Positions 1 through 64,000 of a stretch of 64,000 bases of DNA are shown here, piece by piece. A model generated the notes under the pieces. That model saw only the letters and a list, made by a program, of their open reading frames with translations. It did no database searches and had not been told where the DNA came from. Source of the stretch: a virus; IMG/VR virus record IMGVR_UViG_3300025108_000029, positions 1 through 64,000 of that record; one strand, given 5' to 3'. The translations under genes were made by a program, and so were the position numbers. How positions within the stretch are numbered: the stretch's first letter is position 1; every line of letters starts with the position of its first letter.

Positions 1-26
1 GCGGTCTATAGAACGCTATACGGCGG

Positions 27-171
27 CCATAGCACGACCCCATAGCACCCCCCTTAGAAGGAGAAATACCCATAGCACTCCCCATAGCACTTCTTTTAAC
101 CGCACACGGCATTTTAGTAAAAAAAATATTTTGAACATTTTTTATACAAGGAGTCCATAGCAGTGCTATGG
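27..171. repeat. CCATAGCAC repeat array (4 direct copies + palindrome CCATAGCA-G-TGCTATGG) flanking an AT-rich tract
   Basis: CCATAGCAC at 27-35, 40-48, 70-78 and 82-90; AT-rich tract at ~112-146; perfect inverted pair at 155-171 overlapping the ATG at 168. Confidence 0.85.
141..146 (+). promoter_or_regulatory. Archaeal-type TATA box candidate
   Basis: TTTATA 22-27 nt upstream of ATG 168; similar spacing for TTAAATA (1481-1487) before ATG 1510. Confidence 0.4.
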
Positions 172-473
172 CAAACCCATTCGATTTAGCATGGGCGTTG
201 TTAAAAGGTATTACTCGACAAGACGCTATAGAGTGGATAAAGCACTATCAAAGCCAGCATGAAGAAGATAGTGAAGAGTGGTGGAAGGCAGAAGACCAAA
301 TAGACGGAATGAGAGGAACTTATTATGATAGCGAAGGTTTAAGTCGAAAATGGGGACCACCACCAGCAGAATATGTTGAATATGAACCCAAACCACCTCC
401 CGGTTTTAAACCTCTTACACCCGAACAAGCGAGAAGTATAACCTTAGAACAAATTGACACGAATTATGAGTGA
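168..473 (+). CDS. Hypothetical protein with N-terminal PFDLAWALLK tag
   Basis: 101-aa ORF; N-terminal tag shared with neighbouring ORFs. Confidence 0.8.
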   Translation: MANPFDLAWALLKGITRQDAIEWIKHYQSQHEEDSEEWWKAEDQIDGMRGTYYDSEGLSRKWGPPPAEYVEYEPKPPPGFKPLTPEQARSITLEQIDTNYE

Positions 474-1381
474 TTAAAATGACAAGCCCATTTGATTCAG
501 CATGGGCTTTGTTAAAAGCACCAACTTTTCAATCACAGTTGAATACTCCATCGCTTGATGGCGTACAATCGTATTCGGGTGTACCGGGTATAGGTGAACG
601 AATGTGGTATAAACGAAAGGATGCCAAAAATCCAATTCGTCTTCCCGAACAACCAAAACATCTAAGGGATGGTGTAAATAGAGGCTTTTTAAAACCCGAA
701 GTTTTTCACGATTATATAACAGAAGAAATGAAAGCGGAACAGCGGCATCGAAAATTACTCGATGCTAAAGACCGATTTAAACAACAGTTAAATCAACACA
801 TCCCTCGTCTTGAACATCAAAGAGGGAGTTACGGAGTCAAAGTAGGCCCAAGAGATGTAGGTTTAGTAAGCACTACAACCGCAGAACGAGATGACCCGCA
901 AAATAATTGGACATCGCTTGACGAAGGTAAAATAGCAGATGACGCTCAACGACAGGGCTTGTACGGTAGAGCGTTACGAGGTATCATCAATGACGCTGGT
1001 AATTTAACATCGTATGCGAGAAACAGAAACTCGCAACCGTTTCACGAGCAATTTAATCCTATAAATGCAACAAAAAGAATAAACGATATAGATGGTAATG
1101 AAAACTTCGTTGCTAATCGTTTTACCCCATTTAGGCGCAATGATTCTGTTACATACACCGCAAAGCCGCCTAAAGAAACACCTCGTGGGTTTGGAGATTT
1201 GCAATACGATACTGGTGCGTTGCCTGTGTATCAAACACCCATTGAACCACCTAAACCCTACTGGCAAGAATTAGCCGAAATACAACAACAACAACATGGA
1301 CAAAAACCCGCACAACAACAAACTTTAGACCAATACACCTACATTCCAACGCCGGGTGGTGTGACCTACGGTAGAAGGTAA
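470..1381 (+). CDS. Tagged protein (PFDSAWALLK), possible GNAT-like domain
   Basis: 303-aa ORF (likely start ATG 479); segment IADDAQRQGLYGRAL...NRNSQPF resembles the GNAT acetyl-CoA-binding motif. Confidence 0.7.
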   Translation: MIKMTSPFDSAWALLKAPTFQSQLNTPSLDGVQSYSGVPGIGERMWYKRKDAKNPIRLPEQPKHLRDGVNRGFLKPEVFHDYITEEMKAEQRHRKLLDAKDRFKQQLNQHIPRLEHQRGSYGVKVGPRDVGLVSTTTAERDDPQNNWTSLDEGKIADDAQRQGLYGRALRGIINDAGNLTSYARNRNSQPFHEQFNPINATKRINDIDGNENFVANRFTPFRRNDSVTYTAKPPKETPRGFGDLQYDTGALPVYQTPIEPPKPYWQELAEIQQQQHGQKPAQQQTLDQYTYIPTPGGVTYGRR

Positions 1382-1382
1382 A

Positions 1383-1484
1383 ATGGACAAGGTGGACTGG
1401 GCGGGTTTGACCTTTAGTATTATCACCTTTATTTTAATGTCATACACGCTGGTTATGCACCACGAACTTTTACTTAAGCGTTAA
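1383..1484 (+). CDS. 33-aa single-TM peptide (not in ORF track)
   Basis: MDKVDWAGLTFSIITFILMSYTLVMHHELLLKR; starts 1 nt after the upstream stop and fills the gap. Confidence 0.45.
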   Translation: MDKVDWAGLTFSIITFILMSYTLVMHHELLLKR

Positions 1485-1509
1485 ATATCTCATCCGCTTC
1501 ACGCTACAT

Positions 1510-2478
1510 ATGTCCGTTGCTTTTGAAGCCGCTTGGATGCTTTTGAAGCAAAGAGGCCATGAACTTAACCTCCCCAAACCTGTAAGACAAGATATTGGCC
1601 CATATGAAAGGGATATGAGTCCACAGGATTTGATTGATGCTCGTGTTGATGCCGCAAGTAAACAAAGACACGCATTAAATGTAATTGAAACAGAAGGTAC
1701 TCAAAATCCACGAATTAACAGCATGGATGACGCTATGGGATTTTTAGACGACCATGCGTTCAATGAGCGTCAAATGCGGGACCAACTCAATATTGCTCAA
1801 GACCATCAAAATGAAGAAGCGTATTATCAAGGCGAACAAGGCGCACTTGACCGAGCGACTCTTGCTCGTAGAGCGCAACAGCCCGAAGCCGATGAAATGG
1901 AAGCAATGGGTGTTCCCCCAATGAGTCGCACAATGGGCGGTACACCTCCGGCAAACATTGGTCGGGCTGGTAGCACTGGTGAAATCCCAAGAGGTAGGCA
2001 ATCGAACATGGAACAAATGGGTGGATTTGGCATGGATGATGTAGATGATGCGAGGATGGATTTAGAATTAAATGACGATGCGTCACCTGCTCAACGACAA
2101 CAGTTAATTGATAGAATAAATCAAAACATAAAACCGTTTAACCCATTCCCTAAGCCACTTGCAGGTAGAGTGCAAGACCAATTGGCGGAGTTTGCTGATA
2201 CTGCTGGCCGACGAGCCGCAATGTCACCGCAAACCGATTATAGTGATGCCGATGACCCGCATAATGAAGAGATGGATGCTAAATTAGCACCATTTGTAGG
2301 TAAACCACCAAAGGATGGAATATCCGACCCTCACCCCGAAGCGCATAACATTGCTTCAACAAACATAAGAGAAACACCTCGTAAAACCAAGCGTGGGCAA
2401 ATAGATGAACCACGAGCCACCCCTCGTATGCAGGGTAGAGCCGCAAGAAGTTCTTCGCCGTTTATTGGTGGGCAGTGA
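1510..2478 (+). CDS. Tagged, probably disordered protein (AFEAAWMLLK)
   Basis: 322-aa ORF, D/Q/P/M-rich, N-terminal tag. Confidence 0.8.
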   Translation: MSVAFEAAWMLLKQRGHELNLPKPVRQDIGPYERDMSPQDLIDARVDAASKQRHALNVIETEGTQNPRINSMDDAMGFLDDHAFNERQMRDQLNIAQDHQNEEAYYQGEQGALDRATLARRAQQPEADEMEAMGVPPMSRTMGGTPPANIGRAGSTGEIPRGRQSNMEQMGGFGMDDVDDARMDLELNDDASPAQRQQLIDRINQNIKPFNPFPKPLAGRVQDQLAEFADTAGRRAAMSPQTDYSDADDPHNEEMDAKLAPFVGKPPKDGISDPHPEAHNIASTNIRETPRKTKRGQIDEPRATPRMQGRAARSSSPFIGGQ

Positions 2479-2482
2479 TAAC

Positions 2483-2993
2483 ATGCAACCGTTTCAAAAG
2501 GCTTGGACTTTGCTAAAAGGTACAGAAGACTGGCATCATAATGCCGCACATTCATTAAATCTAATGTTGGGTGGATATGATGATGGCGCAAAAGGTGAAA
2601 TGGGCTACGAAATGCTTGATAAATTACATGCGGCGGCACTTAGAGCAAGAGGTATTCCCGAAGAAAAAATACAACAGCAATTAGATAATCAACATTTTTT
2701 TTGCAGACGGTAGGGATTACGATTTATGGAGTAGGGTAATGATGCCTCTTTCACATCACATAGATAATATGTATCATGATATGGTTTCTACACCCGAAAG
2801 AGCCACACCTATGATACAAGAGTGGGATAGAAATGCGGCTGAACTTCGTGGTGAACAAGAAGAAAAATTAAGCGCACAGGAACATTTTAAACAATTTATG
2901 GCCGGAGAAGAACAACCTCAACCCGAACCAAATACCAACTATCCGATTGAGCAACGATTGGGCGTAGATAGCCGTGGTTATCCACTGGATTAG
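2483..2993 (+). pseudogene. Tagged gene (MQPFQKAWTLLK) split by a frameshift in a T8 run
   Basis: Removing one T from 2695-2702 gives ...QHFFADGRDYDLWSRVMMPLSHH..., joining the 2483 and 2739 ORFs into one 169-aa protein. Confidence 0.7.
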
Positions 2994-3030
2994 CGAAAGG
3001 TTTAACTTTTACACTGCACTGTCTCGGCAC

Positions 3031-3189
3031 ATGAACTTGTTTCTTTTGTTTATTGTAGCATTTTTTTTCGGATTTATTTGCGTGTGGTTGCTGACTACAC
3101 CCGACCCTAATGATACTGTAATTTTTATTGAAGACGAAGAGGCTTTTCATAAAGCGTGTTACGAAGGTATGCGGAGGGGTATTGAATGA
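3031..3189 (+). CDS. Small single-TM membrane protein
   Basis: MNLFLLFIVAFFFGFICVWLL hydrophobic stretch; stop overlaps the next start (ATGA). Confidence 0.6.
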   Translation: MNLFLLFIVAFFFGFICVWLLTTPDPNDTVIFIEDEEAFHKACYEGMRRGIE

Positions 3190-4037
3190 AAGTGTCCGTT
3201 TACGAGGTTGGCCCTCGTGACGGATTACAAGGTTTAGAACAACCCGTCAGCACTGAAACCAAAATACAACTTATCAATGCGTTATACAACGCTGGATTAA
3301 AAAATATCGAAGAAACATCGTTTGCTCATCCTCGATTAGTACCGCAAATGGCAGATGCCGAGGATGTTTACCAACAAGGTTCAGTGCTTGTCATGAACAA
3401 GCGTGGCTACGACAGGGCAATGTCAGTTGGTGCAGAAAAAATTAACATTGTTTTTTCACCTTGCGAGACTTTTAACATGAACAATATGGGTAAAACTCGC
3501 AGTGAAATAGTGTTAATGTACAAAACTTTTATGAAAATACCTAAAGAAAATGTTCGTGTGTACATTAGTATGGCTTTTGGTAGCCCTTACAGTGGTGATG
3601 TAGCACCTATGGTGATGAAAAATTGTTTAAACGATGCAAAAATGTTTGGCGATACGGTAGTATTTGCTGATACAATTGGCACTGGTAGTCGTAACGAAGT
3701 AGCATTATGGGCTGAAATGGCTATTATGAAGGGATTAAAACCAGCATTACACTTACATCACAAAGGAAACGAAGAAAAAGCACTGTCTTTAGTCAAAATG
3801 GGACTAATAAGCGGAATAAAAGAGTTTGATTCAAGCATTGGTGGGCTTGGTGGTTGCCCTTTTACGGAAAATAGTGGCAGTAATTTATCCACTGAAACAC
3901 TGGTGCGCCATCTCAACGCATGGGGATTTGACTGTGGGCTTGTTGAAGACGACTTACAGGTAGCGTCAGTCATTGCGACAAGACTTTTATTGGCAGAAAA
4001 AGAAGCCAAACTACCGGTATTACTACAATTAAAATAG
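3186..4037 (+). CDS. hmgL: Hydroxymethylglutaryl-CoA lyase (DRE-TIM family), auxiliary metabolic gene
   Basis: EVGPRDGLQ, ETSFAHPRLVPQMAD, ADTIG, HLH metal motif, GLGGCPF with catalytic Cys, NLSTE. Confidence 0.9.
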   Translation: MKVSVYEVGPRDGLQGLEQPVSTETKIQLINALYNAGLKNIEETSFAHPRLVPQMADAEDVYQQGSVLVMNKRGYDRAMSVGAEKINIVFSPCETFNMNNMGKTRSEIVLMYKTFMKIPKENVRVYISMAFGSPYSGDVAPMVMKNCLNDAKMFGDTVVFADTIGTGSRNEVALWAEMAIMKGLKPALHLHHKGNEEKALSLVKMGLISGIKEFDSSIGGLGGCPFTENSGSNLSTETLVRHLNAWGFDCGLVEDDLQVASVIATRLLLAEKEAKLPVLLQLK

Positions 4038-4095
4038 GTATTAAAAGAAGTGCGATTGTAGCGTCTGCCCAATATCTCCAATTCATTTTAACCCC

Positions 4096-5568
4096 TCAAT
4101 ACCTCAAAGTGGGCATTACAAAGGGTTTCGGTTCAATATTTTCATCATCCTTGTAATTTTGAGCCATCAATTCGATGGTGCGAAGCATATGTGGGCTAAT
4201 ATTGTTAATCATTGTACCATTTTCGGTAGGATTCATTTGGTGATTGCGGTCAAGTAGGTTAATGTCTTGAGTAAACTCTTCGGGTAGTGGCTCTTGGTGG
4301 TGGACTTCTACACCTGCCTTAAACAACATTTGCCACGCTAAGTCCATTGGTTGACTTTTTATGTAACCGCTGGCTCTTGCATCATCTTCACTTACTAATT
4401 GACCGTTTACAAAATACATTCCCGGTCCTGCTGGTGTAACTTGAACCGGTTGATTTGCTAATTCTTGTCGTTTAGCCTCTTCTTCTTGTCGAGCCTGTTC
4501 TTTTTGTCGAGCCGCCTCTTCTTGTTTTTGTTTTTTCTCGTACTCTTTTTGCGCTCTATAATCTACTCCTTGTTGGAGTAAGTCTTCATTTTCAAACTTA
4601 TCTGCTAATTCATTTTCATATTTTGATGAAAAACTATCAACAAGTTCGTCTTCGGAGGCAAAGGCTCTTTTGCTTGGCAAATGTTCACCTACAATACCTC
4701 TACTTCGTACTTGAACAGGGCGTACATTCATTGGATTACTTACTTCTCCAATATCAGCATGATTAAGTAAATCAAAATTGTGTGTTTTACCTTCTTTATC
4801 TACTGGGTCTGCATGAAGAGTTATTCCTTTATGAGATAAATTACCGGGTTGCATTACGGCAGAAAGACGCTTTGCTTCATTATTTGTCATTTGATTAGGT
4901 CTTGGGTGTGGTTTATCTGTATAAAGAAAATTAGTAAGCGAGACTTTATCATTTTCTTTATGATTATCAAGTAAACCTTTTTCTTTTAGATGGTCTATTG
5001 CGGCGTGAGATAATTGAAACGGTGTAATAGCGTGTTTTTCACCTTTATGCTCAAAGAGTTGATTATCTATATATCGGGCTTCATCCAATTTATTTTTATT
5101 CCTACCCATTCTTTCATCCCAATGTTCAGTTGGTTTACCGTTTACTTTTTTTGCAGACTCTATCAATTTTTTAACAAAATTATCATATTCCGGTGCTGAA
5201 AATCTACCTGCTAATTTCCAAGCCTTTGTAACAGCCGCCGCTTCTTTGGCTTTATCGGCTACATTTTGTGCGGCTTCAAGGTTATTTTGTTTCATTTGTT
5301 GTTGATTTTGAGTGTGTTGGGCTGATGCTTGTTGAGCCATATCTCCGACTGTTTTTTTAGGGTCGGTAACGCCAATTTTTTTTGCACCTTGCAGGAGTTT
5401 GCTACCTAAGCCAGTAGCGGCGGTAGTACCTGCCGCTGTAGTAGCCGCACCAGTAACCCCTGTTGCACCAGCGGCAACAGTTCCAGTTCCGCCTAATACC
5501 GGTGCGGCGGCGGCGGCAACGAAGGGTGCGGCTTGTACGGCTTTCCGAACAGCAATTGGCCTCACCAT
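4096..5568 (-). CDS. Modular hypothetical protein with internal tag (KSQPMDLAWQMLFKA)
   Basis: 490-aa ORF; A/G/T-rich N-terminus, coiled coil, internal tag at 4315-4365. Confidence 0.8.
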   Translation of the reverse strand: MVRPIAVRKAVQAAPFVAAAAAPVLGGTGTVAAGATGVTGAATTAAGTTAATGLGSKLLQGAKKIGVTDPKKTVGDMAQQASAQHTQNQQQMKQNNLEAAQNVADKAKEAAAVTKAWKLAGRFSAPEYDNFVKKLIESAKKVNGKPTEHWDERMGRNKNKLDEARYIDNQLFEHKGEKHAITPFQLSHAAIDHLKEKGLLDNHKENDKVSLTNFLYTDKPHPRPNQMTNNEAKRLSAVMQPGNLSHKGITLHADPVDKEGKTHNFDLLNHADIGEVSNPMNVRPVQVRSRGIVGEHLPSKRAFASEDELVDSFSSKYENELADKFENEDLLQQGVDYRAQKEYEKKQKQEEAARQKEQARQEEEAKRQELANQPVQVTPAGPGMYFVNGQLVSEDDARASGYIKSQPMDLAWQMLFKAGVEVHHQEPLPEEFTQDINLLDRNHQMNPTENGTMINNISPHMLRTIELMAQNYKDDENIEPKPFVMPTLRY

Positions 5569-5629
5569 GTTTAGCGCATGAAGCGAGGACTCTAAATGCT
5601 ATCGCTTATTACCACCGATTGGTGAGAGT

Positions 5630-7747
5630 GTGAGAAAGGTTGCTGTGCGTAAACCTAATCATGTTCTAAAGGCAGTTTATGACGCTCGACCGTTAAGAAG
5701 GGACCGTGAGCAGTACCTTGATGATTCATTGTTTCGTGAAAGCCCGTTTCACTCATTAAGACTACAAAATGAAAGACACCGATTACCAACTCTTGGTAGA
5801 GCGTTAAACAACTTAGAAAATAGGACTTTTGCAGATGAAACAAGATACTTGAGGGACCATGAATATTTACCTTTAACTGATTTAGCAGGTAATTCACTTA
5901 GCGGGCAGTTTGTATTCCCTGCTCATGCTTATTCTTTTAATCCAAATCCTCGTACAATAGGCGGTAGTACAGCACCCGACCTTCCTATGAACTTAAAAAC
6001 AGGATTACCTTTAAACTTATTTGGTTTTAAAGGTAGAATGCCGCAACGATACGGAAAAAATATTCAAGAAGAAGGTGTCATTTATGGCGATTTAAACGAC
6101 GAGGATGTTGTGCAACTAAATACAAACCCTTTACGACACGATGACATTAGAGAAGCAGGTCGAGCATTATTACCTACACATCACGGTAGATTATCGGGTA
6201 GAGCAAGAGCAGATAAAATAGAAGAAGCCATGAGAGTACTTATGGAGGCTGAAATACCACCTGCGTTGTATAATCAAGAAATGCTGGATATAGAAAATAT
6301 TCACAATGCTGATAATCCAAACCTTACTACTTCGGGTTACATGGGTTCATATTTACAACCATTTAGACAATGGGAACAGGGTGAAGGCTACCGTGTAAGA
6401 GATTTAGACCGACAAGAAGAAATGGGTTTAATTTCCCCCGAACAAAGAATGTTGATGGATGATAATTTAGGCCAAATAGACCCATCGGGTACTTTTTACC
6501 GTAGTGAACCAATGGATATTACTATGCGGTTGCTTAAAACCGCTTACGGTTCTCGTGATGAACCTCCTACCATGACCCGGCTTATGCAGGGTAATTATGC
6601 AGGAAAACCGGGTGCATGTACCCTTTGTGGTAACTCACCAGTAGTAGCAGGGGCGCAATTCCGTAATCCACTGGGTAGTATAAATTACACACACCATTTA
6701 TGTGAGCCGTGTGCAGACCAGTATGGCATCATGCATTCGGCTGATATGTACAAAGGCGAACCAATGGACCTCGCCATGCAGTTGTTGAAAAAATTACCTC
6801 CGCATTGGAGTCGAGATTTTGACACTATAGAACAATTGCGTGACCCTAAACACGGCATACAATCAATGCGAGCCATGTCACTTGAAGACGCTCGAAATAT
6901 TGAACAAATACCATTAAGAAGCGGTAATATAGAGTTTGAAAGAGACTTAACAGACCCCGATATTACAGGTGCAAAAAGTATAGTTCCGGGTATCGCTGGT
7001 GGTAACATATACGATGAAAGTTTAGTAAGAGAAGGTGGTGGTTTTGTTTACAGACCTCATTTAGCCGCTCTTGCCCCACTTTCGCAATACACGGATATGC
7101 CATCAAGTCCAAGACCAAATGTATTGATAGCCTCAACAGAAAAACCGGAGTTTAGAGCAAGTAAAAATGAAGGTAGAATACAAACAGAAGGTTTCATGCC
7201 AGTAGGAATGGACCCAAATCAAGCGTATTTGTTAAGTGACCCTACAAAACCGTTTACTCGTGAAGACTTACTACAACAGGCAAGAATAAAACAAGCCGGT
7301 GGAGTACCATATCATGCAAGAAGCGACATAGAAATAGACCCATTCGACGGATATGCTACGGCTTCACGAGCATTAGAAACTTTACCAAAAGAAAATATTG
7401 AAAACCCTTTTACTCAAATGGGAACATGGGGTCAGCCAAGAGTAGTCGCTGGTCCACAAGATTCCGATGTCTTTTACCGTAGCGAACTAATGGACATTGC
7501 TATGCGACTACTCAAAGAGCGTGTAAGCCCCGAAGCCAAGCGGCATAAGTTGGAGTACGACAAAAAATACGAGTCCAGCCCGGAGAGAGTCAAGTATCGA
7601 GAGGAACTTAACCGTGAACGCCGACGACGACACATCATGGGGCAGGGTGGACCGGACATGAGCCACACCAGCCAGCACACTATTGTTCCCGAAGACCCCC
7701 ATACCAACCGAGCAAGGCATTTCAAGGACAAAGGTACACTTCTTTGA
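5630..7747 (+). CDS. Four-module polyprotein-like ORF with three tag linkers
   Basis: Linkers FYRSEPMDITMRLLK, MYKGEPMDLAMQLLK and FYRSELMDIAMRLLK; one CxxC...CxxC module; basic HNH-like last module. Confidence 0.8.
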   Translation: MRKVAVRKPNHVLKAVYDARPLRRDREQYLDDSLFRESPFHSLRLQNERHRLPTLGRALNNLENRTFADETRYLRDHEYLPLTDLAGNSLSGQFVFPAHAYSFNPNPRTIGGSTAPDLPMNLKTGLPLNLFGFKGRMPQRYGKNIQEEGVIYGDLNDEDVVQLNTNPLRHDDIREAGRALLPTHHGRLSGRARADKIEEAMRVLMEAEIPPALYNQEMLDIENIHNADNPNLTTSGYMGSYLQPFRQWEQGEGYRVRDLDRQEEMGLISPEQRMLMDDNLGQIDPSGTFYRSEPMDITMRLLKTAYGSRDEPPTMTRLMQGNYAGKPGACTLCGNSPVVAGAQFRNPLGSINYTHHLCEPCADQYGIMHSADMYKGEPMDLAMQLLKKLPPHWSRDFDTIEQLRDPKHGIQSMRAMSLEDARNIEQIPLRSGNIEFERDLTDPDITGAKSIVPGIAGGNIYDESLVREGGGFVYRPHLAALAPLSQYTDMPSSPRPNVLIASTEKPEFRASKNEGRIQTEGFMPVGMDPNQAYLLSDPTKPFTREDLLQQARIKQAGGVPYHARSDIEIDPFDGYATASRALETLPKENIENPFTQMGTWGQPRVVAGPQDSDVFYRSELMDIAMRLLKERVSPEAKRHKLEYDKKYESSPERVKYREELNRERRRRHIMGQGGPDMSHTSQHTIVPEDPHTNRARHFKDKGTLL

Positions 7748-7749
7748 AG

Positions 7750-7856
7750 GTCATAATAGTCATATTAGTCATTATAGTAGTCATTATTTTGACCCTACAC
7801 TAAATATATAGTAATACTACTCATTATTTTGAATGATATTATGACTATAATGACTA
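7750..7856. repeat. TAGTCAT direct/inverted repeat array in an AT-rich intergenic region
   Basis: TAGTCAT at 7757, 7766 and 7778; TA(G/C)TCATTATTTTGA at 7778 and 7818; inverted ATGACTA at 7841 and 7850. Confidence 0.8.
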
Positions 7857-7860
7857 CTAA

Positions 7861-7876
7861 AGCGAAAGAGTTATAT
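7861..7876 (+). promoter_or_regulatory. BRE/TATA-like promoter of the GTPase operon
   Basis: Purine-rich GCGAAAGAG followed by TTATAT, 19-24 nt upstream of ATG 7895. Confidence 0.4.
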
Positions 7877-7894
7877 TGGCTTTTCAATTGACCT

Positions 7895-8449
7895 ATGGTG
7901 AGCAACATGCAAGGTAACAGGCAAGACTCGGATGCAGAAATACGACTGATGGGGCTAATTTTGGCTCAATCAGCCTTAGTTGGACTGGCAATTGGCGTAT
8001 TTGACGCTGAACTATGGTTAATTAGCGATACTCCCATGTTAAACGGATTTACATACGCAATGGCGGCATTTTTTGTTCAAGGTATCGCATATTACTTCTT
8101 TAAAATGTTCTTTGAACAGAATATGCAAGAAAGAGTACGAGCAACATCTATTGAAAAGAATAGACAAGACCGATACCGCCAAATGCAACTAAGTTTTGAT
8201 AATCGGCGTAATGATATGGAAATGCGTATGCAAGAAGCGCAACTTGAGCAAGAATTACGATGGATGGAGCAAAACCCCGGTAAAATGCCTCCAAGTTGGG
8301 GTGTTCCCGGTGGCTCTCAATCTATAATTTCTAAGTACGATACTGATAATTTTAATCCCGGCATACCAAACCATGAAGCCGAGGTCAAACAACCAATTAA
8401 CCTTGGAATTAAAGAAGAAGACGAACCTAAAGAGCCAAAAAAGAAATGA
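7895..8449 (+). CDS. Two-TM membrane protein with cytoplasmic coiled coil
   Basis: Hydrophobic segments LMGLILAQSALVGLAIGVF and FTYAMAAFFVQGIAYYFF, then an E/Q/R/M-rich helix. Confidence 0.8.
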   Translation: MVSNMQGNRQDSDAEIRLMGLILAQSALVGLAIGVFDAELWLISDTPMLNGFTYAMAAFFVQGIAYYFFKMFFEQNMQERVRATSIEKNRQDRYRQMQLSFDNRRNDMEMRMQEAQLEQELRWMEQNPGKMPPSWGVPGGSQSIISKYDTDNFNPGIPNHEAEVKQPINLGIKEEDEPKEPKKK

Positions 8450-8458
8450 GGTGATTAA

Positions 8459-8719
8459 ATGGGTCGTATATTCAAAACACCCACAGATGATTCTACCGAG
8501 GCTACACTTCGTGCCATGCACACTCAAAACACCCTTGACACATATTACGAAAAAGGAGTAGGTTGGATAAGAACAGTGATACTGTGTTTTGTTACCGCTT
8601 TGGCTATTAGTTTTTGGGAATTATCTACCGGTGAGTCTTTTTGGGACAATACTGTAGAGTGGGTGTGGAATAAAGTGCAAAACTTTGCAGATTGGATATG
8701 GGGTAAAGTAGATGGTTGA
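8459..8719 (+). CDS. Small membrane protein with Trp-rich amphipathic C-terminus
   Basis: GAGGTG RBS; TM WIRTVILCFVTALAISFW; tail FWDNTVEWVWNKVQNFADWIW. Confidence 0.75.
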   Translation: MGRIFKTPTDDSTEATLRAMHTQNTLDTYYEKGVGWIRTVILCFVTALAISFWELSTGESFWDNTVEWVWNKVQNFADWIWGKVDG

Positions 8720-9428
8720 CCCTGCTGGTTCTGCTCTTGTTGGTGCGGCTGTATTCGGTCAATCCTTGTACAACTCTTGGCGACCTCGCCGTGTAGGTGT
8801 GTATGGTGCGGCAATGGTGGGTAAGACAACTCTTGACCGTTACATGACAACTCCGGGTGAAATGGAAGAAATAGGTGATGATGAAAGAACTTCACACATG
8901 AAAATACTTGGTCGTTACCTAATGCCAAAACCTACCCGTAAGCGTGTATCATGGAAAGGGCAAAAGCGAGTTGTTTATTCAGCCGATATAGGTGGACAAG
9001 AACGATTTTGGAATCTGTGGATTGATGATATGGTATCGAGACAAGTCGAGGCTGTCGTGTTTGTATTTGATGACCGAGCAATAAAAGGTGGAGAAGAAGC
9101 ATTACAACAAATAGCGGGCTTCAAATATCTCGTGGATTGTTTAGTTAATCGCTCTTATCGTTATCGAACTCTCAAAAGTCGGTGGAAGGGTAAAAAGTAC
9201 ACACCTCGATTAGTTATGCTTGTAGCGAATAAAGCAGACCGCTTTTTTGATGAAAATGCCGCAATGCTGTGGCAACAAAACCGAATTGGTGAACATAAAA
9301 TATTCAATGCGTTTCGAGATGACCTTATACGGTTACAAAAAGCAGGAATACCTACACGCCGTTCTTTTATGGCGACTCGTATAGGATGGAATGTTGAAGA
9401 AACGATGATTGACTTACTGACAACTTGA
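8712..9428 (+). CDS. Ras-superfamily small GTPase (Arf/Rab/Roc-like)
   Basis: G1 GAAMVGKTT, G3 DIGGQERF, G4 VANKAD, G5-like MATRIGWNVEE. Confidence 0.88.
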   Translation: MVDPAGSALVGAAVFGQSLYNSWRPRRVGVYGAAMVGKTTLDRYMTTPGEMEEIGDDERTSHMKILGRYLMPKPTRKRVSWKGQKRVVYSADIGGQERFWNLWIDDMVSRQVEAVVFVFDDRAIKGGEEALQQIAGFKYLVDCLVNRSYRYRTLKSRWKGKKYTPRLVMLVANKADRFFDENAAMLWQQNRIGEHKIFNAFRDDLIRLQKAGIPTRRSFMATRIGWNVEETMIDLLTT

Positions 9429-9437
9429 GGGAATATA

Positions 9438-9617
9438 ATGATAAGAAAAACAACAACTGTTATCGCTGTGAATAAAAAAAGTAAATGCGTGAGAACCGTT
9501 ATACCAAATGTAATGGCAGAATTATTACAACTTTCAGCAGGAGATAAAATTAAATGGGAACTATGCGGTAGCACAGAACAAGGATTTTTTTTAAAAGCGG
9601 TAAAAGGTGAAGAGTAA
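9438..9617 (+). CDS. AbrB/MazE/SpoVT-like DNA-binding protein, 59 aa (not in ORF track)
   Basis: MIRKTTTVIAVNKKSKCVRTVIPNVMAELLQLSAGDKIKWEL matches the IP-x5-L-x-L-x-x-GD-x-I-x-W swapped-hairpin pattern; stop overlaps the next ATG. Confidence 0.7.
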   Translation: MIRKTTTVIAVNKKSKCVRTVIPNVMAELLQLSAGDKIKWELCGSTEQGFFLKAVKGEE

Positions 9618-10567
9618 TGATACCTCAAATAAATCAACAGCAAGCCAACCTTGGTAATGTAAACCAAGCGCATTTAATGGCGTTAAGCCAACAAGGTAAC
9701 GATACTTTGTCTTATGCGGCATTGATGGAACAGGCTACGGCTCAAGAGGCTATGCAAGCCGCCGCAAGTGAAAACAACTTACAAGTTCCTAAAGTCAATT
9801 TTTATCCGAGTCGTCACGCTGACCCTCAAAAAGCCCGTCGTAAAGACATAAAACAGGCTTACAAATTACTTACACCTTCAAAGAAAAGTATTGTAAATCC
9901 TGTGCGGTTTATGTTCGGTAGAAAATACAACTACAACAAACAATCCCATGTATGTGTTATAGATGGCTGTGATTGTTCTGTTCTTATTCAACATGATAAC
10001 CTGTATGCAAAAATTACAGATGAAGACACAGGGCGTTCTCTTTGGGAGATGTATTGGCAGAATCCCGTTACTGGTGAGCCGGAGGCTTTTGTAGCATTGG
10101 AAAAAGTTACCAGTGGCCGTAAAATGCGTGGAACATATTGCCCCGAACACATGCATTTGTATCACTTATTATGTAAATGGGAGGCAGAAGAAGACCGTAT
10201 TCGTGAAGCAAACCCAAGACGCTTGCGAGATAGGGTGAAGCAAGGTGTCTCTATTGTAACTGTACCTGTAGCGGCTGTGGCTAAAAAAGACCCAACACCA
10301 AGTATGTTGAAAAAATATGAGCCGTTTTTTGCTGAATTAGAAAAAGACTCTCGTAAAACAAAAGGAATTAGTGTCAGTCATTACAATAACCCATTAACAG
10401 GTCAAAATGACATTACTACTGTTTCGTTTGACTTGCGTATATTTCAGCATGAGTTGGCTTTAGAACAACAATCAACACCGGCTTTTCAAGCCTTAATACA
10501 ACAACATGTAAATAACTCTATCAATCAAAACCCTCTTGAGCAAGAAAGTACTGGGGTAGGTGAGTGA
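9617..10567 (+). CDS. Hypothetical protein, probable Zn-binding (CxxxxC ... CxxH)
   Basis: 316 aa; CVIDGCDC and YCPEH motifs; Q-rich N-terminus. Confidence 0.75.
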   Translation: MIPQINQQQANLGNVNQAHLMALSQQGNDTLSYAALMEQATAQEAMQAAASENNLQVPKVNFYPSRHADPQKARRKDIKQAYKLLTPSKKSIVNPVRFMFGRKYNYNKQSHVCVIDGCDCSVLIQHDNLYAKITDEDTGRSLWEMYWQNPVTGEPEAFVALEKVTSGRKMRGTYCPEHMHLYHLLCKWEAEEDRIREANPRRLRDRVKQGVSIVTVPVAAVAKKDPTPSMLKKYEPFFAELEKDSRKTKGISVSHYNNPLTGQNDITTVSFDLRIFQHELALEQQSTPAFQALIQQHVNNSINQNPLEQESTGVGE

Positions 10568-11204
10568 GATGTTGGGATTAGGCGGGAATCAAGCACCGAT
10601 GAATAATGGTGCGTTGAACTTAGGTGTTCAAAGTCAGCAAGCACAGATGCCTATGCAAAGTCAAAATCCTTGGGCTAATCAACAAGTCATGGGTGCAGGT
10701 CAATCCCCTCTTATGCAGGGCATGTTCGGCGGTCAACAAAATCAATTTGTTCAACAACCAGTTACCCCTCCAACAGAACTTGAAATACAAATTATGTTAT
10801 TGCGTGGTATATCACCTATTGAACGATATGTTGCCGGACCACAGATGGGTACGCTTGTTGAAATGTTTAGTACTCTTGTAAGTTACAGTGTAATAGAAGT
10901 GTTGCGTAATGCGACTTTTGTAGTTGATGAAGAAACAGGAACTATGAAAATGGATGTAACATCGTTACCTCAAAACTTACAAACACTAAGTGCTGAAAAT
11001 GTTACAGGGCAGTTTAGTACACTCCAAGCATCAGCACAACAAACTGTTAATCAAACAGAAATGGAACAACAGCAATTAGCCGCTTTCGCTCAACAGTCTA
11101 TGATGGGCGGCGCACTTACAGCGGCTCTTGCTAATGACGGTGTAATGGAAAAAGTCGGCGGAGGCTTAGGTAGCCTCGGTCGCAGTTTTATGGGAATGAG
11201 GTGA
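10560..11204 (+). CDS. Q/M/G-rich hypothetical protein
   Basis: 214-aa ORF in the operon; amphipathic G-rich C-terminus. Confidence 0.75.
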   Translation: MSEMLGLGGNQAPMNNGALNLGVQSQQAQMPMQSQNPWANQQVMGAGQSPLMQGMFGGQQNQFVQQPVTPPTELEIQIMLLRGISPIERYVAGPQMGTLVEMFSTLVSYSVIEVLRNATFVVDEETGTMKMDVTSLPQNLQTLSAENVTGQFSTLQASAQQTVNQTEMEQQQLAAFAQQSMMGGALTAALANDGVMEKVGGGLGSLGRSFMGMR

Positions 11205-11209
11205 ATTAA

Positions 11210-11464
11210 ATGAGACAACCAAATGATTTTACAGGCTATATACCAAACTCTTTTGCCGCCACTACACTTGATATGTTAAATCCTAATCGAAGCATTATCA
11301 TTGATATGATTATGGTACAACTAATTTCAGTTATTGTAGTCATGAGTATGATTTTGATTTTCAAAGGTGGCTCAATGTCATCAGCAAGTGTATCGTATTA
11401 CCTTGTAGGTCTATTCGCCAGTTTCCTTATGCTCACTGGTGCTTATTCCCGTATCATTCGCTGA
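11210..11464 (+). CDS. Small two-TM membrane protein (holin-like topology)
   Basis: GAGGTG RBS; two hydrophobic segments in 84 aa. Confidence 0.7.
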   Translation: MRQPNDFTGYIPNSFAATTLDMLNPNRSIIIDMIMVQLISVIVVMSMILIFKGGSMSSASVSYYLVGLFASFLMLTGAYSRIIR

Positions 11465-11728
11465 CGGCCATTTGTGAATCGGACATTGCGAATTAAGTAG
11501 TGCTGTTTTAGAATTAACAAAGCAACCGCATAGGTCACATCGTGTTCCACCATGAGGGCATGTTTGGCAAATACGAACCCTTTCCTTTACCAAAGTGGGC
11601 GGTGCATATTCACCTTTTGCTATGTCTTTAGCCGCTTGAGTGAGGCTACGAATAGATTGTTTGTTAAGAGGTACACCTGCTATTCTTTTAACCCGCCACA
11701 TGATTCTTGCGAACAGTAGATTAACCAT
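11411..11728 (-). CDS. Small Cys-rich phage protein (RxxICxxC...CxxCGC...CPxxKW)
   Basis: ERVRICQTCPH...RCDLCGCFVNSKT...CPIHKW is a motif pattern common in phage genomes; start uncertain. Confidence 0.7.
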   Translation of the reverse strand: MVNLLFARIMWRVKRIAGVPLNKQSIRSLTQAAKDIAKGEYAPPTLVKERVRICQTCPHGGTRCDLCGCFVNSKTALLNSQCPIHKWPSANDTGISTSEHKETGE

Positions 11729-11761
11729 AACTGTTTTCTAAGGGTGTTGCGTAAGAGTGGC

Positions 11762-12442
11762 ATGGAGGGCGGTGAGCGAGTAGTGAAACGCTCGTGCCGT
11801 CTGTGTGTTCATGAAGACCGTGATGAATTAGAAGAACAACTTCTACAAGGTCATATCACACCAAAAGAAATGGATAAAAACATGAGTTGGCGAGCCAATA
11901 CCGCTGACCGTCACTATCGAAACCATATGGGTGAATACCACTTAGCGGCCAATCCTTCTTGTCCTGTATGTGCTTCACCTAATCGTGCTGATTACGAGTT
12001 TGAGTTTTTTAATAACGGTGGGTCAACAGACGCTATCGCTACTGCACTTGAAATACCCGAAAGTGTAGTGTACAACCATATGAAAAACCACTTTCAACCG
12101 TTGGTGCAAAAAACAGCGGCTCTTGAAGTAGCACTTACGGCTGGTCGTGAAATAGAACTACTTCGCTCAAACGCTCAAAAATTAAACCATAAACTTAGCG
12201 AATTACTTGACGAGGGTAGTGTTCATGAGGATGGATTTGTAAGAGATGCTGTTATATTACACAAGGAAGTACGGGAAACTGTCAAAGACTTACTACGCTT
12301 CGAGGACCAATGGGGGCCGCAAAGCGACGGGCAACAAGTCAATCAAACAATCAATGTATTGCAGATTGAATTGAGTAAAGAAAGCCCGGAAACTTGGACT
12401 CGTATTAAGAAACAACTTGAAGAAAACATGGGGGTGGAATGA
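11762..12442 (+). CDS. Tandem Zn-finger/HTH protein with coiled coil; terminase small subunit candidate
   Basis: Two repeats (CRLC...RHYRNH and CPVC...NHMKNH), helical oligomerisation-like region, C-terminal NQTINVLQI strand; first gene of the packaging operon. Confidence 0.55.
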   Translation: MEGGERVVKRSCRLCVHEDRDELEEQLLQGHITPKEMDKNMSWRANTADRHYRNHMGEYHLAANPSCPVCASPNRADYEFEFFNNGGSTDAIATALEIPESVVYNHMKNHFQPLVQKTAALEVALTAGREIELLRSNAQKLNHKLSELLDEGSVHEDGFVRDAVILHKEVRETVKDLLRFEDQWGPQSDGQQVNQTINVLQIELSKESPETWTRIKKQLEENMGVE

Positions 12443-13731
12443 TGGTTATGGGAAGAGGTTCGGACACACGAATGTATGCACCCCGTAGTGAATCATCTCA
12501 AATGTATTCGTCTGCTAATGAAGACGAAAGTAAGTACAACCCTACTTCGCCCGAAGACAATGAAAAGCGGGCAGAAGCAAAAAAACTCAAAGAAGAAGAG
12601 GCTAAGAAAAAAGCCAAAGACATCAAACACATTAAAATCAAACCAAATCAAGGTTTAGGTGCAGGACCGGGATTAGAAACAGAACCCGGTCTTGATGACG
12701 GCAACAAGCGTGATGATGAGCGTGAGATAGGTCTTCAAGGTGGACCGGCTGGTAGTCGTGGACATTTACTTGATTTAGCCACAGGTGCAAAAACAGGCAC
12801 AGGTTCAGCAATGGGTACGGGTAATTCAGCCGTAAGAACAGGTGAACCAATGGCTGATGCTTGGAGTTCGCTACTCAAGCGTGAAACTCGTGGAACTATT
12901 GAAGGTCGCCGTCGCCGTGAAAAGCGAAGAGAGTTCCGCCCTTCAACTGGACAATTCAAAAGACCACCCGGCGGTCAATCCCCTGTTGGTGCAACCATGC
13001 GCCGTTTCCGAGCGCACATGCGTGGTATCAAGGGTGGTAAGAAAACCGGATTGATGAAACCCCACTTGGCTGTTGAAATGAGCCACCGTGGTATTGCTAC
13101 CAAGCAACCGATGAGTAAAGACCCACAGAAGTATCGTCAATACATGGGGCAACAAGAAGCAAAGAAAATACTTGGTAATGTCCGAACAACCTATTCTCCA
13201 CACGCCCGACACAGCGCAAGGTCATTCACTGCTGGACCAACTGGCGGTGGCCGCTTAACTGGACTACTACCGGGTCAATCCGGCCAAATGCGACAACCGG
13301 CTTTGCAAAGACTACGCCGACCTCGTATGCCACGGATGCCACGGATGCCAACCCCGCAGATGCCATCTATGCCGCAGATGCCCCCGCCAATGAGCAGTGT
13401 TCCAAGTATGCCAGCACCATCGTCTTCCATGATGATGAGTGACGAGCGCACTCAAAGTGATTTACTCAAAGCAAATCGTCATGCTAATCGAACTGAAATG
13501 CTTGCACTAATGCGTATGTTAATTCAAGCACAGCGAGCAAAAGCGAGCATGAAAAAATCAAAACCTAATTTTTATGATGGCAATGTACCTCAACATGCTT
13601 CACCTGTTCATAACTACGAGGATGAAGAAGAAAAGAATGACGGCCCTACTCAAAACCTTGAAACTAATTCAAGCCGCTTAGGACTCGACCCTGCGGGTTA
13701 TTTATCCGGTAAGCGGGGGCATTCGGGATGA
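12439..13731 (+). CDS. Basic low-complexity protein with internal tag (GEPMADAWSSLLKR)
   Basis: 430 aa; acidic N-part, R/K-rich part after the tag, PRM/PQM repeats. Confidence 0.8.
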   Translation: MMVMGRGSDTRMYAPRSESSQMYSSANEDESKYNPTSPEDNEKRAEAKKLKEEEAKKKAKDIKHIKIKPNQGLGAGPGLETEPGLDDGNKRDDEREIGLQGGPAGSRGHLLDLATGAKTGTGSAMGTGNSAVRTGEPMADAWSSLLKRETRGTIEGRRRREKRREFRPSTGQFKRPPGGQSPVGATMRRFRAHMRGIKGGKKTGLMKPHLAVEMSHRGIATKQPMSKDPQKYRQYMGQQEAKKILGNVRTTYSPHARHSARSFTAGPTGGGRLTGLLPGQSGQMRQPALQRLRRPRMPRMPRMPTPQMPSMPQMPPPMSSVPSMPAPSSSMMMSDERTQSDLLKANRHANRTEMLALMRMLIQAQRAKASMKKSKPNFYDGNVPQHASPVHNYEDEEEKNDGPTQNLETNSSRLGLDPAGYLSGKRGHSG

Positions 13732-15905
13732 TTTTTGTCAAGGGTCGTTTAATCCGAAAAGCATGGGGTATGACAGCCCATACACCGGAACACGGCTCGA
13801 CAATGATTCGTAATCCACCTGCAACTGCATTTACACCACCTACAGAAGAAGACATACCTGCTTTTGCACATGACGGTCATGGGGGTATTATACCGGGTGA
13901 ATGGCAAAGCGGCGACCACGGTGAGCGTCATTGGGTTACTTCTGTTGGTAGTTACCAACACGGTATTGATGCGGCTGTTACTCGTTTGGGTTGGTTTTTG
14001 AAAAAATATAAGAAAGACGCTAATCCTGTAGATATTATCAATCAAGCAATTACTAATTTTAATAAAAATCATACAAGTCATAAAGGTTTAGATGATTTAA
14101 CACAGGGCGACCATTACTTACCACCTTTTGAAAGTATGGCTTGGAGAAAAATTAGAGCAAGTATGTTACCTCCCGGTGGTAGTACACGAGAGATGTCCGA
14201 CCGAGCAACCAAAACAAAAAATAATACTTTAATTACTCATTATACAAATAAAAACATTGATGGGCCGATGGGTCGTTTTGTAGAATCGGGGGCTATTCCT
14301 TTTAATGACGAACTGCAACACATCCTTGAAGACGAATACGACTTACCTTTTGATGTATCAAAACAACTTTCTTTTGTTCAAAAACCATACATCTACGCTC
14401 GTGAATTAGCACCTCAAGGTCGAATTGAGGCTTCATATCAAGAACACCCTGCGGATATATCACCAAAACAAATGGCAGGTGCGCCGGATGATTACTTTAA
14501 TGAGCAAATACCAGTGTTTACCCATTCAGTTGCCCACCACTTACCCGACATCATGTATTATCCCCATGTTGATGTACACGGTACAAAAACCGGTGGAAAA
14601 CAAAACTTCGACCAAGAAGCAGGATTATACTCAATGGCTGAAAGAGCAATTGATAAAGCATTAGAAAGTGGTATTGAAAACATTCCCGATGTCCCTGCAA
14701 CAATTAACATTGGAACAATGGGTAGCCCCGAAATGATTCAACGCCCTCTTCGTGAGATTCTACAAGACCCTGCGATGAAAAGAAAATTGATTGAAGACAT
14801 GGCTCATGTTCCAGCAATGATGTTTTTATTTGGTCGAAGTAATCAAGGTAATTTCAAAAAACAATTTGACCGTTTAATGGAGATACACGGTGCTGGTGAA
14901 GAAGGTTTGTCTTACGACCAACACAAGCAGTTTTTCAAACCCGGTGCTGGTGGTAATAAAGGTAGGCATCTGTCAGCGGCTCGACTGATGGCTCTTGCAC
15001 ATAAATCCGGTGCTGATGATGACGACCCCGAAAGAAGTAAAATTGGCACACATCCTATTACCAGTGAAGAATTAAGTGCTTTCAATGTCAATTATAATGA
15101 AAACCTCATGGGTCAAGTTGACCGCTTCCGTGGTATCATTGAAGCGTTGGCCGACCATCAATCCGAAGCACAGGGCCATCCTGTAAAAATGGCACTTGGT
15201 GATATTAACACGAAACCAATGCAAGGTATGACTTTTGCTAATTACCCTGTAGAGGGTGAGGATGTGTCACTTGAGCCACACATGGATGCCTACCTTCATG
15301 GAGTTGAAGACTTTGCTGATGCAAGTTCTATGCCAGTCCCGCCGGAATCTACCTCCGCTACTACCGTAGATAAACCGGTTCCTTCACCGCCTCTTACCGG
15401 CGGGACACCCCCTCAAAGGGTTGGTGTAGTTCCTCAAGGACCACCGGCTACGCCTCTTGACCCGACATTTCAAAGACTTAGACCGCAAATTGCTCAACAA
15501 ACCCCGGAACAATTTAGAGAAATGATGGATGCTGGTGGTAGAGGTAGAAACCCAAGTTTACCTCCCGAAGAGTTCCTTACACCCGTTGAAGCAAGAGCGC
15601 AACAGTTACTTGCTGACCCACGGCAACAATTACTCGACCAATACATGAGAAGTGAGGATGCACACCTATCAGTCATGGATAGAGTGATGAAAGCATTGGA
15701 AAGAATGCAACAAGAAGAAGCAGGTTTTGACGGGATTAAAATTAACAGTAATCTTAACACCCCACACGCACTGGCGAAACATGTCGGGCTGACCGCAAGT
15801 GAAGTGGTGACAATCAACCAAACAATGGGTGATTGGCATAACATCGCTAAGTCCTACAATGTAGATGCAAAAATTGTCAAGGTTATCAAAACCAATATGA
15901 GGTGA
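13728..15905 (+). CDS. Hypothetical protein (possible internal head protein)
   Basis: 725-aa ORF coupled to its neighbours; HTH-like C-terminus. Confidence 0.75.
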   Translation: MIFVKGRLIRKAWGMTAHTPEHGSTMIRNPPATAFTPPTEEDIPAFAHDGHGGIIPGEWQSGDHGERHWVTSVGSYQHGIDAAVTRLGWFLKKYKKDANPVDIINQAITNFNKNHTSHKGLDDLTQGDHYLPPFESMAWRKIRASMLPPGGSTREMSDRATKTKNNTLITHYTNKNIDGPMGRFVESGAIPFNDELQHILEDEYDLPFDVSKQLSFVQKPYIYARELAPQGRIEASYQEHPADISPKQMAGAPDDYFNEQIPVFTHSVAHHLPDIMYYPHVDVHGTKTGGKQNFDQEAGLYSMAERAIDKALESGIENIPDVPATINIGTMGSPEMIQRPLREILQDPAMKRKLIEDMAHVPAMMFLFGRSNQGNFKKQFDRLMEIHGAGEEGLSYDQHKQFFKPGAGGNKGRHLSAARLMALAHKSGADDDDPERSKIGTHPITSEELSAFNVNYNENLMGQVDRFRGIIEALADHQSEAQGHPVKMALGDINTKPMQGMTFANYPVEGEDVSLEPHMDAYLHGVEDFADASSMPVPPESTSATTVDKPVPSPPLTGGTPPQRVGVVPQGPPATPLDPTFQRLRPQIAQQTPEQFREMMDAGGRGRNPSLPPEEFLTPVEARAQQLLADPRQQLLDQYMRSEDAHLSVMDRVMKALERMQQEEAGFDGIKINSNLNTPHALAKHVGLTASEVVTINQTMGDWHNIAKSYNVDAKIVKVIKTNMR

Positions 15906-15909
15906 TATA

Positions 15910-16671
15910 ATGTCAAATAAAATATTGGTAAAACAAAGCGGCCCAACTGTTTTTCAATCTGTTGGACCTACAGGTACTCGCCCTTCTTTTATGGACATGG
16001 CTCGCACCACCTTTGCCCCTCGTGGACAAGTAGGTGTGGGTCAAAGACTTAGAGGGCTTGCTGGTATGGCGGGTAAAGGTGCGGCGGCGGCGGTTACTGC
16101 TCAACAGACAGCAGAACGAATGCAAGCCGGTGATGCATCAGCCCCACTTCAAGCAGGTATAACATATCAAGGTATAGACCCCACTGGAACTATCAATCCA
16201 AATATCGGTGAACAAATGTACAAACCCGGTCAACCTCAAGTATTACCAACTCCGCCAAATCCCGCCGGTATGCAACCTAATACTACAGGTCAAAGACCCG
16301 GCGCAGTAGGAGTAGCACCAACCAATAGTACTTTTACATCACCTATTGATATGTCACAATATCCATCAATTGCTCATCAGTTTGACCCTAATCATTACAT
16401 AAATCAAACTCTACAATTACATCAAGACGCAGTAACGCCGCAAGTACTCGCAGAACAACAACAAATGGGTGATGTTTTGGCGCAACAGGGTGGTAATCAG
16501 TCAGCATCACCCGGAGGAACAGGTAATATGGGTAGTGTTTTGGCGACACAACAGATTAGAAACGCATTCGTTGGCACTCTATTCGATAAACTTGGACCGG
16601 ACATGGTGTACAAAATGACTCCACATGAAATAGGTACTGTATCAGCACTAATGCACTTAAAATTGAGTTGA
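15910..16671 (+). CDS. Q/P/G-rich hypothetical protein
   Basis: 253 aa; GAGGTG RBS; N-terminus MSNKILVKQ. Confidence 0.75.
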   Translation: MSNKILVKQSGPTVFQSVGPTGTRPSFMDMARTTFAPRGQVGVGQRLRGLAGMAGKGAAAAVTAQQTAERMQAGDASAPLQAGITYQGIDPTGTINPNIGEQMYKPGQPQVLPTPPNPAGMQPNTTGQRPGAVGVAPTNSTFTSPIDMSQYPSIAHQFDPNHYINQTLQLHQDAVTPQVLAEQQQMGDVLAQQGGNQSASPGGTGNMGSVLATQQIRNAFVGTLFDKLGPDMVYKMTPHEIGTVSALMHLKLS

Positions 16672-16675
16672 TAGT

Positions 16676-18166
16676 ATGGGAGATGACATGAATGCGTTTA
16701 TCCAAGAAATGGATAGCAAAATGGCGGCAAAGTCATTCAAGTACTTCTTTACAGAAATACTGGGCTTTCATTACAGTCATCACCATGAATCATGGGAAAC
16801 AGGACTAAACGAACACCGTTACTACTGTGTTAAAGCAAGTCGGGACCACGGTAAATCCACTTTGTTTATGGCCTATGCTCTTTGGATAGCCGCATTCAAA
16901 CCGGGAACACACATCATGATTTTTTCTCACTCCCTTGAACAGACACTTGAACACATGCGATTTATCCGCAATAACATTGAGAGTGCTGACATTTTGCGAC
17001 ACCTAAAGCCCGAAGGTGGGCGACCGTGGGCTAAGTCTTACTTTGAGTTCACCAACGGTAGCCGTCTAATGGCTAAGTCGGTTGGTGGTGCAACTCGTGG
17101 TTTCCACCCCGATGTGGTAGTATGCGACGATATTCTTTGGGGTACAACTGGTGGAGAACTACAGCGAGCCGCTGACTGGTTCTACGGTGTTTTACTCCCT
17201 GTTCTGCACCACTCATCTCGTTTGATGATGGTAGGTACACCGTTCAGTTACAACGATTTGTACGCCGAATTGGAAGAAAAAGAAACATTCCGTGTCGAGA
17301 CATACCCTGCAATTGACGGTGAAGGTAACGCTCTTTGGCCGGAACGGTGGAATCTCGAAGCACTTGAACAACGGCGTATGTCAATGCCCGCTATCCAATT
17401 CAGCCGTGAATACCTGTGTGAACCTATTCACGATGTTGCGAGTATGTTCCCCGCTACTATTCTCAATGAGGCTCGTAACACAGATTTGGTATTACTCGAT
17501 AGGGCTGATACCGAGTATGATGAAGAGGGTAATCCCGCTGGCGTATTCGGTCAACACTTTATCGGATGGGACACAGCAATCGCTTCGGATAAGAACGCTG
17601 ACTACACAGCCATGCTTGTTTTGCGTACACCGCCCGGTGAGAATGTAAAACAAATTGTTGGCATAGTTCACGAGAAGGGACTTGGTGGTTTGGCACAGAA
17701 AAAACACATTCTTACTCTCAACAGTCGTTTTCAGCCGGATTTAATTGAACTTGAAGGTAACAATTTTCAGCGAATGTTTGCCGCTGAACTTCAAGACATG
17801 AGAGGGGATATTCCTATTCGCACCTTTATGACAACTCGCCAGCGCAAAGAAAGCATGTTCATGTCTTTGCTTATGGCGTTTGAACAAGGACAAATCCAAT
17901 TACCATATGGTGATGAGCGAAGTCGTACATTTACACATAAATTAGAAGAAGAACTCAACCGATTCGGTATGCAAAAAAATGGGCGACTTGAATCGGTGGG
18001 AACGCACGATGACTTGGCAATGGCACTTGCTTTAGCGAACTGGGGAACGAAAGAGTTCAAAGGTTCAGTACAACTACTCGATGATATACTACCCGGATTG
18101 GATGAGTATATCGGCGGAAAAACACACAGAAACAAAGGAACTGGCGACGGATGGTTAATACCATGA
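16676..18166 (+). CDS. terL: Terminase large subunit
   Basis: Walker A ASRDHGKST, Walker B VVCDD, motif III VGTP, RNase H-like nuclease IGWDTA...HDDLAMA. Confidence 0.95.
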   Translation: MGDDMNAFIQEMDSKMAAKSFKYFFTEILGFHYSHHHESWETGLNEHRYYCVKASRDHGKSTLFMAYALWIAAFKPGTHIMIFSHSLEQTLEHMRFIRNNIESADILRHLKPEGGRPWAKSYFEFTNGSRLMAKSVGGATRGFHPDVVVCDDILWGTTGGELQRAADWFYGVLLPVLHHSSRLMMVGTPFSYNDLYAELEEKETFRVETYPAIDGEGNALWPERWNLEALEQRRMSMPAIQFSREYLCEPIHDVASMFPATILNEARNTDLVLLDRADTEYDEEGNPAGVFGQHFIGWDTAIASDKNADYTAMLVLRTPPGENVKQIVGIVHEKGLGGLAQKKHILTLNSRFQPDLIELEGNNFQRMFAAELQDMRGDIPIRTFMTTRQRKESMFMSLLMAFEQGQIQLPYGDERSRTFTHKLEEELNRFGMQKNGRLESVGTHDDLAMALALANWGTKEFKGSVQLLDDILPGLDEYIGGKTHRNKGTGDGWLIP

Positions 18167-18178
18167 TTTATCCGTTTA

Positions 18179-18520
18179 ATGAATGGGGATTTTAAAATGA
18201 AAGAAGACGATAAAAAGAAAAAGAAAGGTATGGTTGTTGTAATTGCACTTGGTGGTAAGCCGCCTAAGTCACCGGAACACACCGCTGACCCCGATGAAAA
18301 GAAAAAAATGGATGATGCTTGGCGATTTTTGAAAGCATATTACACCGAAGAACAAGTGGCTGAAATGGAAAATATGTCACCCGAAGACGCATGGAATCGT
18401 AAAAATGAAATAACTATGGATAGGAACGATAAATGCATGGGTTGTAATAAAACACTTAATTTAGGCGACCTTGAATACGGTGCTTGTTTAGAATGTAAAA
18501 CATCTACAAGCGGTAGGTGA
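18179..18520 (+). CDS. Small protein with internal tag (KMDDAWRFLKA) and C-terminal Zn ribbon
   Basis: CMGC...CLEC; K-rich N-terminus. Confidence 0.75.
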   Translation: MNGDFKMKEDDKKKKKGMVVVIALGGKPPKSPEHTADPDEKKKMDDAWRFLKAYYTEEQVAEMENMSPEDAWNRKNEITMDRNDKCMGCNKTLNLGDLEYGACLECKTSTSGR

Positions 18521-18720
18521 ATGATATGAGTTGCGATTGCGGTCACTGTGTAGGCATGGATAGTGCCTTTGATTTTTTAGAAAAGAAACTATGCCCTGCC
18601 GGTAAAGCGGCGGCTAAGAAAAAGTTCGATGTTTACCCATCAGCGTATGCTAATGGATGGGCTGTTCAATACTGCCGTGGTAAGTTTAAAGGAAAAAAGA
18701 AAGGGGGTAAGAAAAAATGA
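18517..18720 (+). CDS. Small basic phage protein (YPSAYANG motif) with tag variant
   Basis: MDSAFDFLEKK followed by LCPAGKAAAKKKFDVYPSAYANGWAVQYC. Confidence 0.75.
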   Translation: MNDMSCDCGHCVGMDSAFDFLEKKLCPAGKAAAKKKFDVYPSAYANGWAVQYCRGKFKGKKKGGKKK

Positions 18721-18878
18721 AACTTAAGAAACCCTCTTGCTGTTGCGGTGGTACAAAGAAAACACCCTGCGTTTGCATGATAGAAGGAAACCAATGTTCC
18801 GCTTCTTCTCCGAAGTGTCCCTGTTACGCTCTTATTGACAAACAAAAAGACATTAAGAAAATGGTCGGTGTTCTTTGA
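18717..18878 (+). CDS. 53-aa metallothionein-like Cys-rich peptide (not in ORF track)
   Basis: MKLKKPSCCCGGTKKTPCVCMIEGNQCSASSPKCPCYALIDKQKDIKKMVGVL; 8 Cys; exactly fills the gap between neighbours. Confidence 0.7.
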   Translation: MKLKKPSCCCGGTKKTPCVCMIEGNQCSASSPKCPCYALIDKQKDIKKMVGVL

Positions 18879-19199
18879 ATGACACGCTGTTCTTGCTGTC
18901 ATGATGTTCTTATTGTAAAGAACTTGAATCGCTGGTTCAAAGAAAAGTGGGTAGATGTATCACGCAAGAACAAAGACGGTAAGCATCCACCATGCGGGCG
19001 TTCTAAAGCAAGTAAATCAAGCAAAGGCTATCCTAAGTGTAGGCCAAGTGTCAAAGTCAGTGGTAAAACGCCAAAGACCAGCGGCTCAATGTCCGAGGGT
19101 CAAAAGCGAGCCGCTACAAAACGCAAGCGAGCCAAAAAGCAAGGCGTAGGTGGTAAGCCTACAATAGTCAAGAGTGTTTTGGTGGTAAGGACTAAATGA
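18879..19199 (+). CDS. Small highly basic phage protein (RWFKEKWVDV...PCGR...YPKCRP)
   Basis: Motif pattern widespread in marine phages; K/R-rich. Confidence 0.8.
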   Translation: MTRCSCCHDVLIVKNLNRWFKEKWVDVSRKNKDGKHPPCGRSKASKSSKGYPKCRPSVKVSGKTPKTSGSMSEGQKRAATKRKRAKKQGVGGKPTIVKSVLVVRTK

Positions 19200-19220
19200 T
19201 AGGACAATGAGGTAGTCAAT

Positions 19221-20519
19221 ATGTGGGGTAGTGCAATCGTTGGGGATGTGTATGATGCACCTGCTATTGTTGGTGATGACTTCACTAAAAGTGTGTACAA
19301 CACTCTCACTCAACATCCCGATTATGTGCATAAGTCTGTACCGGTCAAAAAAGAATCAAGTTTATTTTTTAATGAAGAGATAAAATCATATAACTTTCCC
19401 AAAAATGGTGATGGTTGGCTTGAGTCAACATACGGTAAAAACGCAGATTCTATAATTCGTATGTGTCGTAAAATGCGAAGAAACGACAAAAGTAATCGAG
19501 ATATGATTGATGCTATTATTGATGATGTGAGAACCATAAAAGCAATGGAGGTTGAAGCAACAATTAACAATTTATCATGGAGTGATGGACTACATGACAC
19601 TATTCGCTACATGGGGTTAAACGACCGTTCATTAAAATCACTGCGAAAGTTTGGAGAGTCGAGAAGCACAGGACTTCAACAGGCTTGTCAAATGTTCTTG
19701 AAAGCCACATCTGTTCTTTCTATGTTAAATGAAATGGATGATTGGGGTGTAGAAGAACAAGAAAATTGGGTTGATGCTATGCAGATGCGTAAGGATGCTC
19801 AAAAAATGTGGCGTGGAACTTTACATCAAATTGATTCTATTTCAAAAGACGATAAAACAACATTAGAGTTTGTTTCAAAACAATTGGATGAAAACGGTGA
19901 ATTGAATAGTCGTGAAATTGTTCGTCGAGGTGTAGGTGTTCTACACAAGTCCGTTACGCCCAGTAAAGTCGGTATGTTGATAAAAATGTACGGTGAAGAA
20001 TTAGACATATACCGAGGGCATAGTCGTGGCATGTTTGTAAAAATGGGTACAAACGGTTTGATTATCAAAGACATTTGGGCTTATGCGGCAGGTTTTCTTG
20101 ATGCTGATGGTAGTATATTTATCAGTGAAAGAGGTGAACCAAGAGCGACATTTGTAGCAACTGGTGATAGAGGTAAAGACCAATGCGAAAGTTTGCATAA
20201 AGCACTTGGATGTGGTCGTTTAGTCCTTAATCAAAAAATACATAAAAATAGTAACCGAAGTCTTCACCGTCTTGTTTTTCAATCAAAAGACGATTTACGC
20301 CAATTACTCAAAGGTATTCTACCACACTTACAAATGAAATCGCTACAGGCAAAGGCTGTTTTGACATTCATTGATTCAAAAGACAAGTTGAGAAAAGACG
20401 AATTACATAAACTCGTAACCTTCAATAATTGGAAAGATGATAAAAAGAAGGCCGACAACCTCTTGTCTAAGTGGGGCTTGGATGCTGATACCATAGGTGG
20501 ATTTGCGGAGGGATTGTAA
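19221..20519 (+). CDS. LAGLIDADG endonuclease-domain protein with long N-terminal extension
   Basis: Single motif YAAGFLDADGSI in the C-terminal third, then LGCGRL and ILPHLQMK; ~285-aa helical/wHTH-like N-region. Confidence 0.85.
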   Translation: MWGSAIVGDVYDAPAIVGDDFTKSVYNTLTQHPDYVHKSVPVKKESSLFFNEEIKSYNFPKNGDGWLESTYGKNADSIIRMCRKMRRNDKSNRDMIDAIIDDVRTIKAMEVEATINNLSWSDGLHDTIRYMGLNDRSLKSLRKFGESRSTGLQQACQMFLKATSVLSMLNEMDDWGVEEQENWVDAMQMRKDAQKMWRGTLHQIDSISKDDKTTLEFVSKQLDENGELNSREIVRRGVGVLHKSVTPSKVGMLIKMYGEELDIYRGHSRGMFVKMGTNGLIIKDIWAYAAGFLDADGSIFISERGEPRATFVATGDRGKDQCESLHKALGCGRLVLNQKIHKNSNRSLHRLVFQSKDDLRQLLKGILPHLQMKSLQAKAVLTFIDSKDKLRKDELHKLVTFNNWKDDKKKADNLLSKWGLDADTIGGFAEGL

Positions 20520-22294
20520 TGGCAGACGATGATAGTAGAATAAGTAGATTTTTAGGCGCACTTGGGAAACCATTCAAGCGTAAGCAATCCCCAACTCCTA
20601 CCATGCCACTTTGGACAAGTGGTATTCAAGAACCAGTTATGGCGCAAGGAATTACCATACCTGCTTTGTATGCTGTAAGCACAGAATGTTTGATTCTAAG
20701 AACTGTACTTTCAAAAATACGACAAGAGATGTTCCGAAGAGGACATTATTTTGAAAAGCGTTTTCATAAAAAATGTAACGATTGCGGTGAAGAATACCAA
20801 CATGATGTTGAGTCTTGTACTACATGTGGCGGGCAAGTGCGTGACCCCGACCATGATGAATTAACTTATGTGAAATGGTTACTCAATCAAGAAAACAGTA
20901 TGGAACAAGCGTTTATTCATATTCTAAATGAAATTGAAAATGACCTTAATATTGTTGATGATGCGTTCTTAATTTTAGTCAAAGAGTATTATATTGACCC
21001 CGAATCGAAAGAAGTAGCGTTTTTCCGTGTTAAAGAACTTATTCGTGGCGACCCTATTTTCATGCGTATTGTCGCTGACAAGCGTGGTGTTCGTGGTGGG
21101 CGATACAAAGTCTGTCGAATCCATAGGGACCAAGTTAAGACACATGCAGAAAGTGATACCTGTGAAGTATGCGGTAGCGATTTACATGATGTTCATTATG
21201 TCAATATGGCCGGTAGTGGTAAAACACAGTATTTCATTGAAGGTGAAGTGCTTCACTTGAGTAAATACAATCCGTCTAAACTCTATGGTCGTTCACCTGT
21301 CAATACAATGTGGCGACAAGCAATGACACTTACAGCAATGGACAACTACATGTACACTTCTTATCAAAAGCGAAGAATGCCAAAAGGTATTATTTCAGTT
21401 ACGACTGATAACCTTGAGTCAATGAAATCGTTTTGGAAGTCTGTTGATGAAAAAATGGAGCGTGACCCGCATTACATTCCAAAGGTTGGTATTGAAAGTC
21501 AAACAGGCCGTGGTGGTGTCAATTGGATTAAGTTTATGGACACCTTAGAAGAGATGCAATATATCGCTGTTCGTGATGAAATACGCAATCGCATCGCCGC
21601 TTACTTTGGTGTGTCAAGCGTCTTTATGGTTGACAGTGGTAAATCCGGTGGTTTGAGCAATGAAGGTATGCAAATACTTGTTACAAATCGTGCTGTTGAG
21701 TTTGGACAAAAAACTTACACCGAAGTTTTGTTTCCTAAAATGCTGAAACAAATGGGTGTTCACGATTGGAAACTCACACTTTATCCAAATGAAGAAGAAG
21801 ACGAAATCACTCGACTACGCCGTGATGAACAAGAACTCAATGTTGCACAGCGTATGACACAACTTGGATTCACTGCTGATTTAATTGATGGTGAATCAAG
21901 TAGCGATATTCGATTCGTCTATCGTAAACCTCCACCTCAACCAGCCGCACCTCCGGGCGGCGCACCACCTCCGGGCGGCGCACCACCTCCTATGATGCCA
22001 CCGGGCGGCGGTATGCCACCGCCTATGATGGGTGGCGGTATGCCAATGGGTGGCGCACCCATGATGAGAGGTATGCCTCCGGGTATGCCAATGGGTGGTA
22101 TGCCAATGCCACCACCTCAACCGGGTGGACAGGGTATGGGACTTCGTAATAGAGGGCCAGCCGCACCTCAACGCCGTACATCGGCTGGTAGTGGCTCTCC
22201 TGTAACAAGTGTACAACAAAGAGGGCCACAGCCCTCAATAGGACAACAAAATAGTAACGCTCTCATGAATGCAAGAAACTTCAAGGGTGCATAA
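20519..22294 (+). CDS. Portal protein with Zn-ribbon insertions and P/G/M-rich tail
   Basis: Downstream of TerL; HK97-like portal features DLNIVDDAF, LYGRSP, PKGII, IAAYFGVS; CxxC pairs. Confidence 0.88.
   Translation: MADDDSRISRFLGALGKPFKRKQSPTPTMPLWTSGIQEPVMAQGITIPALYAVSTECLILRTVLSKIRQEMFRRGHYFEKRFHKKCNDCGEEYQHDVESCTTCGGQVRDPDHDELTYVKWLLNQENSMEQAFIHILNEIENDLNIVDDAFLILVKEYYIDPESKEVAFFRVKELIRGDPIFMRIVADKRGVRGGRYKVCRIHRDQVKTHAESDTCEVCGSDLHDVHYVNMAGSGKTQYFIEGEVLHLSKYNPSKLYGRSPVNTMWRQAMTLTAMDNYMYTSYQKRRMPKGIISVTTDNLESMKSFWKSVDEKMERDPHYIPKVGIESQTGRGGVNWIKFMDTLEEMQYIAVRDEIRNRIAAYFGVSSVFMVDSGKSGGLSNEGMQILVTNRAVEFGQKTYTEVLFPKMLKQMGVHDWKLTLYPNEEEDEITRLRRDEQELNVAQRMTQLGFTADLIDGESSSDIRFVYRKPPPQPAAPPGGAPPPGGAPPPMMPPGGGMPPPMMGGGMPMGGAPMMRGMPPGMPMGGMPMPPPQPGGQGMGLRNRGPAAPQRRTSAGSGSPVTSVQQRGPQPSIGQQNSNALMNARNFKGA
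21941..22130 (+). repeat. Coding low-complexity repeats (APPPGG / MPPGG / MPMGG) in the portal tail
   Basis: Repeated CCTCCGGGCGGCGCACCA and ATGCCAATGGGTGG units. Confidence 0.8.
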
Positions 22295-22337
22295 AGACTC
22301 TTAAAGAGCGACAACATGGGATAAGGCAGGGCTGAAT

Positions 22338-22694
22338 ATGGATTTAATCAAAATGGACCCAATGGCAAGAAAAATGGAAGAACACCAAAAAGCGTTTATC
22401 ACCGCACTGACAACCGGTGATGCTAATTTGGCAAAACAACATTTGAATGAAGTACGCAAAGTTGCAGACTACCTTTCCGAAGACTTGTCTGCCGCTATTG
22501 CTAAATCGGAAAGTGGACTTTCACAAGGTCCAAACGACATTTACGCAGGTGGCGCACCAGTTATGAAGTTCGACAACCGACCTGCTTCGGCTCAATCTCT
22601 TCAAGGACAGCGACTACAAGGCTCAACTCGTACAGGTGTTAAACCTTCAAACTATACTCGTGTAACTGGTACTTTTGGCCGTTACCAACAATGA
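22338..22694 (+). CDS. Hypothetical head-region protein
   Basis: 118 aa; DLIKM and IAKS motifs. Confidence 0.75.
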   Translation: MDLIKMDPMARKMEEHQKAFITALTTGDANLAKQHLNEVRKVADYLSEDLSAAIAKSESGLSQGPNDIYAGGAPVMKFDNRPASAQSLQGQRLQGSTRTGVKPSNYTRVTGTFGRYQQ

Positions 22695-22704
22695 GGTGTT
22701 TATT

Positions 22705-23040
22705 ATGACTGAACAATCGGATGCGGAACGATTGATGGGTGTCCTTATTACTAAAATGGAAAGCATGGATAATGACCTTGATTCACTCAAGAGAGAAAAC
22801 ATGCGCCTTCAAAAAATGATTTCAAACCCAACTAAAATGCTTAAAAAAATGGGATTAGTCAAAGCAACTACCCCGCTTACAGAAAATGTCATGAACGATG
22901 CATTCCGAAATGACATGACTGATGATTCAATAATGAAAGGGGTAAACTCTTCTGTTCCCCAAACTAATGAAGAGTTCCATAACATGTCGTGGGAGGATAT
23001 TCACGAAATGGCTCTATCAGCAAAAGAGAATGAGGTGTAA
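22705..23040 (+). CDS. Mini scaffold-like protein (C-terminal NMSWEDIHEMA)
   Basis: GAGGTG RBS; coiled coil; C-terminus matches the C-terminus of the protease/scaffold. Confidence 0.7.
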   Translation: MTEQSDAERLMGVLITKMESMDNDLDSLKRENMRLQKMISNPTKMLKKMGLVKATTPLTENVMNDAFRNDMTDDSIMKGVNSSVPQTNEEFHNMSWEDIHEMALSAKENEV

Positions 23041-23042
23041 AC

Positions 23043-23516
23043 ATGAAGCCACGATTTGAACCAATAAGTTACGAAGTTAAACAAATGCTTGAAAAAGCAG
23101 AACGACTAAACAATCGTATAGAATTACTTGAAAAAGCAAAGTGTGATTGTGGTAAAGAGCCATGTAAATGTAAAGACTGTCCTAAATGTGGTTCTAAAAT
23201 GAACAAAATGGGTTGCATGAAAATGGGCTGTGGTGGTAAAATGGAAAAGGCTGACCCTTTGGCTGACCCAAAACCACTTCCAAAAGAAAAAATCACTGAT
23301 GTAAACCCACACATGGTTACTGAATCCGGTGGACAAACAAAAACTGCTTACTATACTACCAACGGTAACACCATTGAATATGAGGATGGTAAACCAAAGC
23401 GAGATAAACATGACAAGAAAGTTGACTTAAGTAAACTCGGTGGCCGCATGAATCCTCATGCTGGTACTGGTGCTGAAAGAGAAGACACAGAAGGCGGAAC
23501 TGAACGAAAGTATTGA
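23043..23516 (+). CDS. Cys/Lys-rich head-region protein
   Basis: CDCGKEPCKCKDCPKC cluster bracketed by LEKA/MEKA. Confidence 0.75.
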   Translation: MKPRFEPISYEVKQMLEKAERLNNRIELLEKAKCDCGKEPCKCKDCPKCGSKMNKMGCMKMGCGGKMEKADPLADPKPLPKEKITDVNPHMVTESGGQTKTAYYTTNGNTIEYEDGKPKRDKHDKKVDLSKLGGRMNPHAGTGAEREDTEGGTERKY

Positions 23517-23525
23517 GGTGGTTAC

Positions 23526-23696
23526 ATGACAAAGGTAGCCATTAAGAAAGCAAATCCAAGTTCCTCGATGCGTGAAGAGAGTGAAAGTGGCGCACCTATC
23601 GCTTGTCGCACATGTGGGGCTAATGCTCGTGAGGGTTGCAAATTGTATGACGGAATGGATATTTTTGCTTGTCCAAAGTTTCAACCGCTATCATAA
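23526..23696 (+). CDS. 56-aa Zn-finger peptide (not in ORF track)
   Basis: GAGGTG RBS; MTKVAIKK...CRTCG...GC...ACPKF. Confidence 0.7.
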   Translation: MTKVAIKKANPSSSMREESESGAPIACRTCGANAREGCKLYDGMDIFACPKFQPLS

Positions 23697-23708
23697 GGCG
23701 GTGAAAAT

Positions 23709-26700
23709 ATGGTAGCAGAACAATTCAATATCGCTAAAGACGAATTACTCCTTTCATTAGCCGATGGTAATGACTTAGCGTTTAGTGCCGCTGAATACAT
23801 TATTGCTTGGGAATCTCTTAACAAAGCCCCTACAGACACACTTTCAAAGTCGTTAAAATATACGGCTGAACTAATTCAAAAAGAAGAAGACAAAGCCGCA
23901 AAAGTAGAAAAAGTCAAGTCCTATAAAGAAGGTCCGGGTTTTCTTCTTGCACATCATCATACTCATGGTGAACAGACAAACCATGTTTGGAAGGACAGTT
24001 TATCGGGTGCTGACAATGTGAGAGAATCTCACGCTGTATGGCCTCGGTATGTACCTACTTCATCTCATCCATATCGAGAGCATAATTATCCTTTTCACCA
24101 TACTAATCACCCTCTTTTGCGAATGGACTCAAGTAAAGGTAATGCTGGTTATGTTGAAGTTTTACGAAGTCATATTTTTGGCGGTCATTCTAAAGAAGAA
24201 GCGCAAATGGAAAAAGAGTTTCAAAAGTATTTAGAAACGAAGAAAAGTCCATTGGTACACGGATATAACGGTAAAAAAATCCTCGGCTCGTTGAGACATC
24301 ATAAATCAAATTATAGCCATCAACATGACCTTTACGAGCGAGATTACCAACGCTGGAATAAACTTAACAGTGATTTGAAAGACCAGTATCTCGCTGATGG
24401 TCGTTCAGCAGAAGAAACTGAAAATCGTTTACGAGTGGACCATTTTAATCAAAGAGCAAAGCAGTGGCAAAGCGGCGGGTATGTTGTAGATGAAAACGGT
24501 GATAATCATGCTGTTGGATTAGGACAAGAGGGGTATCACCTTGGTCTTGAATGGCTTAATCCCGAAGAACGCACAGCCGTAATGCGTCATCTACATGAAA
24601 AAGGAGTTGACAATCATAATGAAATAAAGTTACCAAATGGTGAGTTTATCCCTACGGCTCGATTGACTTGGAACAATTTAATGCGTCGTACACCGGAAAA
24701 GAACTGGGCGTTAAGAGCAAGCGGTCACTTTGGCCCAAACGGTCATTTACGACAAGAAACACTTGAGGGTGACTTTAGACAAGGTGATAACCGTTTTTCA
24801 CAAGGTGTAATCGGAGAGGCGGCTCATACTTATGAAATAGGAGGACAACCAATTTCACATTACATTGCAGAAGCGATACATAATCGCTTTGGGATAGAAC
24901 TGCCCGATGGTGATAATGAAGGAGTCGGGAAACCATTTGACATTCTACCAAGACTCGGTTTACATTCAAAGCCGGTTCAAGACAGTTACTCGTTGAAAGA
25001 CTTACGGGCTGGTACATTTAAACACTATAAAAAATCAAAAGGAATGGACCCGAAGCATACTCGTATGCCAATGGAGGATGTTCTATTCCTTGCAGGTTAT
25101 GACCCTAAAACACGAAAGCCGCTTCTTAATCACCCTATATACGGAGAAATGGATGGTCCGATTATCCCGCTTCATGACTTAGAACAGATGGAGTCGGAGG
25201 CTAAATCTCATGGCTCTTTGTCTTCATTGGCTAAAGAGATGAGAACTGACCTCGCTTATTTACAATCTCCGCATGGTCCTCATCCCGATGAAGAAAAACC
25301 TAAGTTTTGGCGATTTGATAAGGGTGGTAATCATACTATAGGACCAGCAAAGTTTTGGAGTAAACCTTTCGCTCAAGTTGGTGGTGCTGATATGACTTTG
25401 GCTACTTACAATGAGAATGTACACAGTGTTGCTCATAATGAAGACGAATTAACAGAAGAAGAAAAAATCGAACAGGCGTATGCAAACATAGCGAGTAATG
25501 AGCCTGTGGATATTACCGGTGGGGCGCAAAACGAAGACACTGCACACATCCCAACTCCGTTTCAACAAAAAAAGAAAGACATGTCATCCCCCTCTACTTC
25601 GGGGTTATTTGAAGTAAATGAGCAACATCACGGCCAACTACACCCCAATCCAATTAACATGGCTTTAGGGATGCACTTTGGGCCGGAGAAATCAAGAGAA
25701 ATAGGACAAGTTGAAAAACAAAAAGGAGGTGCTACCAAGTTTGTAAGGTTTCAAGACGGTGATATTCTACAAAATCTATTCTCACCTGCTAATGCCTTTA
25801 CAAAAACCAGTAGCGGTGATAAGCATAATTGGACATTACATCAATCAACTTACAACCCTCAACTACTACATTCTCTCCGTACAATGAGTAATGATGAAAA
25901 AAAGAAACTTAAAGTTGATACTATTAAACAAACTTTACATTCACATAATCCATTAAAAACATCTCAACCCGAAAGCACCTATGGAGCGCATACATCGGAT
26001 GCACCTATTGGTGAGAAAGCAAGAGCAAATCATTGGCGAAAAACAATGTTGGGGCAAACATTAGACCCCTACAAACCGCAGAAAAACTCGGTTCAACCAT
26101 TGAAGGACTTAATGAGTGGAAACATTCCTGTAAGTTTTGGAGTGGACCATGAGGATTACATGGATTTTTTGGGGTGGGGTGTTAAACAACCCAATTTTAA
26201 CAATGTAAAAAACTACATTACTTCGCCGGATAGCGCAAAAGCCTTGCGTATTTTGACAGCAATAGCAAAAGAAACTGGGAGTAATTCTCCTAATCGTATT
26301 CTAAACAACATTAACGATTTGACAGAAGACAACCCAATGTATGCTGATATTAAACATCGTATGGAAAAAGAGGGTTCATACCTTAACGACGGGGATATAG
26401 ACGAACTTAAAGGGTGGTTAAATAGTTTTGAAGTACAATTACGGCAGAAAAAGGGTAAAGAGGCGGAAGCGAAAAACCAACGCAGTAAAACCAGCATTCA
26501 AGCAACAGAAGACACAACATTTACTACAAGAACTATTGACTCCGCATTGAAGTTTGGTGGTATGCTTCCTGCAATGCAAAAAGAAAAAGAATTGAGTGAG
26601 CGATTGAATGTTATTACTGAAATGATACAATACATGGATTCACCGGAACAGGTACAATCATTAAGACGGGAATTAGATGAAGGGCAAGTAGAATTGAATA

Positions 26701-29555
26701 GGTTACAACGCCGTTCAAGTGAATCTGCTCTTGGTAAACAACCTACACGCTGGAAAACCGATGCTGGTTTTATTGACAAAGTGGCTAAAAATAGTCGTAA
26801 CGCTGTCCTTGAAGCCGCAAAAAAATTATTACCTATAGTTATGGAACATGACCCAAATCATTTTGACATTAACGACCCGGAGAAGTTTATGGCGAATCAT
26901 AACCGTTTAATGTATGACGCTGAACGGTGGCTTGCAAATGCAGACCATAGTGTACACGGTATCAAAGCACCTGTTTACAGAACATCGGATGAAAGTAAAA
27001 CAGTTACTTCAAAGCAAAAAGGCTTTCATCGTGATGTAATGAGTCACATGCTCGACAACAGTTTTGAATTAAACGGTAACATGACACCCGATGAAGTCTT
27101 AGAAGGTATGGGATTAGAAGGTAAGACAAGTCAACAAAAAGCACGATTAAGAGAACATGTACAAAAAATAATTGATGAGTCAAATGTAAGAGAAGTTCCG
27201 TTGCGTGTTGCGACTGTCGGACAGTTAATGACGAGTGGTAATTTTGATGACGAGTTTTCACTTCATCGTATTCACGCTGATGAACAATTCGCTCAAGACT
27301 ATCAAGACGGTGGAATACACACTGCTATTGATAACGCTCAATCGAGAACTAAAAACTGGAAAGCACATCCTATTCATGGTATAGTAGGTACTGTCGGACA
27401 GCATAGATTTGACTCATCGCAATATGGTAGTAATATGTCAAACAACGGTTTATCCTACTATCCAGCCGGTGGTAAACTCGATGTGCATAACAGATTAGGT
27501 GCTGGTAAAGGTGGTAAAAAGCCTTACACGAGAAGAACAAAAAATTACCTTGATAGTATTGTAAGTTTAGATATTGATGCTGTAAATGCTGATAATATGA
27601 CACCTACGCAAGAAATTGTGAGAACGCTTGGTATTAACGGTGAACCAGTACCTATTGGTGGGGTTAATCCTTCTTCATTCGGAATTATGCCTACACACAC
27701 TGGTGCTGATGTAGTCCACTCTTCTGCTGTCCCTCAACAGTCATCATTTGGTATCGAGTTTGATTCTCAAGGACAACCATCGGTCGGTACTTACACTGAA
27801 CCTCAATTATACCATCCTACTTGGCAAGGTGCATTAGAGGAACTCCACGGCACAGATATGACAAATCATTTGTTGGAAACATTACCACCACATCAAAATC
27901 CTACTCCACCTTTTATGGATTATGACAAAGAAACTTTTGATATATTCGGAGAAAACAACCCTACTGCTCTTAACTTGAGTGAAATGAGTGAATATATTAC
28001 TTCTCTTTTAAATCCCGATGTGCTTTTGACAAAAGCCGATGATGCTGAATGGTGTCCTCCGGTAAGACCGATGCACCGCATATTCGATTTAAGTGACCTT
28101 GAACACCTAAGAGGGTTTAGCGGTTCATGGGTAGTCAGTAAGTGGTACGATGGTAAGCGAGTTATTATCGTACAAAACGATAATGAAATCACTACTTATG
28201 ATGAAAATGGGCGCAAGGTTGGATTAAAGAAAGCATTCAAAGAAAGCCTCGCTGAATTAAACGACAATAACTTTGTCATTGATGGTATTGTAGGTGAAGA
28301 AGACTTGAACATTATTGATATTATCAACTATGATGATACCAATGTTGCTGAAATGTTAATGCATGAACGCATGAAAGTTCTAAGAGGGCAGTTCGATAGC
28401 CATGAAAATGTCATCATTCCCGGCCCGCATGATACAAAAATGACTGATGATGAGGGTCTTGAAGACGCTGTTAAAATCCTACAAGAAGACCACGGTATAG
28501 TTTTGTTACGAGATAATAAATCCACATACATGAAAGGAGAGCGTCGTCATCCTAAGTGGTTGTTATTGCGTGAAAGTCGTGATTTTAACTTTATCATTCT
28601 TGACCGTCGAGGTAAAGGACCATACACATATCAACTTGGTGCAGGGCCGATTCTTGACGGTGAAGCATTAGGTAATCGTGCCGTCACATACAAGAACAAT
28701 TTCTACATGGATGTAGGTACAGCCCACAGACAACAAAGAACCTTCAAAGTTGGCGATATAGTAAGAGCAACTGTAACAGGAGTTACAAAAAAGCGTAGAA
28801 AAAATCGAGATGTGTTCAATGTACAAGTGCGTGAAATAGAAAGTGAAGGTGAAGGTGAAGGTGCGGCCAGTGCTGAATCATTAGACCTTATGACAAAATC
28901 GTTTGCACCTTTGCTTATACCCCATGATATAGAATACAATGATGGTGTATTACAAGTTATACTCAAAGGTGTAGATACAGTATCGTATCAAGTTACACAT
29001 ATGGATGACAACTGGTATCTACATGACCCTTCTTCGGCTTTAGGTGATTTGACTAAATCGAATTATTCTCTCACTCTTGCTGAAAGCCTTCATCCGTTTT
29101 GGCATTCAGTAGCACCGTTGATGCTTGACGGTCATCTCGTAAAAACAGAAATGGATGAAAAGAAAGTGCCAAGTCGTAAAAGACAAGAAGAACAATCAGC
29201 CGGAGTTCTTGATGCTAAAGACGATAACCGCCTTCTTAAACCATCAACTAAGAAGGCTCTTGATGTAATTAGTCGTGCTTTAGACAGACTCGCTAAAGAA
29301 AAACTTACTTGGACAGGGCCGAAAGGTTTGGGTATTGACATGGCTACACCGGTAGAATCACCAAGTGGTCCTACGAGATTAACAGAAGAAAGTAACTTAC
29401 CCGACTATGATGGTAAAGTAAGACCGGATGAAAAGGATGGTGTTGATTCGGATGATAAAAAGAAAAAACCCATTACGCATGTTGAAATGAAGACTGATGC
29501 AGACGAGTCTATCGTTTTAGATGATGAAGACGGTACTCCTACTCTTTCAGTGTGA
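23709..29555 (+). CDS. 1948-aa head-module protein with C-terminal degenerate ATP-dependent DNA ligase fold
   Basis: SKWYDGKR, FVIDG, NIIDII, YMKGERRHPKW and OB-like YMDVGT...VGDIV in ~28030-28900; His-rich unknown N-region. Confidence 0.8.
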   Translation: MVAEQFNIAKDELLLSLADGNDLAFSAAEYIIAWESLNKAPTDTLSKSLKYTAELIQKEEDKAAKVEKVKSYKEGPGFLLAHHHTHGEQTNHVWKDSLSGADNVRESHAVWPRYVPTSSHPYREHNYPFHHTNHPLLRMDSSKGNAGYVEVLRSHIFGGHSKEEAQMEKEFQKYLETKKSPLVHGYNGKKILGSLRHHKSNYSHQHDLYERDYQRWNKLNSDLKDQYLADGRSAEETENRLRVDHFNQRAKQWQSGGYVVDENGDNHAVGLGQEGYHLGLEWLNPEERTAVMRHLHEKGVDNHNEIKLPNGEFIPTARLTWNNLMRRTPEKNWALRASGHFGPNGHLRQETLEGDFRQGDNRFSQGVIGEAAHTYEIGGQPISHYIAEAIHNRFGIELPDGDNEGVGKPFDILPRLGLHSKPVQDSYSLKDLRAGTFKHYKKSKGMDPKHTRMPMEDVLFLAGYDPKTRKPLLNHPIYGEMDGPIIPLHDLEQMESEAKSHGSLSSLAKEMRTDLAYLQSPHGPHPDEEKPKFWRFDKGGNHTIGPAKFWSKPFAQVGGADMTLATYNENVHSVAHNEDELTEEEKIEQAYANIASNEPVDITGGAQNEDTAHIPTPFQQKKKDMSSPSTSGLFEVNEQHHGQLHPNPINMALGMHFGPEKSREIGQVEKQKGGATKFVRFQDGDILQNLFSPANAFTKTSSGDKHNWTLHQSTYNPQLLHSLRTMSNDEKKKLKVDTIKQTLHSHNPLKTSQPESTYGAHTSDAPIGEKARANHWRKTMLGQTLDPYKPQKNSVQPLKDLMSGNIPVSFGVDHEDYMDFLGWGVKQPNFNNVKNYITSPDSAKALRILTAIAKETGSNSPNRILNNINDLTEDNPMYADIKHRMEKEGSYLNDGDIDELKGWLNSFEVQLRQKKGKEAEAKNQRSKTSIQATEDTTFTTRTIDSALKFGGMLPAMQKEKELSERLNVITEMIQYMDSPEQVQSLRRELDEGQVELNRLQRRSSESALGKQPTRWKTDAGFIDKVAKNSRNAVLEAAKKLLPIVMEHDPNHFDINDPEKFMANHNRLMYDAERWLANADHSVHGIKAPVYRTSDESKTVTSKQKGFHRDVMSHMLDNSFELNGNMTPDEVLEGMGLEGKTSQQKARLREHVQKIIDESNVREVPLRVATVGQLMTSGNFDDEFSLHRIHADEQFAQDYQDGGIHTAIDNAQSRTKNWKAHPIHGIVGTVGQHRFDSSQYGSNMSNNGLSYYPAGGKLDVHNRLGAGKGGKKPYTRRTKNYLDSIVSLDIDAVNADNMTPTQEIVRTLGINGEPVPIGGVNPSSFGIMPTHTGADVVHSSAVPQQSSFGIEFDSQGQPSVGTYTEPQLYHPTWQGALEELHGTDMTNHLLETLPPHQNPTPPFMDYDKETFDIFGENNPTALNLSEMSEYITSLLNPDVLLTKADDAEWCPPVRPMHRIFDLSDLEHLRGFSGSWVVSKWYDGKRVIIVQNDNEITTYDENGRKVGLKKAFKESLAELNDNNFVIDGIVGEEDLNIIDIINYDDTNVAEMLMHERMKVLRGQFDSHENVIIPGPHDTKMTDDEGLEDAVKILQEDHGIVLLRDNKSTYMKGERRHPKWLLLRESRDFNFIILDRRGKGPYTYQLGAGPILDGEALGNRAVTYKNNFYMDVGTAHRQQRTFKVGDIVRATVTGVTKKRRKNRDVFNVQVREIESEGEGEGAASAESLDLMTKSFAPLLIPHDIEYNDGVLQVILKGVDTVSYQVTHMDDNWYLHDPSSALGDLTKSNYSLTLAESLHPFWHSVAPLMLDGHLVKTEMDEKKVPSRKRQEEQSAGVLDAKDDNRLLKPSTKKALDVISRALDRLAKEKLTWTGPKGLGIDMATPVESPSGPTRLTEESNLPDYDGKVRPDEKDGVDSDDKKKKPITHVEMKTDADESIVLDDEDGTPTLSV

Positions 29556-29595
29556 AAGAAACATTCTATATACCATGACAATGAATCGGAGGGTA

Positions 29596-30987
29596 ATGTT
29601 GTCCTTAAAGCGACCCACCTCCGGCATTGCTCTCATTAAGGGCAGTTCCGATATGGTTATCGCTGGCTACGCATCAGTTGAACTGGTGGACAAGCAAGGC
29701 GACCTTATTACTCGTTCAGCACTAAAGGATGCATTTGGCGGATTCATGAAGAGTGAGAAGTTCCGTAATGTTCAACTCGCTCACTCAAATATTCAAGTTG
29801 GAGAAGTTATTGACTCCTATGTAGATTCAAATGGTCGGATGTGGAAGTCCGAAGTTGATGATGCCGGTATGTTTGTCGTTGTTTCACTTCGCAACGATAT
29901 TGAAAAGGCTCGTGAAGTGGCCGCAGAAATCCGTAAAGGTAATCTGCAAGGATTTTCCATCGGTGGACAAGCATTCAAGAGAGTGCGAAAATCGGATGGG
30001 GAACATGGAGACTACCAAGAAATTAGTAAAATGGAACTGCACGAAATAACGATATGTGAAAAAGGGATTAACCCCGAAGCGCAGTTTCGTATTTTAAAGG
30101 AGGACACCCACATGACAACAGAAAATGATTTGAATAATGTAATGAGCAGACTTGAAGCACGACTTGACGCTATGGAAAAAGGCGAAATGCCTCCCGGCCT
30201 TAAGGAACATATGAACGATAAAAAAGACGATTCCGACGATGAAAAGAAGGAAAACCCATTCGCCGCAAAAAAAGACGAAGAAAAGGATGACGAGGATATG
30301 AAAGACGACAAAATGTATGCAAAGAGCGAGTACAGTGATGTAATTACTGCTGAATACCTAAACTGGATGGAGGACACTCTCAAATCCGCTGGTGTTGACA
30401 CTATGCAAGCACGAACACACTTCGATAATTTGGAAAAGGCGCAACTTGGCGGCTTCGACAACCCCGATGCTGTTGATGGTGCTGACTACTTCGCCGGACA
30501 AGTCCGAGGTCGAGGTCAAGAAAACGGTTCACCTTCAACCGGTGCAATCTCCGCAATCTCTTCAACTGGTGGTAAAACACCATCCGGCGCACTTGGGCCT
30601 GTTTCAATGGCTAAGGGTTACATTAACCCAAGCAATGTTTCAGCATCCGATGTTGAAGCCGCTTACGAAGTTTACAAAGCCGCCGCAATGGAACAAGGAT
30701 TCCGTGGCGACCTTGAATCTCAATTCGCATCTCGCTTTGCAGAAGAACAAAAAATTGCAAAGCATGAAGCAGAAAAAGCCGAGTTCGACGCTCGTGCGCC
30801 TCTTAACGAAGTCATGAAGTCAATTAACGCACTAAGTGAGCGTATTGATAACATTGGTATTCAAGGAACATCAATTCAAAAGTCGGCTTCTTCATCTAAT
30901 GTTGAAGTCCCATCCACACAAGACTTGAGTAACATGTCTTGGGATGAAGTACACAATCTCGCCGGTTCGGTCATTCGAGGGGCTTGA
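29596..30987 (+). CDS. Prohead protease (HK97-type) fused to scaffold
   Basis: IAGYASVELVDKQGD, QLAH, GFSIGG, LHEITICEKGINPEA; GGAGG RBS before ATG 29596; immediately upstream of the MCP. Confidence 0.9.
   Translation: MLSLKRPTSGIALIKGSSDMVIAGYASVELVDKQGDLITRSALKDAFGGFMKSEKFRNVQLAHSNIQVGEVIDSYVDSNGRMWKSEVDDAGMFVVVSLRNDIEKAREVAAEIRKGNLQGFSIGGQAFKRVRKSDGEHGDYQEISKMELHEITICEKGINPEAQFRILKEDTHMTTENDLNNVMSRLEARLDAMEKGEMPPGLKEHMNDKKDDSDDEKKENPFAAKKDEEKDDEDMKDDKMYAKSEYSDVITAEYLNWMEDTLKSAGVDTMQARTHFDNLEKAQLGGFDNPDAVDGADYFAGQVRGRGQENGSPSTGAISAISSTGGKTPSGALGPVSMAKGYINPSNVSASDVEAAYEVYKAAAMEQGFRGDLESQFASRFAEEQKIAKHEAEKAEFDARAPLNEVMKSINALSERIDNIGIQGTSIQKSASSSNVEVPSTQDLSNMSWDEVHNLAGSVIRGA
30112..30987 (+). 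CDS. Nested in-frame scaffold protein (internal start)
   Basis: AAGGAGG at 30097-30103, then in-frame ATG 30112 right after the protease domain; coiled-coil/acidic product. Confidence 0.6.
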   Translation: MTTENDLNNVMSRLEARLDAMEKGEMPPGLKEHMNDKKDDSDDEKKENPFAAKKDEEKDDEDMKDDKMYAKSEYSDVITAEYLNWMEDTLKSAGVDTMQARTHFDNLEKAQLGGFDNPDAVDGADYFAGQVRGRGQENGSPSTGAISAISSTGGKTPSGALGPVSMAKGYINPSNVSASDVEAAYEVYKAAAMEQGFRGDLESQFASRFAEEQKIAKHEAEKAEFDARAPLNEVMKSINALSERIDNIGIQGTSIQKSASSSNVEVPSTQDLSNMSWDEVHNLAGSVIRGA

Positions 30988-30994
30988 AAATAAA

Positions 30995-31025
30995 AAAAAA
31001 ATAATGGAGAGTGAAATATATGGCA
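30995..31025 (+). promoter_or_regulatory. Conserved 5' leader, copy 1 (MCP)
   Basis: AAAAAAATAATGGAGAGTGAAATATATGGCA, nearly identical to 32132-32162. Confidence 0.7.
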
Positions 31026-32120
31026 CGAGACTACATACGAAGCGTAACTGACATGGAACGGTACTTTTACGGTGCTGGTAATGCAATGGGATATTCCTAC
31101 AGCGGTAGCGAATTGCTCAAGGCTGACAGCCCAATGATGAGTACTACAGCAGGAACTTACCAAGCGATTTATGGTCGCAAGGTTTGGTCGCAATTGAACC
31201 AAGAGTTCAATGCATTCTCAATTCTACCAAAGCGACCTTGGGAACGCAGTGGATGGCGAGTCATCACTGAACGACCTTCGTTCAGCGTTGGTGGCGGTGT
31301 TGCAGAAAACGCAACTCTACCGGACACTACCAAGCCTACCTTCCAACACATTGCCGCAAAGCCAAAGACGATTGTTCACACATTCGACATGAGCGAAACC
31401 GCAATGTTCCTTGCTGACAAGGATGACGGACTGGGTGACATTCGCTCAATCCTCAAAGAAGAAATGGGTAAGCACCACGCCGAGCATATCAATAAAATGT
31501 TGCTCGTTGACAAGGCTACCGTTGCTGGAAACGATTTCGAGTCTCTTGACCGTATCGCTACTGGCCTCGTTGCTGGTTCAGCAGAAGACATCTACTCGAT
31601 TGACCGAAGTGAAAACTCTTGGTCTGTTGCAGAAGAAGACTCCAACGGTGGTACTGACAGAACTCTTTCTCTCGACCACTTGGACAGTATTTTCCAAAAG
31701 TGTTGGACTCGTGGTGGTAATCCAAAGGTTATCCTCACTGGATATGACACTTTGATGCGCCTTCAACAACTTCTACAATCGCAACAGCGTTTCATGGAAG
31801 AAAAGCGTATCACCCCTACCTACAATGGTGTTAAGGGTGTACCGGGAATTGAAGCAGGATTTATCGTTGCTACTTACAACGGTGTTCCTATCATCCCATC
31901 TAAGGATGTTCAAGCAGACACATTGAGCCGTATGTATTTCCTCGACACGGATTACCTCTACTTCTCTACTGCTATCCCAACGCAATACTTTGAGTCCGGT
32001 ATCGAAACCGGCGACCCATTCGCAATCAACCGTCTTGGACAAGAAGGAATGTATCGAACTATGGGAGAACTATGGACTACTTTCTTCGGAGGACACGCTT
32101 CAATTCGTGACCTAAAGTGA
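31020..32120 (+). CDS. Major capsid protein (HK97 fold)
   Basis: Follows protease/scaffold; ~366 aa; GGGVAENATLP, KPKTIVHTF, YNGVPIIPS; predicted leader ending LLK34|A. Confidence 0.9.
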   Translation: MARDYIRSVTDMERYFYGAGNAMGYSYSGSELLKADSPMMSTTAGTYQAIYGRKVWSQLNQEFNAFSILPKRPWERSGWRVITERPSFSVGGGVAENATLPDTTKPTFQHIAAKPKTIVHTFDMSETAMFLADKDDGLGDIRSILKEEMGKHHAEHINKMLLVDKATVAGNDFESLDRIATGLVAGSAEDIYSIDRSENSWSVAEEDSNGGTDRTLSLDHLDSIFQKCWTRGGNPKVILTGYDTLMRLQQLLQSQQRFMEEKRITPTYNGVKGVPGIEAGFIVATYNGVPIIPSKDVQADTLSRMYFLDTDYLYFSTAIPTQYFESGIETGDPFAINRLGQEGMYRTMGELWTTFFGGHASIRDLK

Positions 32121-32131
32121 TGGTGATTGAG

Positions 32132-32162
32132 AAAAAAATAATGGAGATGAAATATTATGGCA
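32132..32162 (+). promoter_or_regulatory. Conserved 5' leader, copy 2
   Basis: AAAAAAATAATGGAGATGAAATATTATGGCA. Confidence 0.7.
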
Positions 32163-32621
32163 ACACAAACAGAAGTACACAAAGGCATGACAATCAGTTA
32201 CGAAACTGGTGACTTTACTGACGGCACAGTTGATGTCCTCTTGGACCTTGACTTGCGAACAGGAACACCAAATAGTGAAACAGGTTGGTTGGATGGTAAC
32301 TCCGGTGGTTCTTACCCCGGTAATCTTACAGGTTTCAAAGCAAGTAACGCTGACGGCAATGCCGCTGGTAGTATGCGCTTGATTACTGTTGCATTCACAC
32401 TCGCTGATGCGGCTGAACAAACAATGGTTTTCACCGCTGGTGTTTCAAAAATTATTGGAATCCTCGGAACTACTTGTGCAGTAGCAGATAAGACACTATC
32501 CGCTACCTTTACCAATGTAGGTACTGCGGCTTTTGCTAAGACTGGTGGCGCACTTCCGGGCCTCACTCTTCACGGTGAAGCGGCTGGCGCAGGAACAGTT
32601 ACAGCAATTGTACTCAATTGA
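32157..32621 (+). CDS. Putative capsid decoration/minor capsid protein
   Basis: G/T/A-rich beta-type sequence directly after the MCP, with the same leader. Confidence 0.6.
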   Translation: MATQTEVHKGMTISYETGDFTDGTVDVLLDLDLRTGTPNSETGWLDGNSGGSYPGNLTGFKASNADGNAAGSMRLITVAFTLADAAEQTMVFTAGVSKIIGILGTTCAVADKTLSATFTNVGTAAFAKTGGALPGLTLHGEAAGAGTVTAIVLN

Positions 32622-32631
32622 GGTGGGCTAA

Positions 32632-33012
32632 ATGCCTACTGTTACCTTTTTAGGTCCGTTCTTTGAGCGACCGATGCGACATACAATGGGTATGTGGACT
32701 CGTGGTGAAATAGTCGAAGTAAGTCAACAATGGCTTGACGAATGGCGACATACACTGCCTACTTCACTCTTTTTGATTGAAGGTGAAGAAGAAAATACCA
32801 CAGACGCAGGTAATGACGGTTTACCCGACACAGGGTGGAGTCGTAAAGACATTATCACATGGTTAAGGAATAAAAATATCTCGACAGGAAGCGGTTATCT
32901 CACGAAGACAGCCGGACTTAAACTTGTAGAAGAATATTTGAATCCCGCACCCGTTGAGGAAACTTTAAGTCAAGTCGAAGACACCACAGAAACAACAGGA
33001 GATGAAGAATAA
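32632..33012 (+). CDS. Hypothetical protein with HeH/Rho-N-like C-terminal motif
   Basis: WSRKDIITWLRNKNI...TKTAGLKLV. Confidence 0.65.
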   Translation: MPTVTFLGPFFERPMRHTMGMWTRGEIVEVSQQWLDEWRHTLPTSLFLIEGEEENTTDAGNDGLPDTGWSRKDIITWLRNKNISTGSGYLTKTAGLKLVEEYLNPAPVEETLSQVEDTTETTGDEE

Positions 33013-33338
33013 TGGCCGCAAGCACAGCAACAATTGACCCCCGACCAAGCGTATTTGGAGATAGAATGATTATAACCGGTAGTTTTACTGCTGGTGACAC
33101 AGGAGTTCTCGCAATTGATTTAAGTTCCCACTTTTCAAGCATTGATATGGCACATGCTAATTTTGCAGGTGACATCGCCCCAATGACAATCAATGATACA
33201 GGTGGTGCTGGCGACCAACAGGATGTCTTTATCAACCCACTTTGTAACATTGATGGAACAAATGTACGCATCGCATCCGGTTTAGTCGGACACCCTCTAA
33301 TCGCCGGAACTTTCATGGCAATCGGTCGTCGCTCTTGA
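33012..33338 (+). CDS. Putative structural protein
   Basis: 108 aa, beta-rich, coupled to its neighbours. Confidence 0.7.
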   Translation: MAASTATIDPRPSVFGDRMIITGSFTAGDTGVLAIDLSSHFSSIDMAHANFAGDIAPMTINDTGGAGDQQDVFINPLCNIDGTNVRIASGLVGHPLIAGTFMAIGRRS

Positions 33339-33349
33339 GGTGATGACAA

Positions 33350-33553
33350 ATGGCTTCACTGACTAAAGTAGGCGTAAAGTGCTTTGGCCCTTTTTCACCT
33401 AAAGAAGTAAGCGCACCTGCTACATGGGCGGCGACGGTTGAAGACCTTATCCAAGCGGTTGCTGATTCAAGCAGTACGAGTTCTGTAATTGATACCGAAG
33501 TGTTTCCTGTGTTGGGTAACATTTTTGTTATGGTGACATACCAACTCGCTTGA
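33350..33553 (+). CDS. Small hypothetical protein
   Basis: 67 aa; GAGGTG RBS. Confidence 0.7.
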   Translation: MASLTKVGVKCFGPFSPKEVSAPATWAATVEDLIQAVADSSSTSSVIDTEVFPVLGNIFVMVTYQLA

Positions 33554-33564
33554 GGTGAGTAGGT

Positions 33565-33864
33565 ATGGGATTCGATGTTCGTTCTCTTGACCTTAGTGAC
33601 ATGGTTCGCTCGAAGAAGCAAGGCGTTAAAGTTGATACTGACTACGGTTCTTCGGCTGTAACGAATGAACAAAACCCACTTAAGGGTATTACATCTCAAC
33701 AGCGTAACCGCAACCGTAATATCGGTGATGTGATGAACATAGGTGCGGGAACACGCTGTAAGCACTGCGGCTTTCTTCATTTTCTATGGAGAGCCACATG
33801 TGGTAGTTGCGATAAACCAATGGAATATAACTTAGAAAATCGTGACGAAAAGAACAGGTTGTGA
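33565..33864 (+). CDS. Zn-ribbon protein
   Basis: CKHCG...CGSC; GAGGTG RBS. Confidence 0.75.
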   Translation: MGFDVRSLDLSDMVRSKKQGVKVDTDYGSSAVTNEQNPLKGITSQQRNRNRNIGDVMNIGAGTRCKHCGFLHFLWRATCGSCDKPMEYNLENRDEKNRL

Positions 33865-33868
33865 AAGG

Positions 33869-34552
33869 ATGAAAGTACTAATTAAAGCCGTAATGCCTCA
33901 CCGACAAAAAGTTCTTACTCAAGACGGCCAAGAAATGCGCCTTCAACAATGGGCGAACAAGCAAGCCGCTTCTGCTCTCCGTGGTGCTGGCGGCGATGCT
34001 CAAGGTGAACAATTCTCACAGTCTCGTGATATGCTCATGAGAGATGCTGTAGAGAACCCGGAGAAGCATGGACTAAAGTTTATGGGCGAGAGGCTACCCT
34101 TTGAGGGGCAAAACCTCCAAGAATCGCTTAGTGAACCTACTTTTGACAACGAGGCTGATAAAGAAATAGCGGATTTTCACCATGAAGAAGAATTACGCAC
34201 TCATGGTAAGGATGAAAGCGAAATAGAAAGGGATGCTCGTTATCCGGGTGGTGTTAAATTACCCGGAGAAGAATTGCCTAATTTGTTTGACAGTGAAGGT
34301 AAACTCCGTGATGGTATGCCGCCCGAAGAAGAAGAGTTCGACCCCGATGCCGAGGCTGAACACATGCGTCGTATCATGAACTCTCGTGATGTTCCTATGC
34401 GTGATGCTTGGAGTATATTGAAAAATGACGAGAAATGCCCGATTCATGGTGATAAATTAGAAATGACAGGCGACCATGCTCTTGATAATGAGACAGGACC
34501 ATCGTTCTGTCCTACTTGTGCTAACATGACAGATAAAGAACGGCGAATGTGA
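33869..34552 (+). CDS. Acidic protein with internal tag (VPMRDAWSILKN) and C-terminal Zn finger
   Basis: Start MKVLIKA; CPIH...CPTC after the tag. Confidence 0.75.
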   Translation: MKVLIKAVMPHRQKVLTQDGQEMRLQQWANKQAASALRGAGGDAQGEQFSQSRDMLMRDAVENPEKHGLKFMGERLPFEGQNLQESLSEPTFDNEADKEIADFHHEEELRTHGKDESEIERDARYPGGVKLPGEELPNLFDSEGKLRDGMPPEEEEFDPDAEAEHMRRIMNSRDVPMRDAWSILKNDEKCPIHGDKLEMTGDHALDNETGPSFCPTCANMTDKERRM

Positions 34553-34565
34553 GGGGGGGTAATGT

Positions 34566-36140
34566 ATGCCAATAGTATTCAGTCCCGGTGAGCCGGAAAC
34601 TCGGCCTCTCTACCCCTCCGAGACTGTGTACACTACCGCCCAAAAAGTCGCTGACCTACTCGACATTGGCCCAAGTGAGGCTGTTCTTGTCAGTTCCGAC
34701 AGTGCTACTGATGGTGTGTTTGTCACTGGCGGCGACTATCGAAGTATAGGATTCAGTGTAGGTGATACCATACTGATATACTCCGATGCTGACCCTATGG
34801 GTTTTGAAAAAGTTATTACTGCTATTACCAGTTCAGCCAGCGGTGTAAAACTGGCTTTCAGTGGTAGTATTACGGCGGCTGACTACCAAGCGGCTGACAA
34901 TACATATGTGCAAAATCAAGCATCGTTTACTGATGGGCGCACTCGTGGAATGACGAAAACCAAAGTGGACCATGTTATTCTCAAAATGCAAGACCGCATA
35001 GACAATCTTACTCGCAACGCTTGGCGACCTTATTTGGTTTCAGCCGAGTACATCAACTTCGATACCTACAAGCCATACCGACGACGATACTATACTGATT
35101 ATGTCGGCACTGCACCCCTGCTTTTTAGGAATATTCAGCAAATCCTTCGCCTTGAACTATGGCAAGGTGCTGATTATCGTGAAATTGGTGCGGCAGAAGC
35201 CCGTATCAAGTTCAATGATGTTTCCGCCCTTGCTTCGGCGGCTGTTTACATGTCACCCGGTAATGGTAAAGTAGCCACTCTCGCTCAAGGAACGGGTACA
35301 GGACAGTGGCGTGATGACTTTGATGCCGCTACCGTTGCTCAAAACTTTGCTGATTTAATCAATAAAGAAGACCGTGTAAGTAAAGCGGCTGTTGACTTCT
35401 TAACAACGGGTGGTACAGGTTATACTTTAGAAGGCTCAACATCTAATGTTGCTGTTCATAACGAGTTCTATGCTACTGCAAATGCTGACTATGGTACTGG
35501 TGTAGTCAAAGTTACAAGTATGCGGGGTGTAAAAAGCGGTGAAGTATGCAGTATGGTTACTACATCCTCGGACATCGAGATAGACCAAACGCAGACAAAC
35601 AGCACTACTTTTTCAAGTCTTGATTCTACTACAGTCAATGTAGCATCTACCACAGGTTTCGTAGATGCTGGCGTGGCTATAGATGCAAGCGGTGATGTGT
35701 TCCAATATACAGGTAAGACCGCTACATCATTTACAGGATGCGTAGCGGTCACAGGTACTTTAGGTGCTATAACAGGGACTATCACTCAACAATCACTCTT
35801 GGTTGACCTACAGGGTGGTAGTGGTAGCGGTGACAGCGCACGACTCCGTGATTGGTGGCTCGACCATGAAATGGGTATTATTTACTTCAACAACTCTTAT
35901 CCTTTCTTTGAATGGAATGCTATTAAAACAAGTTACATTTACGGTGAAAGGTATTTAGAAAAGGCCATTGAAGACATCTGTACAAAAATGGTAGCAATTG
36001 AATTACTCATGTCCGATGACCGTTCAGTGCTTATTCCCGAAGGAACTCAAAACATTGACCTTGCCAGCAAGGTGCAACTCTACCAAGCCGAGATTGACCG
36101 AACCCTACCAAAGTATGTTGAAATGGTGGTCTTTGAATGA
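34566..36140 (+). CDS. Head-tail adaptor with large beta-rich insertions
   Basis: YTTAQKVADLL, DRIDNLT and SYIYG...IEDICTKMVAIEL adaptor-like segments; position in the cluster. Confidence 0.65.
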   Translation: MPIVFSPGEPETRPLYPSETVYTTAQKVADLLDIGPSEAVLVSSDSATDGVFVTGGDYRSIGFSVGDTILIYSDADPMGFEKVITAITSSASGVKLAFSGSITAADYQAADNTYVQNQASFTDGRTRGMTKTKVDHVILKMQDRIDNLTRNAWRPYLVSAEYINFDTYKPYRRRYYTDYVGTAPLLFRNIQQILRLELWQGADYREIGAAEARIKFNDVSALASAAVYMSPGNGKVATLAQGTGTGQWRDDFDAATVAQNFADLINKEDRVSKAAVDFLTTGGTGYTLEGSTSNVAVHNEFYATANADYGTGVVKVTSMRGVKSGEVCSMVTTSSDIEIDQTQTNSTTFSSLDSTTVNVASTTGFVDAGVAIDASGDVFQYTGKTATSFTGCVAVTGTLGAITGTITQQSLLVDLQGGSGSGDSARLRDWWLDHEMGIIYFNNSYPFFEWNAIKTSYIYGERYLEKAIEDICTKMVAIELLMSDDRSVLIPEGTQNIDLASKVQLYQAEIDRTLPKYVEMVVFE

Positions 36141-36508
36141 GCGTGAGAGAGTTCACCAAAGCCGGAGACAACTTTCACACTCAACTTACTCAAATGTATG
36201 TTAAAGACAAGCAGTTGCAACAGCAAATGCGAGATGAGTTTACTCAAGAACCCGAAGACTTTCGGAAAAGAATGATGGACATAGAGGCTACTGCTCAAGG
36301 ATTACAGAAAACTGATAGTGGTTACTTTAACACTTCAAGTAGAAAACAAGCCACTGACAAAGAAATGGAAAAGTTACTGAAAGCCACCGATGATGCCATG
36401 CTACGGCAAAATCCAAAAATGGCGGAAAATAACCTTCAATTTAAGGATGGTTTTATTATTCCTTTACACTTCAAAGAACTTAGCGACAAAATAGAAGGTG
36501 GTATCTAA
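36137..36508 (+). CDS. Hypothetical neck-region protein
   Basis: 123-aa coupled ORF. Confidence 0.65.
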   Translation: MSVREFTKAGDNFHTQLTQMYVKDKQLQQQMRDEFTQEPEDFRKRMMDIEATAQGLQKTDSGYFNTSSRKQATDKEMEKLLKATDDAMLRQNPKMAENNLQFKDGFIIPLHFKELSDKIEGGI

Positions 36509-36957
36509 TGGTAGCGACATGGACTGAATCACTCGATGTTGTCATAGGTTTATTTCAAACTGAATGGAATAGGGCGAACACCAGTAATGTACGCCCCGTA
36601 GTGCTTGATATTGCAGACACTTCGCCGGAAAGAGGAAAGCGGCTTGACCTTCAACGGCATGATTATGTCCTGTGCTACGAGACAGCGCACAACGAAGAAG
36701 CACCCGAATTATTCTACGATTTTGTCACTTCTCGTATCAATATCACCGTTGACATGCGAACAATTAAGGGTAGGAAGCATCTGCAAGCACTTGAGAACGA
36801 AGTGCGTAGGGTAGTTCATAGTAAGCGAAAGGGGGATGGAGTAAGTTTTGACCGTTTAGTTTTCAAGACCCGCACCGACCTTTCCGACCGTAGCAAGCAA
36901 TTATTCCGCATGACATTCCAAATAGAAGTAGTAATTCTCGCAGAAGCAATACCATGA
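36508..36957 (+). CDS. Putative tail terminator/completion protein
   Basis: 149 aa; position before the tail tube; alpha/beta pattern. Confidence 0.55.
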   Translation: MVATWTESLDVVIGLFQTEWNRANTSNVRPVVLDIADTSPERGKRLDLQRHDYVLCYETAHNEEAPELFYDFVTSRINITVDMRTIKGRKHLQALENEVRRVVHSKRKGDGVSFDRLVFKTRTDLSDRSKQLFRMTFQIEVVILAEAIP

Positions 36958-36967
36958 GTTGATTAAC

Positions 36968-38860
36968 ATGCCAAGCACAGTGTATAAGGGAGATTTAGCA
37001 GAAGTATCATTTGCACCGGAAACGGGTATGGTAATTCGTGATAACACTGATGCGTCAATCGCTGTTCAAAACATCGGAAACAACATTACTAAAATTACCT
37101 TTTCAAATCAAAATAATTCTGCTCTTTTTGACAGTAGTGCTAAGTTGAGATACCCGAAAAATATGCTTGTAGGTTCGCAATTGATATTTGAAGCGGCAGG
37201 TAGTAGTGCTATAAATGTAGGAGATTTACCCGATACTGGTAACGGTGGTCGTGTTTTTACTATTGTAGAAAACGATGGTGTTACTATGAAAATTACACCC
37301 GCTATGATTACCAGTATTGGAGGGAGTGTTAATTTTAGTAATAACGATACAATCCATATTTTACCCTACAAAACTCCACCAATGAATGTAGATATGACAC
37401 ACACGACAGCAGGTGAATCAGTCAAAACAGACCAGTTCTTGGGTATTGCTACGGCTCTTACTCTACCGGAAACTAAAGTGGACTTGAAGCGATTTCATGT
37501 TGTAGGGCTTGGCCGAGATGTAAGTGTACAAGTTCCCGGCAAACTTACCAATGAAGGTGGCTCATTTGAAGTCGCTATGCATTCTGCTCGATGGTTGAAA
37601 TACTGTCTTGGACATGAATTGATTTCATCACCCGATAGTGGCAGTGTAGCAACTACTCTTTCTGCGGAGTCTTTTGCTGGACAATCACATATCGTTGTAA
37701 CGAATAAAACGGGCATTGCGGTGAATGATTATATTGAAATCCGTGATGAAGCACCTCTCGTACCTATTGTAAGCGACCATGAACCCGATGCAGACTCATC
37801 ATCAGCATGGGCAGGGAATATGACTGATTTTTTGTTTGACAACGCTAAACCGCATGAAGTACGAAGAGTCATTGGTATTTCATCAGTTGACAACAGACTA
37901 TACTTGGATGAACCGTTGCTTTACCCTCATGCAAACAGTACTGATATAGAAGTTCGTGACCCCGATACTACGGGTTCTTTACCTGTTATAGTAACATCAG
38001 CAGGTGTCATTACTAATCCAGTTAAAAAATTACTTTTCTCACGCACTACTCAACCTTCGTTTGCTCTTGAAGTATCTCAACGCCGAAGAGACATGGACTC
38101 CGATGAATCAACTACAGATGGTGGAGTTGGAGATACAAAAGAATTGACTCGTGTTTTCCGTGGTTGTAAGGTTACAGACTTTACCATGACAACCGACAAC
38201 GATGCGGCACTGCGCCTTGCCGTTAATTTTAATGCGGCTCTTTGCTACACCGATACTGGTCGTTTAGAGGCAACACCAATTACTCGCTACGCTTCTCACC
38301 GTATGTTTGACGATACCGCTAATACAGCGCAAGGTCGTATTAACTCCGGCATTGCATTGGGAACACAGAAACCGTTTATGTTTTACAACGGTAGCATTAC
38401 ATTGGCCGGACAACAAGTTGCTCAAGTCATGAACTTTTCATTAACAGGACAAACAGGTATGCAAGCGTTCCATACCATTAACGGTCACTATCAAGCAAGT
38501 TCGGCTTCTACCGACCAAGTGCCATTTGCTGGTGCAAGGAACGCAAACCTCATGGTTGAAGGTCAAACATCGTATGAAATGACTATGGAGATTGCAGTTG
38601 ATGACCCACTTTTCTATCATAAAATGCGTACAGGAACCGAGTTTAGTGTTAATGGTGAAGGTGATTCAACAACCAATCAAATCCGTATTATATTTGAAAA
38701 GAACCTTACTGGTGAAAAAATGGTGTTATTGATTGATGATTACTACATTATCGAAGCACCGTTACAAATCCCCGAAGACAAAGGTGTAGTAAAATCAACA
38801 CTCAAGATTATGCCAAAATCAATCAAGGTTTTAGCAAGTGACGCAGTACCAAAGTATTGA
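36968..38860 (+). CDS. Major tail (tube) protein with inserted domains
   Basis: GGSFE...WLKYCLG, PSFALE, RVFRGCKVTDFT and YEMTMEI tube-like segments; ~630 aa. Confidence 0.7.
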   Translation: MPSTVYKGDLAEVSFAPETGMVIRDNTDASIAVQNIGNNITKITFSNQNNSALFDSSAKLRYPKNMLVGSQLIFEAAGSSAINVGDLPDTGNGGRVFTIVENDGVTMKITPAMITSIGGSVNFSNNDTIHILPYKTPPMNVDMTHTTAGESVKTDQFLGIATALTLPETKVDLKRFHVVGLGRDVSVQVPGKLTNEGGSFEVAMHSARWLKYCLGHELISSPDSGSVATTLSAESFAGQSHIVVTNKTGIAVNDYIEIRDEAPLVPIVSDHEPDADSSSAWAGNMTDFLFDNAKPHEVRRVIGISSVDNRLYLDEPLLYPHANSTDIEVRDPDTTGSLPVIVTSAGVITNPVKKLLFSRTTQPSFALEVSQRRRDMDSDESTTDGGVGDTKELTRVFRGCKVTDFTMTTDNDAALRLAVNFNAALCYTDTGRLEATPITRYASHRMFDDTANTAQGRINSGIALGTQKPFMFYNGSITLAGQQVAQVMNFSLTGQTGMQAFHTINGHYQASSASTDQVPFAGARNANLMVEGQTSYEMTMEIAVDDPLFYHKMRTGTEFSVNGEGDSTTNQIRIIFEKNLTGEKMVLLIDDYYIIEAPLQIPEDKGVVKSTLKIMPKSIKVLASDAVPKY

Positions 38861-38869
38861 GGTGAAAAT

Positions 38870-39355
38870 ATGAAGCAATCACTACAGAAATACCGCCGCC
38901 TCGGACCAGTTGGATATGCTAAGTGGATGATTAAGGCAAACGGTCTTGACTTAGTGGAGGCTGACATTGACTGTGCTTCAAATCACACCATTCACGCCGC
39001 TATTGCTGACATCCTCAACAACCCCGTTGAAGTGATTGAAGAAGAAATTAACCCACTGGTGCAAGAAGAAACACCATCCCCCTTCGTCGTTGACGAAGTA
39101 CAATACGATTCCCTTACTGTCGCTGAATTGCGAAAACTATGTAAAGAACGAGGCTTGCCTGTTTATGGCACTAAAGCCGAGATAGTTTTGCGACTCAACC
39201 AAGACGACGAGGGTGTGACTGACGGCCCTACCGAAGAGGTAGCCCCCGAAGAAACGCCGGATGCCCCCACCGAAGAGGTGGCCGCACCCAATGGAAGTGA
39301 AATAGATGAGCAAGAAACAAGTAGTGATGAACAAGAGCCTATTATTGAAGAATGA
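38870..39355 (+). CDS. SAP-domain acidic protein
   Basis: YDSLTVAELRKLCKERGLPVYGTKAEIVLRL is a canonical SAP motif. Confidence 0.85.
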   Translation: MKQSLQKYRRLGPVGYAKWMIKANGLDLVEADIDCASNHTIHAAIADILNNPVEVIEEEINPLVQEETPSPFVVDEVQYDSLTVAELRKLCKERGLPVYGTKAEIVLRLNQDDEGVTDGPTEEVAPEETPDAPTEEVAAPNGSEIDEQETSSDEQEPIIEE

Positions 39356-39680
39356 CGATGTTACCAAGCACACGATTCGGGTTGACCCCGATGACGAAAG
39401 TGCCGTAATTGAAGTATGGGTTCGTGAAATATCATTCCTTGACATCCAAGCCGCCGCACAAGAAATGTTCCTTGTATCAAACGGCGATGTAGCATTGAAC
39501 TTGAAAGGCTACTGGCAATTCGCATTCACCCATTGGGTTACTAAAACTAATCCATCCTTGACTACAGAAGAAATGCTGTCTCTCAAGGGTTATGTCGGTG
39601 AGCAACTCTCCAAAGTGCTACCGCAACCTAATGAGATGGCGGAGGCTTTGCAAGGGGGGTTTACGAAGCCGACCGAGTGA
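39306..39680 (+). CDS. Tail assembly chaperone (gpG-like)
   Basis: Position between tube and tape measure; ends near GGGGGGTTT. Confidence 0.6.
   Translation: MSKKQVVMNKSLLLKNDDVTKHTIRVDPDDESAVIEVWVREISFLDIQAAAQEMFLVSNGDVALNLKGYWQFAFTHWVTKTNPSLTTEEMLSLKGYVGEQLSKVLPQPNEMAEALQGGFTKPTE
39654..39662 (+). other. Candidate -1 programmed frameshift site GGG GGG TTT
   Basis: The -1 frame is open from 39635 into the 39677 ORF. Confidence 0.5.
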
Positions 39681-39961
39681 GGGTCGAGAAGTTTCTTCGT
39701 AAGGATAAAATTGACAGTGAAAGTGATTTAACAACTCAAGTAGAACTTTGGGCCTATACAATCGCTAAACATTATTCAATATCCTTGCTTGAAGTTTACT
39801 CAATGCCCCCTCGGTTATTCAAGCAATCACTCGTTTGGGCGATGGTTGCAACCGAAGAAGAGAAAAAGAAAACCGAACATAGCAAACAACAGGCGAAGGC
39901 AGGTGACAGGGAGATGGTAAGTTTGGATTACTCGTTTTTGGATTGGGAGGGTACTGAATGA
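39677..39961 (+). CDS. Tail assembly chaperone extension (gpT-like)
   Basis: -1 frame relative to the upstream ORF; IAKHYSISLLEVYSMP resembles gpT-like segments. Confidence 0.6.
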   Translation: MRVEKFLRKDKIDSESDLTTQVELWAYTIAKHYSISLLEVYSMPPRLFKQSLVWAMVATEEEKKKTEHSKQQAKAGDREMVSLDYSFLDWEGTE

Positions 39962-40995
39962 CACTCTTAGCCACCCTCGCCTCCATGTCAACGATGGTAA
40001 ACAGCATCGGACCAGCGTTCAAAGGTATAGGCCAAATTGCAAAGAAAATGTTCAGCGACCTCAAAACATTCGTTAATGATAAGTTCATCAAGCCACTCAA
40101 AGAGCAACTCGACGGCATCAAAGAATGGTGGGGTGGATTCAAGGAGACTGTCATTGAAAAGTGGCAGGGTATCAAGGATTTTATTAGCGACAATGTAGTT
40201 GCACCCATACAAGAAAAATGGCAGGGTATCAAGGACTTCATTAGTGATAATGTAGTTGACCCTGTACAAGAAAAATGGAATGGGTTGAAGGAATGGTTTG
40301 GTGGACTTAAGGATTCAGTTGTTGAAAAGTTTACTACGATTAGAAACTTCATTATGGACAAAGTAGTTGGCCCTGTTATGGCAAAATGGGAAGCACTTAC
40401 AGGTAGAATTACAGGTCTTAAGTCGAGTGCAATCGCTACATTTGGTAGCATTAGAGATACTATAACAGGCGTTTTAAGTAATTTATGGGATGCAATACCC
40501 ACCATACCGGATTTTTTAACTCTCGATTATTGGAAAGGGCTTGCTAAAGACATCGGTGCTTCGTTAAGCGGTATCGGTGATTCAATTATTAGTGGTATCA
40601 AAACGGGTATCAACGCTCTCATTGGTTTGTTTAACGACCTATTGGCGGGTATCAACTTCAATAAAACTGTAACCAATCCCTTTACCGGTACAGAATATTC
40701 ATTTGGAGTTGATTTGTCCGACTGGCAAATACCTCAATTAGCCAAGGGTGGTATCGTCAACAAGCCTACACTCGCTATGATTGGTGAGGATGGGCCGGAA
40801 GCGGTCGTACCTCTAAGCCAACGCAACAACCCCGGTGGGGCTGGTATGGGCGGTGGTACATACAACATCACCGTCAACGCCGGAGGTATTACAGACCGCA
40901 CAGACAAGAGAGCATTAGCGAGAGAGATTGGTAACATGATTCAACAAGAACTCGCTCGCAGTATTGGCGGCTCAACCATGAGAGGGCGATACTGA
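39958..40995 (+). CDS. Short tape measure protein
   Basis: Periodic W/F amphipathic repeats; C-terminal IPQLAKGGIVNKPTLAMIGEDGPEAVVPL, typical of TMP ends. Confidence 0.8.
   Translation: MTLLATLASMSTMVNSIGPAFKGIGQIAKKMFSDLKTFVNDKFIKPLKEQLDGIKEWWGGFKETVIEKWQGIKDFISDNVVAPIQEKWQGIKDFISDNVVDPVQEKWNGLKEWFGGLKDSVVEKFTTIRNFIMDKVVGPVMAKWEALTGRITGLKSSAIATFGSIRDTITGVLSNLWDAIPTIPDFLTLDYWKGLAKDIGASLSGIGDSIISGIKTGINALIGLFNDLLAGINFNKTVTNPFTGTEYSFGVDLSDWQIPQLAKGGIVNKPTLAMIGEDGPEAVVPLSQRNNPGGAGMGGGTYNITVNAGGITDRTDKRALAREIGNMIQQELARSIGGSTMRGRY
40156..40278 (+). repeat. 57-nt tandem coding repeat (EKWQGIKDFISDNVVxPxQ)
   Basis: Units start at 40156 and 40213, with a partial unit at 40270. Confidence 0.85.
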
Positions 40996-42203
40996 TGCCG
41001 ACAAATATTCCTGTTCGATTGGTGCGTAAAGACGGTGGATTGATACCGCTGAATGTTACCACCCTTACACTGGATGTTGACCGTAGTATCAACCCGCATA
41101 CCATACCCTTTGCTGGTGGTGAGCGTTTTGCTTTTGATTTGAACATGGCTAAAGCGGTTATTCTTTTAGAAGGTGTCATTACTGATGATGATTTAGTAAG
41201 TGTGGAACTTGGTAGAAGTGCAAAAGCGAGTATTGATTTTTCCACCACTGGTACAGAAGGAGTGAGAAGTGCTGTATCGGGTAGAATAAACCAAATCCAT
41301 CAACCGTTTGTTGGTAGTACATTAACAGCATTGGTGGCAGGATTAACTGCTGATGATTTTGCAGATACAGGAATACCTCAACTTACTATACAAGCAAAAG
41401 ACGGAACTTCTTACATAATTTTCTTTATCAAATCCAATACAACATACGGGTATGATTTAGGTAGTAGTGGTAAATATCATGTTTCGATAGGACAGGCTGA
41501 TGGCACTATGCGTACAGCCGTTGAAATTGCTGGATATTTAAGAGATTTAATCAACAGTAGTGCAAATAGTAATGCTCTTAGTAGTAGATTTACGGCTACA
41601 AGAGTTGACTCTACCAATACAGACGAAGCAGACACCACCGTAGTTATTACCCTTGATACAGCGGGTAGAGTAAACGGTAATAACACACCTACTTGGGAGG
41701 CTAAAAACCGCCGACCACCACTTTCGGAGTTTTTTACAGGAGGTGTTGATACTGCTTCGGAGTTTACAAGTATGAGTGCGGGTGACAAAGTAATGTCGCT
41801 TTACGCTACACTTAACAATTCCAATGACGGTGGTTCTATTGTACCTTTAGTAGCAGGGGCGCAATATGCACAACAAGTGTTTACAGGTGGTAGTAAATTA
41901 AACAAAAAATACGGTGATTACATAAAAGGTATTCAAATACCGTTTAATTCAACCGTTAATAATACAACAGGTGACAAATATGTGGCGAAAAACTTCTTTA
42001 TGCCTACTGGTCCATTTCACGACATAGATTCAAAACATCCAAATAAAGCCAAGGATGCTTCTTCAAGAGTAGTAAATCCAAACGCTACTGGTGATAAAGC
42101 GTTCATTAAAGGTACGGTAACTAAAGCCACTTTTGTACAATTGGGTGGCGAGCCTATCTATCAATTTAACATTCAATTTGTTCCTGTAGAGCATATCATA
42201 TGA
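40995..42203 (+). CDS. Putative distal tail (Dit-like) protein with insertion
   Basis: Directly after the TMP; beta-rich N- and C-terminal halves. Confidence 0.55.
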   Translation: MPTNIPVRLVRKDGGLIPLNVTTLTLDVDRSINPHTIPFAGGERFAFDLNMAKAVILLEGVITDDDLVSVELGRSAKASIDFSTTGTEGVRSAVSGRINQIHQPFVGSTLTALVAGLTADDFADTGIPQLTIQAKDGTSYIIFFIKSNTTYGYDLGSSGKYHVSIGQADGTMRTAVEIAGYLRDLINSSANSNALSSRFTATRVDSTNTDEADTTVVITLDTAGRVNGNNTPTWEAKNRRPPLSEFFTGGVDTASEFTSMSAGDKVMSLYATLNNSNDGGSIVPLVAGAQYAQQVFTGGSKLNKKYGDYIKGIQIPFNSTVNNTTGDKYVAKNFFMPTGPFHDIDSKHPNKAKDASSRVVNPNATGDKAFIKGTVTKATFVQLGGEPIYQFNIQFVPVEHII

Positions 42204-42212
42204 GGTGTAATT

Positions 42213-45200
42213 ATGGTAGGGATAGGTAGAACAAGCAACGCTTTCTTTTTTGATGGCGTTACTGATTCAATACTTATCCCTCAAGGTAACTTTACCAGCG
42301 TAGGACCAGCACGAGATATACTTGGGAAAACAAGTAGAGGCGGTGACGAGTTTACACATATCAACTCTATCATGGATGATAGTTTTGTTATCGAAGCGTG
42401 GGTAGTACCGGACTGTGGTGGTATAGTCGCACACCGTGATGAACAATTTACTCTTGAGTTTGGTACAGTAGATACACCCGGCCCTGCTAAGTTTACTGTA
42501 CAATTAAAAACACAAAGTGGTATGCATCCTGTTTCCTTAAGCACAGCCAAGGCTACATCAACACGATGGGATGGAGTGGTTTACCCGCCGCAAGAAGTAG
42601 GTGGAATACATGATACCTACAATAGATACTTGAAAGACAATACCGCTTACAACGATGCTACAAACCTCAATTTCAAACACCGTGGATTGTATCATGTAGT
42701 AGCAGGAGTTACAGCGGGTTCTGTTTTTTTGTATGTCAACGGACATGTTGTAGCAACGCAAGAAATTGACATTGAAAGTAGAATAGCAGACTCAACAGCA
42801 CATGTGTACATCGGCGGTAAAGGTGGAGAGTTTAGAGGGGCTATCGAGGCTATTCACTTTAATAGTGAGTTCGATTCGCAAATGGCTGTAAGTACTGTAC
42901 CCGTCAACAGTGATACAACAAAAGGTATGTATCGCTTTGAAGAACCACTGGATATTGTAGAAGAATCCTATGACTTTAACGCCTTTACTGTAGCCGCTGA
43001 TGGTACGACAACTACCATTACCGTAGCCGCTACTGACGCTCAAGCCCTCATTGCTCGCTTGACCGGTAAACCGTATGACAGCACCAGTGCTACAACTACA
43101 TTCACAGCCACTCCTTACAGTATGGGTAACTACAAAGTTACCGATTTTGCCACCACACCCGGCACAGAAGCGACACTTGCTATACCTCATACCCCATACA
43201 ACATTCTCATCAATCCGGGTTCTATTAACCGGAATACGGAAAAACCAAACGCTTCTCCGCCGGAAAGAGCAAGAATAGAGTCAATTAACGGTTCTACTGG
43301 GGTAATCACAGTAAGTAGTATTCACATTGATTTTAACATTAGTGGGGGTAAGCGGGGGCTATTACATTCCCGTACTGCTGATATTGACAACTACTTTGTC
43401 GTTGTAAATGCTGATTTGTTGATTGATAATGGAACAGGTAAGCCGTATCAACCTCCACACTACGGTAGTCAAATATTTGATAAAACGGGTCAAATGGTGA
43501 TTGACGAGAGTAACTTTTCACAACACGCATTAGTGTACTCTACTCAAATGGCTACTACTGATAATTCACCAAGCAACCCGTTTGCTGTTTCTTGGCCTTC
43601 TACATTGGATGTTTTGTATCAAGTAGGACACAGTGGGCGACATAGATATTCTCATATCACAGGTCATGAGTATATGCGCCGCTATCCTCAACCCGCATAC
43701 CTCTCAATAGACCAAATCATGGGTGGAACGGCAGATGTTGTTGAAATGGGATATGACAGTAATACAAAGGGTATTGCTGATTTGTTTGCAATGAACGCTC
43801 TATCCGACTTCTATGAAGAAAGTACACAGGTGACAGTGGCTAATTTTATCAATTCGACACCTGCAACTTTTGTAGTGTCAAATGGTTTAGCAAAAAGTAA
43901 AGAGCAAGCCATTGCTATTGGTGGTACAAACTTTGATTACCGCCCATTTATGCTAAAAGGTCCAGTACCGGAGTTTGAAGGTGACATCAATGATGATACA
44001 CGGTTGTATCATTTGCGACCGGAAAGTGTGAGCCGTATTGCTTTACTCAAAGTTCCTACTCTTCAAACCACACATAGCCTTGCACCGTATGTTGAGATAC
44101 ACTACAATGCGGTTGACTTGACTGGTGCGAGTATGGGTAAAACAACACCTTGTTTGATGATAGAAAAGACTGTACCGAGTGGTAATTATGTTCTTACCGG
44201 CTCTACTACAGTGCTTGATGTCATTGAGGCAGACTTAGCCGATGCTACAAAAGACACCACATTGTTTGCACCCGGTGGCCTCATTATGACAGGTAACAGT
44301 CAAACGACCACTACACATCATTTAGAGACAGAACATTCGTTAATCGGTGATAATACCGGAGGGTATGAACTTGACAGTGAAGTAGATTTTAGTCGTTGTC
44401 CTGTCAATTATACGCCACCCGGTAACGCAACAACAGATGGTAATACAACACCTCAACACCTTACAGCGTCACATAATAACGGCGTACACGATTCAGCATA
44501 TCATAAATTATGTATAGAACCAAATGCTGATAATTCTGTTAAAAATATGACTGAAATAGGTTTACAGTCTATTAAACCGGCGGCTGTAATCAATACTGGT
44601 ACAGGAGTATTCGATGAAGGTTCAACTACTGATGCGAGTAATAACTTTGAAATGTTTGACATTATAGATAATGTCGTCTATAATACACACGAGTATTCCG
44701 GTATTATATTTGTTCAGCCATCCGACAGAACCCGAACAAATCAGTTATCGAAAATGCGTACAAATCAAACAGAAGGTAACTCACCAAGTATCGCATCGTT
44801 ACTGTACCTCATGAGCCGCACTCGTATTCGCTCAATAAAAGAAGACGAAGACCCCGGTACAAATGAAAAAACCGTCACTGTATTGGCGACGGGTATCGCA
44901 GAAGGACTCGCTAATCAAAATGTCAACATCACCGGTAGCGGCTCACCGGATTCACACATCGTCAAAGAGATTGAGCCAAACGCCCCTGTAGTTACTGTAA
45001 CACTTGGCGGGCCGGGGCAGGGTGCGATTAACACCAAACCTACCTATGACCCAAGCCCGCTAATGCGATTACCCGGCTCAACCCGCCGTAGTTGCGCTGT
45101 ACAGGCTGTGAGTGTCAATACTGATACCGATAGGATATACATGTCAGTTCAACCCCTCAATAACCTGTCAACAGATATGGCATCGTGGGGAACATATTGT

Positions 45201-48200
45201 TTTCCAAAAGTAGGTCGTGTTTACCTTGAAGACGGGGCAAGTGCCGCCTATAGCGAAAAAACTGGTAGTGGGTTTGTGTTTACTGTTGATACAAGCGGTG
45301 GGGCAAGTATAGAAGAACTAAGGTCGTTTTTAGATGCAAACGGTACAGCCTACACATCATTTCATGAATGGTTAAACGGTGTTGGTATTATTACAAATGC
45401 CACAGAAGATGAATATGAAATAAGTGTAAAACTATTCAACGACCCTCACTTTGGTGATGACAACCTTTGCGAAGACGGTAGTACAGTAAACGATAGAATG
45501 TTCCAAAGTATGGACACTGTTAATCATGATTATCAATTGGGTACGCAATATGCCAGTACTCGTGCAATGGTTGAAGTTCCTCTTTTCCCTAAGCAGTTTT
45601 TCGACCACGCACCTACTGGTATTTTCCCCGGACCGGACAACAGTATGAAAATACACCTTGATGCTACCTATACCGCACACTCATGGAATCCAACTCCTGT
45701 CGGTCGTCGGGCAGACGACATCGCTGTAAGCGACCGTAATGCTCATTCAGCATACGGGTTTAACGCAAATAGTAACGAGCATGTATCATCAACCACTATT
45801 ACTCAAATCGTAGTAAGTACTAATCACACTGACATATATGTTTCACACCCAAAGTTATTCCCAAGTGCTGAATCAGCGGAGAATCAGCATAGAAACATGA
45901 AGGATGTAATACGCTATCGTCGTGTTTTCCTGTCAAACAACCAATGGGGTATATACCAAAACGACCCTGCTACTGATGGCTATATTCGCATCCCGACCAA
46001 TGTATCGGGTGGTTTTACTGGTGGCTTTTCGGAGGACTTCTTCGCAGATGCTATTGTAGGTGCTTTACTGTATGTAGCGGGTGGTTATCGAAACGAAACG
46101 CTTATTCCAATTGCATCGGATGAAAGTACACCGTCATCCGACTTAGAAAATCGCTCACCTTACTATTACGACCCCGCCAACATGCAAACTCAAGGCGGCA
46201 ACCTCGATTACGGATTGCGTCAATATGTAAGCGCAGTGGAGTTCAAAGAAGGACCGCTTACCAATCCCCACGCCCCTCGCATACAATCAAAGAACGCTTC
46301 ATCAACTATTTTAGAAGTAAACAAAGTATCTGCGGGTTTAGACAATAATCAGTCACTATATTATTTTACTGTTGATGATGCATCTACATTCCCCGAAGTG
46401 CCGTTTAGTAAAATAGGTGGTTATGAGACTGATTCCAATAATCCTACATTCGGGAATGGTGATATGATATTTGTTGCCGAAGTTCTCACTGACACGCCTA
46501 TCGAAATGATTTTTCTCGGAAACATTGCAAGTGTGAGTGAAACGGCAAATCAATTTGTCTGCGCCGCACCTTCAAGTTTTTCTACAACTAATTTTAAAGG
46601 TAAAACAATACGATTGAAAAAAGCCTGTCGTGCTTTGTATTCACTTACTGACCCTGCTAATGCTTACATCAATGAGTTTAGTGCGACAACTTTCAAACCA
46701 TCGGTAGGTGGTGAGCAATGGACATTTACAGCGGCGGGTGCGGTAGGTGCAACTACTCTTTCGATAGCACCTGCAACTGCTACTCTTATGCCACAGGCCA
46801 ATACTGTAGGTATCAACCTTCGACCGGGTGATGAACTCTTTATAGAGGATGTGAGTGACGCTAATCACATCAAATATGTAGGAAAGGTTGCATTTATTGA
46901 ATCACCGTATGCTGGTAGTGGACACGCTACAAACACAGTAATTACACTTGATGGTACTAATGCAACTACTATTGCATCCGGCGACCCGTTGCGAGTAAGT
47001 TTTGGAACTGTTACTGAAAACGACCCCGATGCTATCCTCAACCGTACATGGTTATACCCTTATGCTCAAGGCGGGCTACGAAACGGTGATACCATATGGA
47101 TGAACATGACAATGAATAACCCTCATGCTGTTGAAGGGTTGTTTGCTAAATCTCGTGGTGTGTTAAGCGAAGGTCAAGTTTGGACAGGTTTTAATGGCGG
47201 AAAGGGTGCTTTAGCGACTCGACCTCGTGATTCTATACCACTTGAAAACTTTTTAATTGGAGATTCATGTCTTGAAACCGCCAACAACTTTGTTCAACAT
47301 GTAAACAAAACCATTGAATTAAATTACGAATCAATGGGACTATCATCATCTCAAGCACCGACTGTTGCTTATCTCGACCCTTATCTCGCTACCAAAGGCC
47401 ACGCACGAGTTTTGATGTTTGATGTAGCACACGACCGTGAGTTCATTGCTTTCCATGATTTACATATGCAGGTTCAATCGAGTGCCGCTACACCGCACAT
47501 CGGTTTCGGTCGGCACATTGTTACTGCTGATGGTATTGTAGATATTGACCGATACTTGGTGCAACAGAATGGTGGCGCACCGCATTACTTTACTACTCAA
47601 ATAGATGTAGCAAATGGTTTCCCAAGTGAAAATCCATACATGCGTAGAACACAGCAATCAAAGTTTATTGAAAGTGCATATGTGCATAACATAGCAGGTA
47701 ACACATCCGAAGATGTAATGGGAACGAATGCTGGTGGTGAAAACCCAATTAGTAATTTCTTGAATCATGACTCTTATGCTATACCCGGTCAAGGGAAAAC
47801 AAAATTAGCACTAATAGGAAACTCGTTTACCGAAGCATGTGATACCGACCATGCCGCTACGGGAACTGATACTCATGTATTTGGTGGTAATGTAAGAATT
47901 ATACGATTGAATGGTACTATTGGTATAAGATTGAGTAAGTTTTCAGTGGGTATGACTGTAAGCGGAACGGGTATAGCAAGTGGTTCTAAAATTATTGAAA
48001 TAGATATCAATGCAGGTTTGTTGTATCTTGATAAGGACACTACGGCAACCAATTCAAATCAAACATTAACATTCACTACGACAAATAATTCGTACTTTAT
48101 GGGTAAGGGTCACGGTCATTATGTTCATACTGGTTTTATGAATGAAGGAACAAGTAGTTCTTTCACTGTTGCAGACAGTACATTACCTCGTGTTCAGCCA

Positions 48201-51200
48201 GCCGTAGCCTCACCCTACTGGGCTGACCGATTACACGCTTTATCAAGAAAATCACTTGGTGCTACACAAACACTCGCTGGTGCTTTGAAAAAGTCTCGTC
48301 TTGCAAACAATCCCGATACATTTACTCTTCGTGATGCCAGTACTATGATGGACACACCGGATGGCACACGAGCCATTTCAGCATTCCTTTGCTTAAAGGG
48401 TATTCGCTCTCAAAGTCTATTACTTTCTAACCATGAAGAAAGTCGTTTGCAACACCTCGACCATTGGAGTAAAATGGATTTCGTGCGTCGTCTTACTATT
48501 GACTTTGGTGAAGTAGGTATCAAAGAAGGTGTTACAGATATTGAAGCCGCCGCACGAGAGATTGTTCGTTTAATCAATCAAGGTGGTGCAAAGAACGCTC
48601 TTACTACCGGTGCTATGAACGCTGATACTGGTTCTATACACGACCCTGCACCTTGGTGGTTTGCTGACGAAGCATTTGATACTCAAGACCGTGGTAGCCA
48701 TATGGGTTATTTACGAGCGCATTTGGGTCGAGTTGTAGAAGACCTTGACGGTAACACAGGTCATTCTATCGTTATACATTCTACCATACCGGGTGCAAGT
48801 GGTCGTAACTTCTGTACATGGTTGGACAACAGTAAGGGTCAATCTCAATACAAACCCCAATTCCTTATCGGTCACGGTGGGCGTTTCCGAAACTTTTGGT
48901 GTCAACCCGACGAAACCAGTGGTGAGAATATGCACCCTGCACCTATGCCTATTAACAAGCATGGCAGACCATTTGCACCGATTACTACACTCCGAGAGTA
49001 TGTTACGCAAGAAGAAACAGATGATAATTTTGTAAGTAATGGTGACTTTGATGTAAGGCAAAATGATTTGTCCAGTACCATACAAGGAAGAAATACAAAA
49101 AGAAGTATTTCAGCGTTTAATGGTAGTGGAATGAATGCCAATACAATCAATGATGAGTCTTTTGAATCGCAAAGCCCGTCAAAGACCCTTGTTGAAGGAT
49201 TACGAACTGGTACACAGGCCGTAGGTAGAATCAACTTTGGTGGTATGGTAGCCGCTGGTATTCCGGGTTTCGCCCCCGATGCAGGTGTATGGGGTCTTGG
49301 TGAGCGAGGTAATACAGACTTTGATACTCGCTACTCTAATGCTATTTCTACAGGTAATACAGCACCTACATCAATAGCAGACTATTCGGACCATGTGACA
49401 GATTCTCAAGTTGAAAATGTAGGTGATGGACAACTATATGGATTCCAATTTGAAGACCACCGTGGTAATAATTACGGTGTACGCTACATTTATCGAGATA
49501 TGGGAACTAATTTTAGTAATGATAATACTATATTACCGCCTACTCTTGACAATGAAATATGTGTATATTTTGATGACCGAGATGTAGGGCAAGGAGGATT
49601 TACCATTGGTAATCACATGCTCGGTTTTGGTGATGTTACTGGTCGCATTGATACAACAGGCGACCTTACAGAAGCGTCATACCGTGGTAATCGCTGGAAT
49701 GGTGTACCCGCACCTTCTGTTGGTATTGATGCAAGTGTTACTTGGTCGGGAACAGAATTAACAGTTGTACTACAAGCACCGTTTGATACTGGTGGAGTTG
49801 GCGACGGGGTAATGGGTAATCACCCCGATGTTCTCGGTTATCTCGGATTCCCGAAAACAAACGGCCTTCTCCAAATCAATGATACCTTTACCGGCACTAC
49901 AGGATATACTGACGCTGATGGTAATGCCGGAATAAAAGGTATTGTCGGGCATACCGTTTCTTACACACACCGTACACAAAACGATAACAACGGAACACAT
50001 ATTTTCTACGGAGTGGTTGGAGATACATTCACTTCTTCTCACTTTGTAAACAGCGGAACAGTAGACGATACTACCAAAGTAAATCCAACCGACAATGTGC
50101 AACTGCGTGTATTACTTTCACCTCGAATTAACTGGACAACGCTTGTTACTGATGAATTGATGGCGGCTGTTACTGCGGCGGCAATTAACCATGAAGACCC
50201 AAACCGTTTACTCAACTTTGATTGCCGAGAGATGTATGCCGCAGATGGGCGTACATTTGGGCAATGGGGTGTAGCCCCCGATGCTATCAAAATACGAGCG
50301 CATACTCCATCAAGAAACACATTACCGCTTTCTCAAATGTTTGAGGCTACATTGCATAAAGACTGGGGTATTCAAGCCGCCCACCTTGAATATGGTGAAT
50401 ATACAACTTTACATGAAACAACAGTAGGTTGGACTCTTGTTGCTACTGACCCTATTAACAAACCGTATAGCGATGCTGAACTTGATTCACACCGTCGAAT
50501 GGATGTAGGATATTTACCATACACTGTACTTCAATTACGAAGTAAGGGTCGAGGGTTTAATGCAAACACAGCCACTCCTGTACTGGTAGATTCATCTAAT
50601 ACTCCTTTATCGGTTACTTCTTGGCGAAGAAATCTCAAAGGTGAAAATTACACATCTATTACTGGCGACCATATTCTACCTTGCTTAAACAATCCGATTT
50701 TACTGTTTAATAATTATGACTCAACAGGCGGCAACATAGAAAATGAGTTTGTTTCAAAAACCAATAAAATAGCACACGCTATAATTCCAGCCGGACAAGA
50801 AGCGGATTCAATTGATAGTCTTGCTAAAGAAGGTTCATTCGGAGAAGAGTTGGTATTTTCATATGCTACCGCTGATGGTATAGCGAGAGGTGCAGTTAAA
50901 TCAATTAAAAGCACTGTATCGCACACCTCTTTGACATATACCGATGGACACGGTAATGGATTATGGCGAACAGCGTTTAACGGTGATGTAAATGATGACT
51001 TTGTTCTTACTCGCTTTGCTGAACCAAACCAACCCGGAATTGAGCGTGAAGCAATATGCGGTTATCGTTCATATGGTAGCGTTGACAGTGAACCTATCAT
51101 TTTCTTCCGTGGTGCAAGAGACAGTATAGACCACAGTGTACCGCTTTACTTTGGTGGTGGGTTCACTGGTGTTACACTCGACATTAACGACGGGACACAG

Positions 51201-54200
51201 AACGACTACTCGCCGTTCTACACTCACCCGTATTCCGGTGGGCCAACAGGAACAGCGGGTATTCAAAACGCCAATGAAATTAGCGGGTCATTCGCTATGG
51301 TGGATTGTAATGCACTGCTCGCTTTCTTCCCCGGCACAGCCCTTCTCAATCAGCACCGAGGGTCAATCAACAGCCCAGTGTCGAACAAAGACAGCATCCT
51401 ATCACCCGACCTACGAGGTGGCAATTTGGATGCCGACTTCGCTTTATTGAATGCGGCGGCGGCAGGTGATGTACGAGCAAGATACGCCGCAGGTATTGTT
51501 CGCCAACAGCCTGTACCGTTGGTGCTTCGCTTCGCTCATCCTACCGCCCGCTATCACGACAGTCAGCCTATCGTTGACGCTACCTGTGACATTAACAGTA
51601 ACACTACCGTCAACATGGATTCAACAGCCCAACTTGTTGTTGGTATGACAGTGACAGGTGCAGGTATTCCCGATGGGGCTACAGTAGCATCCATCACCGA
51701 CGCTACTACATTTGTATTGAGTGCCGCCGCCACTGCAAGCACAGACCCGGTTACTTTAACATTTAATTATATTGAAAACAAAACCACTTACCTTGTCTAT
51801 GGGCCGGGTCAAGCATTCCCATTCACCGAAGACGACAACTCAAATGCGGCTGTCGAACCACACCCCGGATATGTTGTTACTACTGGCAACACTTGGAGTA
51901 AAGTACCTCATAGTAAGTTCTTACCAAATGAAATTACCAACAGTGACAATTTGTATGGCCCGCCCGATTCAACATATCAAACCGCAAGACAGCGTTACCA
52001 TTGGCGTACTACGCTAAACTGGTCGCCACCGCAAGGAATACCAAATGTAGGTTATTTACAACAGCGACCGGAACACGGTTCTCATTATGGTGAAGTATTT
52101 ACAAACCCAACCGCTGGTAAATTAACAAGTGATAACGCCGCTGATTATTACAAAGCCCATCCTTACAAACATAGTGCTGTCGCATACTACGGTATCGCTA
52201 TGAGTGCAGACATGACATTTCATATGGATGGTGGGTATCATCCGGGTGGTTCATGGCTTGATAATCAAATGTCTTTCAACGCACCAAACCCCAACAGTAA
52301 CTATCGTTACGCTTTGGAATCATGGAATCAAGTTAATGCCACAGCATTCCGTGTTTCGGGTGTTATGGCTAAAACTATTCTTGAAGGTGCGAACAGCGAA
52401 ACAGCACTTAACTTTGACAGTGATTACATCGTTGTAGATGGCACACGATGTCAAAACGGTGAGGAACTGGCGACTATCATCGGCCAAGCCATCAATGAAA
52501 ACCCCGGTAAAGGTGCGCTTAAAGCAATGGGTGGAACATTCCTACCGTCTATGGGTAACGCAATGCGTCAAGACCGATACGGTTGGATTGAAACCAACTT
52601 TGTTTCATATAATAATCTCGCTGATGATTTACTCGGTAAGGTATTCAGTGGTGAAGCATTCGATGATACAACCGGAGATGTTGATAATTCCGAAGTTCAT
52701 ATTGTAGCAACTATTACAGGTGCTACGCAAGCAGAATTAGAACAAATACCAGCGTGTGGTTGGATAAGAACCGATACAGGTGGAAGAGATTATACCGAAA
52801 CAGATGTTGCAGAAGCAGATAGATACATAAAATCCTCTTTTGGGTGTTATCACAGCCGAGAAATATGGAATGATAGCGGTACATACAAAATCAAGTTTTA
52901 CCTCGCACCGAATAGAATAAGCGGATTACCTCTTTTAGAAGACATAACCACTTGGCATAACAAATGTCAAAGTGCAACTATGACTTTCCCGACACCGGGA
53001 TATGACCCCGGCGGTGGTGGCTTAGTTCACCCTTCTCCAAGTAATATCTATGTATGGTCGAAAGCGGGCGTACACCGTTTCAACAACGAAAATGAATCAT
53101 CTCGTAACCACATGACTCAAGTTCACTTTGGTGGTTTAGTAGATGCTATTGACCGTACACGCCCTGTAGGGGCTGTAGGATGGGCGGGAGAGCGTTATTC
53201 TTACCTCAACTCCCTCAAGGTAGGTACAGAAGGATATGGTGCTGGAAAAGGTGCTTGGCATCCTAAAATGGGTTTTACCCCGTATGGCTCATCAGCCTCG
53301 TGTATGAGTGTATTGGGTCATCTACCAAGTTCGTACCCAATGTATAACAGCCCCGAAGCAAGTCCAAGAGTCAACGGACAAGAAGCATCTAATGTATCAT
53401 ATGATGTTGCGCTTACCACACCGTACACTTGGAATATCGGTTTAGTCGGTGGTGACACTTGGTACGATAATTACGATTTCACTGATGTTGAAAGTACAAA
53501 GGACATAATGAGTGCTAAACCACCTCACATATTAGAAGCAACAGATTCCAATACATCGTATATTCTTGATAAGAAACTCCACCATCAACAGGGTGTATTC
53601 AGTCGAGCAATGCTTGTTATCAGTAATGAAAGTGAGTTGGCACTTGTAGCCAAGACCGACCGTGACGGTATAACAGCAACCGGTGATTGGCTTTCCGTAG
53701 TATCAAAAACTCGTGCCGGTGTAGCCGCCGCTACTGCTATCACTTTTGCTGGTACAACACGGTGGGATGAACGATTCCATAATGCTGAACGATACATAGC
53801 CCCCGCCAACGCTGGTCCTAATGTAGAAGCCTTGATTGCTACAGGAACAGCAACACCTACTGCTGATGTACCAAACGCCGCCTATGTTTTACACACTGCA
53901 TTAACTGGCGACCAAGACGCAAATCTCTACAACGCAGAACCTTGTTTTGCTGTCACAGGTGATTTATTCTTTGACACTGATATTAGCCCCGGTACAATGC
54001 TACTTGAGGATGTCACCAATGTGACTCGTAATATTACAAAAGAACTTGAGTTATCAAGCACTGATGCTGAAATTGATAATTACGATTACACTAATGATGA
54101 TTACTGGCTTGGTGATACCAACGGTTACAAGTTATCACAGCGTACACCTGCTCAAAACTTTAGTATCGAACATGTAGTTTGGAAGCGAATGGATGGTGGC

Positions 54201-57200
54201 AACCTTAGCCTTCCTGCACCAAACGCACGAGGGTTGGGTGCTGTACCGTTTGTTACTCGTGTAGCAGGTGGTAACGCTTACACCACTGGTGAAAAACTGT
54301 ACGGTAATAACCGCTTTACCTTTGAATCTACCAACAGTGCTATGTTCCCTATCATCCAAGCCCAAGAATTATCACACCCACAGATGGCATCTCGTCACCC
54401 CGATTTGTTGCGTAACATTCTTGAAATACCAAATGAAGAGATTCAGTTTGAAAGTATTACAGTAGTAGATGATACAGGGCAAGAACATACAGTAGAGGGT
54501 GGCTCACCGTTTGGGACAATCATACGAGCGTTTACTCAACTATCCAACCGTTCAGCGCAAGGATTAGCCCCTGCAATCTCCGGTAGCGGTGTTGAACCGA
54601 ACATGAAAATACGCTTACCCGACCCCGATTCTATACCGGGTAACTTGATTGTTCGCTCCGGCTTTGATAGACTCCAAGCCTATCAAACTGAAACAATGGG
54701 TACAGGTGGTATGATGACTAAATCCACTGTAGAACATATGTTCGATAACAGTTTGGTGAGTCCAAACCTCGGCCCTACTTACAGCGACCATAATTGGGAA
54801 CACCTCAAACAAGGCAGTGATAACCCCGAAAGCACGATGTCGGGCTGGCAAAGTTCCACTGGAAACGCACCCCTTGAAACAGCATACGAATTACACGACC
54901 GTACCTTGTTTTTCCATGTAACAAAAATGGGTAATACCAACACTCACAAGCATCCAGTCATCTATTCTCATGCAGATGGTGTTGTTAATCACGAACTTAC
55001 AGGCGTGTCTTTTAGTGGCACTACTTTAACAGTGAATACAAGTGTAAACTCCGCTGTTTATGATTCTACATTCGGTAACAAAGAGCGAGTCGGAGAGCGC
55101 AGATTCCTTCGCTTGTATAACCCTACCACCGATGAAGGTGGCGTAGCATCCTTTACTGGTATCAGCGGTTCTACATTTACAGGTTGCGTAGGCGATGAAG
55201 CGTTCAACAAACTTGTTCTTAGTAGTATTACTACACTGAAAGTAGTTCCTTCGTATTACATTCCTGCCGGTAGCACCCGATTCTATGGTTCACGCCGTAT
55301 TCGGGACCATGCCGAAGTAAGCGGTAACAGCCCCGACATGGCACATACTCATTATGTCAATTACTCGGTAACAGCCGAAGAAGCCATGACTGGTTATTCA
55401 ATATACAAAAAGCCGCAATTGACACCTGCACCTATCCCCCGTATGGGTCATCACTTTGTCAACGCAACAATGGCTATGCTACCCGGACATTGGGCGCATC
55501 CTGCCTACCAAGGATTATACGACAAACACCGAGCCTGTCGTGCGGCTACTTTACAATCGGATGAGTTTACTATTCTTGATGAGCGTTTTGATATGGATGA
55601 TTTAGTTACATTAGGAAGTGCTTCTGTTCATCGTTTCCCTACCTATGACCCGTTGTTGGTCTTTGGTTCATTAACCGCTACACCAAGCGGCCCAAGTGAC
55701 ATACACGGTGGTGGATTCTCACTGATGTTTGAAACTAAGTTGCGTAACGACGGTTACGGTGTTCTTGCATCCGAGGGTGATGCGGGTGTTACAAACTCAA
55801 AGGGTGGACACACTGTTGTTCTTGAAGCCGCAGGTAATTACACACTGAAAGAACATTTCCCCGACCCTGCCGAGGTTGGTGCGTATCAAATCATTATACA
55901 ACCAAATATGCATAGTTCGCAATTTATCGGTTATCATGCAAATGGCCCTGCTAATGATGTTCCTAATGGTAGTGTAAGTGAATTAACAAGCCAACAAGTC
56001 GCACTGGTTGTAGGTATTCGTGAACCCGATAGCAGGTATGGTGCTTATGCGCTTGTACTGGCTAATGCTACTATGGCTGATGTAAGAGGCTGTGAAATAT
56101 TTGTCAATGAATTGATGATAGACCATGACCCCGACCACGGTAGCCATTTCACTAATATACCACCGTTGATGTTATACAACCCACTTGGTGTACAAGCCAC
56201 GGAGTCACCAGCCTTTGTCCGTCGCTCTCTACCGTATTACCCCAGTATGTTCGTAGATGCTACGCCCGGTTTCACAACCAACATACCGTGGTGGTCTATT
56301 GTTCACAAGGTTGGCCCGGATAACGCTGATGCTGACCGCTTCAACCATTTGTCTTGGCATCGTCTTGACAACTACTATGAGTTCTTGAGAGCAAGTAGCG
56401 GCTCGATTGCTTCTCAAATTACGCTTGCTGGCTACCCAAGTTTCTATCCCGACTTATATTCCGAGATACTTGAGAATATCAGTCTCACACCTGTATGTTC
56501 TGTAGTGAGTGTAGCATCTACAATCATCACAGTAGATGATGCACGAGGATTCCCTAAGCAACCTTACTACGGTATGGTGCTTGAATACACCGATGCTACA
56601 GGTACACGAAGAACACACACTTACACTGAACGCAGTGGTTATGATTCATCATTGATGAATAAGCCTAAACAATTTACTATAGTAGCCAACTCTACTTTTA
56701 CAAATAATTTAACAGTAGGAACAAAATTACGCTTATCTCGTGCGTATGATTTCCGACCAGCGAATACAATTTTAAGTGACAGTAAAACAAGTATTATCAA
56801 TCAAACCTTATCTCAAACTTTAGCAGGTAGTCGTGATACCAACAGCCTACACATGGCTGATGCTTTCCTTTGTCTGTGGCATCCAAACCTTGGTCGCCCA
56901 CATACTTTCTACAGTGATGCAAGTCGAACATGGTTGAACCCACTGACTGACCGAGCCATCAACCAAAAACCACTCAACAGTATGCCGGAACATTTTGAAA
57001 CGGTTCATTACCATGACGCTACTTACTATGCCAGTATAGGGCCGTTTGCTTTGCGAATGAAAACAGCCATGCCACCTACCGAAGCACAATCAACATACTA
57101 CACTGCTACATCTGCGAGTGTGAGTGGTACAACTGTAACTGCTACAGGTGCTATCATGGCCGGATGGCCTACAAGTGGTACAAACACAGTGTATGTCAAT

Positions 57201-60200
57201 AGTGGTAGTGAGGAAGAAATATTCACTTATACCGGTGGTGGTGCTGGCGGTACAACATTAACAGGGTGTGTCAATGTTAAGGGTACACCATTGACAACTA
57301 TGGCGAGTGGTAATCATTCACTGCGCTATTACAAGACCGCTGACCTTGCCGCTGATGGTTCACACACTCGTCAAGTTGTATCACACACTGGTAATACAAT
57401 CACAACAAACGGTGGAGAGGTTATTGCAGATGAGGCTTACATATTTGTTGATGGTCGTATGTATCAAGTAAACGGTACTGTTGCAGAAGGAGGTACAAGT
57501 GTTGTAGTCTTTGATACACTACCACCTCAAATCGCTGTAGGTTCTATCATATACACTGATGCTGATGGAACACCTCAAACTGCTCAAACAATTGATACTA
57601 CTATCGGAACAGGACTTATGCAAGGTGGACAGTCGGACAGCACCGATACAGCCACCAAGAGTATGCTCAATCACTTTTGGCCGAGTGGTAGCCGTGGTGG
57701 ACCGTTGGTAAGCCGCCTCGATGGTTACGCTTATGTCTCATCTACATGGGACTATCCACGAGATTACGGCTTCGATGGGCCTATTTGGTCCGATGCTGAT
57801 GATGATGGTTCGTATGCTGTAAGTAGCGGTATCAGTAAATCATCGTATGATGGCATCAGCAACCCAACACGCCCACGCCCATTCGGTTATCGCTTTGGCC
57901 TACGCCAACCATACAACAAGCCGCAGTGGTCTATGTATGGATTGCGAGCATTGCGAGAGACAGCAGTGACCGCCACCAACGCCAGTGTAGGTTACACTCA
58001 CGGCCCATTAGTGCAAACAGAAACTCAAACTTCGACATACGCTGGTGGTGACGGTAGTTCAACCTCCACTTTCCCGAACACCTACACTGGTATTATGGAA
58101 CGCCAAACCAACTTCTCCGGTATGCTTGGTGTTGACAAACCGGAGTGGCAGGTTCGATACAGTGACGGTGTTCGCTTTACCCGCCCATTCGGTTGCCCTA
58201 TTCGCACCCTACGCAACAGTGCTACTGTACTGCGTGACTGGTGGGGTGACGGTAACGGTAAAGGTTTAGATTCGATAGAGGATGCCGCTAAGTATTACAT
58301 TGTTGATTGGTGGGGTAATACTCGTGGTGAGGATGTTCGCCGCTTCCCTGTCCGTTCATTTGGTATTCGCCCATCATGGGATGCGGGTGACGCATACGAA
58401 TACGACCGGCGAAACAACCGCACACCGTATCAACGAATACACAACAACGGCAACCACCTTGTCAATTTGAAGGGGCTTACTAATGCGGCTGATACAGCAT
58501 TGAGTGTATCGGCAACACTACCAAGATTCGGTGGTCGTTTAAACAACACTAATAATAACGATACAAACACTTTGGTTGATGTATTCATGCCATCAAACGC
58601 ACAGCGTGTAGGTGACATGGGTAACGGTCGGGGTATTCGATACCCAACACAGTTCAACGAGGATATACTCACCGCATTGAGTGAACCTATTCATACAACA
58701 GGACTTGTTCTCTCTCATCACACCGCCGAGCCTATACTCAACGATGGCTTCATTCGTGCAAGAAACGATGTACTGCAAAACACAGAAGTACCTCGTGGTA
58801 TCAGTTCACGCTTGGAGATTGCAGAAGACGGACTACTCAAGCCCGAAGCAGTAGTAAGCGACCGTATAGAGAACATTGTCGGTGACTCACCGCATAAGGA
58901 TGCAGTAAGCCGCAGTAGTCCTCGTATCGGTCTTGACACCGAAAACCTACAAGGTGTTGACACCAATCAAATCATCATCAACACCGAAGCGCACAGCCTA
59001 CACACTGACCGCAATGTAGGACAGCGTGTTGTATTACAAGGTGGTATGCAAACAGGCTCTCAAACAATAGGTAACTACGACCTTACCGCACTTGACTTTG
59101 GAGGACAACCTCAAGGTGGTGCGGTGCGTATGAGTCATACATCAAACTTCAACCCGCTTGGTGGTACTTACCTTGCTGAAACTCGCAACTTCCTTTCACC
59201 TGTTGATGATACTGATTGGGGTGGTATTCCTACATCGGGCATGGTACTATGGCTCAAAGCCGATAGTCTTGATTTGGCTGATGGGGCGGCTGTATCATCA
59301 TGGAAAGATAGTGGGCCGTATGGCTTTGAGTTCACACAATCCACTGCATCCAACCAACCATCCTATATTGCCTCATCATCCAATGTAAACAACATGCCCG
59401 TTGTAGATTGTGACGGCGATGATAAATTGGAAACATCATTTGACGCTCGTTTAAACACTGCTGAAATGACAGTGTTTGTTGTCGCTTGGGCAGACAGCGA
59501 TGATGGTGGCATTCATGGAATCATTGAGTCAAGAGCAGGTAGTCCAGCCACTCGTAGTGGATTTAATCTGTACATCCGAATGGATTCAAACAACAGGTGG
59601 CAGTGGTGGGGAGGTGCTGACACTGGGTGGGCTACGGTGAGTTCAGCAACAAACAGCGCAGTGGGTGGACAGGCCGAATTAGTCACTGCCTCTATTACTG
59701 GTGGCGATGGTAATGGAAGTACCGCTACCCTCAAAATGAACTTACAAGGCGCAGGAAATTACACTACGACAAGTGCTTTTTGGAAAGCAGACACAGGAGG
59801 CTACATTGTTGGTAATGTACCCTCGTCGTTTTACTTAAATGGAAAAATTGCAGAAGTAATACAGTACAATCGCTCAATGACTACTGAAGAAGAAAGACAA
59901 GTAGAAGGCTACCTCGCTGAAAAGTATGGATTTTCAAGTAATCCGAGTCAATGGAAGTCCAGCAATCCATACCATACAGACACTAACGGACATGTGCGTA
60001 CAAATGTGACTGATAAGAAGGTCACATACATGATGCGCCCAGTGCGTATGATGGACAAGCAACACATTGAGATGTTCCGTTCTAATCTCAACTTGCACTC
60101 ATCAAGCCCACAAGTAGGTAGCAACTACTTCGGTGCTACTGCTGGTGGTAAGTATGGACTGTATGTGTATGATGTGGATAACGGTAAGGCATCAGTTGGG

Positions 60201-60560
60201 TCATACATTCGTGCCACCAACCCCGACACTAATCCACCTTACACACCTGCGTATTACATGGACATTAGTGCAAGTGACACTGTGCCTATGAGTAAAGGCC
60301 CAAAAATCATCGGAACGGCTGACAGCGGCTTTGATAGTAGTAAAATTGACAATGAAGTTACTCGTGTAATTATCAGTGAGAATACTTTAGAACATTACCG
60401 TTCCGATGCATCACGCCGCCGTACATCTGTAGAAAACGATGAGACTATTGTTCGTAAGGACTACAGTGTACAACCACGGTTCAGTCAAGCCTTACATCCA
60501 AAAGGACATAAAGGAGATGTCTCCTACAACTCAACAGACCACAGTGGTGATGGCGCATGA
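42213..60560 (+). CDS. Giant 6115-aa tail/adhesin protein with N- and C-proximal LamG (concanavalin-like) domains
   Basis: N: FFFDG...FVIEAWV...YHVVAG...LYVNG...FRGAIE; C: LWLKADSL...WKDSG...NGKIAEVIQYN...VEGYLAEKYG; uninterrupted 18.3-kb ORF. Confidence 0.85.
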   Translation: MVGIGRTSNAFFFDGVTDSILIPQGNFTSVGPARDILGKTSRGGDEFTHINSIMDDSFVIEAWVVPDCGGIVAHRDEQFTLEFGTVDTPGPAKFTVQLKTQSGMHPVSLSTAKATSTRWDGVVYPPQEVGGIHDTYNRYLKDNTAYNDATNLNFKHRGLYHVVAGVTAGSVFLYVNGHVVATQEIDIESRIADSTAHVYIGGKGGEFRGAIEAIHFNSEFDSQMAVSTVPVNSDTTKGMYRFEEPLDIVEESYDFNAFTVAADGTTTTITVAATDAQALIARLTGKPYDSTSATTTFTATPYSMGNYKVTDFATTPGTEATLAIPHTPYNILINPGSINRNTEKPNASPPERARIESINGSTGVITVSSIHIDFNISGGKRGLLHSRTADIDNYFVVVNADLLIDNGTGKPYQPPHYGSQIFDKTGQMVIDESNFSQHALVYSTQMATTDNSPSNPFAVSWPSTLDVLYQVGHSGRHRYSHITGHEYMRRYPQPAYLSIDQIMGGTADVVEMGYDSNTKGIADLFAMNALSDFYEESTQVTVANFINSTPATFVVSNGLAKSKEQAIAIGGTNFDYRPFMLKGPVPEFEGDINDDTRLYHLRPESVSRIALLKVPTLQTTHSLAPYVEIHYNAVDLTGASMGKTTPCLMIEKTVPSGNYVLTGSTTVLDVIEADLADATKDTTLFAPGGLIMTGNSQTTTTHHLETEHSLIGDNTGGYELDSEVDFSRCPVNYTPPGNATTDGNTTPQHLTASHNNGVHDSAYHKLCIEPNADNSVKNMTEIGLQSIKPAAVINTGTGVFDEGSTTDASNNFEMFDIIDNVVYNTHEYSGIIFVQPSDRTRTNQLSKMRTNQTEGNSPSIASLLYLMSRTRIRSIKEDEDPGTNEKTVTVLATGIAEGLANQNVNITGSGSPDSHIVKEIEPNAPVVTVTLGGPGQGAINTKPTYDPSPLMRLPGSTRRSCAVQAVSVNTDTDRIYMSVQPLNNLSTDMASWGTYCFPKVGRVYLEDGASAAYSEKTGSGFVFTVDTSGGASIEELRSFLDANGTAYTSFHEWLNGVGIITNATEDEYEISVKLFNDPHFGDDNLCEDGSTVNDRMFQSMDTVNHDYQLGTQYASTRAMVEVPLFPKQFFDHAPTGIFPGPDNSMKIHLDATYTAHSWNPTPVGRRADDIAVSDRNAHSAYGFNANSNEHVSSTTITQIVVSTNHTDIYVSHPKLFPSAESAENQHRNMKDVIRYRRVFLSNNQWGIYQNDPATDGYIRIPTNVSGGFTGGFSEDFFADAIVGALLYVAGGYRNETLIPIASDESTPSSDLENRSPYYYDPANMQTQGGNLDYGLRQYVSAVEFKEGPLTNPHAPRIQSKNASSTILEVNKVSAGLDNNQSLYYFTVDDASTFPEVPFSKIGGYETDSNNPTFGNGDMIFVAEVLTDTPIEMIFLGNIASVSETANQFVCAAPSSFSTTNFKGKTIRLKKACRALYSLTDPANAYINEFSATTFKPSVGGEQWTFTAAGAVGATTLSIAPATATLMPQANTVGINLRPGDELFIEDVSDANHIKYVGKVAFIESPYAGSGHATNTVITLDGTNATTIASGDPLRVSFGTVTENDPDAILNRTWLYPYAQGGLRNGDTIWMNMTMNNPHAVEGLFAKSRGVLSEGQVWTGFNGGKGALATRPRDSIPLENFLIGDSCLETANNFVQHVNKTIELNYESMGLSSSQAPTVAYLDPYLATKGHARVLMFDVAHDREFIAFHDLHMQVQSSAATPHIGFGRHIVTADGIVDIDRYLVQQNGGAPHYFTTQIDVANGFPSENPYMRRTQQSKFIESAYVHNIAGNTSEDVMGTNAGGENPISNFLNHDSYAIPGQGKTKLALIGNSFTEACDTDHAATGTDTHVFGGNVRIIRLNGTIGIRLSKFSVGMTVSGTGIASGSKIIEIDINAGLLYLDKDTTATNSNQTLTFTTTNNSYFMGKGHGHYVHTGFMNEGTSSSFTVADSTLPRVQPAVASPYWADRLHALSRKSLGATQTLAGALKKSRLANNPDTFTLRDASTMMDTPDGTRAISAFLCLKGIRSQSLLLSNHEESRLQHLDHWSKMDFVRRLTIDFGEVGIKEGVTDIEAAAREIVRLINQGGAKNALTTGAMNADTGSIHDPAPWWFADEAFDTQDRGSHMGYLRAHLGRVVEDLDGNTGHSIVIHSTIPGASGRNFCTWLDNSKGQSQYKPQFLIGHGGRFRNFWCQPDETSGENMHPAPMPINKHGRPFAPITTLREYVTQEETDDNFVSNGDFDVRQNDLSSTIQGRNTKRSISAFNGSGMNANTINDESFESQSPSKTLVEGLRTGTQAVGRINFGGMVAAGIPGFAPDAGVWGLGERGNTDFDTRYSNAISTGNTAPTSIADYSDHVTDSQVENVGDGQLYGFQFEDHRGNNYGVRYIYRDMGTNFSNDNTILPPTLDNEICVYFDDRDVGQGGFTIGNHMLGFGDVTGRIDTTGDLTEASYRGNRWNGVPAPSVGIDASVTWSGTELTVVLQAPFDTGGVGDGVMGNHPDVLGYLGFPKTNGLLQINDTFTGTTGYTDADGNAGIKGIVGHTVSYTHRTQNDNNGTHIFYGVVGDTFTSSHFVNSGTVDDTTKVNPTDNVQLRVLLSPRINWTTLVTDELMAAVTAAAINHEDPNRLLNFDCREMYAADGRTFGQWGVAPDAIKIRAHTPSRNTLPLSQMFEATLHKDWGIQAAHLEYGEYTTLHETTVGWTLVATDPINKPYSDAELDSHRRMDVGYLPYTVLQLRSKGRGFNANTATPVLVDSSNTPLSVTSWRRNLKGENYTSITGDHILPCLNNPILLFNNYDSTGGNIENEFVSKTNKIAHAIIPAGQEADSIDSLAKEGSFGEELVFSYATADGIARGAVKSIKSTVSHTSLTYTDGHGNGLWRTAFNGDVNDDFVLTRFAEPNQPGIEREAICGYRSYGSVDSEPIIFFRGARDSIDHSVPLYFGGGFTGVTLDINDGTQNDYSPFYTHPYSGGPTGTAGIQNANEISGSFAMVDCNALLAFFPGTALLNQHRGSINSPVSNKDSILSPDLRGGNLDADFALLNAAAAGDVRARYAAGIVRQQPVPLVLRFAHPTARYHDSQPIVDATCDINSNTTVNMDSTAQLVVGMTVTGAGIPDGATVASITDATTFVLSAAATASTDPVTLTFNYIENKTTYLVYGPGQAFPFTEDDNSNAAVEPHPGYVVTTGNTWSKVPHSKFLPNEITNSDNLYGPPDSTYQTARQRYHWRTTLNWSPPQGIPNVGYLQQRPEHGSHYGEVFTNPTAGKLTSDNAADYYKAHPYKHSAVAYYGIAMSADMTFHMDGGYHPGGSWLDNQMSFNAPNPNSNYRYALESWNQVNATAFRVSGVMAKTILEGANSETALNFDSDYIVVDGTRCQNGEELATIIGQAINENPGKGALKAMGGTFLPSMGNAMRQDRYGWIETNFVSYNNLADDLLGKVFSGEAFDDTTGDVDNSEVHIVATITGATQAELEQIPACGWIRTDTGGRDYTETDVAEADRYIKSSFGCYHSREIWNDSGTYKIKFYLAPNRISGLPLLEDITTWHNKCQSATMTFPTPGYDPGGGGLVHPSPSNIYVWSKAGVHRFNNENESSRNHMTQVHFGGLVDAIDRTRPVGAVGWAGERYSYLNSLKVGTEGYGAGKGAWHPKMGFTPYGSSASCMSVLGHLPSSYPMYNSPEASPRVNGQEASNVSYDVALTTPYTWNIGLVGGDTWYDNYDFTDVESTKDIMSAKPPHILEATDSNTSYILDKKLHHQQGVFSRAMLVISNESELALVAKTDRDGITATGDWLSVVSKTRAGVAAATAITFAGTTRWDERFHNAERYIAPANAGPNVEALIATGTATPTADVPNAAYVLHTALTGDQDANLYNAEPCFAVTGDLFFDTDISPGTMLLEDVTNVTRNITKELELSSTDAEIDNYDYTNDDYWLGDTNGYKLSQRTPAQNFSIEHVVWKRMDGGNLSLPAPNARGLGAVPFVTRVAGGNAYTTGEKLYGNNRFTFESTNSAMFPIIQAQELSHPQMASRHPDLLRNILEIPNEEIQFESITVVDDTGQEHTVEGGSPFGTIIRAFTQLSNRSAQGLAPAISGSGVEPNMKIRLPDPDSIPGNLIVRSGFDRLQAYQTETMGTGGMMTKSTVEHMFDNSLVSPNLGPTYSDHNWEHLKQGSDNPESTMSGWQSSTGNAPLETAYELHDRTLFFHVTKMGNTNTHKHPVIYSHADGVVNHELTGVSFSGTTLTVNTSVNSAVYDSTFGNKERVGERRFLRLYNPTTDEGGVASFTGISGSTFTGCVGDEAFNKLVLSSITTLKVVPSYYIPAGSTRFYGSRRIRDHAEVSGNSPDMAHTHYVNYSVTAEEAMTGYSIYKKPQLTPAPIPRMGHHFVNATMAMLPGHWAHPAYQGLYDKHRACRAATLQSDEFTILDERFDMDDLVTLGSASVHRFPTYDPLLVFGSLTATPSGPSDIHGGGFSLMFETKLRNDGYGVLASEGDAGVTNSKGGHTVVLEAAGNYTLKEHFPDPAEVGAYQIIIQPNMHSSQFIGYHANGPANDVPNGSVSELTSQQVALVVGIREPDSRYGAYALVLANATMADVRGCEIFVNELMIDHDPDHGSHFTNIPPLMLYNPLGVQATESPAFVRRSLPYYPSMFVDATPGFTTNIPWWSIVHKVGPDNADADRFNHLSWHRLDNYYEFLRASSGSIASQITLAGYPSFYPDLYSEILENISLTPVCSVVSVASTIITVDDARGFPKQPYYGMVLEYTDATGTRRTHTYTERSGYDSSLMNKPKQFTIVANSTFTNNLTVGTKLRLSRAYDFRPANTILSDSKTSIINQTLSQTLAGSRDTNSLHMADAFLCLWHPNLGRPHTFYSDASRTWLNPLTDRAINQKPLNSMPEHFETVHYHDATYYASIGPFALRMKTAMPPTEAQSTYYTATSASVSGTTVTATGAIMAGWPTSGTNTVYVNSGSEEEIFTYTGGGAGGTTLTGCVNVKGTPLTTMASGNHSLRYYKTADLAADGSHTRQVVSHTGNTITTNGGEVIADEAYIFVDGRMYQVNGTVAEGGTSVVVFDTLPPQIAVGSIIYTDADGTPQTAQTIDTTIGTGLMQGGQSDSTDTATKSMLNHFWPSGSRGGPLVSRLDGYAYVSSTWDYPRDYGFDGPIWSDADDDGSYAVSSGISKSSYDGISNPTRPRPFGYRFGLRQPYNKPQWSMYGLRALRETAVTATNASVGYTHGPLVQTETQTSTYAGGDGSSTSTFPNTYTGIMERQTNFSGMLGVDKPEWQVRYSDGVRFTRPFGCPIRTLRNSATVLRDWWGDGNGKGLDSIEDAAKYYIVDWWGNTRGEDVRRFPVRSFGIRPSWDAGDAYEYDRRNNRTPYQRIHNNGNHLVNLKGLTNAADTALSVSATLPRFGGRLNNTNNNDTNTLVDVFMPSNAQRVGDMGNGRGIRYPTQFNEDILTALSEPIHTTGLVLSHHTAEPILNDGFIRARNDVLQNTEVPRGISSRLEIAEDGLLKPEAVVSDRIENIVGDSPHKDAVSRSSPRIGLDTENLQGVDTNQIIINTEAHSLHTDRNVGQRVVLQGGMQTGSQTIGNYDLTALDFGGQPQGGAVRMSHTSNFNPLGGTYLAETRNFLSPVDDTDWGGIPTSGMVLWLKADSLDLADGAAVSSWKDSGPYGFEFTQSTASNQPSYIASSSNVNNMPVVDCDGDDKLETSFDARLNTAEMTVFVVAWADSDDGGIHGIIESRAGSPATRSGFNLYIRMDSNNRWQWWGGADTGWATVSSATNSAVGGQAELVTASITGGDGNGSTATLKMNLQGAGNYTTTSAFWKADTGGYIVGNVPSSFYLNGKIAEVIQYNRSMTTEEERQVEGYLAEKYGFSSNPSQWKSSNPYHTDTNGHVRTNVTDKKVTYMMRPVRMMDKQHIEMFRSNLNLHSSSPQVGSNYFGATAGGKYGLYVYDVDNGKASVGSYIRATNPDTNPPYTPAYYMDISASDTVPMSKGPKIIGTADSGFDSSKIDNEVTRVIISENTLEHYRSDASRRRTSVENDETIVRKDYSVQPRFSQALHPKGHKGDVSYNSTDHSGDGA

Positions 60561-60895
60561 TTGAATACGACTTTTGTAATTGTTGTACACCAATGGAAAA
60601 TGCGTTTGCTTTGATGAAGGCAAAGAAAAAAAGTAAACCATTTCACGGTTATAACCCAAACAAGCACAGTCCAAAGGGTGGACTGAACGCTAAGGGTCGT
60701 GCCGCCGCCAAGCGCAAGAGTGGCGCAAATCTCAAACCCCCTGTGACAACTAAGCCAAGTAAACTCAAGCCCGGCTCAAAGAAGGCCAAGCGTCGTAAAT
60801 CATTCTGCGCTCGTATGAGTGGCATGAAAGGCGCAACGAGTAAGAAAGGTAAATTAACACCGAAAGGGGCTTCTCTTAAACGGTGGAACTGCTGA
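60557..60895 (+). CDS. Small basic phage protein (GGLNAKGR...RRKSFCARM) with tag PMENAFALMKA
   Basis: Motif family common in marine phages; very K/R-rich. Confidence 0.8.
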   Translation: MIEYDFCNCCTPMENAFALMKAKKKSKPFHGYNPNKHSPKGGLNAKGRAAAKRKSGANLKPPVTTKPSKLKPGSKKAKRRKSFCARMSGMKGATSKKGKLTPKGASLKRWNC

Positions 60896-61410
60896 TGACT
60901 CCAATAGATAAAGCATGGGTTTTCCTCAAGGCATCACGCCAAATGAAGTTGTACAACTACATAGAAGATTACCCCGGTAAAGAGCCTGTAACTGCTTACC
61001 GTGGAGTACCGTTCTTAACTACACAACCTATGGATGCTACACAATGGCATCAAAAAAATACCCCAATTGACCTTGACAGGAAAGGAACATGGTGGGCTGA
61101 AGGTGGGGCAGAACCACACGCTACTGCTTCGTTTTTTTCTCGAATGCATCCGAATGGTTTTACGCGGGAGGATGATAAGCGAGGCATTATATTAGGACAC
61201 AGGGGTAGATTGGAAAATATTGGGGATGTTCAGCGACGACAAAATGAGTGGAATCCTACTAACGATGCTAAAATGGATGAAGCGTTTGTTTCTCATGACC
61301 GACCTTTTGATTGGGAAAACATTGTATTTTCACAACCTTCTTACAGTGTTACAGATTCTATGAATGAAAATGAACATGATGAATGGTTAATGAACATGAT
61401 GAATGGTTAA
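60895..61410 (+). CDS. Tagged protein (PIDKAWVFLKA), possible ADP-ribosyltransferase-like fold
   Basis: ATG overlaps the upstream stop; AYRGV...TWWAE...DEAFV spacing. Confidence 0.65.
   Translation: MTPIDKAWVFLKASRQMKLYNYIEDYPGKEPVTAYRGVPFLTTQPMDATQWHQKNTPIDLDRKGTWWAEGGAEPHATASFFSRMHPNGFTREDDKRGIILGHRGRLENIGDVQRRQNEWNPTNDAKMDEAFVSHDRPFDWENIVFSQPSYSVTDSMNENEHDEWLMNMMNG
61371..61410 (+). repeat. Exact 20-nt tandem duplication
   Basis: TGAACATGATGAATGGTTAA x2. Confidence 0.9.
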
Positions 61411-61423
61411 GGAGGAATCAATC

Positions 61424-62842
61424 ATGGTAGTTATCAAAAATACAGTCGTCGGTCGGTTTAGTACTGACATGCCCGCAGTAATGGACCATGTGCGTAAGCC
61501 GGTGTTCGTTGACAACGCCGTTCATCATGCAAAGGTGGACACGAGTACAGGTGTACAAGCAAAAGTTACCATTGAAAATAGTAACGCATCTACTTTTCAA
61601 GTCATGCCCGAAACCCGCTATCAAATTGTTGAGGGTGAGTCGTCAATTCAAATCACACATAAAGAAACACCGGGGCATAGTAGCACCGCAGTACCTTTTT
61701 TGGGTGACAATGTATTGAGTTCAACCAACAAACCCATGCTTGTTTACAATGCCGACAACCCCGCCCAACGGCTATCTATCTCCACGCTTGAATCCAGCAC
61801 TGTCGGTATTCTTATGAATCTACAAAACATGAAAGGTAAAACACTTAACGACCTTGGTTTCCTTGAGCGTGAAGTTAAGTTGGGTCAGCCGATTGATGTT
61901 GGTTTGCGAACAACAGACATGGCTATCCGTTTAGGTCAGCAAGCAACTACCAGTATGAATAGTTTCAACATTGGTCGTAGTATGAGTTCCGCAAACAACA
62001 ACAACGGTCGAAGACTCCACTCTACTCGCTTCCTCGGTCAAGACTTTACAAATGTCAACTTGATGACCGCACTACGGTTTATCGGTCGGCATGACAGCCG
62101 CATGATACTCATAGACAGATTCGGTAATATGTTGTATGTTCCTATCACATTCAGCGAAGCCACTCGTAGTGTAAACGCCAACATCCGTTTTGGTTCTAAG
62201 CGAACTGACCCTGTGGATAATACACCAAACCGTGTCACTGTACAAGGTCAACCGATGGCATTGAATGACTTGGTTATCGTTACTGTTGATGACACTGAAA
62301 GACAAAGCGGTAACAACGGTGAGATACGAGAAGAACCAGCACCAGTCGTAGATATGACGGTACGCTCAACCAACGGGGCAAGAAGAGTCGCTCGTCAAAT
62401 CCTACGAGGTCATACACTTACAGCGGGTGCAATCAGCAGTAGCGGTCATCCCGGCATCACTGACATGCGACCGGGTATGACGATTGAGTATGACGGTCGA
62501 ACTCGTGTCATCACAGAAGCAAGACATATGCCGATAGTAGGTATTACCGACCTTACTATGCTTAACATCGAGTCGGGTATAGAAGGTGTACTGCAAGGCA
62601 TTAGTGAAGGGGCAACCGCTGTTTCCAGTGGAGAAGCACCTCTTACTTATGTTCAAATTGTCGAAGAAAACTTATCCATGTTCGGTAAAATTGAATTGCG
62701 TATCACTTCTCAAGTAACCGAGCGAGGTGTTCATACCTCCGCCTTCTTAATCGGAGGGGTTAAAGGCACGAAGACAAGAGGCAAAATTGGTGGCGAAGGG
62801 TTGCCGATAGGTGCGAATAAGACCGAGATTAGGAGATATTGA
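61424..62842 (+). CDS. Putative baseplate hub/tail tip protein
   Basis: GGAGG RBS; IDRFGNMLY, NRVTVQG, ARRVARQIL and MRPGMTI hub-like motifs. Confidence 0.65.
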   Translation: MVVIKNTVVGRFSTDMPAVMDHVRKPVFVDNAVHHAKVDTSTGVQAKVTIENSNASTFQVMPETRYQIVEGESSIQITHKETPGHSSTAVPFLGDNVLSSTNKPMLVYNADNPAQRLSISTLESSTVGILMNLQNMKGKTLNDLGFLEREVKLGQPIDVGLRTTDMAIRLGQQATTSMNSFNIGRSMSSANNNNGRRLHSTRFLGQDFTNVNLMTALRFIGRHDSRMILIDRFGNMLYVPITFSEATRSVNANIRFGSKRTDPVDNTPNRVTVQGQPMALNDLVIVTVDDTERQSGNNGEIREEPAPVVDMTVRSTNGARRVARQILRGHTLTAGAISSSGHPGITDMRPGMTIEYDGRTRVITEARHMPIVGITDLTMLNIESGIEGVLQGISEGATAVSSGEAPLTYVQIVEENLSMFGKIELRITSQVTERGVHTSAFLIGGVKGTKTRGKIGGEGLPIGANKTEIRRY

Positions 62843-62843
62843 C

Positions 62844-63188
62844 ATGCCTGTATCGAATCACATGCGCCGTTTGCTCTTACAGACTATCGCTGATACTATC
62901 AACGAAGTAGTGGTAGGTTTCGACGGAACACCGGCTACTGCGGAGGATGGTGCGGCGGGTCGCCCTGCTATCGTTCTCACACCGACAGTGACGATTATTG
63001 ATGACACTGCTCTACTTATCGAAGCATCAATGAGTATTGATGACACATTCACTGATAGCATCCGTGAGGTGTACATACAAAATCGTACCACCTCCGACTT
63101 CACACCTGTCGCTCGTTATACAACAAAACCGATTATCAAGACATCGGCAAACGAAATTAACATTGAAATACTCATAGAGGTGGCATAG
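62844..63188 (+). CDS. Small tail-tip/fibre-attachment protein
   Basis: IREVYI...PVARY...PIIKT pattern of fibre N-terminal domains. Confidence 0.6.
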   Translation: MPVSNHMRRLLLQTIADTINEVVVGFDGTPATAEDGAAGRPAIVLTPTVTIIDDTALLIEASMSIDDTFTDSIREVYIQNRTTSDFTPVARYTTKPIIKTSANEINIEILIEVA

Positions 63189-63189
63189 A

Positions 63190-64000
63190 ATGGGAAACGG
63201 TAATCCAGTATCGGGGCATACGAATCATAACTTGACAGTAGCGACAGCAACGAATGTTGACGGCTTAGGTGACGGCGACCATATCCTGTCACCCACACTC
63301 ACCAACATGGTAGAGGGTATTCACGGTAATGGTGTTATCATGTATGATGATACATCGGGTGGAGAAGGTGATAGAAACATTCCCGCAAATATACCCGGTG
63401 CTGTCAATTACGCAAGTGGAACTACTTTTACTGTTAAAGGGGGCTATGCTGTACTTGATGGTATCATGTATCAATTCGCAGGTGGTGTAGGTGCAACAAC
63501 AACATACACCCTCAACACGAGTAGTGCAAGTGCGACTGGCTCGCCTACTGCTCTTACCAGTGGTAAAGAAGCATTAGTTGTAGTGTATGTTTCCGCTGAT
63601 AATACTTCTACTGTTAAAAATATTTATTGGGAATTAGGAACTGCTATTACTGCCGGTACAAACAGTTACCCTGCTACTCCCACAGGATTCCTTAACACAC
63701 CTACCGCAACAGGTAGTAGTGCATTAGCAAACACTCAAACAGTTGTTCTCGCTGTATTGCGTGTAGTGTATGATGCAGGAGGTGATGACCTCAAATTATC
63801 AATCACAGAAGTAAATGATAAGCGGGTATTTGTTCGACCATCACCTATGTACTTCTCACCTGTTACCAGTGGAGATGTAGCATCAACCGATGAACTGCTT
63901 GACCTTGACGCTTTTCACAGTGGGATAGGTAATGGTGCTTTAGGTGCATCACGCTTTGGTGCAATGTGGCAATCATTCGGTGCGGCTGTGACAGGTGCTA
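63190..64000 (+). CDS. Tail fibre-like protein, partial (runs off the window)
   Basis: ATG 63190, MGNGNPVSGHTNHN...VKGGYAVLDG...; G/T/S/A-rich; appears open to the window end. Confidence 0.65.
   Translation, partial: MGNGNPVSGHTNHNLTVATATNVDGLGDGDHILSPTLTNMVEGIHGNGVIMYDDTSGGEGDRNIPANIPGAVNYASGTTFTVKGGYAVLDGIMYQFAGGVGATTTYTLNTSSASATGSPTALTSGKEALVVVYVSADNTSTVKNIYWELGTAITAGTNSYPATPTGFLNTPTATGSSALANTQTVVLAVLRVVYDAGGDDLKLSITEVNDKRVFVRPSPMYFSPVTSGDVASTDELLDLDAFHSGIGNGALGASRFGAMWQSFGAAVTGA

What the first reader, a model, noticed from the sequence alone, without database searches (positions are those of the whole stretch)
168..61410. Genome-wide peptide tag (P-[MF]-D-x-A-[WMF]-x-L-L-K) on unrelated proteins: candidate capsid-loading and protease-release system
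Seen: 14 copies in 12 otherwise dissimilar ORFs. N-terminal or near-N-terminal: PFDLAWALLK (168), PFDSAWALLK (470), AFEAAWMLLK (1510), PFQKAWTLLK (2483), GMDSAFDFLEK (18517), PMENAFALMK (60557), PIDKAWVFLK (60895). Internal: PMDLAWQMLFK (4315-4365, minus strand), three in ORF 5630, PMADAWSSLLK (~12847), KMDDAWRFLK (~18305), PMRDAWSILK (~34394). A weaker IAWESLNKA occurs in the 1948-aa protein. The tag reads as an amphipathic helix ending in hydrophobic-hydrophobic-K, like the MCP leader (SELLK|A) and scaffold sites. Established: T4 internal proteins use a short N-terminal capsid-targeting sequence removed by the prohead protease, and Listeria phage A511 capsid protein is processed at a Lys-Ser bond. 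Inference: this tag docks diverse cargo into the procapsid, where it is cut after K, so the virus would inject a modular effector/DNA-binding payload into an archaeal host. I do not know of such a system described for archaeal viruses.
Basis: partly seen in the sequence, partly recalled or inferred. Interest (0 to 1): 0.93.

Follow-up and report, generated by a model that had tools for sequence, protein, structure and literature searches.

The report
Shared address tag on magrovirus proteins
An abundant ocean virus of marine archaea puts the same 10-12-residue helix in front of, between or behind hundreds of unrelated small proteins; it is most likely a docking label that loads them into the virus head, but neither loading nor clipping has been measured.

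Summary
The strict motif occurs 7-10 times against 0.03-0.05 in shuffled proteomes, synonymous codons vary, and the 12 carriers share nothing else.

The window is a thermosome-encoding magrovirus (Marine Group II archaeal virus). Across 90 related sources I found 353 distinct tags: 214 at the exact N-terminus (M-x-[PA]-F-D-x-A-W-x-L-L-K), 121 internal (..GEPMD[IL]A[WFM]xLLK..) and 18 near the C-terminus. They sit on modules that form 179 sequence clusters.

Modules fuse and split at the tag; one ORF carries eight. Tags lie only on the structural-gene strand, mostly in a variable island upstream of the terminase. They are absent from replication genes, from halovirus HVTV-1 and from cellular genomes of about 186,000 species.

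Best reading (about 0.5): a capsid-targeting docking helix, functionally like the T4 internal-protein CTS. Cleavage after Lys is not supported here: the MCP "SELLK", the protease junction and the 1948-aa site are not tag matches. An untested rival is binding to the virus's own chaperonin, present in all 9 tagged genomes checked.

Earlier follow-ups in this scan found the same tag in other magrovirus genomes. I found no published description.

The parts
177..206 (+). Tag PFDLAWALLK at the N-terminus of ORF 168-473 (MAN-PFD..)
   Evidence: 33.3 bits
488..517 (+). Tag PFDSAWALLK at the N-terminus of ORF 479-1381 (MTS-PFD..)
   Evidence: 31.9 bits
1519..1548 (+). Tag AFEAAWMLLK at the N-terminus of ORF 1510-2478
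   Evidence: 29.0 bits
2489..2518 (+). Tag PFQKAWTLLK at the N-terminus of ORF 2483-2713 (MQ-PFQ..)
   Evidence: 27.9 bits
4318..4350 (-). Internal tag PMDLAWQMLFK, residue ~407 of the 490-aa ORF 4096-5568
   Evidence: 21.8 bits
6509..6538 (+). Internal tag 1 of ORF 5630-7747 (SE-PMDITMRLLK)
   Evidence: 19.2 bits
6761..6790 (+). Internal tag 2 of ORF 5630-7747 (GE-PMDLAMQLLK)
   Evidence: 25.6 bits
7487..7516 (+). Internal tag 3 of ORF 5630-7747 (SE-LMDIAMRLLK). It lies directly before a phrog_6437 module that stands alone in cyanophage S-CBS2 gp045.
   Evidence: 16.1 bits
12847..12879 (+). Internal tag with a one-residue insertion (GE-PMADAWSSLLK) in the core Arg-rich protein ORF 12439-13731, upstream of the terminase
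   Evidence: 7.5 bits. Orthologues in G001, G002 and G004 carry canonical tags.
18305..18334 (+). Internal tag KMDDAWRFLK in ORF 18179-18520, just after TerL
   Evidence: 17.8 bits
18553..18585 (+). Degenerate tag GMDSAFDFLEK in ORF 18517-18720. It lies directly before a small basic module (LCPAGKAAAKKKFDVYPSAYAN) that in pelagiphage and cyanophage is a whole protein starting MAKLCP..
   Evidence: 4.0 bits
34394..34423 (+). Tag PMRDAWSILK near the C-terminus of the core head-module protein ORF 33869-34552, followed by a variable Zn-ribbon module
   Evidence: 21.1 bits; alignment A3
60590..60619 (+). Tag PMENAFALMK in ORF 60557-60895, before a DUF6321 module
   Evidence: 17.3 bits; Pfam
60901..60930 (+). 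Tag PIDKAWVFLK at the N-terminus of ORF 60895-61410, whose core has an ADP-ribosyltransferase-like fold
   Evidence: 25.3 bits; A2; AF2; fold searches
29521..30987 (+). Prohead protease (Peptidase_S78, HK97 type) fused to an acidic, helical scaffold-like C-terminal half. This is the candidate processing enzyme and candidate receptor.
31011..32120 (+). Major capsid protein (HK97-like), a candidate receptor surface
30934..30954 (+). Second shared peptide, MSWDEVH, 10 residues from the C-terminus of the protease-scaffold
22984..23004 (+). The same second peptide (MSWEDIH), 11 residues from the C-terminus of the 121-aa ORF 22675-23040 next to the portal gene

Best explanation
The tag is a virus-specific, 10-12-residue amphipathic helix, P-[FM]-[DE]-x-A-[WFM]-x-[LV]-L-K. 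Its hydrophobic face has F, A/W and L at positions i, i+3/4 and i+7. Magroviruses attach it as a portable address label to small, soluble, fast-changing accessory proteins.

Most likely it docks these proteins to an internal component of the assembling procapsid: the scaffold half of the protease-scaffold protein, the inner MCP surface or the portal region. They would then be packaged and enter the next host cell with the DNA. [quoted passage not shown]

The tag is also the joint at which modules are fused into, or split out of, longer 'beads-on-a-string' ORFs. Cutting after the invariant Lys by the S78 prohead protease would free the modules. That is plausible but is the weakest link: I put it at about 0.35, given packaging.

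Shown here: the motif, its enrichment, its peptide-level conservation, its modularity, its genomic distribution and its restriction to this virus lineage. Inferred: docking, packaging, cleavage and delivery.
For: 1. Census. There are 353 distinct tags in 90 sources: 214 exact N-terminal (the start codon is 2 codons upstream in 156 and 3 codons in 41), 121 internal and 18 C-terminal. They precede 318 modules that form 179 BLAST clusters, 129 of them singletons. [quoted passage not shown]

2. Number and position. Four genomes carry 12-19 tags each, against 0 in shuffles. All tags are on the strand of the structural genes, mostly in one island directly upstream of the basic protein, ORF725, TerL and portal. 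None is in the opposite-strand replication module.

3. Core tagged gene. ORF 33869-34552 sits inside the head-tail gene block. In 10 of 31 orthologues the protein ends 1-3 residues after the tag; in the others, diverse Zn-ribbon modules follow. The tag therefore has a function of its own and also serves as a plug-in point.

4. Fusion and fission at the tag. The same module families occur behind N-terminal and internal tags (cluster 0: 13 N-terminal, 15 internal). G004:40-3600 has 8 tags in one ORF of at least 1200 aa. P0015 is an upstream-extended form of the ORF 60895 family joined by an internal-type tag.

5. The tag is added to modules that exist untagged elsewhere. Three small basic families (phrog_27331, DUF6321, phrog_6437) are free-standing proteins in pelagiphages and cyanophages. 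In the T7-like phage P-SCSP2, two of them lie between the scaffold and capsid genes.

6. Structure. In the AF2 model of ORF 60895 the tag is a helix with pLDDT 48-61, set apart from a confident core. In ORF 33869 the tag helix (pLDDT ~55) follows a long disordered linker.

7. Cargo types fit known packaged effectors. The ORF 60895 core gives an almost pure list of ADP-ribosyltransferase folds (best Z 5.7; the list includes a cyanophage pre-ejectosome chain), compare T4 Alt. Other modules are NUDIX, HD and Zn ribbons. Only 5 of 318 modules have TM-like segments.

8. The tag is not copied from the host. The exact DNA pattern gives 29 scattered singletons in 596 Gb of cellular genomes, none a real N-terminal tag. 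IMG/VR gives 56 stretches, and 15 of 15 contigs tested are magroviruses.

9. No C-terminal tag ends at K itself; at least one residue always follows. This is weakly consistent with a scissile or capped K-x bond.
Against: - There is no protein-level datum: no virion proteome, no neo-N-termini, no binding data.
- The structural proteins carry no tag match. The MCP 'SELLK', the protease-junction 'FRILK' and the 1948-aa site all score below 3 bits, so nothing here ties the tag to the protease's specificity.
- HVTV-1, the nearest cultured relative with homologous MCP and protease, has no tag at all (0 hits at or above 6 bits).
- C-terminal tags make little sense for a pure cleavage signal.
- Most modules are acidic (58% pI<5.5), unlike classic DNA-condensing internal proteins.
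- All 9 tagged genomes checked also encode a chaperonin, an alternative receptor.
Confidence: 0.5

Rival explanations
1. The tag is a short linear motif that recruits proteins to a non-capsid hub. The concrete candidate is the virus-encoded group II chaperonin (thermosome subunit). On this reading the tag would feed fast-evolving orphan proteins to a dedicated folding machine, or gather them at another viral or host complex.
For: - A chaperonin gene (Cpn60_TCP1) is present in all 9 tag-bearing genomes checked, including 6 that are 98-100% complete.
- The tag is a generic hydrophobic-face helix that could fit many grooves.
- It works at N-terminal, internal and C-terminal positions, as a binding motif would.
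- An earlier scan note (untested here) reports that group B magroviruses use a different tag, MxWx[DNE]ILK; Philosof et al. report GroEL in group B.
Against: - Tags occur only on the late or structural strand, never on replication proteins. Yet the chaperonin sits in the replication module and was proposed to serve it (PMC5434244).
- That paper reports chaperonins in only 12 of 26 magroviruses.
- I know of no precedent for an address tag for chaperonin clients.
- The exact tag pattern is not found as an N-terminal tag in cellular genomes, so it is not a host client signal.
Confidence: 0.2
2. The tag is mainly a polyprotein processing signal. Long multi-module ORFs are cut at each tag by the S78 protease or a host protease to release small proteins in the cytoplasm, without capsid targeting.
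For: - Beads-on-a-string ORFs carry 3-8 tags spaced 100-170 aa apart.
- The same modules occur as separate ORFs.
- Lys is invariant, and at least one residue always follows it.
Against: - 214 of 353 tags are at the extreme N-terminus of single-module ORFs, where cutting off 12 residues would serve no releasing purpose.
- A 10-residue conserved helix is far more than a protease site needs.
- Tags that end a protein release nothing.
Confidence: 0.12
3. The conserved tag-coding DNA acts chiefly as a recombination linker: microhomology that lets modules be swapped between genomes. The peptide would be a passenger.
For: - Modules are shuffled exactly at tags.
- Codon choice in the tag is skewed relative to the genome (L8 TTG 56% against 15%; L9 CTC 38% against 7%).
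Against: - All synonymous codons occur at every conserved residue.
- Within one orthologous family the tag varies freely in the x positions while A, W, L and K are kept. Selection is therefore on the peptide.
- Thirty bases of imperfect identity are a poor recombination substrate.
Confidence: 0.05
4. Chance, or a paralogous family sharing an N-terminal domain.
For: None beyond the short length of the motif.
Against: - 7-10 observed against 0.03-0.05 expected.
- 289 hits against 2 in shuffles across all loci.
- No similarity between carriers once tags are masked.
- The modules form 179 clusters.
Confidence: 0.01

Closest known systems
Capsid targeting sequence (CTS) of phage T4 internal proteins IPI-III (and Alt), removed by the gp21 prohead protease
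   Same: - A short (~10 aa) conserved N-terminal peptide is the only thing shared by a highly diverse, fast-changing set of small proteins (PMC3012670).
- The genes are clustered and late.
- The cargo includes an ADP-ribosyltransferase-like protein.
   Different: - No sequence similarity.
- The protease here is HK97-type S78, not the T4 gp21 type.
- The tag also occurs internally (up to 8 per ORF) and at C-termini.
- About 12-19 tags per genome.
- The tag's end does not match any demonstrable cleavage consensus in the MCP or scaffold.
- The host is an archaeon.
- Packaging is unproven.
Encapsulin cargo-loading peptides, and the C-terminal capsid-targeting tail of the HK97 prohead protease
   Same: A short terminal peptide docks cargo to the inside of an HK97-fold shell. 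It needs no cleavage and tolerates many cargo types. This virus has an HK97-like MCP and an S78 protease.
   Different: - Encapsulin peptides are usually C-terminal and Gly/Ser/Leu-type, not a W-centred helix.
- Here the scaffold's own conserved tail is a different peptide (NMSWDEVH), shared with one other protein, and it is not a PSSM match to the tag.
Packaged anti-restriction (Dar) proteins of phage P1, and the processed ejection or inner-body proteins of giant phages (phiKZ, SPN3US)
   Same: Sets of accessory proteins are incorporated into heads during assembly. Some are processed by the prohead protease and are delivered to the host (PMC12810830; PMC7411985 and PMC10052503 listed).
   Different: Those systems have no single portable peptide shared by all cargo. 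Incorporation is hierarchical or uses larger propeptides.
Amphipathic F-x-x-x-W-x-x-L docking helices (e.g. p53 TAD-MDM2)
   Same: Same spacing of the hydrophobic triad in a short helix that inserts into a groove (recalled from memory, not tested).
   Different: A physical analogy only, with no evolutionary or functional link.

Membership tests
T4-type capsid targeting sequence system | One short conserved terminal peptide shared by otherwise unrelated proteins | tested here: met
   353 tags on 179 module clusters; carriers are dissimilar once tags are masked
T4-type capsid targeting sequence system | Tagged genes are hypervariable between related viruses and clustered with the late or morphogenetic genes | tested here: met
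   129 singleton clusters; ORF 1510 has no relative in IMG/VR; the island lies upstream of TerL on the structural strand in 4 genomes
T4-type capsid targeting sequence system | Tagged proteins are present in proheads or virions | not testable with these tools
   No proteomic data; no cultured virus or host
T4-type capsid targeting sequence system | The tag ends in the prohead protease's cleavage consensus, which is also found in the MCP or scaffold | tested here: inconclusive
   Only [LIM][LM]K is shared. MCP SELLK and protease-junction FRILK score below 3 bits. K-A-D aligns between the magrovirus and HVTV-1 MCPs, but the mature N-terminus is unknown because the relevant paper is not held.
T4-type capsid targeting sequence system | Homology to the T4 CTS and the gp21-type protease | tested here: not met
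   The protease is Peptidase_S78 and the tag sequence is unrelated. This is therefore an analogue, not a member.
Encapsulin / HK97-protease-type cargo-loading peptide | HK97-fold shell plus a short terminal peptide on the cargo | tested here: met
   MCP homologous to HK97-like halovirus MCPs; terminal tags
Encapsulin / HK97-protease-type cargo-loading peptide | The peptide binds the inner shell surface, or resembles the scaffold or protease tail | tested here: inconclusive
   The scaffold tail NMSWDEVH is conserved and shared with ORF 22675-23040, but it resembles the tag only loosely ([AS]-W-x-x-[LIV]) and is not a PSSM match. No multimer modelling was available.
Viral polyprotein cleavage signal | The same site recurs between independently folding modules that also exist as separate proteins | tested here: met
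   3-8 tags per ORF; module families occur behind both N-terminal and internal tags
Viral polyprotein cleavage signal | Cleavage products observed | not testable with these tools
   No proteomics
ADP-ribosyltransferase fold (cargo ORF 60895-61410 only) | ART core fold | tested here: inconclusive
   The VIA-align top 50 is almost all ART-fold chains, but the best Z is 5.7 and the best Foldseek probability is 0.54
ADP-ribosyltransferase fold (cargo ORF 60895-61410 only) | Catalytic R-S-E or H-Y-E triad | tested here: inconclusive
   R36, G37, H75, S79 and E129 are invariant in 23 homologues, but they were not mapped onto a known active site

The most novel reading that the evidence does not exclude
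The tag is not a capsid label. It is a client-address signal for the virus's own chaperonin or another viral hub. This would be a virus-encoded 'folding or assembly line' that lets magroviruses keep a large, rapidly turning-over repertoire of orphan proteins functional. Such a tag-directed client system is not known for any chaperonin.
Probability: 0.12. Interest if true: 0.9.

Novelty: new variant of a known kind. Interest (0 to 1): 0.75.

Why it matters
Magroviruses are among the most abundant viruses of the surface ocean, and neither they nor their hosts are cultured. A single portable peptide that marks 12-19 proteins per genome gives three things:
- a sequence-only way to list the probable virion cargo or effector repertoire (ART-like, NUDIX, HD, Zn-ribbon and small basic proteins) of an uncultured archaeal virus;
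- a testable case of convergent evolution of T4-like cargo loading in an HK97-protease lineage infecting archaea;
- a potentially useful 10-residue handle for loading foreign proteins into HK97-type shells.

The beads-on-a-string ORFs and the plug-in point on a core head protein show how such repertoires are built and exchanged.

Tried and rejected
- Host mimicry: the exact tag pattern in 596 Gb of cellular genomes gave only 29 scattered chance-like hits, none a real N-terminal tag. Rejected.
- A Poseidoniales handle via the viral thermosome: the search for related loci found nothing, and 'relatives' is not available for virus records. A fuzzy, host-targeted search was therefore not done.
- HVTV-1 as an experimentally characterised proxy: the whole genome has no tag. 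The paper with HVTV-1 N-terminal sequencing is not held.
- Tag equals protease site in MCP or scaffold: scores are below 3 bits. The conserved NPEAQF[RS]ILKED is largely the canonical end of the S78 domain.
- In-cis docking: AF2 of the core tagged protein ORF 33869-34549 gave a confident 65-aa N-domain, a disordered linker and an unplaced tag helix (pTM 0.37). Foldseek of that model gave nothing.
- Pfam and PHROGs on the 12 window carriers were almost empty. Pfam on 120 module representatives gave only 9 families, one member each.
- Pfam on the 1948-aa and 6115-aa ORFs gave nothing.
- Group-B-type tags (W-x-x-I-L-K at N-termini) are not present in these genomes.
- Literature: three magrovirus papers do not mention any N-terminal motif. 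A search for archaeal-virus capsid targeting gave nothing relevant.
- ORF 1510 relatives in IMG/VR: none found.
Full report
**What the window is.** The window holds a head-tail virus morphogenetic block:
- TerL at 16676-18166
- an HNH endonuclease at 19221
- the portal at 20519-22294
- a protease at 29521-30987
- the MCP at 31011-32120
- a tail-tube protein at 36959-38860.

The protease is HK97-type Peptidase_S78, followed by an acidic helical scaffold-like half. The MCP is 37% identical to that of haloarchaeal virus HVTV-1 and has 594 relatives in IMG/VR. The whole record is 77,150 bp. Its last 13 kb carry an opposite-strand replication module with PolB, primase, clamp and a thermosome-type chaperonin. 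This gene set and order match the thermosome-encoding magroviruses of Marine Group II archaea described by Philosof et al. (PMC5434244).

**The observation.**
- The strict regex occurs 7 times against 0.03 in shuffles, and the gapped form 10 times against 0.05.
- Codons differ between copies. Over 358 copies, all synonymous codons are used at each conserved residue, so the conserved object is a peptide.
- With tags masked, the 12 carriers show no similarity to one another.

**How far it extends.**
- A degenerate DNA scan of IMG/VR for PFDxAWxLLK found 56 stretches, often several per contig. In the 84 instances read (PF[DE]xAWx[LM][LM]K), the start codon lies exactly two codons upstream in most, and the downstream sequences are unrelated.
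- A PSSM built from these finds 289 hits at or above 12 bits in the loci held at that point, against 2 in shuffles.
- After de-duplication there are 353 distinct tags in 90 sources: 214 N-terminal, 121 internal and 18 C-terminal.
- The N-terminal flavour is M-x-[PA]-F-[DE]-x-A-W-x-[LV]-L-K. The internal flavour is ..[ST][TRK][GS]E-P-M-D-[IL]-A-[WFM]-[RQ]-L-L-K...
- All 15 tag-bearing contigs tested carry a magrovirus MCP, 65-83% identical to the window's.
- HVTV-1 has no tag at all.
- The same DNA pattern in 596 Gb of cellular genomes gives only 29 scattered hits. The PFDxAWxLLK-coding ones lie mostly in short or junk frames, and none is an N-terminal tag. The tag is therefore a lineage-specific viral invention, not a borrowed host signal.

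**Modularity.**
- The 318 modules of at least 40 aa behind tags fall into 179 BLAST clusters, 129 of them singletons. Median length is 115 aa. 58% are acidic and 18% have pI>9. Only 5 have TM-like segments, and 11% are Zn-ribbon-like.
- Pfam recognises only NUDIX, HD, DUF6321, a DnaJ-type Cys domain, Zn ribbons and DUF6381 among 120 representatives.
- The same families occur behind N-terminal and internal tags. Long ORFs carry 3-8 tags every 100-170 aa: window ORF 5630 (three tags), a G001 ORF (four tags) and G004:40-3600 (eight tags).
- Three small basic modules are free-standing proteins in pelagiphages and cyanophages, starting where the magrovirus tag ends.
- In the ORF 60895 family the tag varies freely at the x positions while A, W, L and K are kept. 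One homologue is joined to an upstream module by an internal-type tag.
- The core head-module gene ORF 33869-34552 has a conserved 95-aa N-domain, an acidic linker and the tag. In 10 of 31 orthologues the protein stops 1-3 residues after the Lys. In the rest, different Zn-ribbon modules, or a second tag plus module, follow. No C-terminal tag ends at the Lys itself.

**Genomic distribution.** Three 98-100% complete relatives (G001, G002, G004) and the window's genome carry 12-19 tags each, against 0 in shuffles. All are on the structural-gene strand, mostly in one 10-20 kb island immediately upstream of a basic Arg-rich protein, ORF725, TerL and portal. None is in the replication module.

**Structure.**
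- AF2 of ORF 60895-61410 (23-sequence alignment, pLDDT 81) puts the tag in a helix of low confidence (48-61), separate from a confident core.
- The core's fold-search lists are dominated by ADP-ribosyltransferase and NADase folds: RES toxins, ParT, DarT, diphtheria and cholix toxins, PARPs, Tpt1 and a cyanophage pre-ejectosome chain. Scores are modest (best Z 5.7).
- AF2 of the core tagged protein shows a confident N-domain, a disordered linker and an unplaced tag helix, with no fold match.

**Interpretation.**
- The anatomy is that of a portable docking helix. The conserved residues F2, A5, W6 and L9 form one face, P-x-D caps the N-terminus, and a Lys ends it.
- The closest known system by behaviour is the T4 CTS. 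There, a diverse, fast-evolving set of internal proteins shares only a short targeting peptide that loads them onto the scaffolding core (PMC3012670). P1 Dar proteins (PMC12810830) and giant-phage ejection proteins (papers listed) are looser parallels.
- Several features fit packaging: restriction to the late strand, the position next to the packaging genes, a core tagged gene in the head block, small soluble cargo including an ART-like protein, and absence from replication proteins. None of these shows it.
It rests on the invariant Lys, the always-present following residue and the beads-on-a-string ORFs. The structural proteins carry no matching site, and a tag that ends a protein cannot be only a cleavage signal.
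- A rival I could not refute is binding to the virus-encoded chaperonin, present in 9 of 9 tagged genomes checked. The late-strand restriction argues against it, and the literature reports many magroviruses without a chaperonin.

**Relation to earlier work.** I found no mention of the motif in three magrovirus papers or in a search on archaeal-virus capsid targeting. Within this scan, the same tag has already been noted and followed up in other magrovirus genomes, with the same provisional reading. One of those notes says that group B uses a shorter tag, MxWx[DNE]ILK, resembling the scaffold tail.

Testing that lead here, I found a second shared peptide, NMSW[DE][DE][IV]H. It lies at the C-termini of the protease-scaffold and of a 121-aa protein next to the portal. 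It resembles the tag of this genome only loosely and is not a PSSM match.

**Verdict.** It would be a functional analogue, not a homologue, of the T4 CTS, with new features: internal and C-terminal copies, multi-tag ORFs, an S78 protease background and an archaeal virus.

Noticed in passing
window 22984-23004 and 30934-30954: A second shared peptide, ..[FL]xNMSW[DE][DE][IV]H[NE][LM]A.., lies 8-13 residues from the C-terminus of two proteins in G000, G001 and G002: the protease-scaffold and a ~120-aa protein next to the portal gene. G004 matched only in the ~120-aa protein, 25 residues from the stop. It may be the scaffold's own capsid- or portal-binding tail.
   Followed up: partly
window 42213-60560: A single 6115-aa ORF in the tail region has no Pfam match. 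Its N- and C-terminal parts are conserved (42-54% identity) in G001, G002 and G004. This is exceptionally large for an archaeal virus protein.
   Followed up: partly
window 23709-29555: A 1948-aa ORF between portal and protease has no Pfam match and diverges fast between relatives (27-47% over parts). It occupies the position of the large 'zeta toxin' gene of HVTV-1.
   Followed up: no
window 3186-4037: An HMGL-like (pyruvate carboxyltransferase / HMG-CoA lyase family) gene sits inside the tag island. It is untagged and may be an auxiliary metabolic gene.
   Followed up: no
window 18717-19199 and 23043-23696: Several untagged, Cys-rich or basic mini-ORFs lie here, including a DUF5872 protein at 18879-19199. 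DUF5872, DUF6321 and the YPSAYAN-type domain are shared with marine cyanophages and pelagiphages, which points to gene flow across host domains in the ocean.
   Followed up: partly
L081 (Prochlorococcus phage P-SCSP2 11658-12636): In this T7-like cyanophage, the untagged homologues of two magrovirus tagged modules lie between the scaffold and capsid genes. They may be head-internal proteins there too.
   Followed up: no
G004:31961-33097, G010:56568-57707, G014:61220-61786, G015:29002-30132: In-frame stop codons (TAA or TGA) are reported inside the MCP matches of four related contigs. They could be assembly errors, population variants or something else.
   Followed up: no
tag codons in all loci: Codon choice inside the tag is skewed relative to the genome (Leu8 TTG 56% against 15%; Leu9 CTC 38% against 7%; Asp GAC 72% against 31%). 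This could reflect shared descent of tag DNA or a start-proximal codon preference.
   Followed up: partly
L144, L150, L167 (MAG 'Bacteroidota bacterium LC018'): Three contigs of one bacterial MAG match the degenerate tag DNA pattern, but none encodes PFDxAWxLLK in my check. The contigs may be mis-binned, or the matches may be chance.
   Followed up: no

Follow-up and report, generated by a model that had tools for sequence, protein, structure and literature searches.

Bacteriophage T4 encapsidates a diverse set of internal proteins that share only a capsid targeting sequence (CTS), which directs them into the scaffolding core (PMC3012670). The CTS is a short peptide of about 10 residues on unrelated, fast-evolving accessory or anti-defence proteins (IPI-III and Alt) (PMC3012670). 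The phage-encoded prohead protease gp21 removes it. Polyvalent proteins combine between 2 and 15 unrelated domains of conflict type, many of them enzymatic, in a single polypeptide; for the phage-encoded ones, packaging and delivery together with the DNA is predicted, and some are proteolytically processed (PMC5512222). The paper that describes them, almost wholly from bacterial elements, reports no conserved inter-domain tag, and the word 'linker' occurs in it 0 times (PMC5512222). Encapsulin cargo-loading peptides are likewise short and bring diverse cargo into an HK97-fold shell, but they are usually C-terminal, extended and of other sequence, and they occur without multi-module strings or a protease. 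In the polymorphic toxins CdiA (VENN) and Rhs (PxxxxDPxGL), the edge of each exchangeable cassette is marked by a short conserved peptide; in Rhs, cleavage also takes place at this motif. Magroviruses rank among the commonest viruses of the surface ocean, and hardly any of their accessory genes has a known role.

We describe here a modular cargo locus of magroviruses, in which independently folding, unrelated modules are strung together, each headed by a short tag, and the string is closed by a constant module, C0. As with the T4 CTS, one short N-terminal peptide is common to unrelated proteins of the same virus, and the tag is N-terminal on single-module genes. The T4 CTS ends in L/I-x-E and the magrovirus tag in L-L-K. 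The two peptides show no sequence likeness, however, and the magrovirus tag also serves as an internal joint, up to 7 times; its virus encodes a protease of the HK97/S78 rather than the T4 gp21 type and has an archaeal host. As in polyvalent proteins, two or more unrelated globular domains lie in one virus polypeptide, in variable architectures, but most of the magrovirus modules match no known conflict domain. The locus resembles polymorphic toxin loci in that a short conserved peptide-coding stretch marks the recombinational swap points of variable modules. Whereas those loci combine a constant N-terminal delivery part with one variable C-terminal toxin, the magrovirus locus has its constant part (C0) at the C-terminus and carries several variable modules in series, with a tag each and no immunity genes. 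The literature that we searched does not mention the tag system (its motif words appeared only as OCR noise in unrelated papers), and a keyword search of magrovirus papers returned no such motif or polyprotein.

The tag-jointed reading frame and its setting

Magroviruses are recognised by a tailed-virus head module, an archaeal-type replication module with PolB and a chaperonin (a thermosome in group A), and by genomes of ~100 kb from marine samples (PMC5434244). The window analysed here comprises 64,000 nucleotides of a 77-kb contig (about 72% complete; relatives, 85-108 kb) that encodes TerL, a portal protein at 20519-22294, S78 protease, major capsid protein (MCP), PolB and a thermosome (E 1e-125). 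The matching runs were marine metagenomes. Judged by gene content, size and habitat, the contig appears to belong to a magrovirus-like virus of Marine Group II archaea (Poseidoniales).

The first-pass annotation had described the open reading frame (ORF) at 5630-7747 as four unrelated modules joined by three 15-residue linkers. We located the three joints exactly at the positions given in Table 1, and the four modules fell into four different similarity clusters. The pairwise identities among the joints were 13/15, 9/15 and 9/15, compared with a mean of 6.7 and a maximum of 8 for the best 15-mer pair in 300 shuffles of the 705-aa protein. When the joint core was written as a degenerate 24-nt DNA pattern, it matched 3 times in the window, against 0.00 expected (100 shuffles). 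Independent metagenome contigs span 5641-6810 and 6679-8301 with zero differences, so that the single 705-aa ORF is not an assembly chimera. These and all further metagenome comparisons used assembled contigs, not raw reads. The junctions carry no Cys/Ser/Asn or NPGP signatures, and inteins, self-splicing and 2A-like skipping were therefore rejected as candidates. A tblastn search with the whole 705-aa ORF against 50,697 phage records gave no match, and neither did Pfam for the whole ORF, its 490-aa neighbour, M1 or M3.

Table 1. Positions of the modules, tags, leaders and head genes in the window.
Feature	Position	Strand	Remarks
Shine-Dalgarno-like GGTGA	5621-5625	+	4 nt 5' of the GTG start of the 705-aa ORF
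Tag-jointed cargo ORF	5630-7747	+	705 aa; GTG start; architecture C2-C3-C1-C0
N-terminal leader M-R-K-V-A-V-R-K	5630-5653	+	stands in for the tag on module 1
Module 1 (M1, cluster C2)	5654-6493	+	aa 9-288; no family match
Tag 1, FYRSEPMDITMRLLK	6494-6538	+	predicted helix 294-305 (AF2)
Module 2 (M2, cluster C3)	6539-6745	+	aa 304-372; zinc-ribbon-like, CxxC...CxxC
Tag 2, MYKGEPMDLAMQLLK	6746-6790	+	predicted helix 378-386 (AF2)
Module 3 (M3, cluster C1)	6791-7471	+	aa 388-614; alpha/beta domain
Tag 3, FYRSELMDIAMRLLK	7472-7516	+	Leu at the position that holds Pro in 162/165 tags
Module 4 (M4, cluster C0)	7517-7747	+	aa 630-705; stop codon included; basic, HNH-like
Divergent neighbour of the same build	4096-5568	-	490 aa; variable body
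Leader MVRPIAVRK of the neighbour	5542-5568	-	
Tag of the neighbour, YIKSQPMDLAWQMLFK	4318-4365	-	followed by a conserved 73-aa end module
N-terminal tag PFDLAWALLK	177-206	+	
Further N-terminal or near-N-terminal tags	488-517, 1519-1548, 2489-2518, 18305-18334, 18553-18585, 60590-60619, 60901-60930		
Tag PMADAWSSLLK	12847-12879	+	inside ORF 12439-13731
Internal tag PMRDAWSILK	34394-34423	+	ORF 33842-34552, head/tail gene block
Prohead protease, HK97 type (S78), with scaffold-like C-terminal region	29521-30987	+	Peptidase_S78, E 1.6e-9
Major capsid protein, SU10/HK97 type	31011-32120	+	PF17236, E 1.3e-11

In the AF2 model of the whole protein (pTM 0.42), the domains are folded separately and the linkers are short helices in low-confidence inter-domain segments, not parts of one fold, as had been anticipated for independent modules. 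M1 is poorly predicted (pLDDT 30-45). M2 holds the CxxC/CxxC pairs noticed earlier (CTLC at 330, CEPC at 358) and is modelled with three strands (pLDDT 73-87). M3 is confidently folded over aa 400-590 (pLDDT 71-91); in a fold search, the sole row that spans its whole domain is the ADP-ribosyltransferase domain of cholix toxin, at a noise-level Z of 3.8. For the whole-protein model, Foldseek gave no match and VIA-align a maximum Z of 4.7, for a helical hairpin within M1, which is modelled with low confidence. The ESM Atlas held no usable match for M1 or M3. Among the modules of relatives, weak Pfam matches to HD_4 (3.8e-5) and SAM lyase (1.4e-3) both lay below the curated cut-offs.

Modules are exchanged at the edges of a family-wide tag

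The tag is not specific to the 705-aa ORF, a point that the first-pass annotation had missed, and it also heads single-module proteins. At least 14 copies occur in at least 12 ORFs of the same genome, all in the structural/late arm (0-63 kb) and none in the replication arm; 8 of them are N-terminal or nearly so. Across 394 metagenomic protein clusters, proteins of 82-1354 aa carry 0-7 tags, and 35 of the 159 tags in the flanks of related loci are N-terminal on their own genes. The core consensus, [S/G]-E-P-M-[D/E]-[I/L]-A-[W/M/F]-[R/Q]-L-L-K, describes a conserved amphipathic helix of 11-12 residues, with a helical hydrophobic moment of 0.50-0.73 (protein-wide 95th percentile, 0.61). On first modules, the tag is replaced by a leader of consensus M-[KR]-x-[VI]-[LA]-[VI]-x-K, which in relatives reads MRKV[AFL][VI][RK][KQ], MKPVLVKK or M[GS]RIL[IV]LK[KE]; modules that bear a leader when first follow a tag when internal. 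ORF 33842-34552 probably starts at such a leader (MKVLIKA, 33869), and its tag is followed by a Cys/His module.

Homologues of the locus showed other module orders and combinations as well as stand-alone tagged genes, with no single fixed architecture, as the cassette proposal of the first-pass annotation had required. The 400 modules collected from them form 145 similarity clusters in variable combinations. Against C2-C3-C1-C0 in the window, relatives have C3-C2-C0, C2-C1-C11-C3-C0, C1-C1-C7-C0, C1-C0, C2-C0, C3-C0, C2 alone, and tag plus C0 alone. C0 is the last module in 111 of its 113 occurrences. C2, with 20 members among the 150 best matches, comes first in 18 of 20 occurrences, and the position of C3 varies (first in some relatives, after C1 in others). 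Across relatives, the head genes keep at least 76-80% identity, in contrast to the re-assorted cargo ORF.

The expected breakpoints at the linkers were observed in relatives, in blastn alignments and in metagenome contigs. One relative, 93% identical, differs by two whole-module indels, both bounded by tags. In a 98%-identical orthologue of ORF 12439-13731, a second tag and a Zn-ribbon module are inserted at the tag at 12847-12879. Homology to about 50 other loci in blastn begins at the edges of tag 3: at 7471-7489 for the tag-bearing loci (about 30 of the 50) and at 7515-7529 for those with a 'VLVLK' head. For the 490-aa neighbour, homology to other genomes ends at 4356-4359 and resumes at 5535-5606, and one contig variant has 25 nt in place of 4309-5224. 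Contigs of four marine metagenomes have loose ends or joints at 6506, 6539, 6754-6758, 6789-6792 and 4308. They diverge at 6506 and 6539 in tag 1, with two different continuations after 6539; at tag 2, loose ends lie at 6754-6758 and 6789-6790, and one joint connects 6792 to 6499. The sequence MPQEAKDYAT stands directly after the tag in a stand-alone tagged HD-domain gene of a relative and directly after M1-tag 1 in contigs of two other metagenomes. From one virus lineage to another, modules are thus added, dropped, re-ordered and swapped, and the junctions lie at tag edges. Swappable tagged modules explain the assembly breaks at the tag-jointed locus.

We also compared codon use in the tags with the background and found enrichment of GGC (65% vs 20%), AGC (65% vs 16%), CTC (44% vs 10%) and CGG (42% vs 7%). 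Paralogous tags use the same codon at 54.6% of same-residue sites, where 35.4% was expected, and their synonymous sites are more uniform than background codon use predicts. Together, the module shuffling, the breakpoints at tags and this codon likeness support the reading of the modules as cassettes and of the tags as recombination joints. The proposal that the 45-nt linker DNA is itself a recombination anchor survived in part: codon homogenisation fits it, but most tag pairs share only microhomology (64% nucleotide identity over a 36-nt core, median exact run 8 nt), so that the breakpoints could also arise through selection for recombinants that stay in frame and keep domains whole, with no need for a dedicated DNA anchor.

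Possible roles of the tag

Our preferred reading, to which we assign a probability of about 0.5, is that the tag is a portable address, probably a cutting label, for head cargo and at the same time a DNA recombination joint. The tag would load fast-changing accessory or effector proteins into the procapsid, acting by analogy like the CTS of the T4 internal proteins. The candidate processing enzyme is the HK97-type prohead protease, which may separate the modules inside the procapsid, the likely cut being behind the terminal h-h-K of tags and leaders alike. In the DNA, the shared and partly homogenised tag coding sequence would offer in-frame short-homology joints, at which crossovers would swap whole modules and keep the domains intact.

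We infer proteolytic processing and head loading of the tagged modules. The 705-aa protein has a conserved joint between all its units and the virus encodes an S78 protease, which is the combination of conserved sites and protease that would be expected of a processed viral polyprotein. The h-h-K ends of leaders and tags are a cleavage hint only. The same holds for RILK-ED, where the protease domain ends, and for SELLK-AD in the MCP (residues 33-39), both of which are short and could be due to chance. F-R-I-L-K-E-D is invariant among S78 protease homologues of 76-96% identity and S-E-L-L-K-A-D among the MCPs of all relatives checked, but this carries no information, since no homologue falls below ~76-77% identity. 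The search for a conserved MCP cleavage motif in distant relatives is uninformative as well, since every MCP is at least 80% identical. The scaffold region of the protease protein ends ...SWDEVHNLAGSVIRGA, and no likeness of the tag to this tail is evident. A complex prediction of protease-scaffold, MCP and tag 1-Zn-tag 2 scored 0.00, which speaks neither for nor against binding.

Several observations count against an address or cutting label. The 705-aa gene lies outside the head block, 9 kb upstream of the terminase; beside it are a membrane-protein/GTPase cassette and an HMG-CoA-lyase gene. If the cut fell after LLK, each internal tag would stay attached to the C-terminus of the module before it; if it fell after Glu, P1' would be Pro, an arrangement unfavourable to many serine proteases. 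Tag 3 of the 705-aa ORF lacks the near-invariant Pro. The earlier suggestion that the linker has a basic residue at both ends and could be excised completely there fails across the family: the terminal Lys is present in 150 of 165 tags, but Arg or Lys at -3 in only 40.

One portable peptide on dozens of unrelated, fast-exchanging modules would provide a sequence rule by which the variable accessory or effector repertoire of uncultured magroviruses could be listed directly from metagenomes, a testable model of cargo loading and release by an archaeal tailed virus, a natural case of domains being shuffled at defined in-frame joints and, possibly, a tool for loading foreign proteins into HK97-type capsids.

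The tag might instead be a docking helix for a partner outside the head and bring accessory modules together somewhere in the infected cell; we regard this as unlikely. The partners proposed are candidates only: a membrane, the downstream membrane-protein/Arf-like-GTPase cassette or the thermosome encoded by the virus. In favour, the tag forms a short helix of strong amphipathicity, the virus encodes this group II chaperonin, and in essentially all relatives the tag locus is collinear with C0 and with the membrane-protein and GTPase genes downstream. However, tagged genes also lie inside the head/tail block and beside a 6115-aa gene, a 10-residue helix is short for membrane binding, and the beta-strand-like N-terminal leaders that replace the tag are not amphipathic helices.

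Somewhat less likely still is a neutral domain-boundary cap, that is, a pure recombination joint with no role in targeting or cleavage, which would persist because exchange between its copies leaves frames and domains intact. The placement of all breakpoints at tag edges and the partial homogenisation of synonymous sites would follow from it. Against it, protein-level conservation extends to eleven residues in otherwise unlike proteins, the tag heads single-module genes that need no joint (the 35 N-terminal tags of related loci and the 8 of this genome), and most copies differ too much in nucleotide sequence for homologous recombination to be efficient.

A distinctly improbable variant gives the tag two levels, the peptide addressing and releasing modules in the capsid and the DNA being a dedicated recombination site at which a virus nuclease, possibly the HNH-like C0 or a PD-(D/E)XK nuclease, stimulates exchange. 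If this were true, the virus would actively shuffle its injected effector repertoire, comparably to integron cassettes or diversity-generating systems.

The tag could also act in translation, as an in-frame ribosome-binding site and start codon that yields nested module sets from one mRNA with no polyprotein cutting. G-E-P-M encoded as GGT GAA CCA ATG gives GGTGA-N4-ATG, the start geometry of this genome (GAGGTGA/GGTGA-N4-6-ATG is common to many of its genes), and the tag in ORF 12439 reads exactly so. Yet the Shine-Dalgarno-forming GGT is depleted at the Gly of the 165 tags (27% vs 47% background), which argues against internal starts; that Gly is mostly GGC and the Ser mostly AGC, at the frequencies given above. 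The tags of the 705-aa ORF read AGTGAACCA, GGCGAACCA and AGCGAACTA before ATG, and in stand-alone tagged genes the initiating residue is a Met that precedes the Pro by 1-2 residues rather than the tag Met. We consider internal starts very improbable. An origin of the repeats in chance, low complexity or faulty assembly is contradicted by the shuffle controls, by independent metagenome contigs with the same architecture and by hundreds of homologues, and we regard this explanation as already refuted.

The closing module C0

M4 matches phrog_6437 (E 4e-16). The module is basic and contains the HNH-like motif described earlier, which reads DMSH...NRARH, and the impression that this module is GC-rich proved right: its GC is 0.54, a value reached by only 1.5% of 228-nt windows in the genome, and its GC3 is 0.59, against 0.26 in M1 and 0.24 in M3. 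The predicted topology is three helices followed by beta-beta-alpha (AF2 pLDDT 81.7). In a 96-aa model of tag plus C0, strands at 67-70 and 76-79 and a helix at 81-90 form a beta-hairpin and helix finger, and D67, S69, H70, E79, H82, N84 and H88 are invariant in 45 C0 sequences. The modelled finger thus resembles that of HNH/beta-beta-alpha-Me nucleases, which bears a His as general base, an Asn and a metal-binding His/Asn; C0 is HNH-like by motif and topology only. Pfam gave no match for C0 at E <= 0.1, the C0 alignment no PDB profile match at E <= 10, and Foldseek no significant match of the tag-C0 model in the PDB. With VIA-align, the best Z for that model was 4.1, and the HNH entries 5h0o (Z 3.6) and 4h9d (Z 3.5) were tied with unrelated rows.

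The small basic phrog_6437 proteins of marine cyanophages (for example S-CRES1 gp96 and S-CBS2 gp045) are homologous to C0, with 47-54% identity over query residues 22-88 and the common motif GGPD[VM]SH...NRAR. Unlike C0, these proteins of ~105 aa stand alone and carry no tag. Summed contig depth over M4 was 5-40 times that over the upstream modules.

Tagged modules of the cargo gene

GGTGA lies 4 nt before the start codon of the cargo ORF, the start geometry usual for this genome. The first-pass annotation had placed three 15-residue joints in this ORF, and their positions were confirmed exactly (Table). The joints share 13/15, 9/15, and 9/15 residues in pairwise comparison; joint-pair identity never exceeded 8/15 in 300 shuffles of the cargo protein. 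Written as a 24-nt degenerate pattern, the joint core matched three times in the window versus none expected. The modules between the joints, M1 to M4, had been described as unrelated, and they indeed fall into four different similarity clusters (C2-C3-C1-C0). An assembly chimera as the source of the long ORF is ruled out, because contigs from other marine metagenomes span 5641–6810 and 6679–8301 with zero differences.

Table. Features of the cargo locus and other window features, with AF2 predictions for the cargo protein
Feature	Position	Strand	Remark
Cargo ORF	5630–7747	+	705 residues, GTG start
M1 (C2)			AF2: poorly defined
Tag 1	6494–6538	+	AF2: short helix (294–305) within a segment of pLDDT <50
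Zn module, M2 (C3)			AF2: three strands, pLDDT 73–87
Tag 2	6746–6790	+	AF2: short helix (378–386) within a segment of pLDDT <50
M3 (C1)	6791–7471	+	AF2: confident alpha/beta domain, pLDDT 71–91
Tag 3	7472–7516	+	AF2: short helix (618–629) within a segment of pLDDT <50
Divergent neighbor gene	4096–5568	−	tag precedes its last 73 residues
ORF 12439	12439–13731		carries one tag
N-terminal or near-N-terminal tags (n = 8)	177, 488, 1519, 2489, 18305, 18553, 60590, 60901
Tag within a head/tail-block gene	34394
Iteron-like array	7747–7860		intergenic, directly 3′ of the cargo ORF
HMG-CoA-lyase-like gene	3186–4037		PF00682, E 3.6e-18
Prohead protease N-terminus	29581–29640
Giant ORF, structural arm	23709–29555		1948 aa
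Giant ORF, structural arm	42213–60560		6115 aa
Small tagged genes	60557–60895, 60883–61410		directly 3′ of the 6115-aa ORF

The whole cargo protein was modeled with AF2 from a shallow alignment of 33 rows (pTM 0.42). In line with the suggestion of independent domains, the tags were predicted as short helices in low-confidence segments, and thus the joints are not integral to one fold. The helical hydrophobic moment of the tags was 0.50–0.73, versus a protein-wide 95th percentile of 0.61. The AF2 model of tag plus C0, the basic end module M4 (45 sequences; pLDDT 81.7), shows three helices, then a beta-hairpin and one more helix, and D67, S69, H70, N84, and H88 are invariant. By this topology and residue pattern, C0 is predicted to be an HNH-like finger; sequence and fold searches with C0 yielded no confirmation of HNH membership. 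C0 is homologous to small basic proteins of marine cyanophages (phrog_6437), which are stand-alone and untagged. M1 and M3 had no match in sequence searches. In the structure search, the only row to cover M3 from end to end was the cholix toxin catalytic ADP-ribosyltransferase domain (3q9o), at noise level (Z 3.8, 139 residues aligned, rmsd 5.1). The M3 residues E520-G521 are nearly invariant and lie within a Q-T-E motif; an ART-like fold is no more than a weak lead.

The last module had been judged GC-rich by eye, and the per-module composition bears this out, with a GC3 of 0.59 in C0 (7517–7744) versus 0.26 and 0.24 in M1 and M3, the other large modules of the same gene. Possible sources of this contrast are a recent sweep, selection at the DNA or RNA level, or foreign origin. 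The downstream array comprises four direct AGTCAT-containing repeats and then the same AGTCAT unit inverted, with inverted arms (7750–7767 and 7837–7854) that are 89% complementary. It varies among metagenome contigs by 45–49-nt deletions (7743/7747 to 7793), and could be a regulator-binding or origin-like element.

Occurrence of the tag and module order

The joint is a tag in wide use and no private linker of the cargo ORF. A wider scan of this genome identified at least 14 copies, spread over at least 12 ORFs, and no tag in the replication arm. We retrieved 394 relatives by scanning 1.84 billion representative proteins without a profile; the best 150 are 82–1354 residues long and carry 0–7 tags each. 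The consensus of 165 distinct tags from 81 loci is [S/G]-E-P-M-[D/E]-[I/L]-A-[W/M/F]-[R/Q]-L-L-K; 162 of these tags have the Pro and 150 the final Lys. The exact coding variant of the tag in the cargo ORF was detected in 34 stretches of 33 IMG/VR contigs, many of them 80–108 kb long. Among 159 tags in the flanks of related loci, 35 sit at the front of a gene of their own, whose start Met precedes the Pro by 1–2 residues. The motif was not found in the literature searched, and two of the magrovirus papers do not mention it at the keyword level.

Cutting the best 150 of the 394 relatives at their tags gave 400 modules in 145 clusters. As anticipated for shuffled cargo, these relatives include other orders and combinations (C3-C2-C0, C2-C1-C11-C3-C0, C3-C1-C24-C7-C0, and C1-C1-C7-C0), short forms (C1-C0, C2-C0, and C3-C0), and stand-alone genes (C2, C0, or tag plus C0). 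C0 is the final module in 111 of its 113 occurrences. Where C1, C2, or C3 occupies the first position, a short N-terminal leader (MRKV[AFL][VI][RK][KQ], MKPVLVKK, or M[GS]RIL[IV]LK[KE]) stands exactly at the site of the internal copy's tag, and some C0 modules have an internal ...TIVK-SVLVLK head in place of the tag. All of these heads, the tag included, close with two aliphatic residues and Lys. In most gene calls the prohead protease begins with MLSLKRPTSGIALIKGS, two h-h-K units similar to the ...TIVK-SVLVLK heads, and the protease may carry a leader of the same kind.

Exchange of modules at the tags

The cargo protein is a string of independent modules with a conserved helix at the head of each; the same helix heads many single-module genes, and modules are exchanged at it. 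The breakpoints expected at the linkers were found there, as indel and homology edges, in related loci, genomes, and independent metagenome contigs. At the position of the window's tag 3, the cargo orthologue of the closest relative (L002; 93% identical, 867 residues) has two tags enclosing an additional 147-residue module. ORF 12439 shows the same pattern: its orthologue (98% identical) carries two tags around an additional Zn-ribbon module in place of the single tag in the window. The DNA of that single tag follows the left parental tag first and, from a point within GAR-CCA-ATG-G, the right one. The extra L002 module (L002:5129–5569) weakly matches the S-adenosylmethionine lyase family of Pfam, below the cut-off (PF23780, E 1.4e-3, 19 bits); if this is true, the tagged cassette would be a T3-SAMase-like anti-restriction module.

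In blastn of window 4000–9500 against 79 related loci, homology runs collinearly from C0 across the membrane-protein and GTPase genes downstream, and starts at 7471–7489 in tag-bearing loci and at 7515–7529 in those with a VLVLK-type head. Upstream of this onset, none of the 79 loci except L002 gave a match. On the neighbor-gene side, homology to other genomes ends at 4356–4359, the edge of that gene's tag, and resumes at 5535–5606, its leader and the divergent promoter region. The edges at tags on both sides therefore define a variable island bounded by two tags in inverted orientation.

Contigs of four marine metagenomes from four studies had loose ends at 6506, 6539, 6754–6758, and 6789–6790, and two different continuations after 6539, seen in three runs. 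One joint runs from 6792 back to 6499, and another puts 25 nt in place of 4309–5224. A stand-alone tagged gene in a related locus (L077:2648–3070) begins MKPMDIAMRLLK; it has an HD_4 (RelA/SpoT-type HD) match below the curated cut-off (E 3.8e-5) and an AYLHDTVED motif. Its first ten post-tag residues, MPQEAKDYAT, match one of the continuations after M1 and tag 1, as seen in contigs from two other metagenomes. Over C0, contig depth sums to 5–40 times that of the upstream modules in two metagenomes, indicating many co-occurring genotypes with a common C0 and different cargo. In contrast to the cargo, identity over more than 100 clusters is 76–96% for the capsid protein and protease, and every relative checked reaches at least 80% in the capsid protein. 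Cassette exchange at the tags is close to certain. The contigs of many relatives (L006, L007, L008, L013, L017, L023, and others) end a few kb from the cargo locus, which fits assembly breaks from a hypervariable, repeat-jointed region; the locus lies in the interior (~63–71 kb) of a complete 107.6-kb genome that has terminal repeats.

The tag codons are far from the background of the same ORFs: GGC (65% versus 20%), AGC (65% versus 16%), CCA (66% versus 31%), GAC (77% versus 44%), ATC (63% versus 19%), GCT (63% versus 33%), CGG (42% versus 7%), TTG for the first Leu (59% versus 22%), and CTC for the second (44% versus 10%). At sites where paralogous tags of one locus have the same residue, they share the codon in 54.6% of cases versus 35.4% expected. 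The skew and sharing together indicate that the tag DNA is homogenized or selected beyond the needs of the peptide. The first-pass annotation had proposed the 45-nt linker DNA as a recombination anchor. Short-homology joints are supported, and the DNA may be the anchor; the 36-nt tag cores have a median pairwise identity of only 64% and a median exact run of 8 nt, and 20 of 225 pairs have runs of at least 20 nt. Surviving breakpoints would also lie at the tags if selection favored recombinants that keep frame and domains intact. Codon use counts against G-E-P-M doubling as an SD-plus-ATG internal start: SD-forming GGT is depleted in tags (27% versus 47%), and the ATG in the three cargo tags follows AGTGA, GGCGA, and AGCGA.

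Virus and proposed role of the tag

The source is a 77-kb IMG/VR contig, estimated 72% complete, of which the window is the first 64 kb; runs containing its sequence are marine metagenomes. Its products include a T4-type large terminase, a portal, a prohead protease of S78 (HK97) type fused to a scaffold-like region, and an SU10/HK97-type capsid protein; genes for PolB, a PD-(D/E)XK nuclease, a methylase, and a thermosome subunit (E 1e-125) lie on the other arm. This is the magrovirus-defining gene set, with the thermosome typical of group A (PMC5434244), and the virus is magrovirus-like by gene content.

The tag helix, or an equivalent leader, would be an address by which a varying complement of accessory proteins enters the procapsid, where the S78 protease may cut at this address, probably after h-h-K. 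The complete address-and-cut reading is, in our estimate, about as likely as not. Weak hints of a Lys-ending site are the like ends of leaders and tags, an invariant F-R-I-L-K-E-D closing the protease domain, and an invariant S-E-L-L-K-A-D at capsid-protein residues 33–39; these motifs are short, and the homologues too alike for invariance to count for much. The tag may instead have a different docking partner, since the cargo gene lies outside the head block and adjoins a membrane/GTPase cassette.

The address-and-cut reading has a parallel in the internal proteins of phage T4, which are diverse and have only the capsid targeting sequence (CTS) in common (PMC3012670). The tag system resembles the CTS and the polyvalent proteins (PMC5512222) combined, and at its cassette boundaries it is reminiscent of polymorphic toxins with their conserved pre-toxin motifs. 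Unlike in all three, one peptide serves here as both N-terminal label and repeated in-frame joint, the constant module is C-terminal, and the setting is an archaeal virus with an HK97-type protease.

Of the two giant ORFs, the 1948-aa one has only a sub-threshold DNA-ligase match (E 0.0075). The HMG-CoA-lyase-like gene directly adjoins the variable cargo island and is kept in three other genomes at 67–72% nucleotide identity.

Follow-up and report, generated by a model that had tools for sequence, protein, structure and literature searches.

The DNA examined here is a 64,000-nucleotide stretch of a viral genome (the window), and at positions 7895-11464 it encodes a cassette of seven genes built around a real small GTPase, a very divergent 238-aa protein of the Arf/Sar1/SRbeta structural type. 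We infer that the cassette is a self-contained viral membrane module centred on a GTP switch. The explanation that we favour, tentatively and with somewhat less than even confidence, is that this GTP-switched module is expressed with the late genes and serves in egress or lysis, which makes it a candidate means by which these viruses affect or breach the membrane of the host. The egress machinery of archaeal head-tailed viruses has been described as 'still completely uncharacterized' (PMC10791045), and our search of the literature found no paper that describes the cassette.

Genomic organization

The source is a tailed, magrovirus-type virus whose hosts are Marine Group II (Poseidoniales) archaea, organisms that are abundant in the ocean. 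The seven ORFs lie on the same strand at exactly the positions given in the first-pass annotation, and at their junctions the genes overlap by up to 8 nt or are separated by up to 9 nt, all gaps and overlaps being 10 nt or less. A BRE/TATA-like promoter lies in front of the unit and a convergent gene at its end, and both the ORF positions and the hydropathy profiles agree with the tightly coupled operon with three membrane proteins that had been proposed. Packaging and head genes follow directly downstream (g9-g12, the large terminase at 16676-18166, and the portal, protease and capsid genes), and the block has the same orientation as the late structural genes. This adjacency to packaging genes suits morphogenesis as well as lysis. 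The transcription unit is ended by the convergent, Cys-rich gene g8 (11411-11728, minus strand), which overlaps the 3' end of g7 and is outside the cassette; it is found in 42 of 80 related viral loci, and it matches phrog_13558 (E 8e-14) and, below the cut-off of 27 bits, PF19668 (E 3.5e-5, 24.5 bits).

The putative promoter is the element GCGAAAGAGTTATATTG at 7862-7878 (plus strand), which has no other exact copy in the 64-kb window and which we predict to be functional from its fit to the archaeal BRE/TATA consensus. It lies approximately 17 nt 5' of the g1 ATG, implying a leaderless or short-leader transcript, and among the 46 relatives listed many have the same GCGAAA..TTATAT/TTATGAT element just 5' of g1. 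Upstream of the promoter, at 7757-7856, is a cluster of the short repeat TAGTCATWAT, a candidate operator, in which the plus strand has three direct copies plus one with a single mismatch and the minus strand has two, bordering an AT-rich stretch; all four exact matches in the window fall within these 100 bp. Relatives have other short repeats at the equivalent place, and these are lineage-specific.

The GTPase

The GTPase gene (8712-9428, plus strand) encodes all of the motifs noted at the outset, namely GAAMVGKTT (residues 32-40), DIGGQERFWNLW (residues 92-103) and NKAD (residues 173-176), and in terms of G motifs the protein has G1 GxxxxGKT, switch-I ERTxH, G3 DIGGQ, G4 NKAD and a G5-like MAT. 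Among 82 distinct relatives GK[ST] and DxxG are present in every one and NKxD in 81, while the position equivalent to the Arf catalytic glutamine is occupied by Q (44), E (25), D (7), H (5) or A (1); the switch may therefore not cycle like that of Arf. Two conserved basic insertions are located at approximately residues 61-74 and 147-166, and a point against a membrane role is that these polybasic segments could bind nucleic acid instead of lipid. The N-terminal hydrophobic helix claimed earlier is also present, spanning residues 4-23 of the AF2 model (pLDDT 88, pTM 0.85). Its hydropathy is mild and sub-threshold (1.09 in 19-residue Kyte-Doolittle windows) and its hydrophobic moment is about 0.2, and by these measures it qualifies neither as a classic amphipathic helix nor as an unambiguous membrane-spanning anchor.

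Profile matching, HHalign and structure comparison agree in placing this virus-encoded protein on the Arf/Sar1 side of the small GTPases, as first suggested. A Foldseek search with the model returned at least 500 Ras-superfamily matches (top E approximately 1e-8), and the top rows of the VIA-align comparison are Arf6 (Z 17.4 and 17.2), Sar1 (17.1) and SRbeta (16.4), followed further down by a Loki RagA-like protein (15.8) and Arl2 (15.5). The best Rab scores 14.6, and the Rab-like trait proposed in the first-pass annotation gains no specific backing, since Rabs rank under Arf6, Sar1, SRbeta and Rag. The best PDB match of the family profile is the Asgard protein GerdArfR1 (8oun, E 4.6e-6), in an alignment that spans the N-helix and P-loop and also switch II; Arl8 is next (E 4.5e-4). 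When the viral family is aligned with Asgard Arf-like proteins, HHalign reports a probability of 95% over 131 columns (E 2.7e-8). The protein falls below every Pfam cut-off, scoring 12.3 bits with the Arf model versus the 22.3 required.

The neighbouring genes

Three neighbours are predicted membrane proteins with hydrophobic segments long enough to span a membrane, and hydropathy agrees with the two, one and two hydrophobic segments initially assigned to g1, g2 and g7, respectively. The first gene, g1 (7895-8449, plus strand; translation may really begin at the ATG at 7907), encodes 184 aa with segments at residues 18-36 (2.16 in 19-residue Kyte-Doolittle windows) and 55-73 (1.37); the protein also has a long helical stretch rich in charged residues, and its tail is acidic/basic. 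The 86-aa single-pass product of g2 (8459-8719, plus strand) has a conserved N-terminal stretch of 33 residues, a hydrophobic segment at 34-52 (1.97) and then the Trp-rich amphipathic C-tail described previously (hydrophobic moment up to 0.49), and the last 8 nt of the gene, stop included, lie within the GTPase gene. At the distal end, g7 (11210-11464, plus strand) encodes 84 aa with segments at 33-51 (2.75) and 65-83 (1.61) and a basic C-terminus, a size and topology that we would call holin-like. Neither g1 nor g7 has a family match in Pfam, PHROG or NCBIfam.

Three further neighbours complete the cassette. The 59-aa product of g4 (9438-9617, plus strand) is an AbrB/SpoVT-like (swapped-hairpin) putative DNA-binding protein; its earlier designation as an AbrB-like regulator holds at the family level, with eight of nine members matching PF04014 (best E 1.2e-5), and less well for the window copy itself, which scores 12.5 bits. 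Its best PDB match, 3o27, is weak (E 0.35). Within the block g4 is the gene that varies and can be dispensed with, being detected in 46 of the 80 loci, and g5 directly follows the GTPase wherever it is absent. The g5 gene (9617-10567, plus strand) encodes a 316-aa orphan with a Gln-rich N-terminus, in which Cys113 and Cys175 are invariant in the family alignment and Cys118, His178, His180 and His183 nearly so, making zinc binding plausible. No fold match (Z 5.4 or less), PDB match or Pfam match was found for g5, whose AF2 model has a pLDDT of 63. The last of the three, g6 (10560-11204, plus strand; the ATG at 10569 is the likelier start), encodes 214 aa, and alignment confirms the Q/M-rich character reported for it: a low-complexity Q/M/N/G-rich N-terminus precedes a conserved centre of approximately 110 aa and a Gln-rich C-terminus. 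It has no match in Atlas, Pfam or PHROG and no recognisable fold. As neither g5 nor g6 has a recognisable fold, either could be a roadblock/longin partner of the GTPase.

Conservation and origin

The order g1-g2-GTPase-g5-g6-g7 is kept in 79-80 of 80 related IMG/VR loci, which is far beyond chance. The GTPase is the best conserved gene of the cassette (66-97% identity), and g5 is the best conserved of its neighbours (80/80 loci, 56-98% identity); g6 and g7 are likewise kept in all 80, and g1 (44-98% identity) and g2 in 79. The arrangement also persists in two distant loci, L085 and L090, where GTPase identity is only 36-40%: L085 retains g1-like, g2-like, GTPase, g5-like and g6-like genes in order, and in L090 the order extends through g7, g9 and g10. 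Both have recognisable counterparts of g1 and g2, and no g4-sized ORF between the GTPase and g5. The gene set is thus co-inherited across deeply diverged magrovirus-type viruses, and the synteny anticipated in the first-pass annotation extends well beyond close relatives.

Searches also indicate that the GTPase family is virus-restricted. Among 1.84 billion cluster representatives 80 matched at E 1e-3 or better, and none of these outscores the viral family's own divergent full-length members. Only one of 201 Poseidoniales genomes has a match, on a 106-kb viral-type contig that carries the cassette within a single-cell genome; four further genome records match, through contigs of 8-101 kb in unrelated bacterial or Asgard MAGs, and these contigs are likely mis-binned. 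No match was found in the phage collection.

Relation to known systems

The Arf family (Arf6/Arf1, Arl2, Arl8, Sar1 and Asgard ArfR) shares with the viral protein a Ras-superfamily G-domain (Z approximately 17 to Arf6 and Sar1), a switch II of the form DxGGQxxFxxLW and, presumably, the 'AT' of the G5-like motif. The N-terminal helix that precedes the P-loop in GerdArfR1 (PDB 8OUN/8OUM; bioRxiv 10.1101/2024.02.28.582541) aligns with the viral one. The viral GTPase differs from Arf proteins in being virus-encoded with integral membrane neighbours, in its extra length of approximately 50 residues and its basic insertions, which lie in the interswitch and before beta5, in its variable catalytic-glutamine position (Q/E/D/H/A), in having no Gly2 myristoylation site, and in its Gly/Ala-rich N-helix of low hydrophobic moment.

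Structural similarity extends to SRbeta and Sar1 (Z 16.4-17.1), although the viral protein has no sequence-level membership of these groups. Such GTPases combine an N-terminal hydrophobic anchor with a membrane-bound regulator and soluble partners (the SRalpha SRX domain; Sec12 and Sec23/24); a longin, Sec12-like or Sec23-like fold could be recognised in none of the cassette neighbours, among which g5 and g6 have no recognisable fold. The cassette also resembles phage holin-type lysis cassettes in having several membrane proteins of 84-184 aa with one or two hydrophobic segments and charged tails, and in lambda-like phages small lysis membrane proteins are likewise located just upstream of the terminase region. 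Unlike those cassettes, however, no member matches a holin or lysin family, nor any coat family, and we know of no lysis cassette with a GTPase.

Function of the cassette

Egress or lysis could proceed as follows. In its GTP-bound form the GTPase, whose membrane binding we predict from its sequence, would expose its N-terminal helix and basic patches and dock on the cytoplasmic side of the host membrane, either at g1 and g2 or by way of them. Once docked, it would recruit or release two soluble partners, the Cys/His protein g5 and the Gln/Met-rich g6; jointly with the small membrane proteins, among them g7 with the size of a holin, these would deform or breach the membrane late in infection, allowing virions to exit a cell bounded by membrane and surface layer only. 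Expression may be timed by g4 and the repeats that precede the promoter. To our knowledge Poseidoniales have no murein wall, and no endolysin is therefore expected; the earlier observation that no conventional endolysin is visible holds among the proteins scanned and is uninformative for such a host. The virus may also bring an ArvABC-like system of its own to hosts of an order that yielded no ArvB marker in 61 genomes.

ArvABC (OapABC), in which ArvA with ArvB and ArvC drives vesicle formation in Haloferax volcanii (PMC10927574), is the functional analogue that we propose for the cassette. Both have a small GTPase of the archaeal world with an N-terminal membrane-facing helix, encoded in an operon with a Cys-rich protein (a zinc-ribbon protein after ArvA, PMC10927574; a Cys/His protein downstream of the viral GTPase), and ArvABC acts on the cell membrane, as we propose for the viral proteins. 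HHalign aligns the viral family with ArvA (93.5%, E 2.2e-7, 45 columns) at the end of the N-helix, at the P-loop and at switch I, with shared patterns 'IGIYGPP..GKTTL' and 'EIP.E.R', and ArvB (PF09846) was found in 0 of 61 Poseidoniales genomes versus 74 of 151 genomes of the phylum. An ArvABC counterpart might make the infected cell bud vesicles, as receptor decoys against superinfection, for envelope remodelling or for export, with lysis done otherwise. We consider this unlikely, as the ArvA match spans 45 columns only, DTPG and ISAL in ArvA stand in place of the viral DxGGQ/E and MAT, and no cassette protein matches OapB (PF09846) or a further Pfam family at an E of 0.1 or lower; moreover, ArvABC is without integral membrane partners, whereas the cassette adds three of them and a Gln/Met-rich protein.

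It is similarly improbable that the GTPase has a non-membrane role as an assembly or timing factor for the procapsid, portal or genome packaging, its two conserved polybasic insertions binding nucleic acid or capsid proteins and the adjoining membrane proteins being functionally separate. The position of the block directly upstream of g9-g12 and the terminase, portal, protease and capsid genes would suit such a role, but a membrane context is favoured by the 8 nt shared with g2 and by the strict conservation of the gene alongside three hydrophobic-segment proteins. The related haloarchaeal tailed viruses also build heads of a similar kind, yet no match to the GTPase occurs in the phage collection. 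We know of no small Ras-like GTPase in tailed-virus assembly.

Superinfection exclusion at the membrane, or a takeover of the host there, through a block on the entry of another virus or through changes to transport, division or the surface layer, would fit the regulated-looking promoter and AbrB-like regulator of the cassette, and exclusion is a common role of small viral membrane proteins. Such a function is nonetheless quite doubtful here, since exclusion genes are usually variable accessory genes, whereas this block belongs to the core and stays colinear over deep divergence, with the GTPase best conserved, and is co-oriented with the late structural genes. Finally, the notion of a captured host GTPase, a recent passenger gene with meaningless neighbours, is exceedingly improbable and was rejected: no cellular homologue among the 1.84 billion representatives outscores the family members, the few genome matches lie on viral-type or probably mis-binned contigs, and gene order is kept even at 36-40% GTPase identity. 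The label 'GTPase SAR1 family protein', which might suggest such an origin, is an automatic annotation of relatives in some sources.

Organization of the GTPase cassette

The seven co-oriented ORFs that a first-pass annotation had grouped around a small GTPase gene lie at 7895-11464 (+), exactly where it had placed them. They encode two small membrane proteins (g1 and g2), the 238 aa GTPase (8712-9428), an AbrB-like protein of 59 aa (g4), a Cys/His protein of 316 aa (g5), a Q/M-rich protein of 214 aa (g6) and a further small membrane protein (g7). The junctions between these genes range from an 8 nt overlap (g2/GTPase and g5/g6) to a 9 nt gap, and g6 more probably starts at an ATG at 10569. 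The transcription unit is closed by the convergent gene g8 (11411-11728, -), which overlaps the end of g7 and encodes a DUF6171-like Cys-rich protein; 3' of the cassette are genes g9-g12, followed by the large terminase and head genes, all of which are co-oriented.

The g1 gene is preceded by a 147 nt gap containing, approximately 17 nt before the g1 ATG, the element GCGAAAGAGTTATATTG, which we take to resemble an archaeal BRE plus TATA box. A BRE/TATA-like element also immediately precedes g1 in many of the 46 relatives compared, and there is no second good copy of the promoter-like motif elsewhere in the 64 kb window. On the 5' side of this element, at 7757-7856, there are TAGTCATWAT repeats in both direct and inverted orientations, with four to five exact copies and one containing a single mismatch, and all of the exact copies in the window fall inside these 100 bp. 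In relatives this position is occupied by other short tandem repeats, differing from those of the window, and the organization suggests that the cluster is a fast-evolving, lineage-specific candidate operator that would serve a regulator particular to the virus, perhaps the AbrB-like g4.

The GTPase resembles the Arf/Sar1 group

The nucleotide-binding motifs reported in the first-pass annotation are all present in the GTPase and are strongly conserved among 82 distinct relatives. The G1 P-loop (GxxxxGK[ST]) is GAAMVGKT at residues 32-39, with GK[ST] present in 82 of 82; G3 is DIGG at residues 92-95, with DxxG also in 82 of 82; and G4 is NKAD at residues 173-176, with NKxD in 81. Within the switch-I (G2) region, Thr60 is part of a conserved (E/D)RTxH motif, some form of which is found in 80 of the 82 relatives, and from its position and conservation we infer that it is the Mg-binding switch-I threonine; a role for the Arg or His of this motif in catalysis is speculation.

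Placement of the GTPase within a subfamily rests on profile and structure comparisons. An AF2 model built from a 25-sequence alignment (pLDDT 88) has a six-stranded beta-sheet G-domain fold, and a Foldseek search with this model matched at least 500 Ras-superfamily chains (best E approximately 1e-8) without separating the subfamilies. A structural search against representatives gave the highest scores with Arf6 (Z 17.4 over 173 residues with an rmsd of 4.4, and Z 17.2 over 162 residues with an rmsd of 2.6), followed by Sar1 (17.1), SRbeta (16.4), a lokiarchaeal RagA-like protein (15.8), Arl2 (15.5) and Galpha (15.1); adjacent rows of this ranking are tied within 1 Z unit, and despite these ties its top is filled by the DxGGQ-bearing Arf/Sar/SRbeta/Rag/Galpha group. 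The best Rab scored 14.6, below Arf6, Sar1, SRbeta and the RagA-like protein, so that the Rab-like character proposed earlier finds no specific backing and is rejected as a specific assignment.

Curated family models are matched poorly. A single-sequence Pfam search gave E values of 0.011 for Roc and 0.12 for Arf, both far under the cut-off, with the Arf family (PF00025) scoring 12.3 bits against a required 22.3; only nine of 25 family members matched PF00025 at E <=1 (best E 0.0048). The NCBIfam small_GTP model scored 13 bits against a cut-off of 42.5, and PHROGs contained no match to the GTPase. The family profile found as its best solved structure the Asgard Arf-related GTPase GerdArfR1 (8oun, E 4.6e-6; bioRxiv 10.1101/2024.02.28.582541), with Arl8 next, and the GerdArfR1 alignment covers the N-terminal helix and P-loop and then switch II. 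A profile-profile comparison with three Arf-like proteins from one Asgard genome gave a probability of 95% (E 2.7e-8, 131 columns). Our reading is that the viral GTPase works like an Arf/Sar1-type switch, yet stands outside the curated Arf family.

Several features set the viral protein apart from Arf. There are two conserved basic insertions, one of about 12 residues in the interswitch region, at approximately residues 61-74, and another at approximately residues 147-166. Relative to the Arf switch II motif DxGGQxxxRxxW, the window copy is DIGGQERFWNLW, in which LW is kept but the Arg is replaced. The catalytic Gln that is invariant in Arf is variable here, the residue following the G3 glycine being Q in 44, E in 25, D in seven, H in five and A in one of the 82 distinct relatives. 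The N-terminal hydrophobic helix of the first-pass annotation is borne out as a helix, which AF2 predicts at residues 4-23 and which aligns with the N-helix of GerdArfR1, but its hydrophobicity is only mild; it is Gly/Ala-rich, with a mean hydropathy of 1.09 and a low hydrophobic moment (muH approximately 0.2), values typical neither of a classical amphipathic helix nor of an unambiguous membrane-spanning anchor.

Distribution and synteny

When 1.84 billion cluster representatives were scanned exhaustively with HMMER, only 80 proteins matched at E <=1e-3, and the full-length members examined, down to 32-35% identity, have in common the N-helix, the motifs GKT, T.H, DxGG and NKxD, and HPIF...GIP in the C-terminal part. 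Of 201 Poseidoniales genomes sampled, only one matched, on a 106 kb single-cell contig. With 80 matches in 1.84 billion representatives and one among 201 Poseidoniales genomes, the GTPase gene is therefore viral and old in this virus group. Among the GTDB species genomes the family is present six times in five records; the sixth place is the same Poseidoniales contig and the other five are in MAGs of alphaproteobacteria, Flavobacteriales and Asgard archaea (L086, L088, L089, L091 and L087, with the labels Maricaulis, Parvibaculum, Flavobacteriales and Promethearchaeati), on contigs of 8-101 kb, the one of 101 kb being in a Flavobacteriales MAG. It is likely that these bacterial and Asgard contigs are mis-binned magrovirus contigs. 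Two further proteins were also noted: the distant family member P0131 had no related loci among viral contigs, and P0152 is a predicted 5500 aa protein with 12 separate GTPase-matching stretches at 28% identity, for which a wrongly predicted read-through ORF and a tandem series of GTPase-like repeats are both conceivable.

Gene order is well conserved in the synteny comparison that the first-pass annotation had proposed as a check. In 80 related IMG/VR loci, whose GTPases are 66-97% identical, g1, g2, g5, g6, g7, g9 and g10 occur in the same order in 79-80, and no gene of the block is better conserved than that of the GTPase; g4 is present in 46 of the 80 loci, and g8 in about half (42). Recognizable counterparts extend to two distant loci. 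L085, on a 110 kb contig and next to a thermosome gene, a magrovirus trait (PMC5434244), retains the GTPase together with counterparts of four of its neighbours: a g1-like helical protein with two transmembrane segments, a single-pass protein resembling g2, a g5-like protein encoded from a start that overlaps the stop of the GTPase gene, and a g6-like protein rich in Q and M. In the second, L090, the entire g1-g2-GTPase-g5-g6-g7-g9-g10 order is kept without g4. The comparison argues strongly that the GTPase works together with g1, g2, g5, g6 and g7, with g4 as a putative optional regulator.

The virus and its host

The window represents the first 64 kb of a 77 kb virus record with an estimated completeness of 72%, and encodes a large terminase, portal, prohead protease, HK97-type capsid protein and tail tube. 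The best matches to the capsid protein are those of the haloarchaeal siphoviruses HVTV-1, HCTV-1 and HCTV-5 (34-37% identity), and similarity to these viruses is the signature that first revealed the magroviruses, whose hosts are archaea of Marine Group II (Poseidoniales) (PMC5434244). The relatives of the GTPase are encoded on contigs of up to approximately 150 kb from marine metagenomes, those of Tara among them, and about 16 studies of marine metagenomes contain the locus DNA, with no RNA run among the runs matching the locus. Because of the capsid matches and the marine origin of the relatives, we treat the virus as a magrovirus-type archaeal tailed virus.

The contig bearing L090 (CACGHY010000002.1, 106,262 bp) is from the Poseidoniales single-amplified genome AG-422-I20 and contains the whole cassette, with a GTPase identity of 36%. 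It looks like a complete or near-complete magrovirus-type genome inside, or attached to, a host cell, and as such is a hint of a physical kind that the host belongs to the Poseidoniales; if it was indeed caught in or on its host cell, it would provide physical evidence for the host assignment.

Proteins encoded beside the GTPase

The membrane segments predicted earlier for g1 (two), g2 (one, with a Trp-rich amphipathic tail after it) and g7 (two) are supported by simple hydropathy, and the topology of these three proteins is compatible with that of holin-type small membrane proteins. Searches of PHROGs, NCBIfam and Pfam gave nothing meaningful for g1, g2, g5, g6 or g7; holins share little sequence similarity among themselves (PMC10791045). 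The AbrB-like description of g4 holds at the family level (the AbrB/SpoVT swapped-hairpin family PF04014 in eight of nine members, best E 1.2e-5), although the window copy reaches only 12.5 of the 24.7 bits required, and the match of g4 to the PDB is weak (3o27, E 0.35).

In the g5 alignment two Cys are invariant and one Cys and three His nearly so. The AF2 model of g5 (mean pLDDT 62.8) is too poor for a fold search, a wide structural search with it returned helical-bundle rows only (Z <=5.4) with no assignable fold, and the sole match of the g5 profile to the PDB was a chance-level NUDIX (E 0.21). The Q/M/N/G-rich N-terminus of g6 is genuine, as had been described, and the ESM Atlas held no usable match or model for this protein. 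None of the cassette neighbours of the GTPase matches a roadblock family in Pfam, and there may be a cryptic roadblock or longin domain in g5 or g6, whose folds AF2, the wide structural search and the Atlas did not reveal. Complex prediction for the GTPase with g5 residues 55-300 scored 0.03 relative to a mark of 0.32, a value obtained without controls that counts neither for nor against a partnership.

Just downstream, g9 (11744-12442) is kept in 80 of 80 loci. Its product has Cys pairs of the forms CxxC and CPxC and matches HTH_40 weakly (E 0.052), and may act as a small terminase or as a regulator of late genes.

Comparison with ArvABC

ArvA (OapA) is a small GTPase with an N-terminal helix, the deletion of which gene abolishes, and overexpression boosts, vesicle formation in Haloferax volcanii; it is encoded together with ArvB (DUF2073) and the Zn-ribbon protein ArvC, a proposed GAP (PMC10927574). 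We compared the cassette with five ArvA-ArvB-ArvC loci fetched from the phylum of the host. The viral profile aligns with ArvA with a probability of 93.5% (hhalign, E 2.2e-7), but over 45 columns only, corresponding to the end of the N-helix, 'IGIYGPP..GKTTL' and 'EIP.E.R', and BLASTP aligned the P-loop alone. The G3 and G5 motifs also differ, with DTPG and ISAL in ArvA but DxGGQ and MAT in the viral protein. No cassette protein matches ArvB (OapB, PF09846), nor other Pfam families at E <=0.1 beyond weak chance-level matches; g5 has no Pfam match at this threshold, DUF2072 (ArvC) included, and its Cys residues are not spaced as in the CxxC...CxxC pattern seen in ArvC at two of the loci (L093 and L094). 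The PF09846 search does work, since 74 matches were obtained when 151 genomes from the host's phylum were sampled. It gave none in 61 Poseidoniales genomes, a sample of incomplete genomes, and ArvB is therefore 'not found' in this group rather than 'absent'. ArvABC is thus the nearest functional analogue of the cassette and not a family that includes it.

A possible role in egress

The intact GTP-binding switch of Arf/Sar1 type, tight packing with membrane-protein genes whose starts and stops partly overlap, deep co-conservation, promoter-like element, co-orientation with late genes and restriction to viruses form the observed base for a proposal in which the GTPase would dock on the membrane in a GTP-dependent manner through its N-helix and basic patches, at g1 and g2. 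The docked GTPase would then recruit g5 and g6 and, with g7, the membrane would be deformed or ruptured late in infection, such that virions could leave a host having only a membrane and a surface layer. In its broader form, that the cassette is a membrane-acting, GTP-switched module, we consider this proposal probable; that it acts specifically in egress or lysis is a tentative reading to which we give somewhat less than an even chance. It is rather doubtful whether we can go further and regard it as the egress machine of head-tailed archaeal viruses, with an Arf-like GTPase assembling small membrane proteins and low-complexity partners for a GTP-timed deformation and rupture of the host membrane.

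Two alternatives are about equally improbable. One is viral vesiculation without lysis, to be set beside the vesicle formation that depends on ArvA; the other is a morphogenetic or packaging role, to be set beside the co-oriented terminase and head genes downstream. We know of no Ras-like GTPase in tailed-virus assembly, and a morphogenetic function would to our knowledge be the first. A function in exclusion or takeover is less probable still, and capture of a passenger GTPase from the host is contradicted by the distribution results, the scan of 1.84 billion representatives and the one match in 201 Poseidoniales genomes rejecting a recent event, and can be given very little credence.

The players in lytic egress of head-tailed archaeal viruses were described in a 2024 review as 'still completely uncharacterized' (PMC10791045), and a conserved, virus-restricted operon of a GTPase and membrane proteins is a concrete and clonable candidate for addressing this question. 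It extends to viruses the small-GTPase membrane systems so far represented by eukaryotic Arf/Sar1, Asgard ArfR and euryarchaeal ArvA, and provides a naturally occurring minimal set of genes with which the coupling of a GTP switch to membrane proteins can be studied; if the proposal is true, a eukaryote-style system of a GTPase plus membrane partners would operate in a virus of non-Asgard archaea. Our literature searches found nothing relevant on small GTPases in archaeal or Poseidoniales viruses, and the main texts of the magrovirus papers searched make no mention of a GTPase, although their supplementary tables may hold an unremarked 'GTPase' line; some relatives already carry the automatic IMG label 'GTPase SAR1 family protein'.

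Other features of the window

Two ORFs are very large for a virus of approximately 100 kb, one of 1948 aa (23709-29555, +) between the portal and prohead protease genes, and one of 6115 aa (42213-60560, +) after the tail-tube gene. A peptide motif, approximately Y-(R/K)-x-E-P-M-D-(I/L)-(T/A)-M-x-L-L-K, is encoded three times (6506-6538, 6758-6790 and 7484-7516) in the gene for a 705 aa protein upstream of the cassette (ORF 5630-7747), and a variant, GEPMADAWSSLLK, occurs once (12844-12879) in a 430 aa low-complexity protein downstream of it (ORF 12439-13731). This repeated motif could mediate docking or processing, as might be needed for the prohead protease or the capsid interior.
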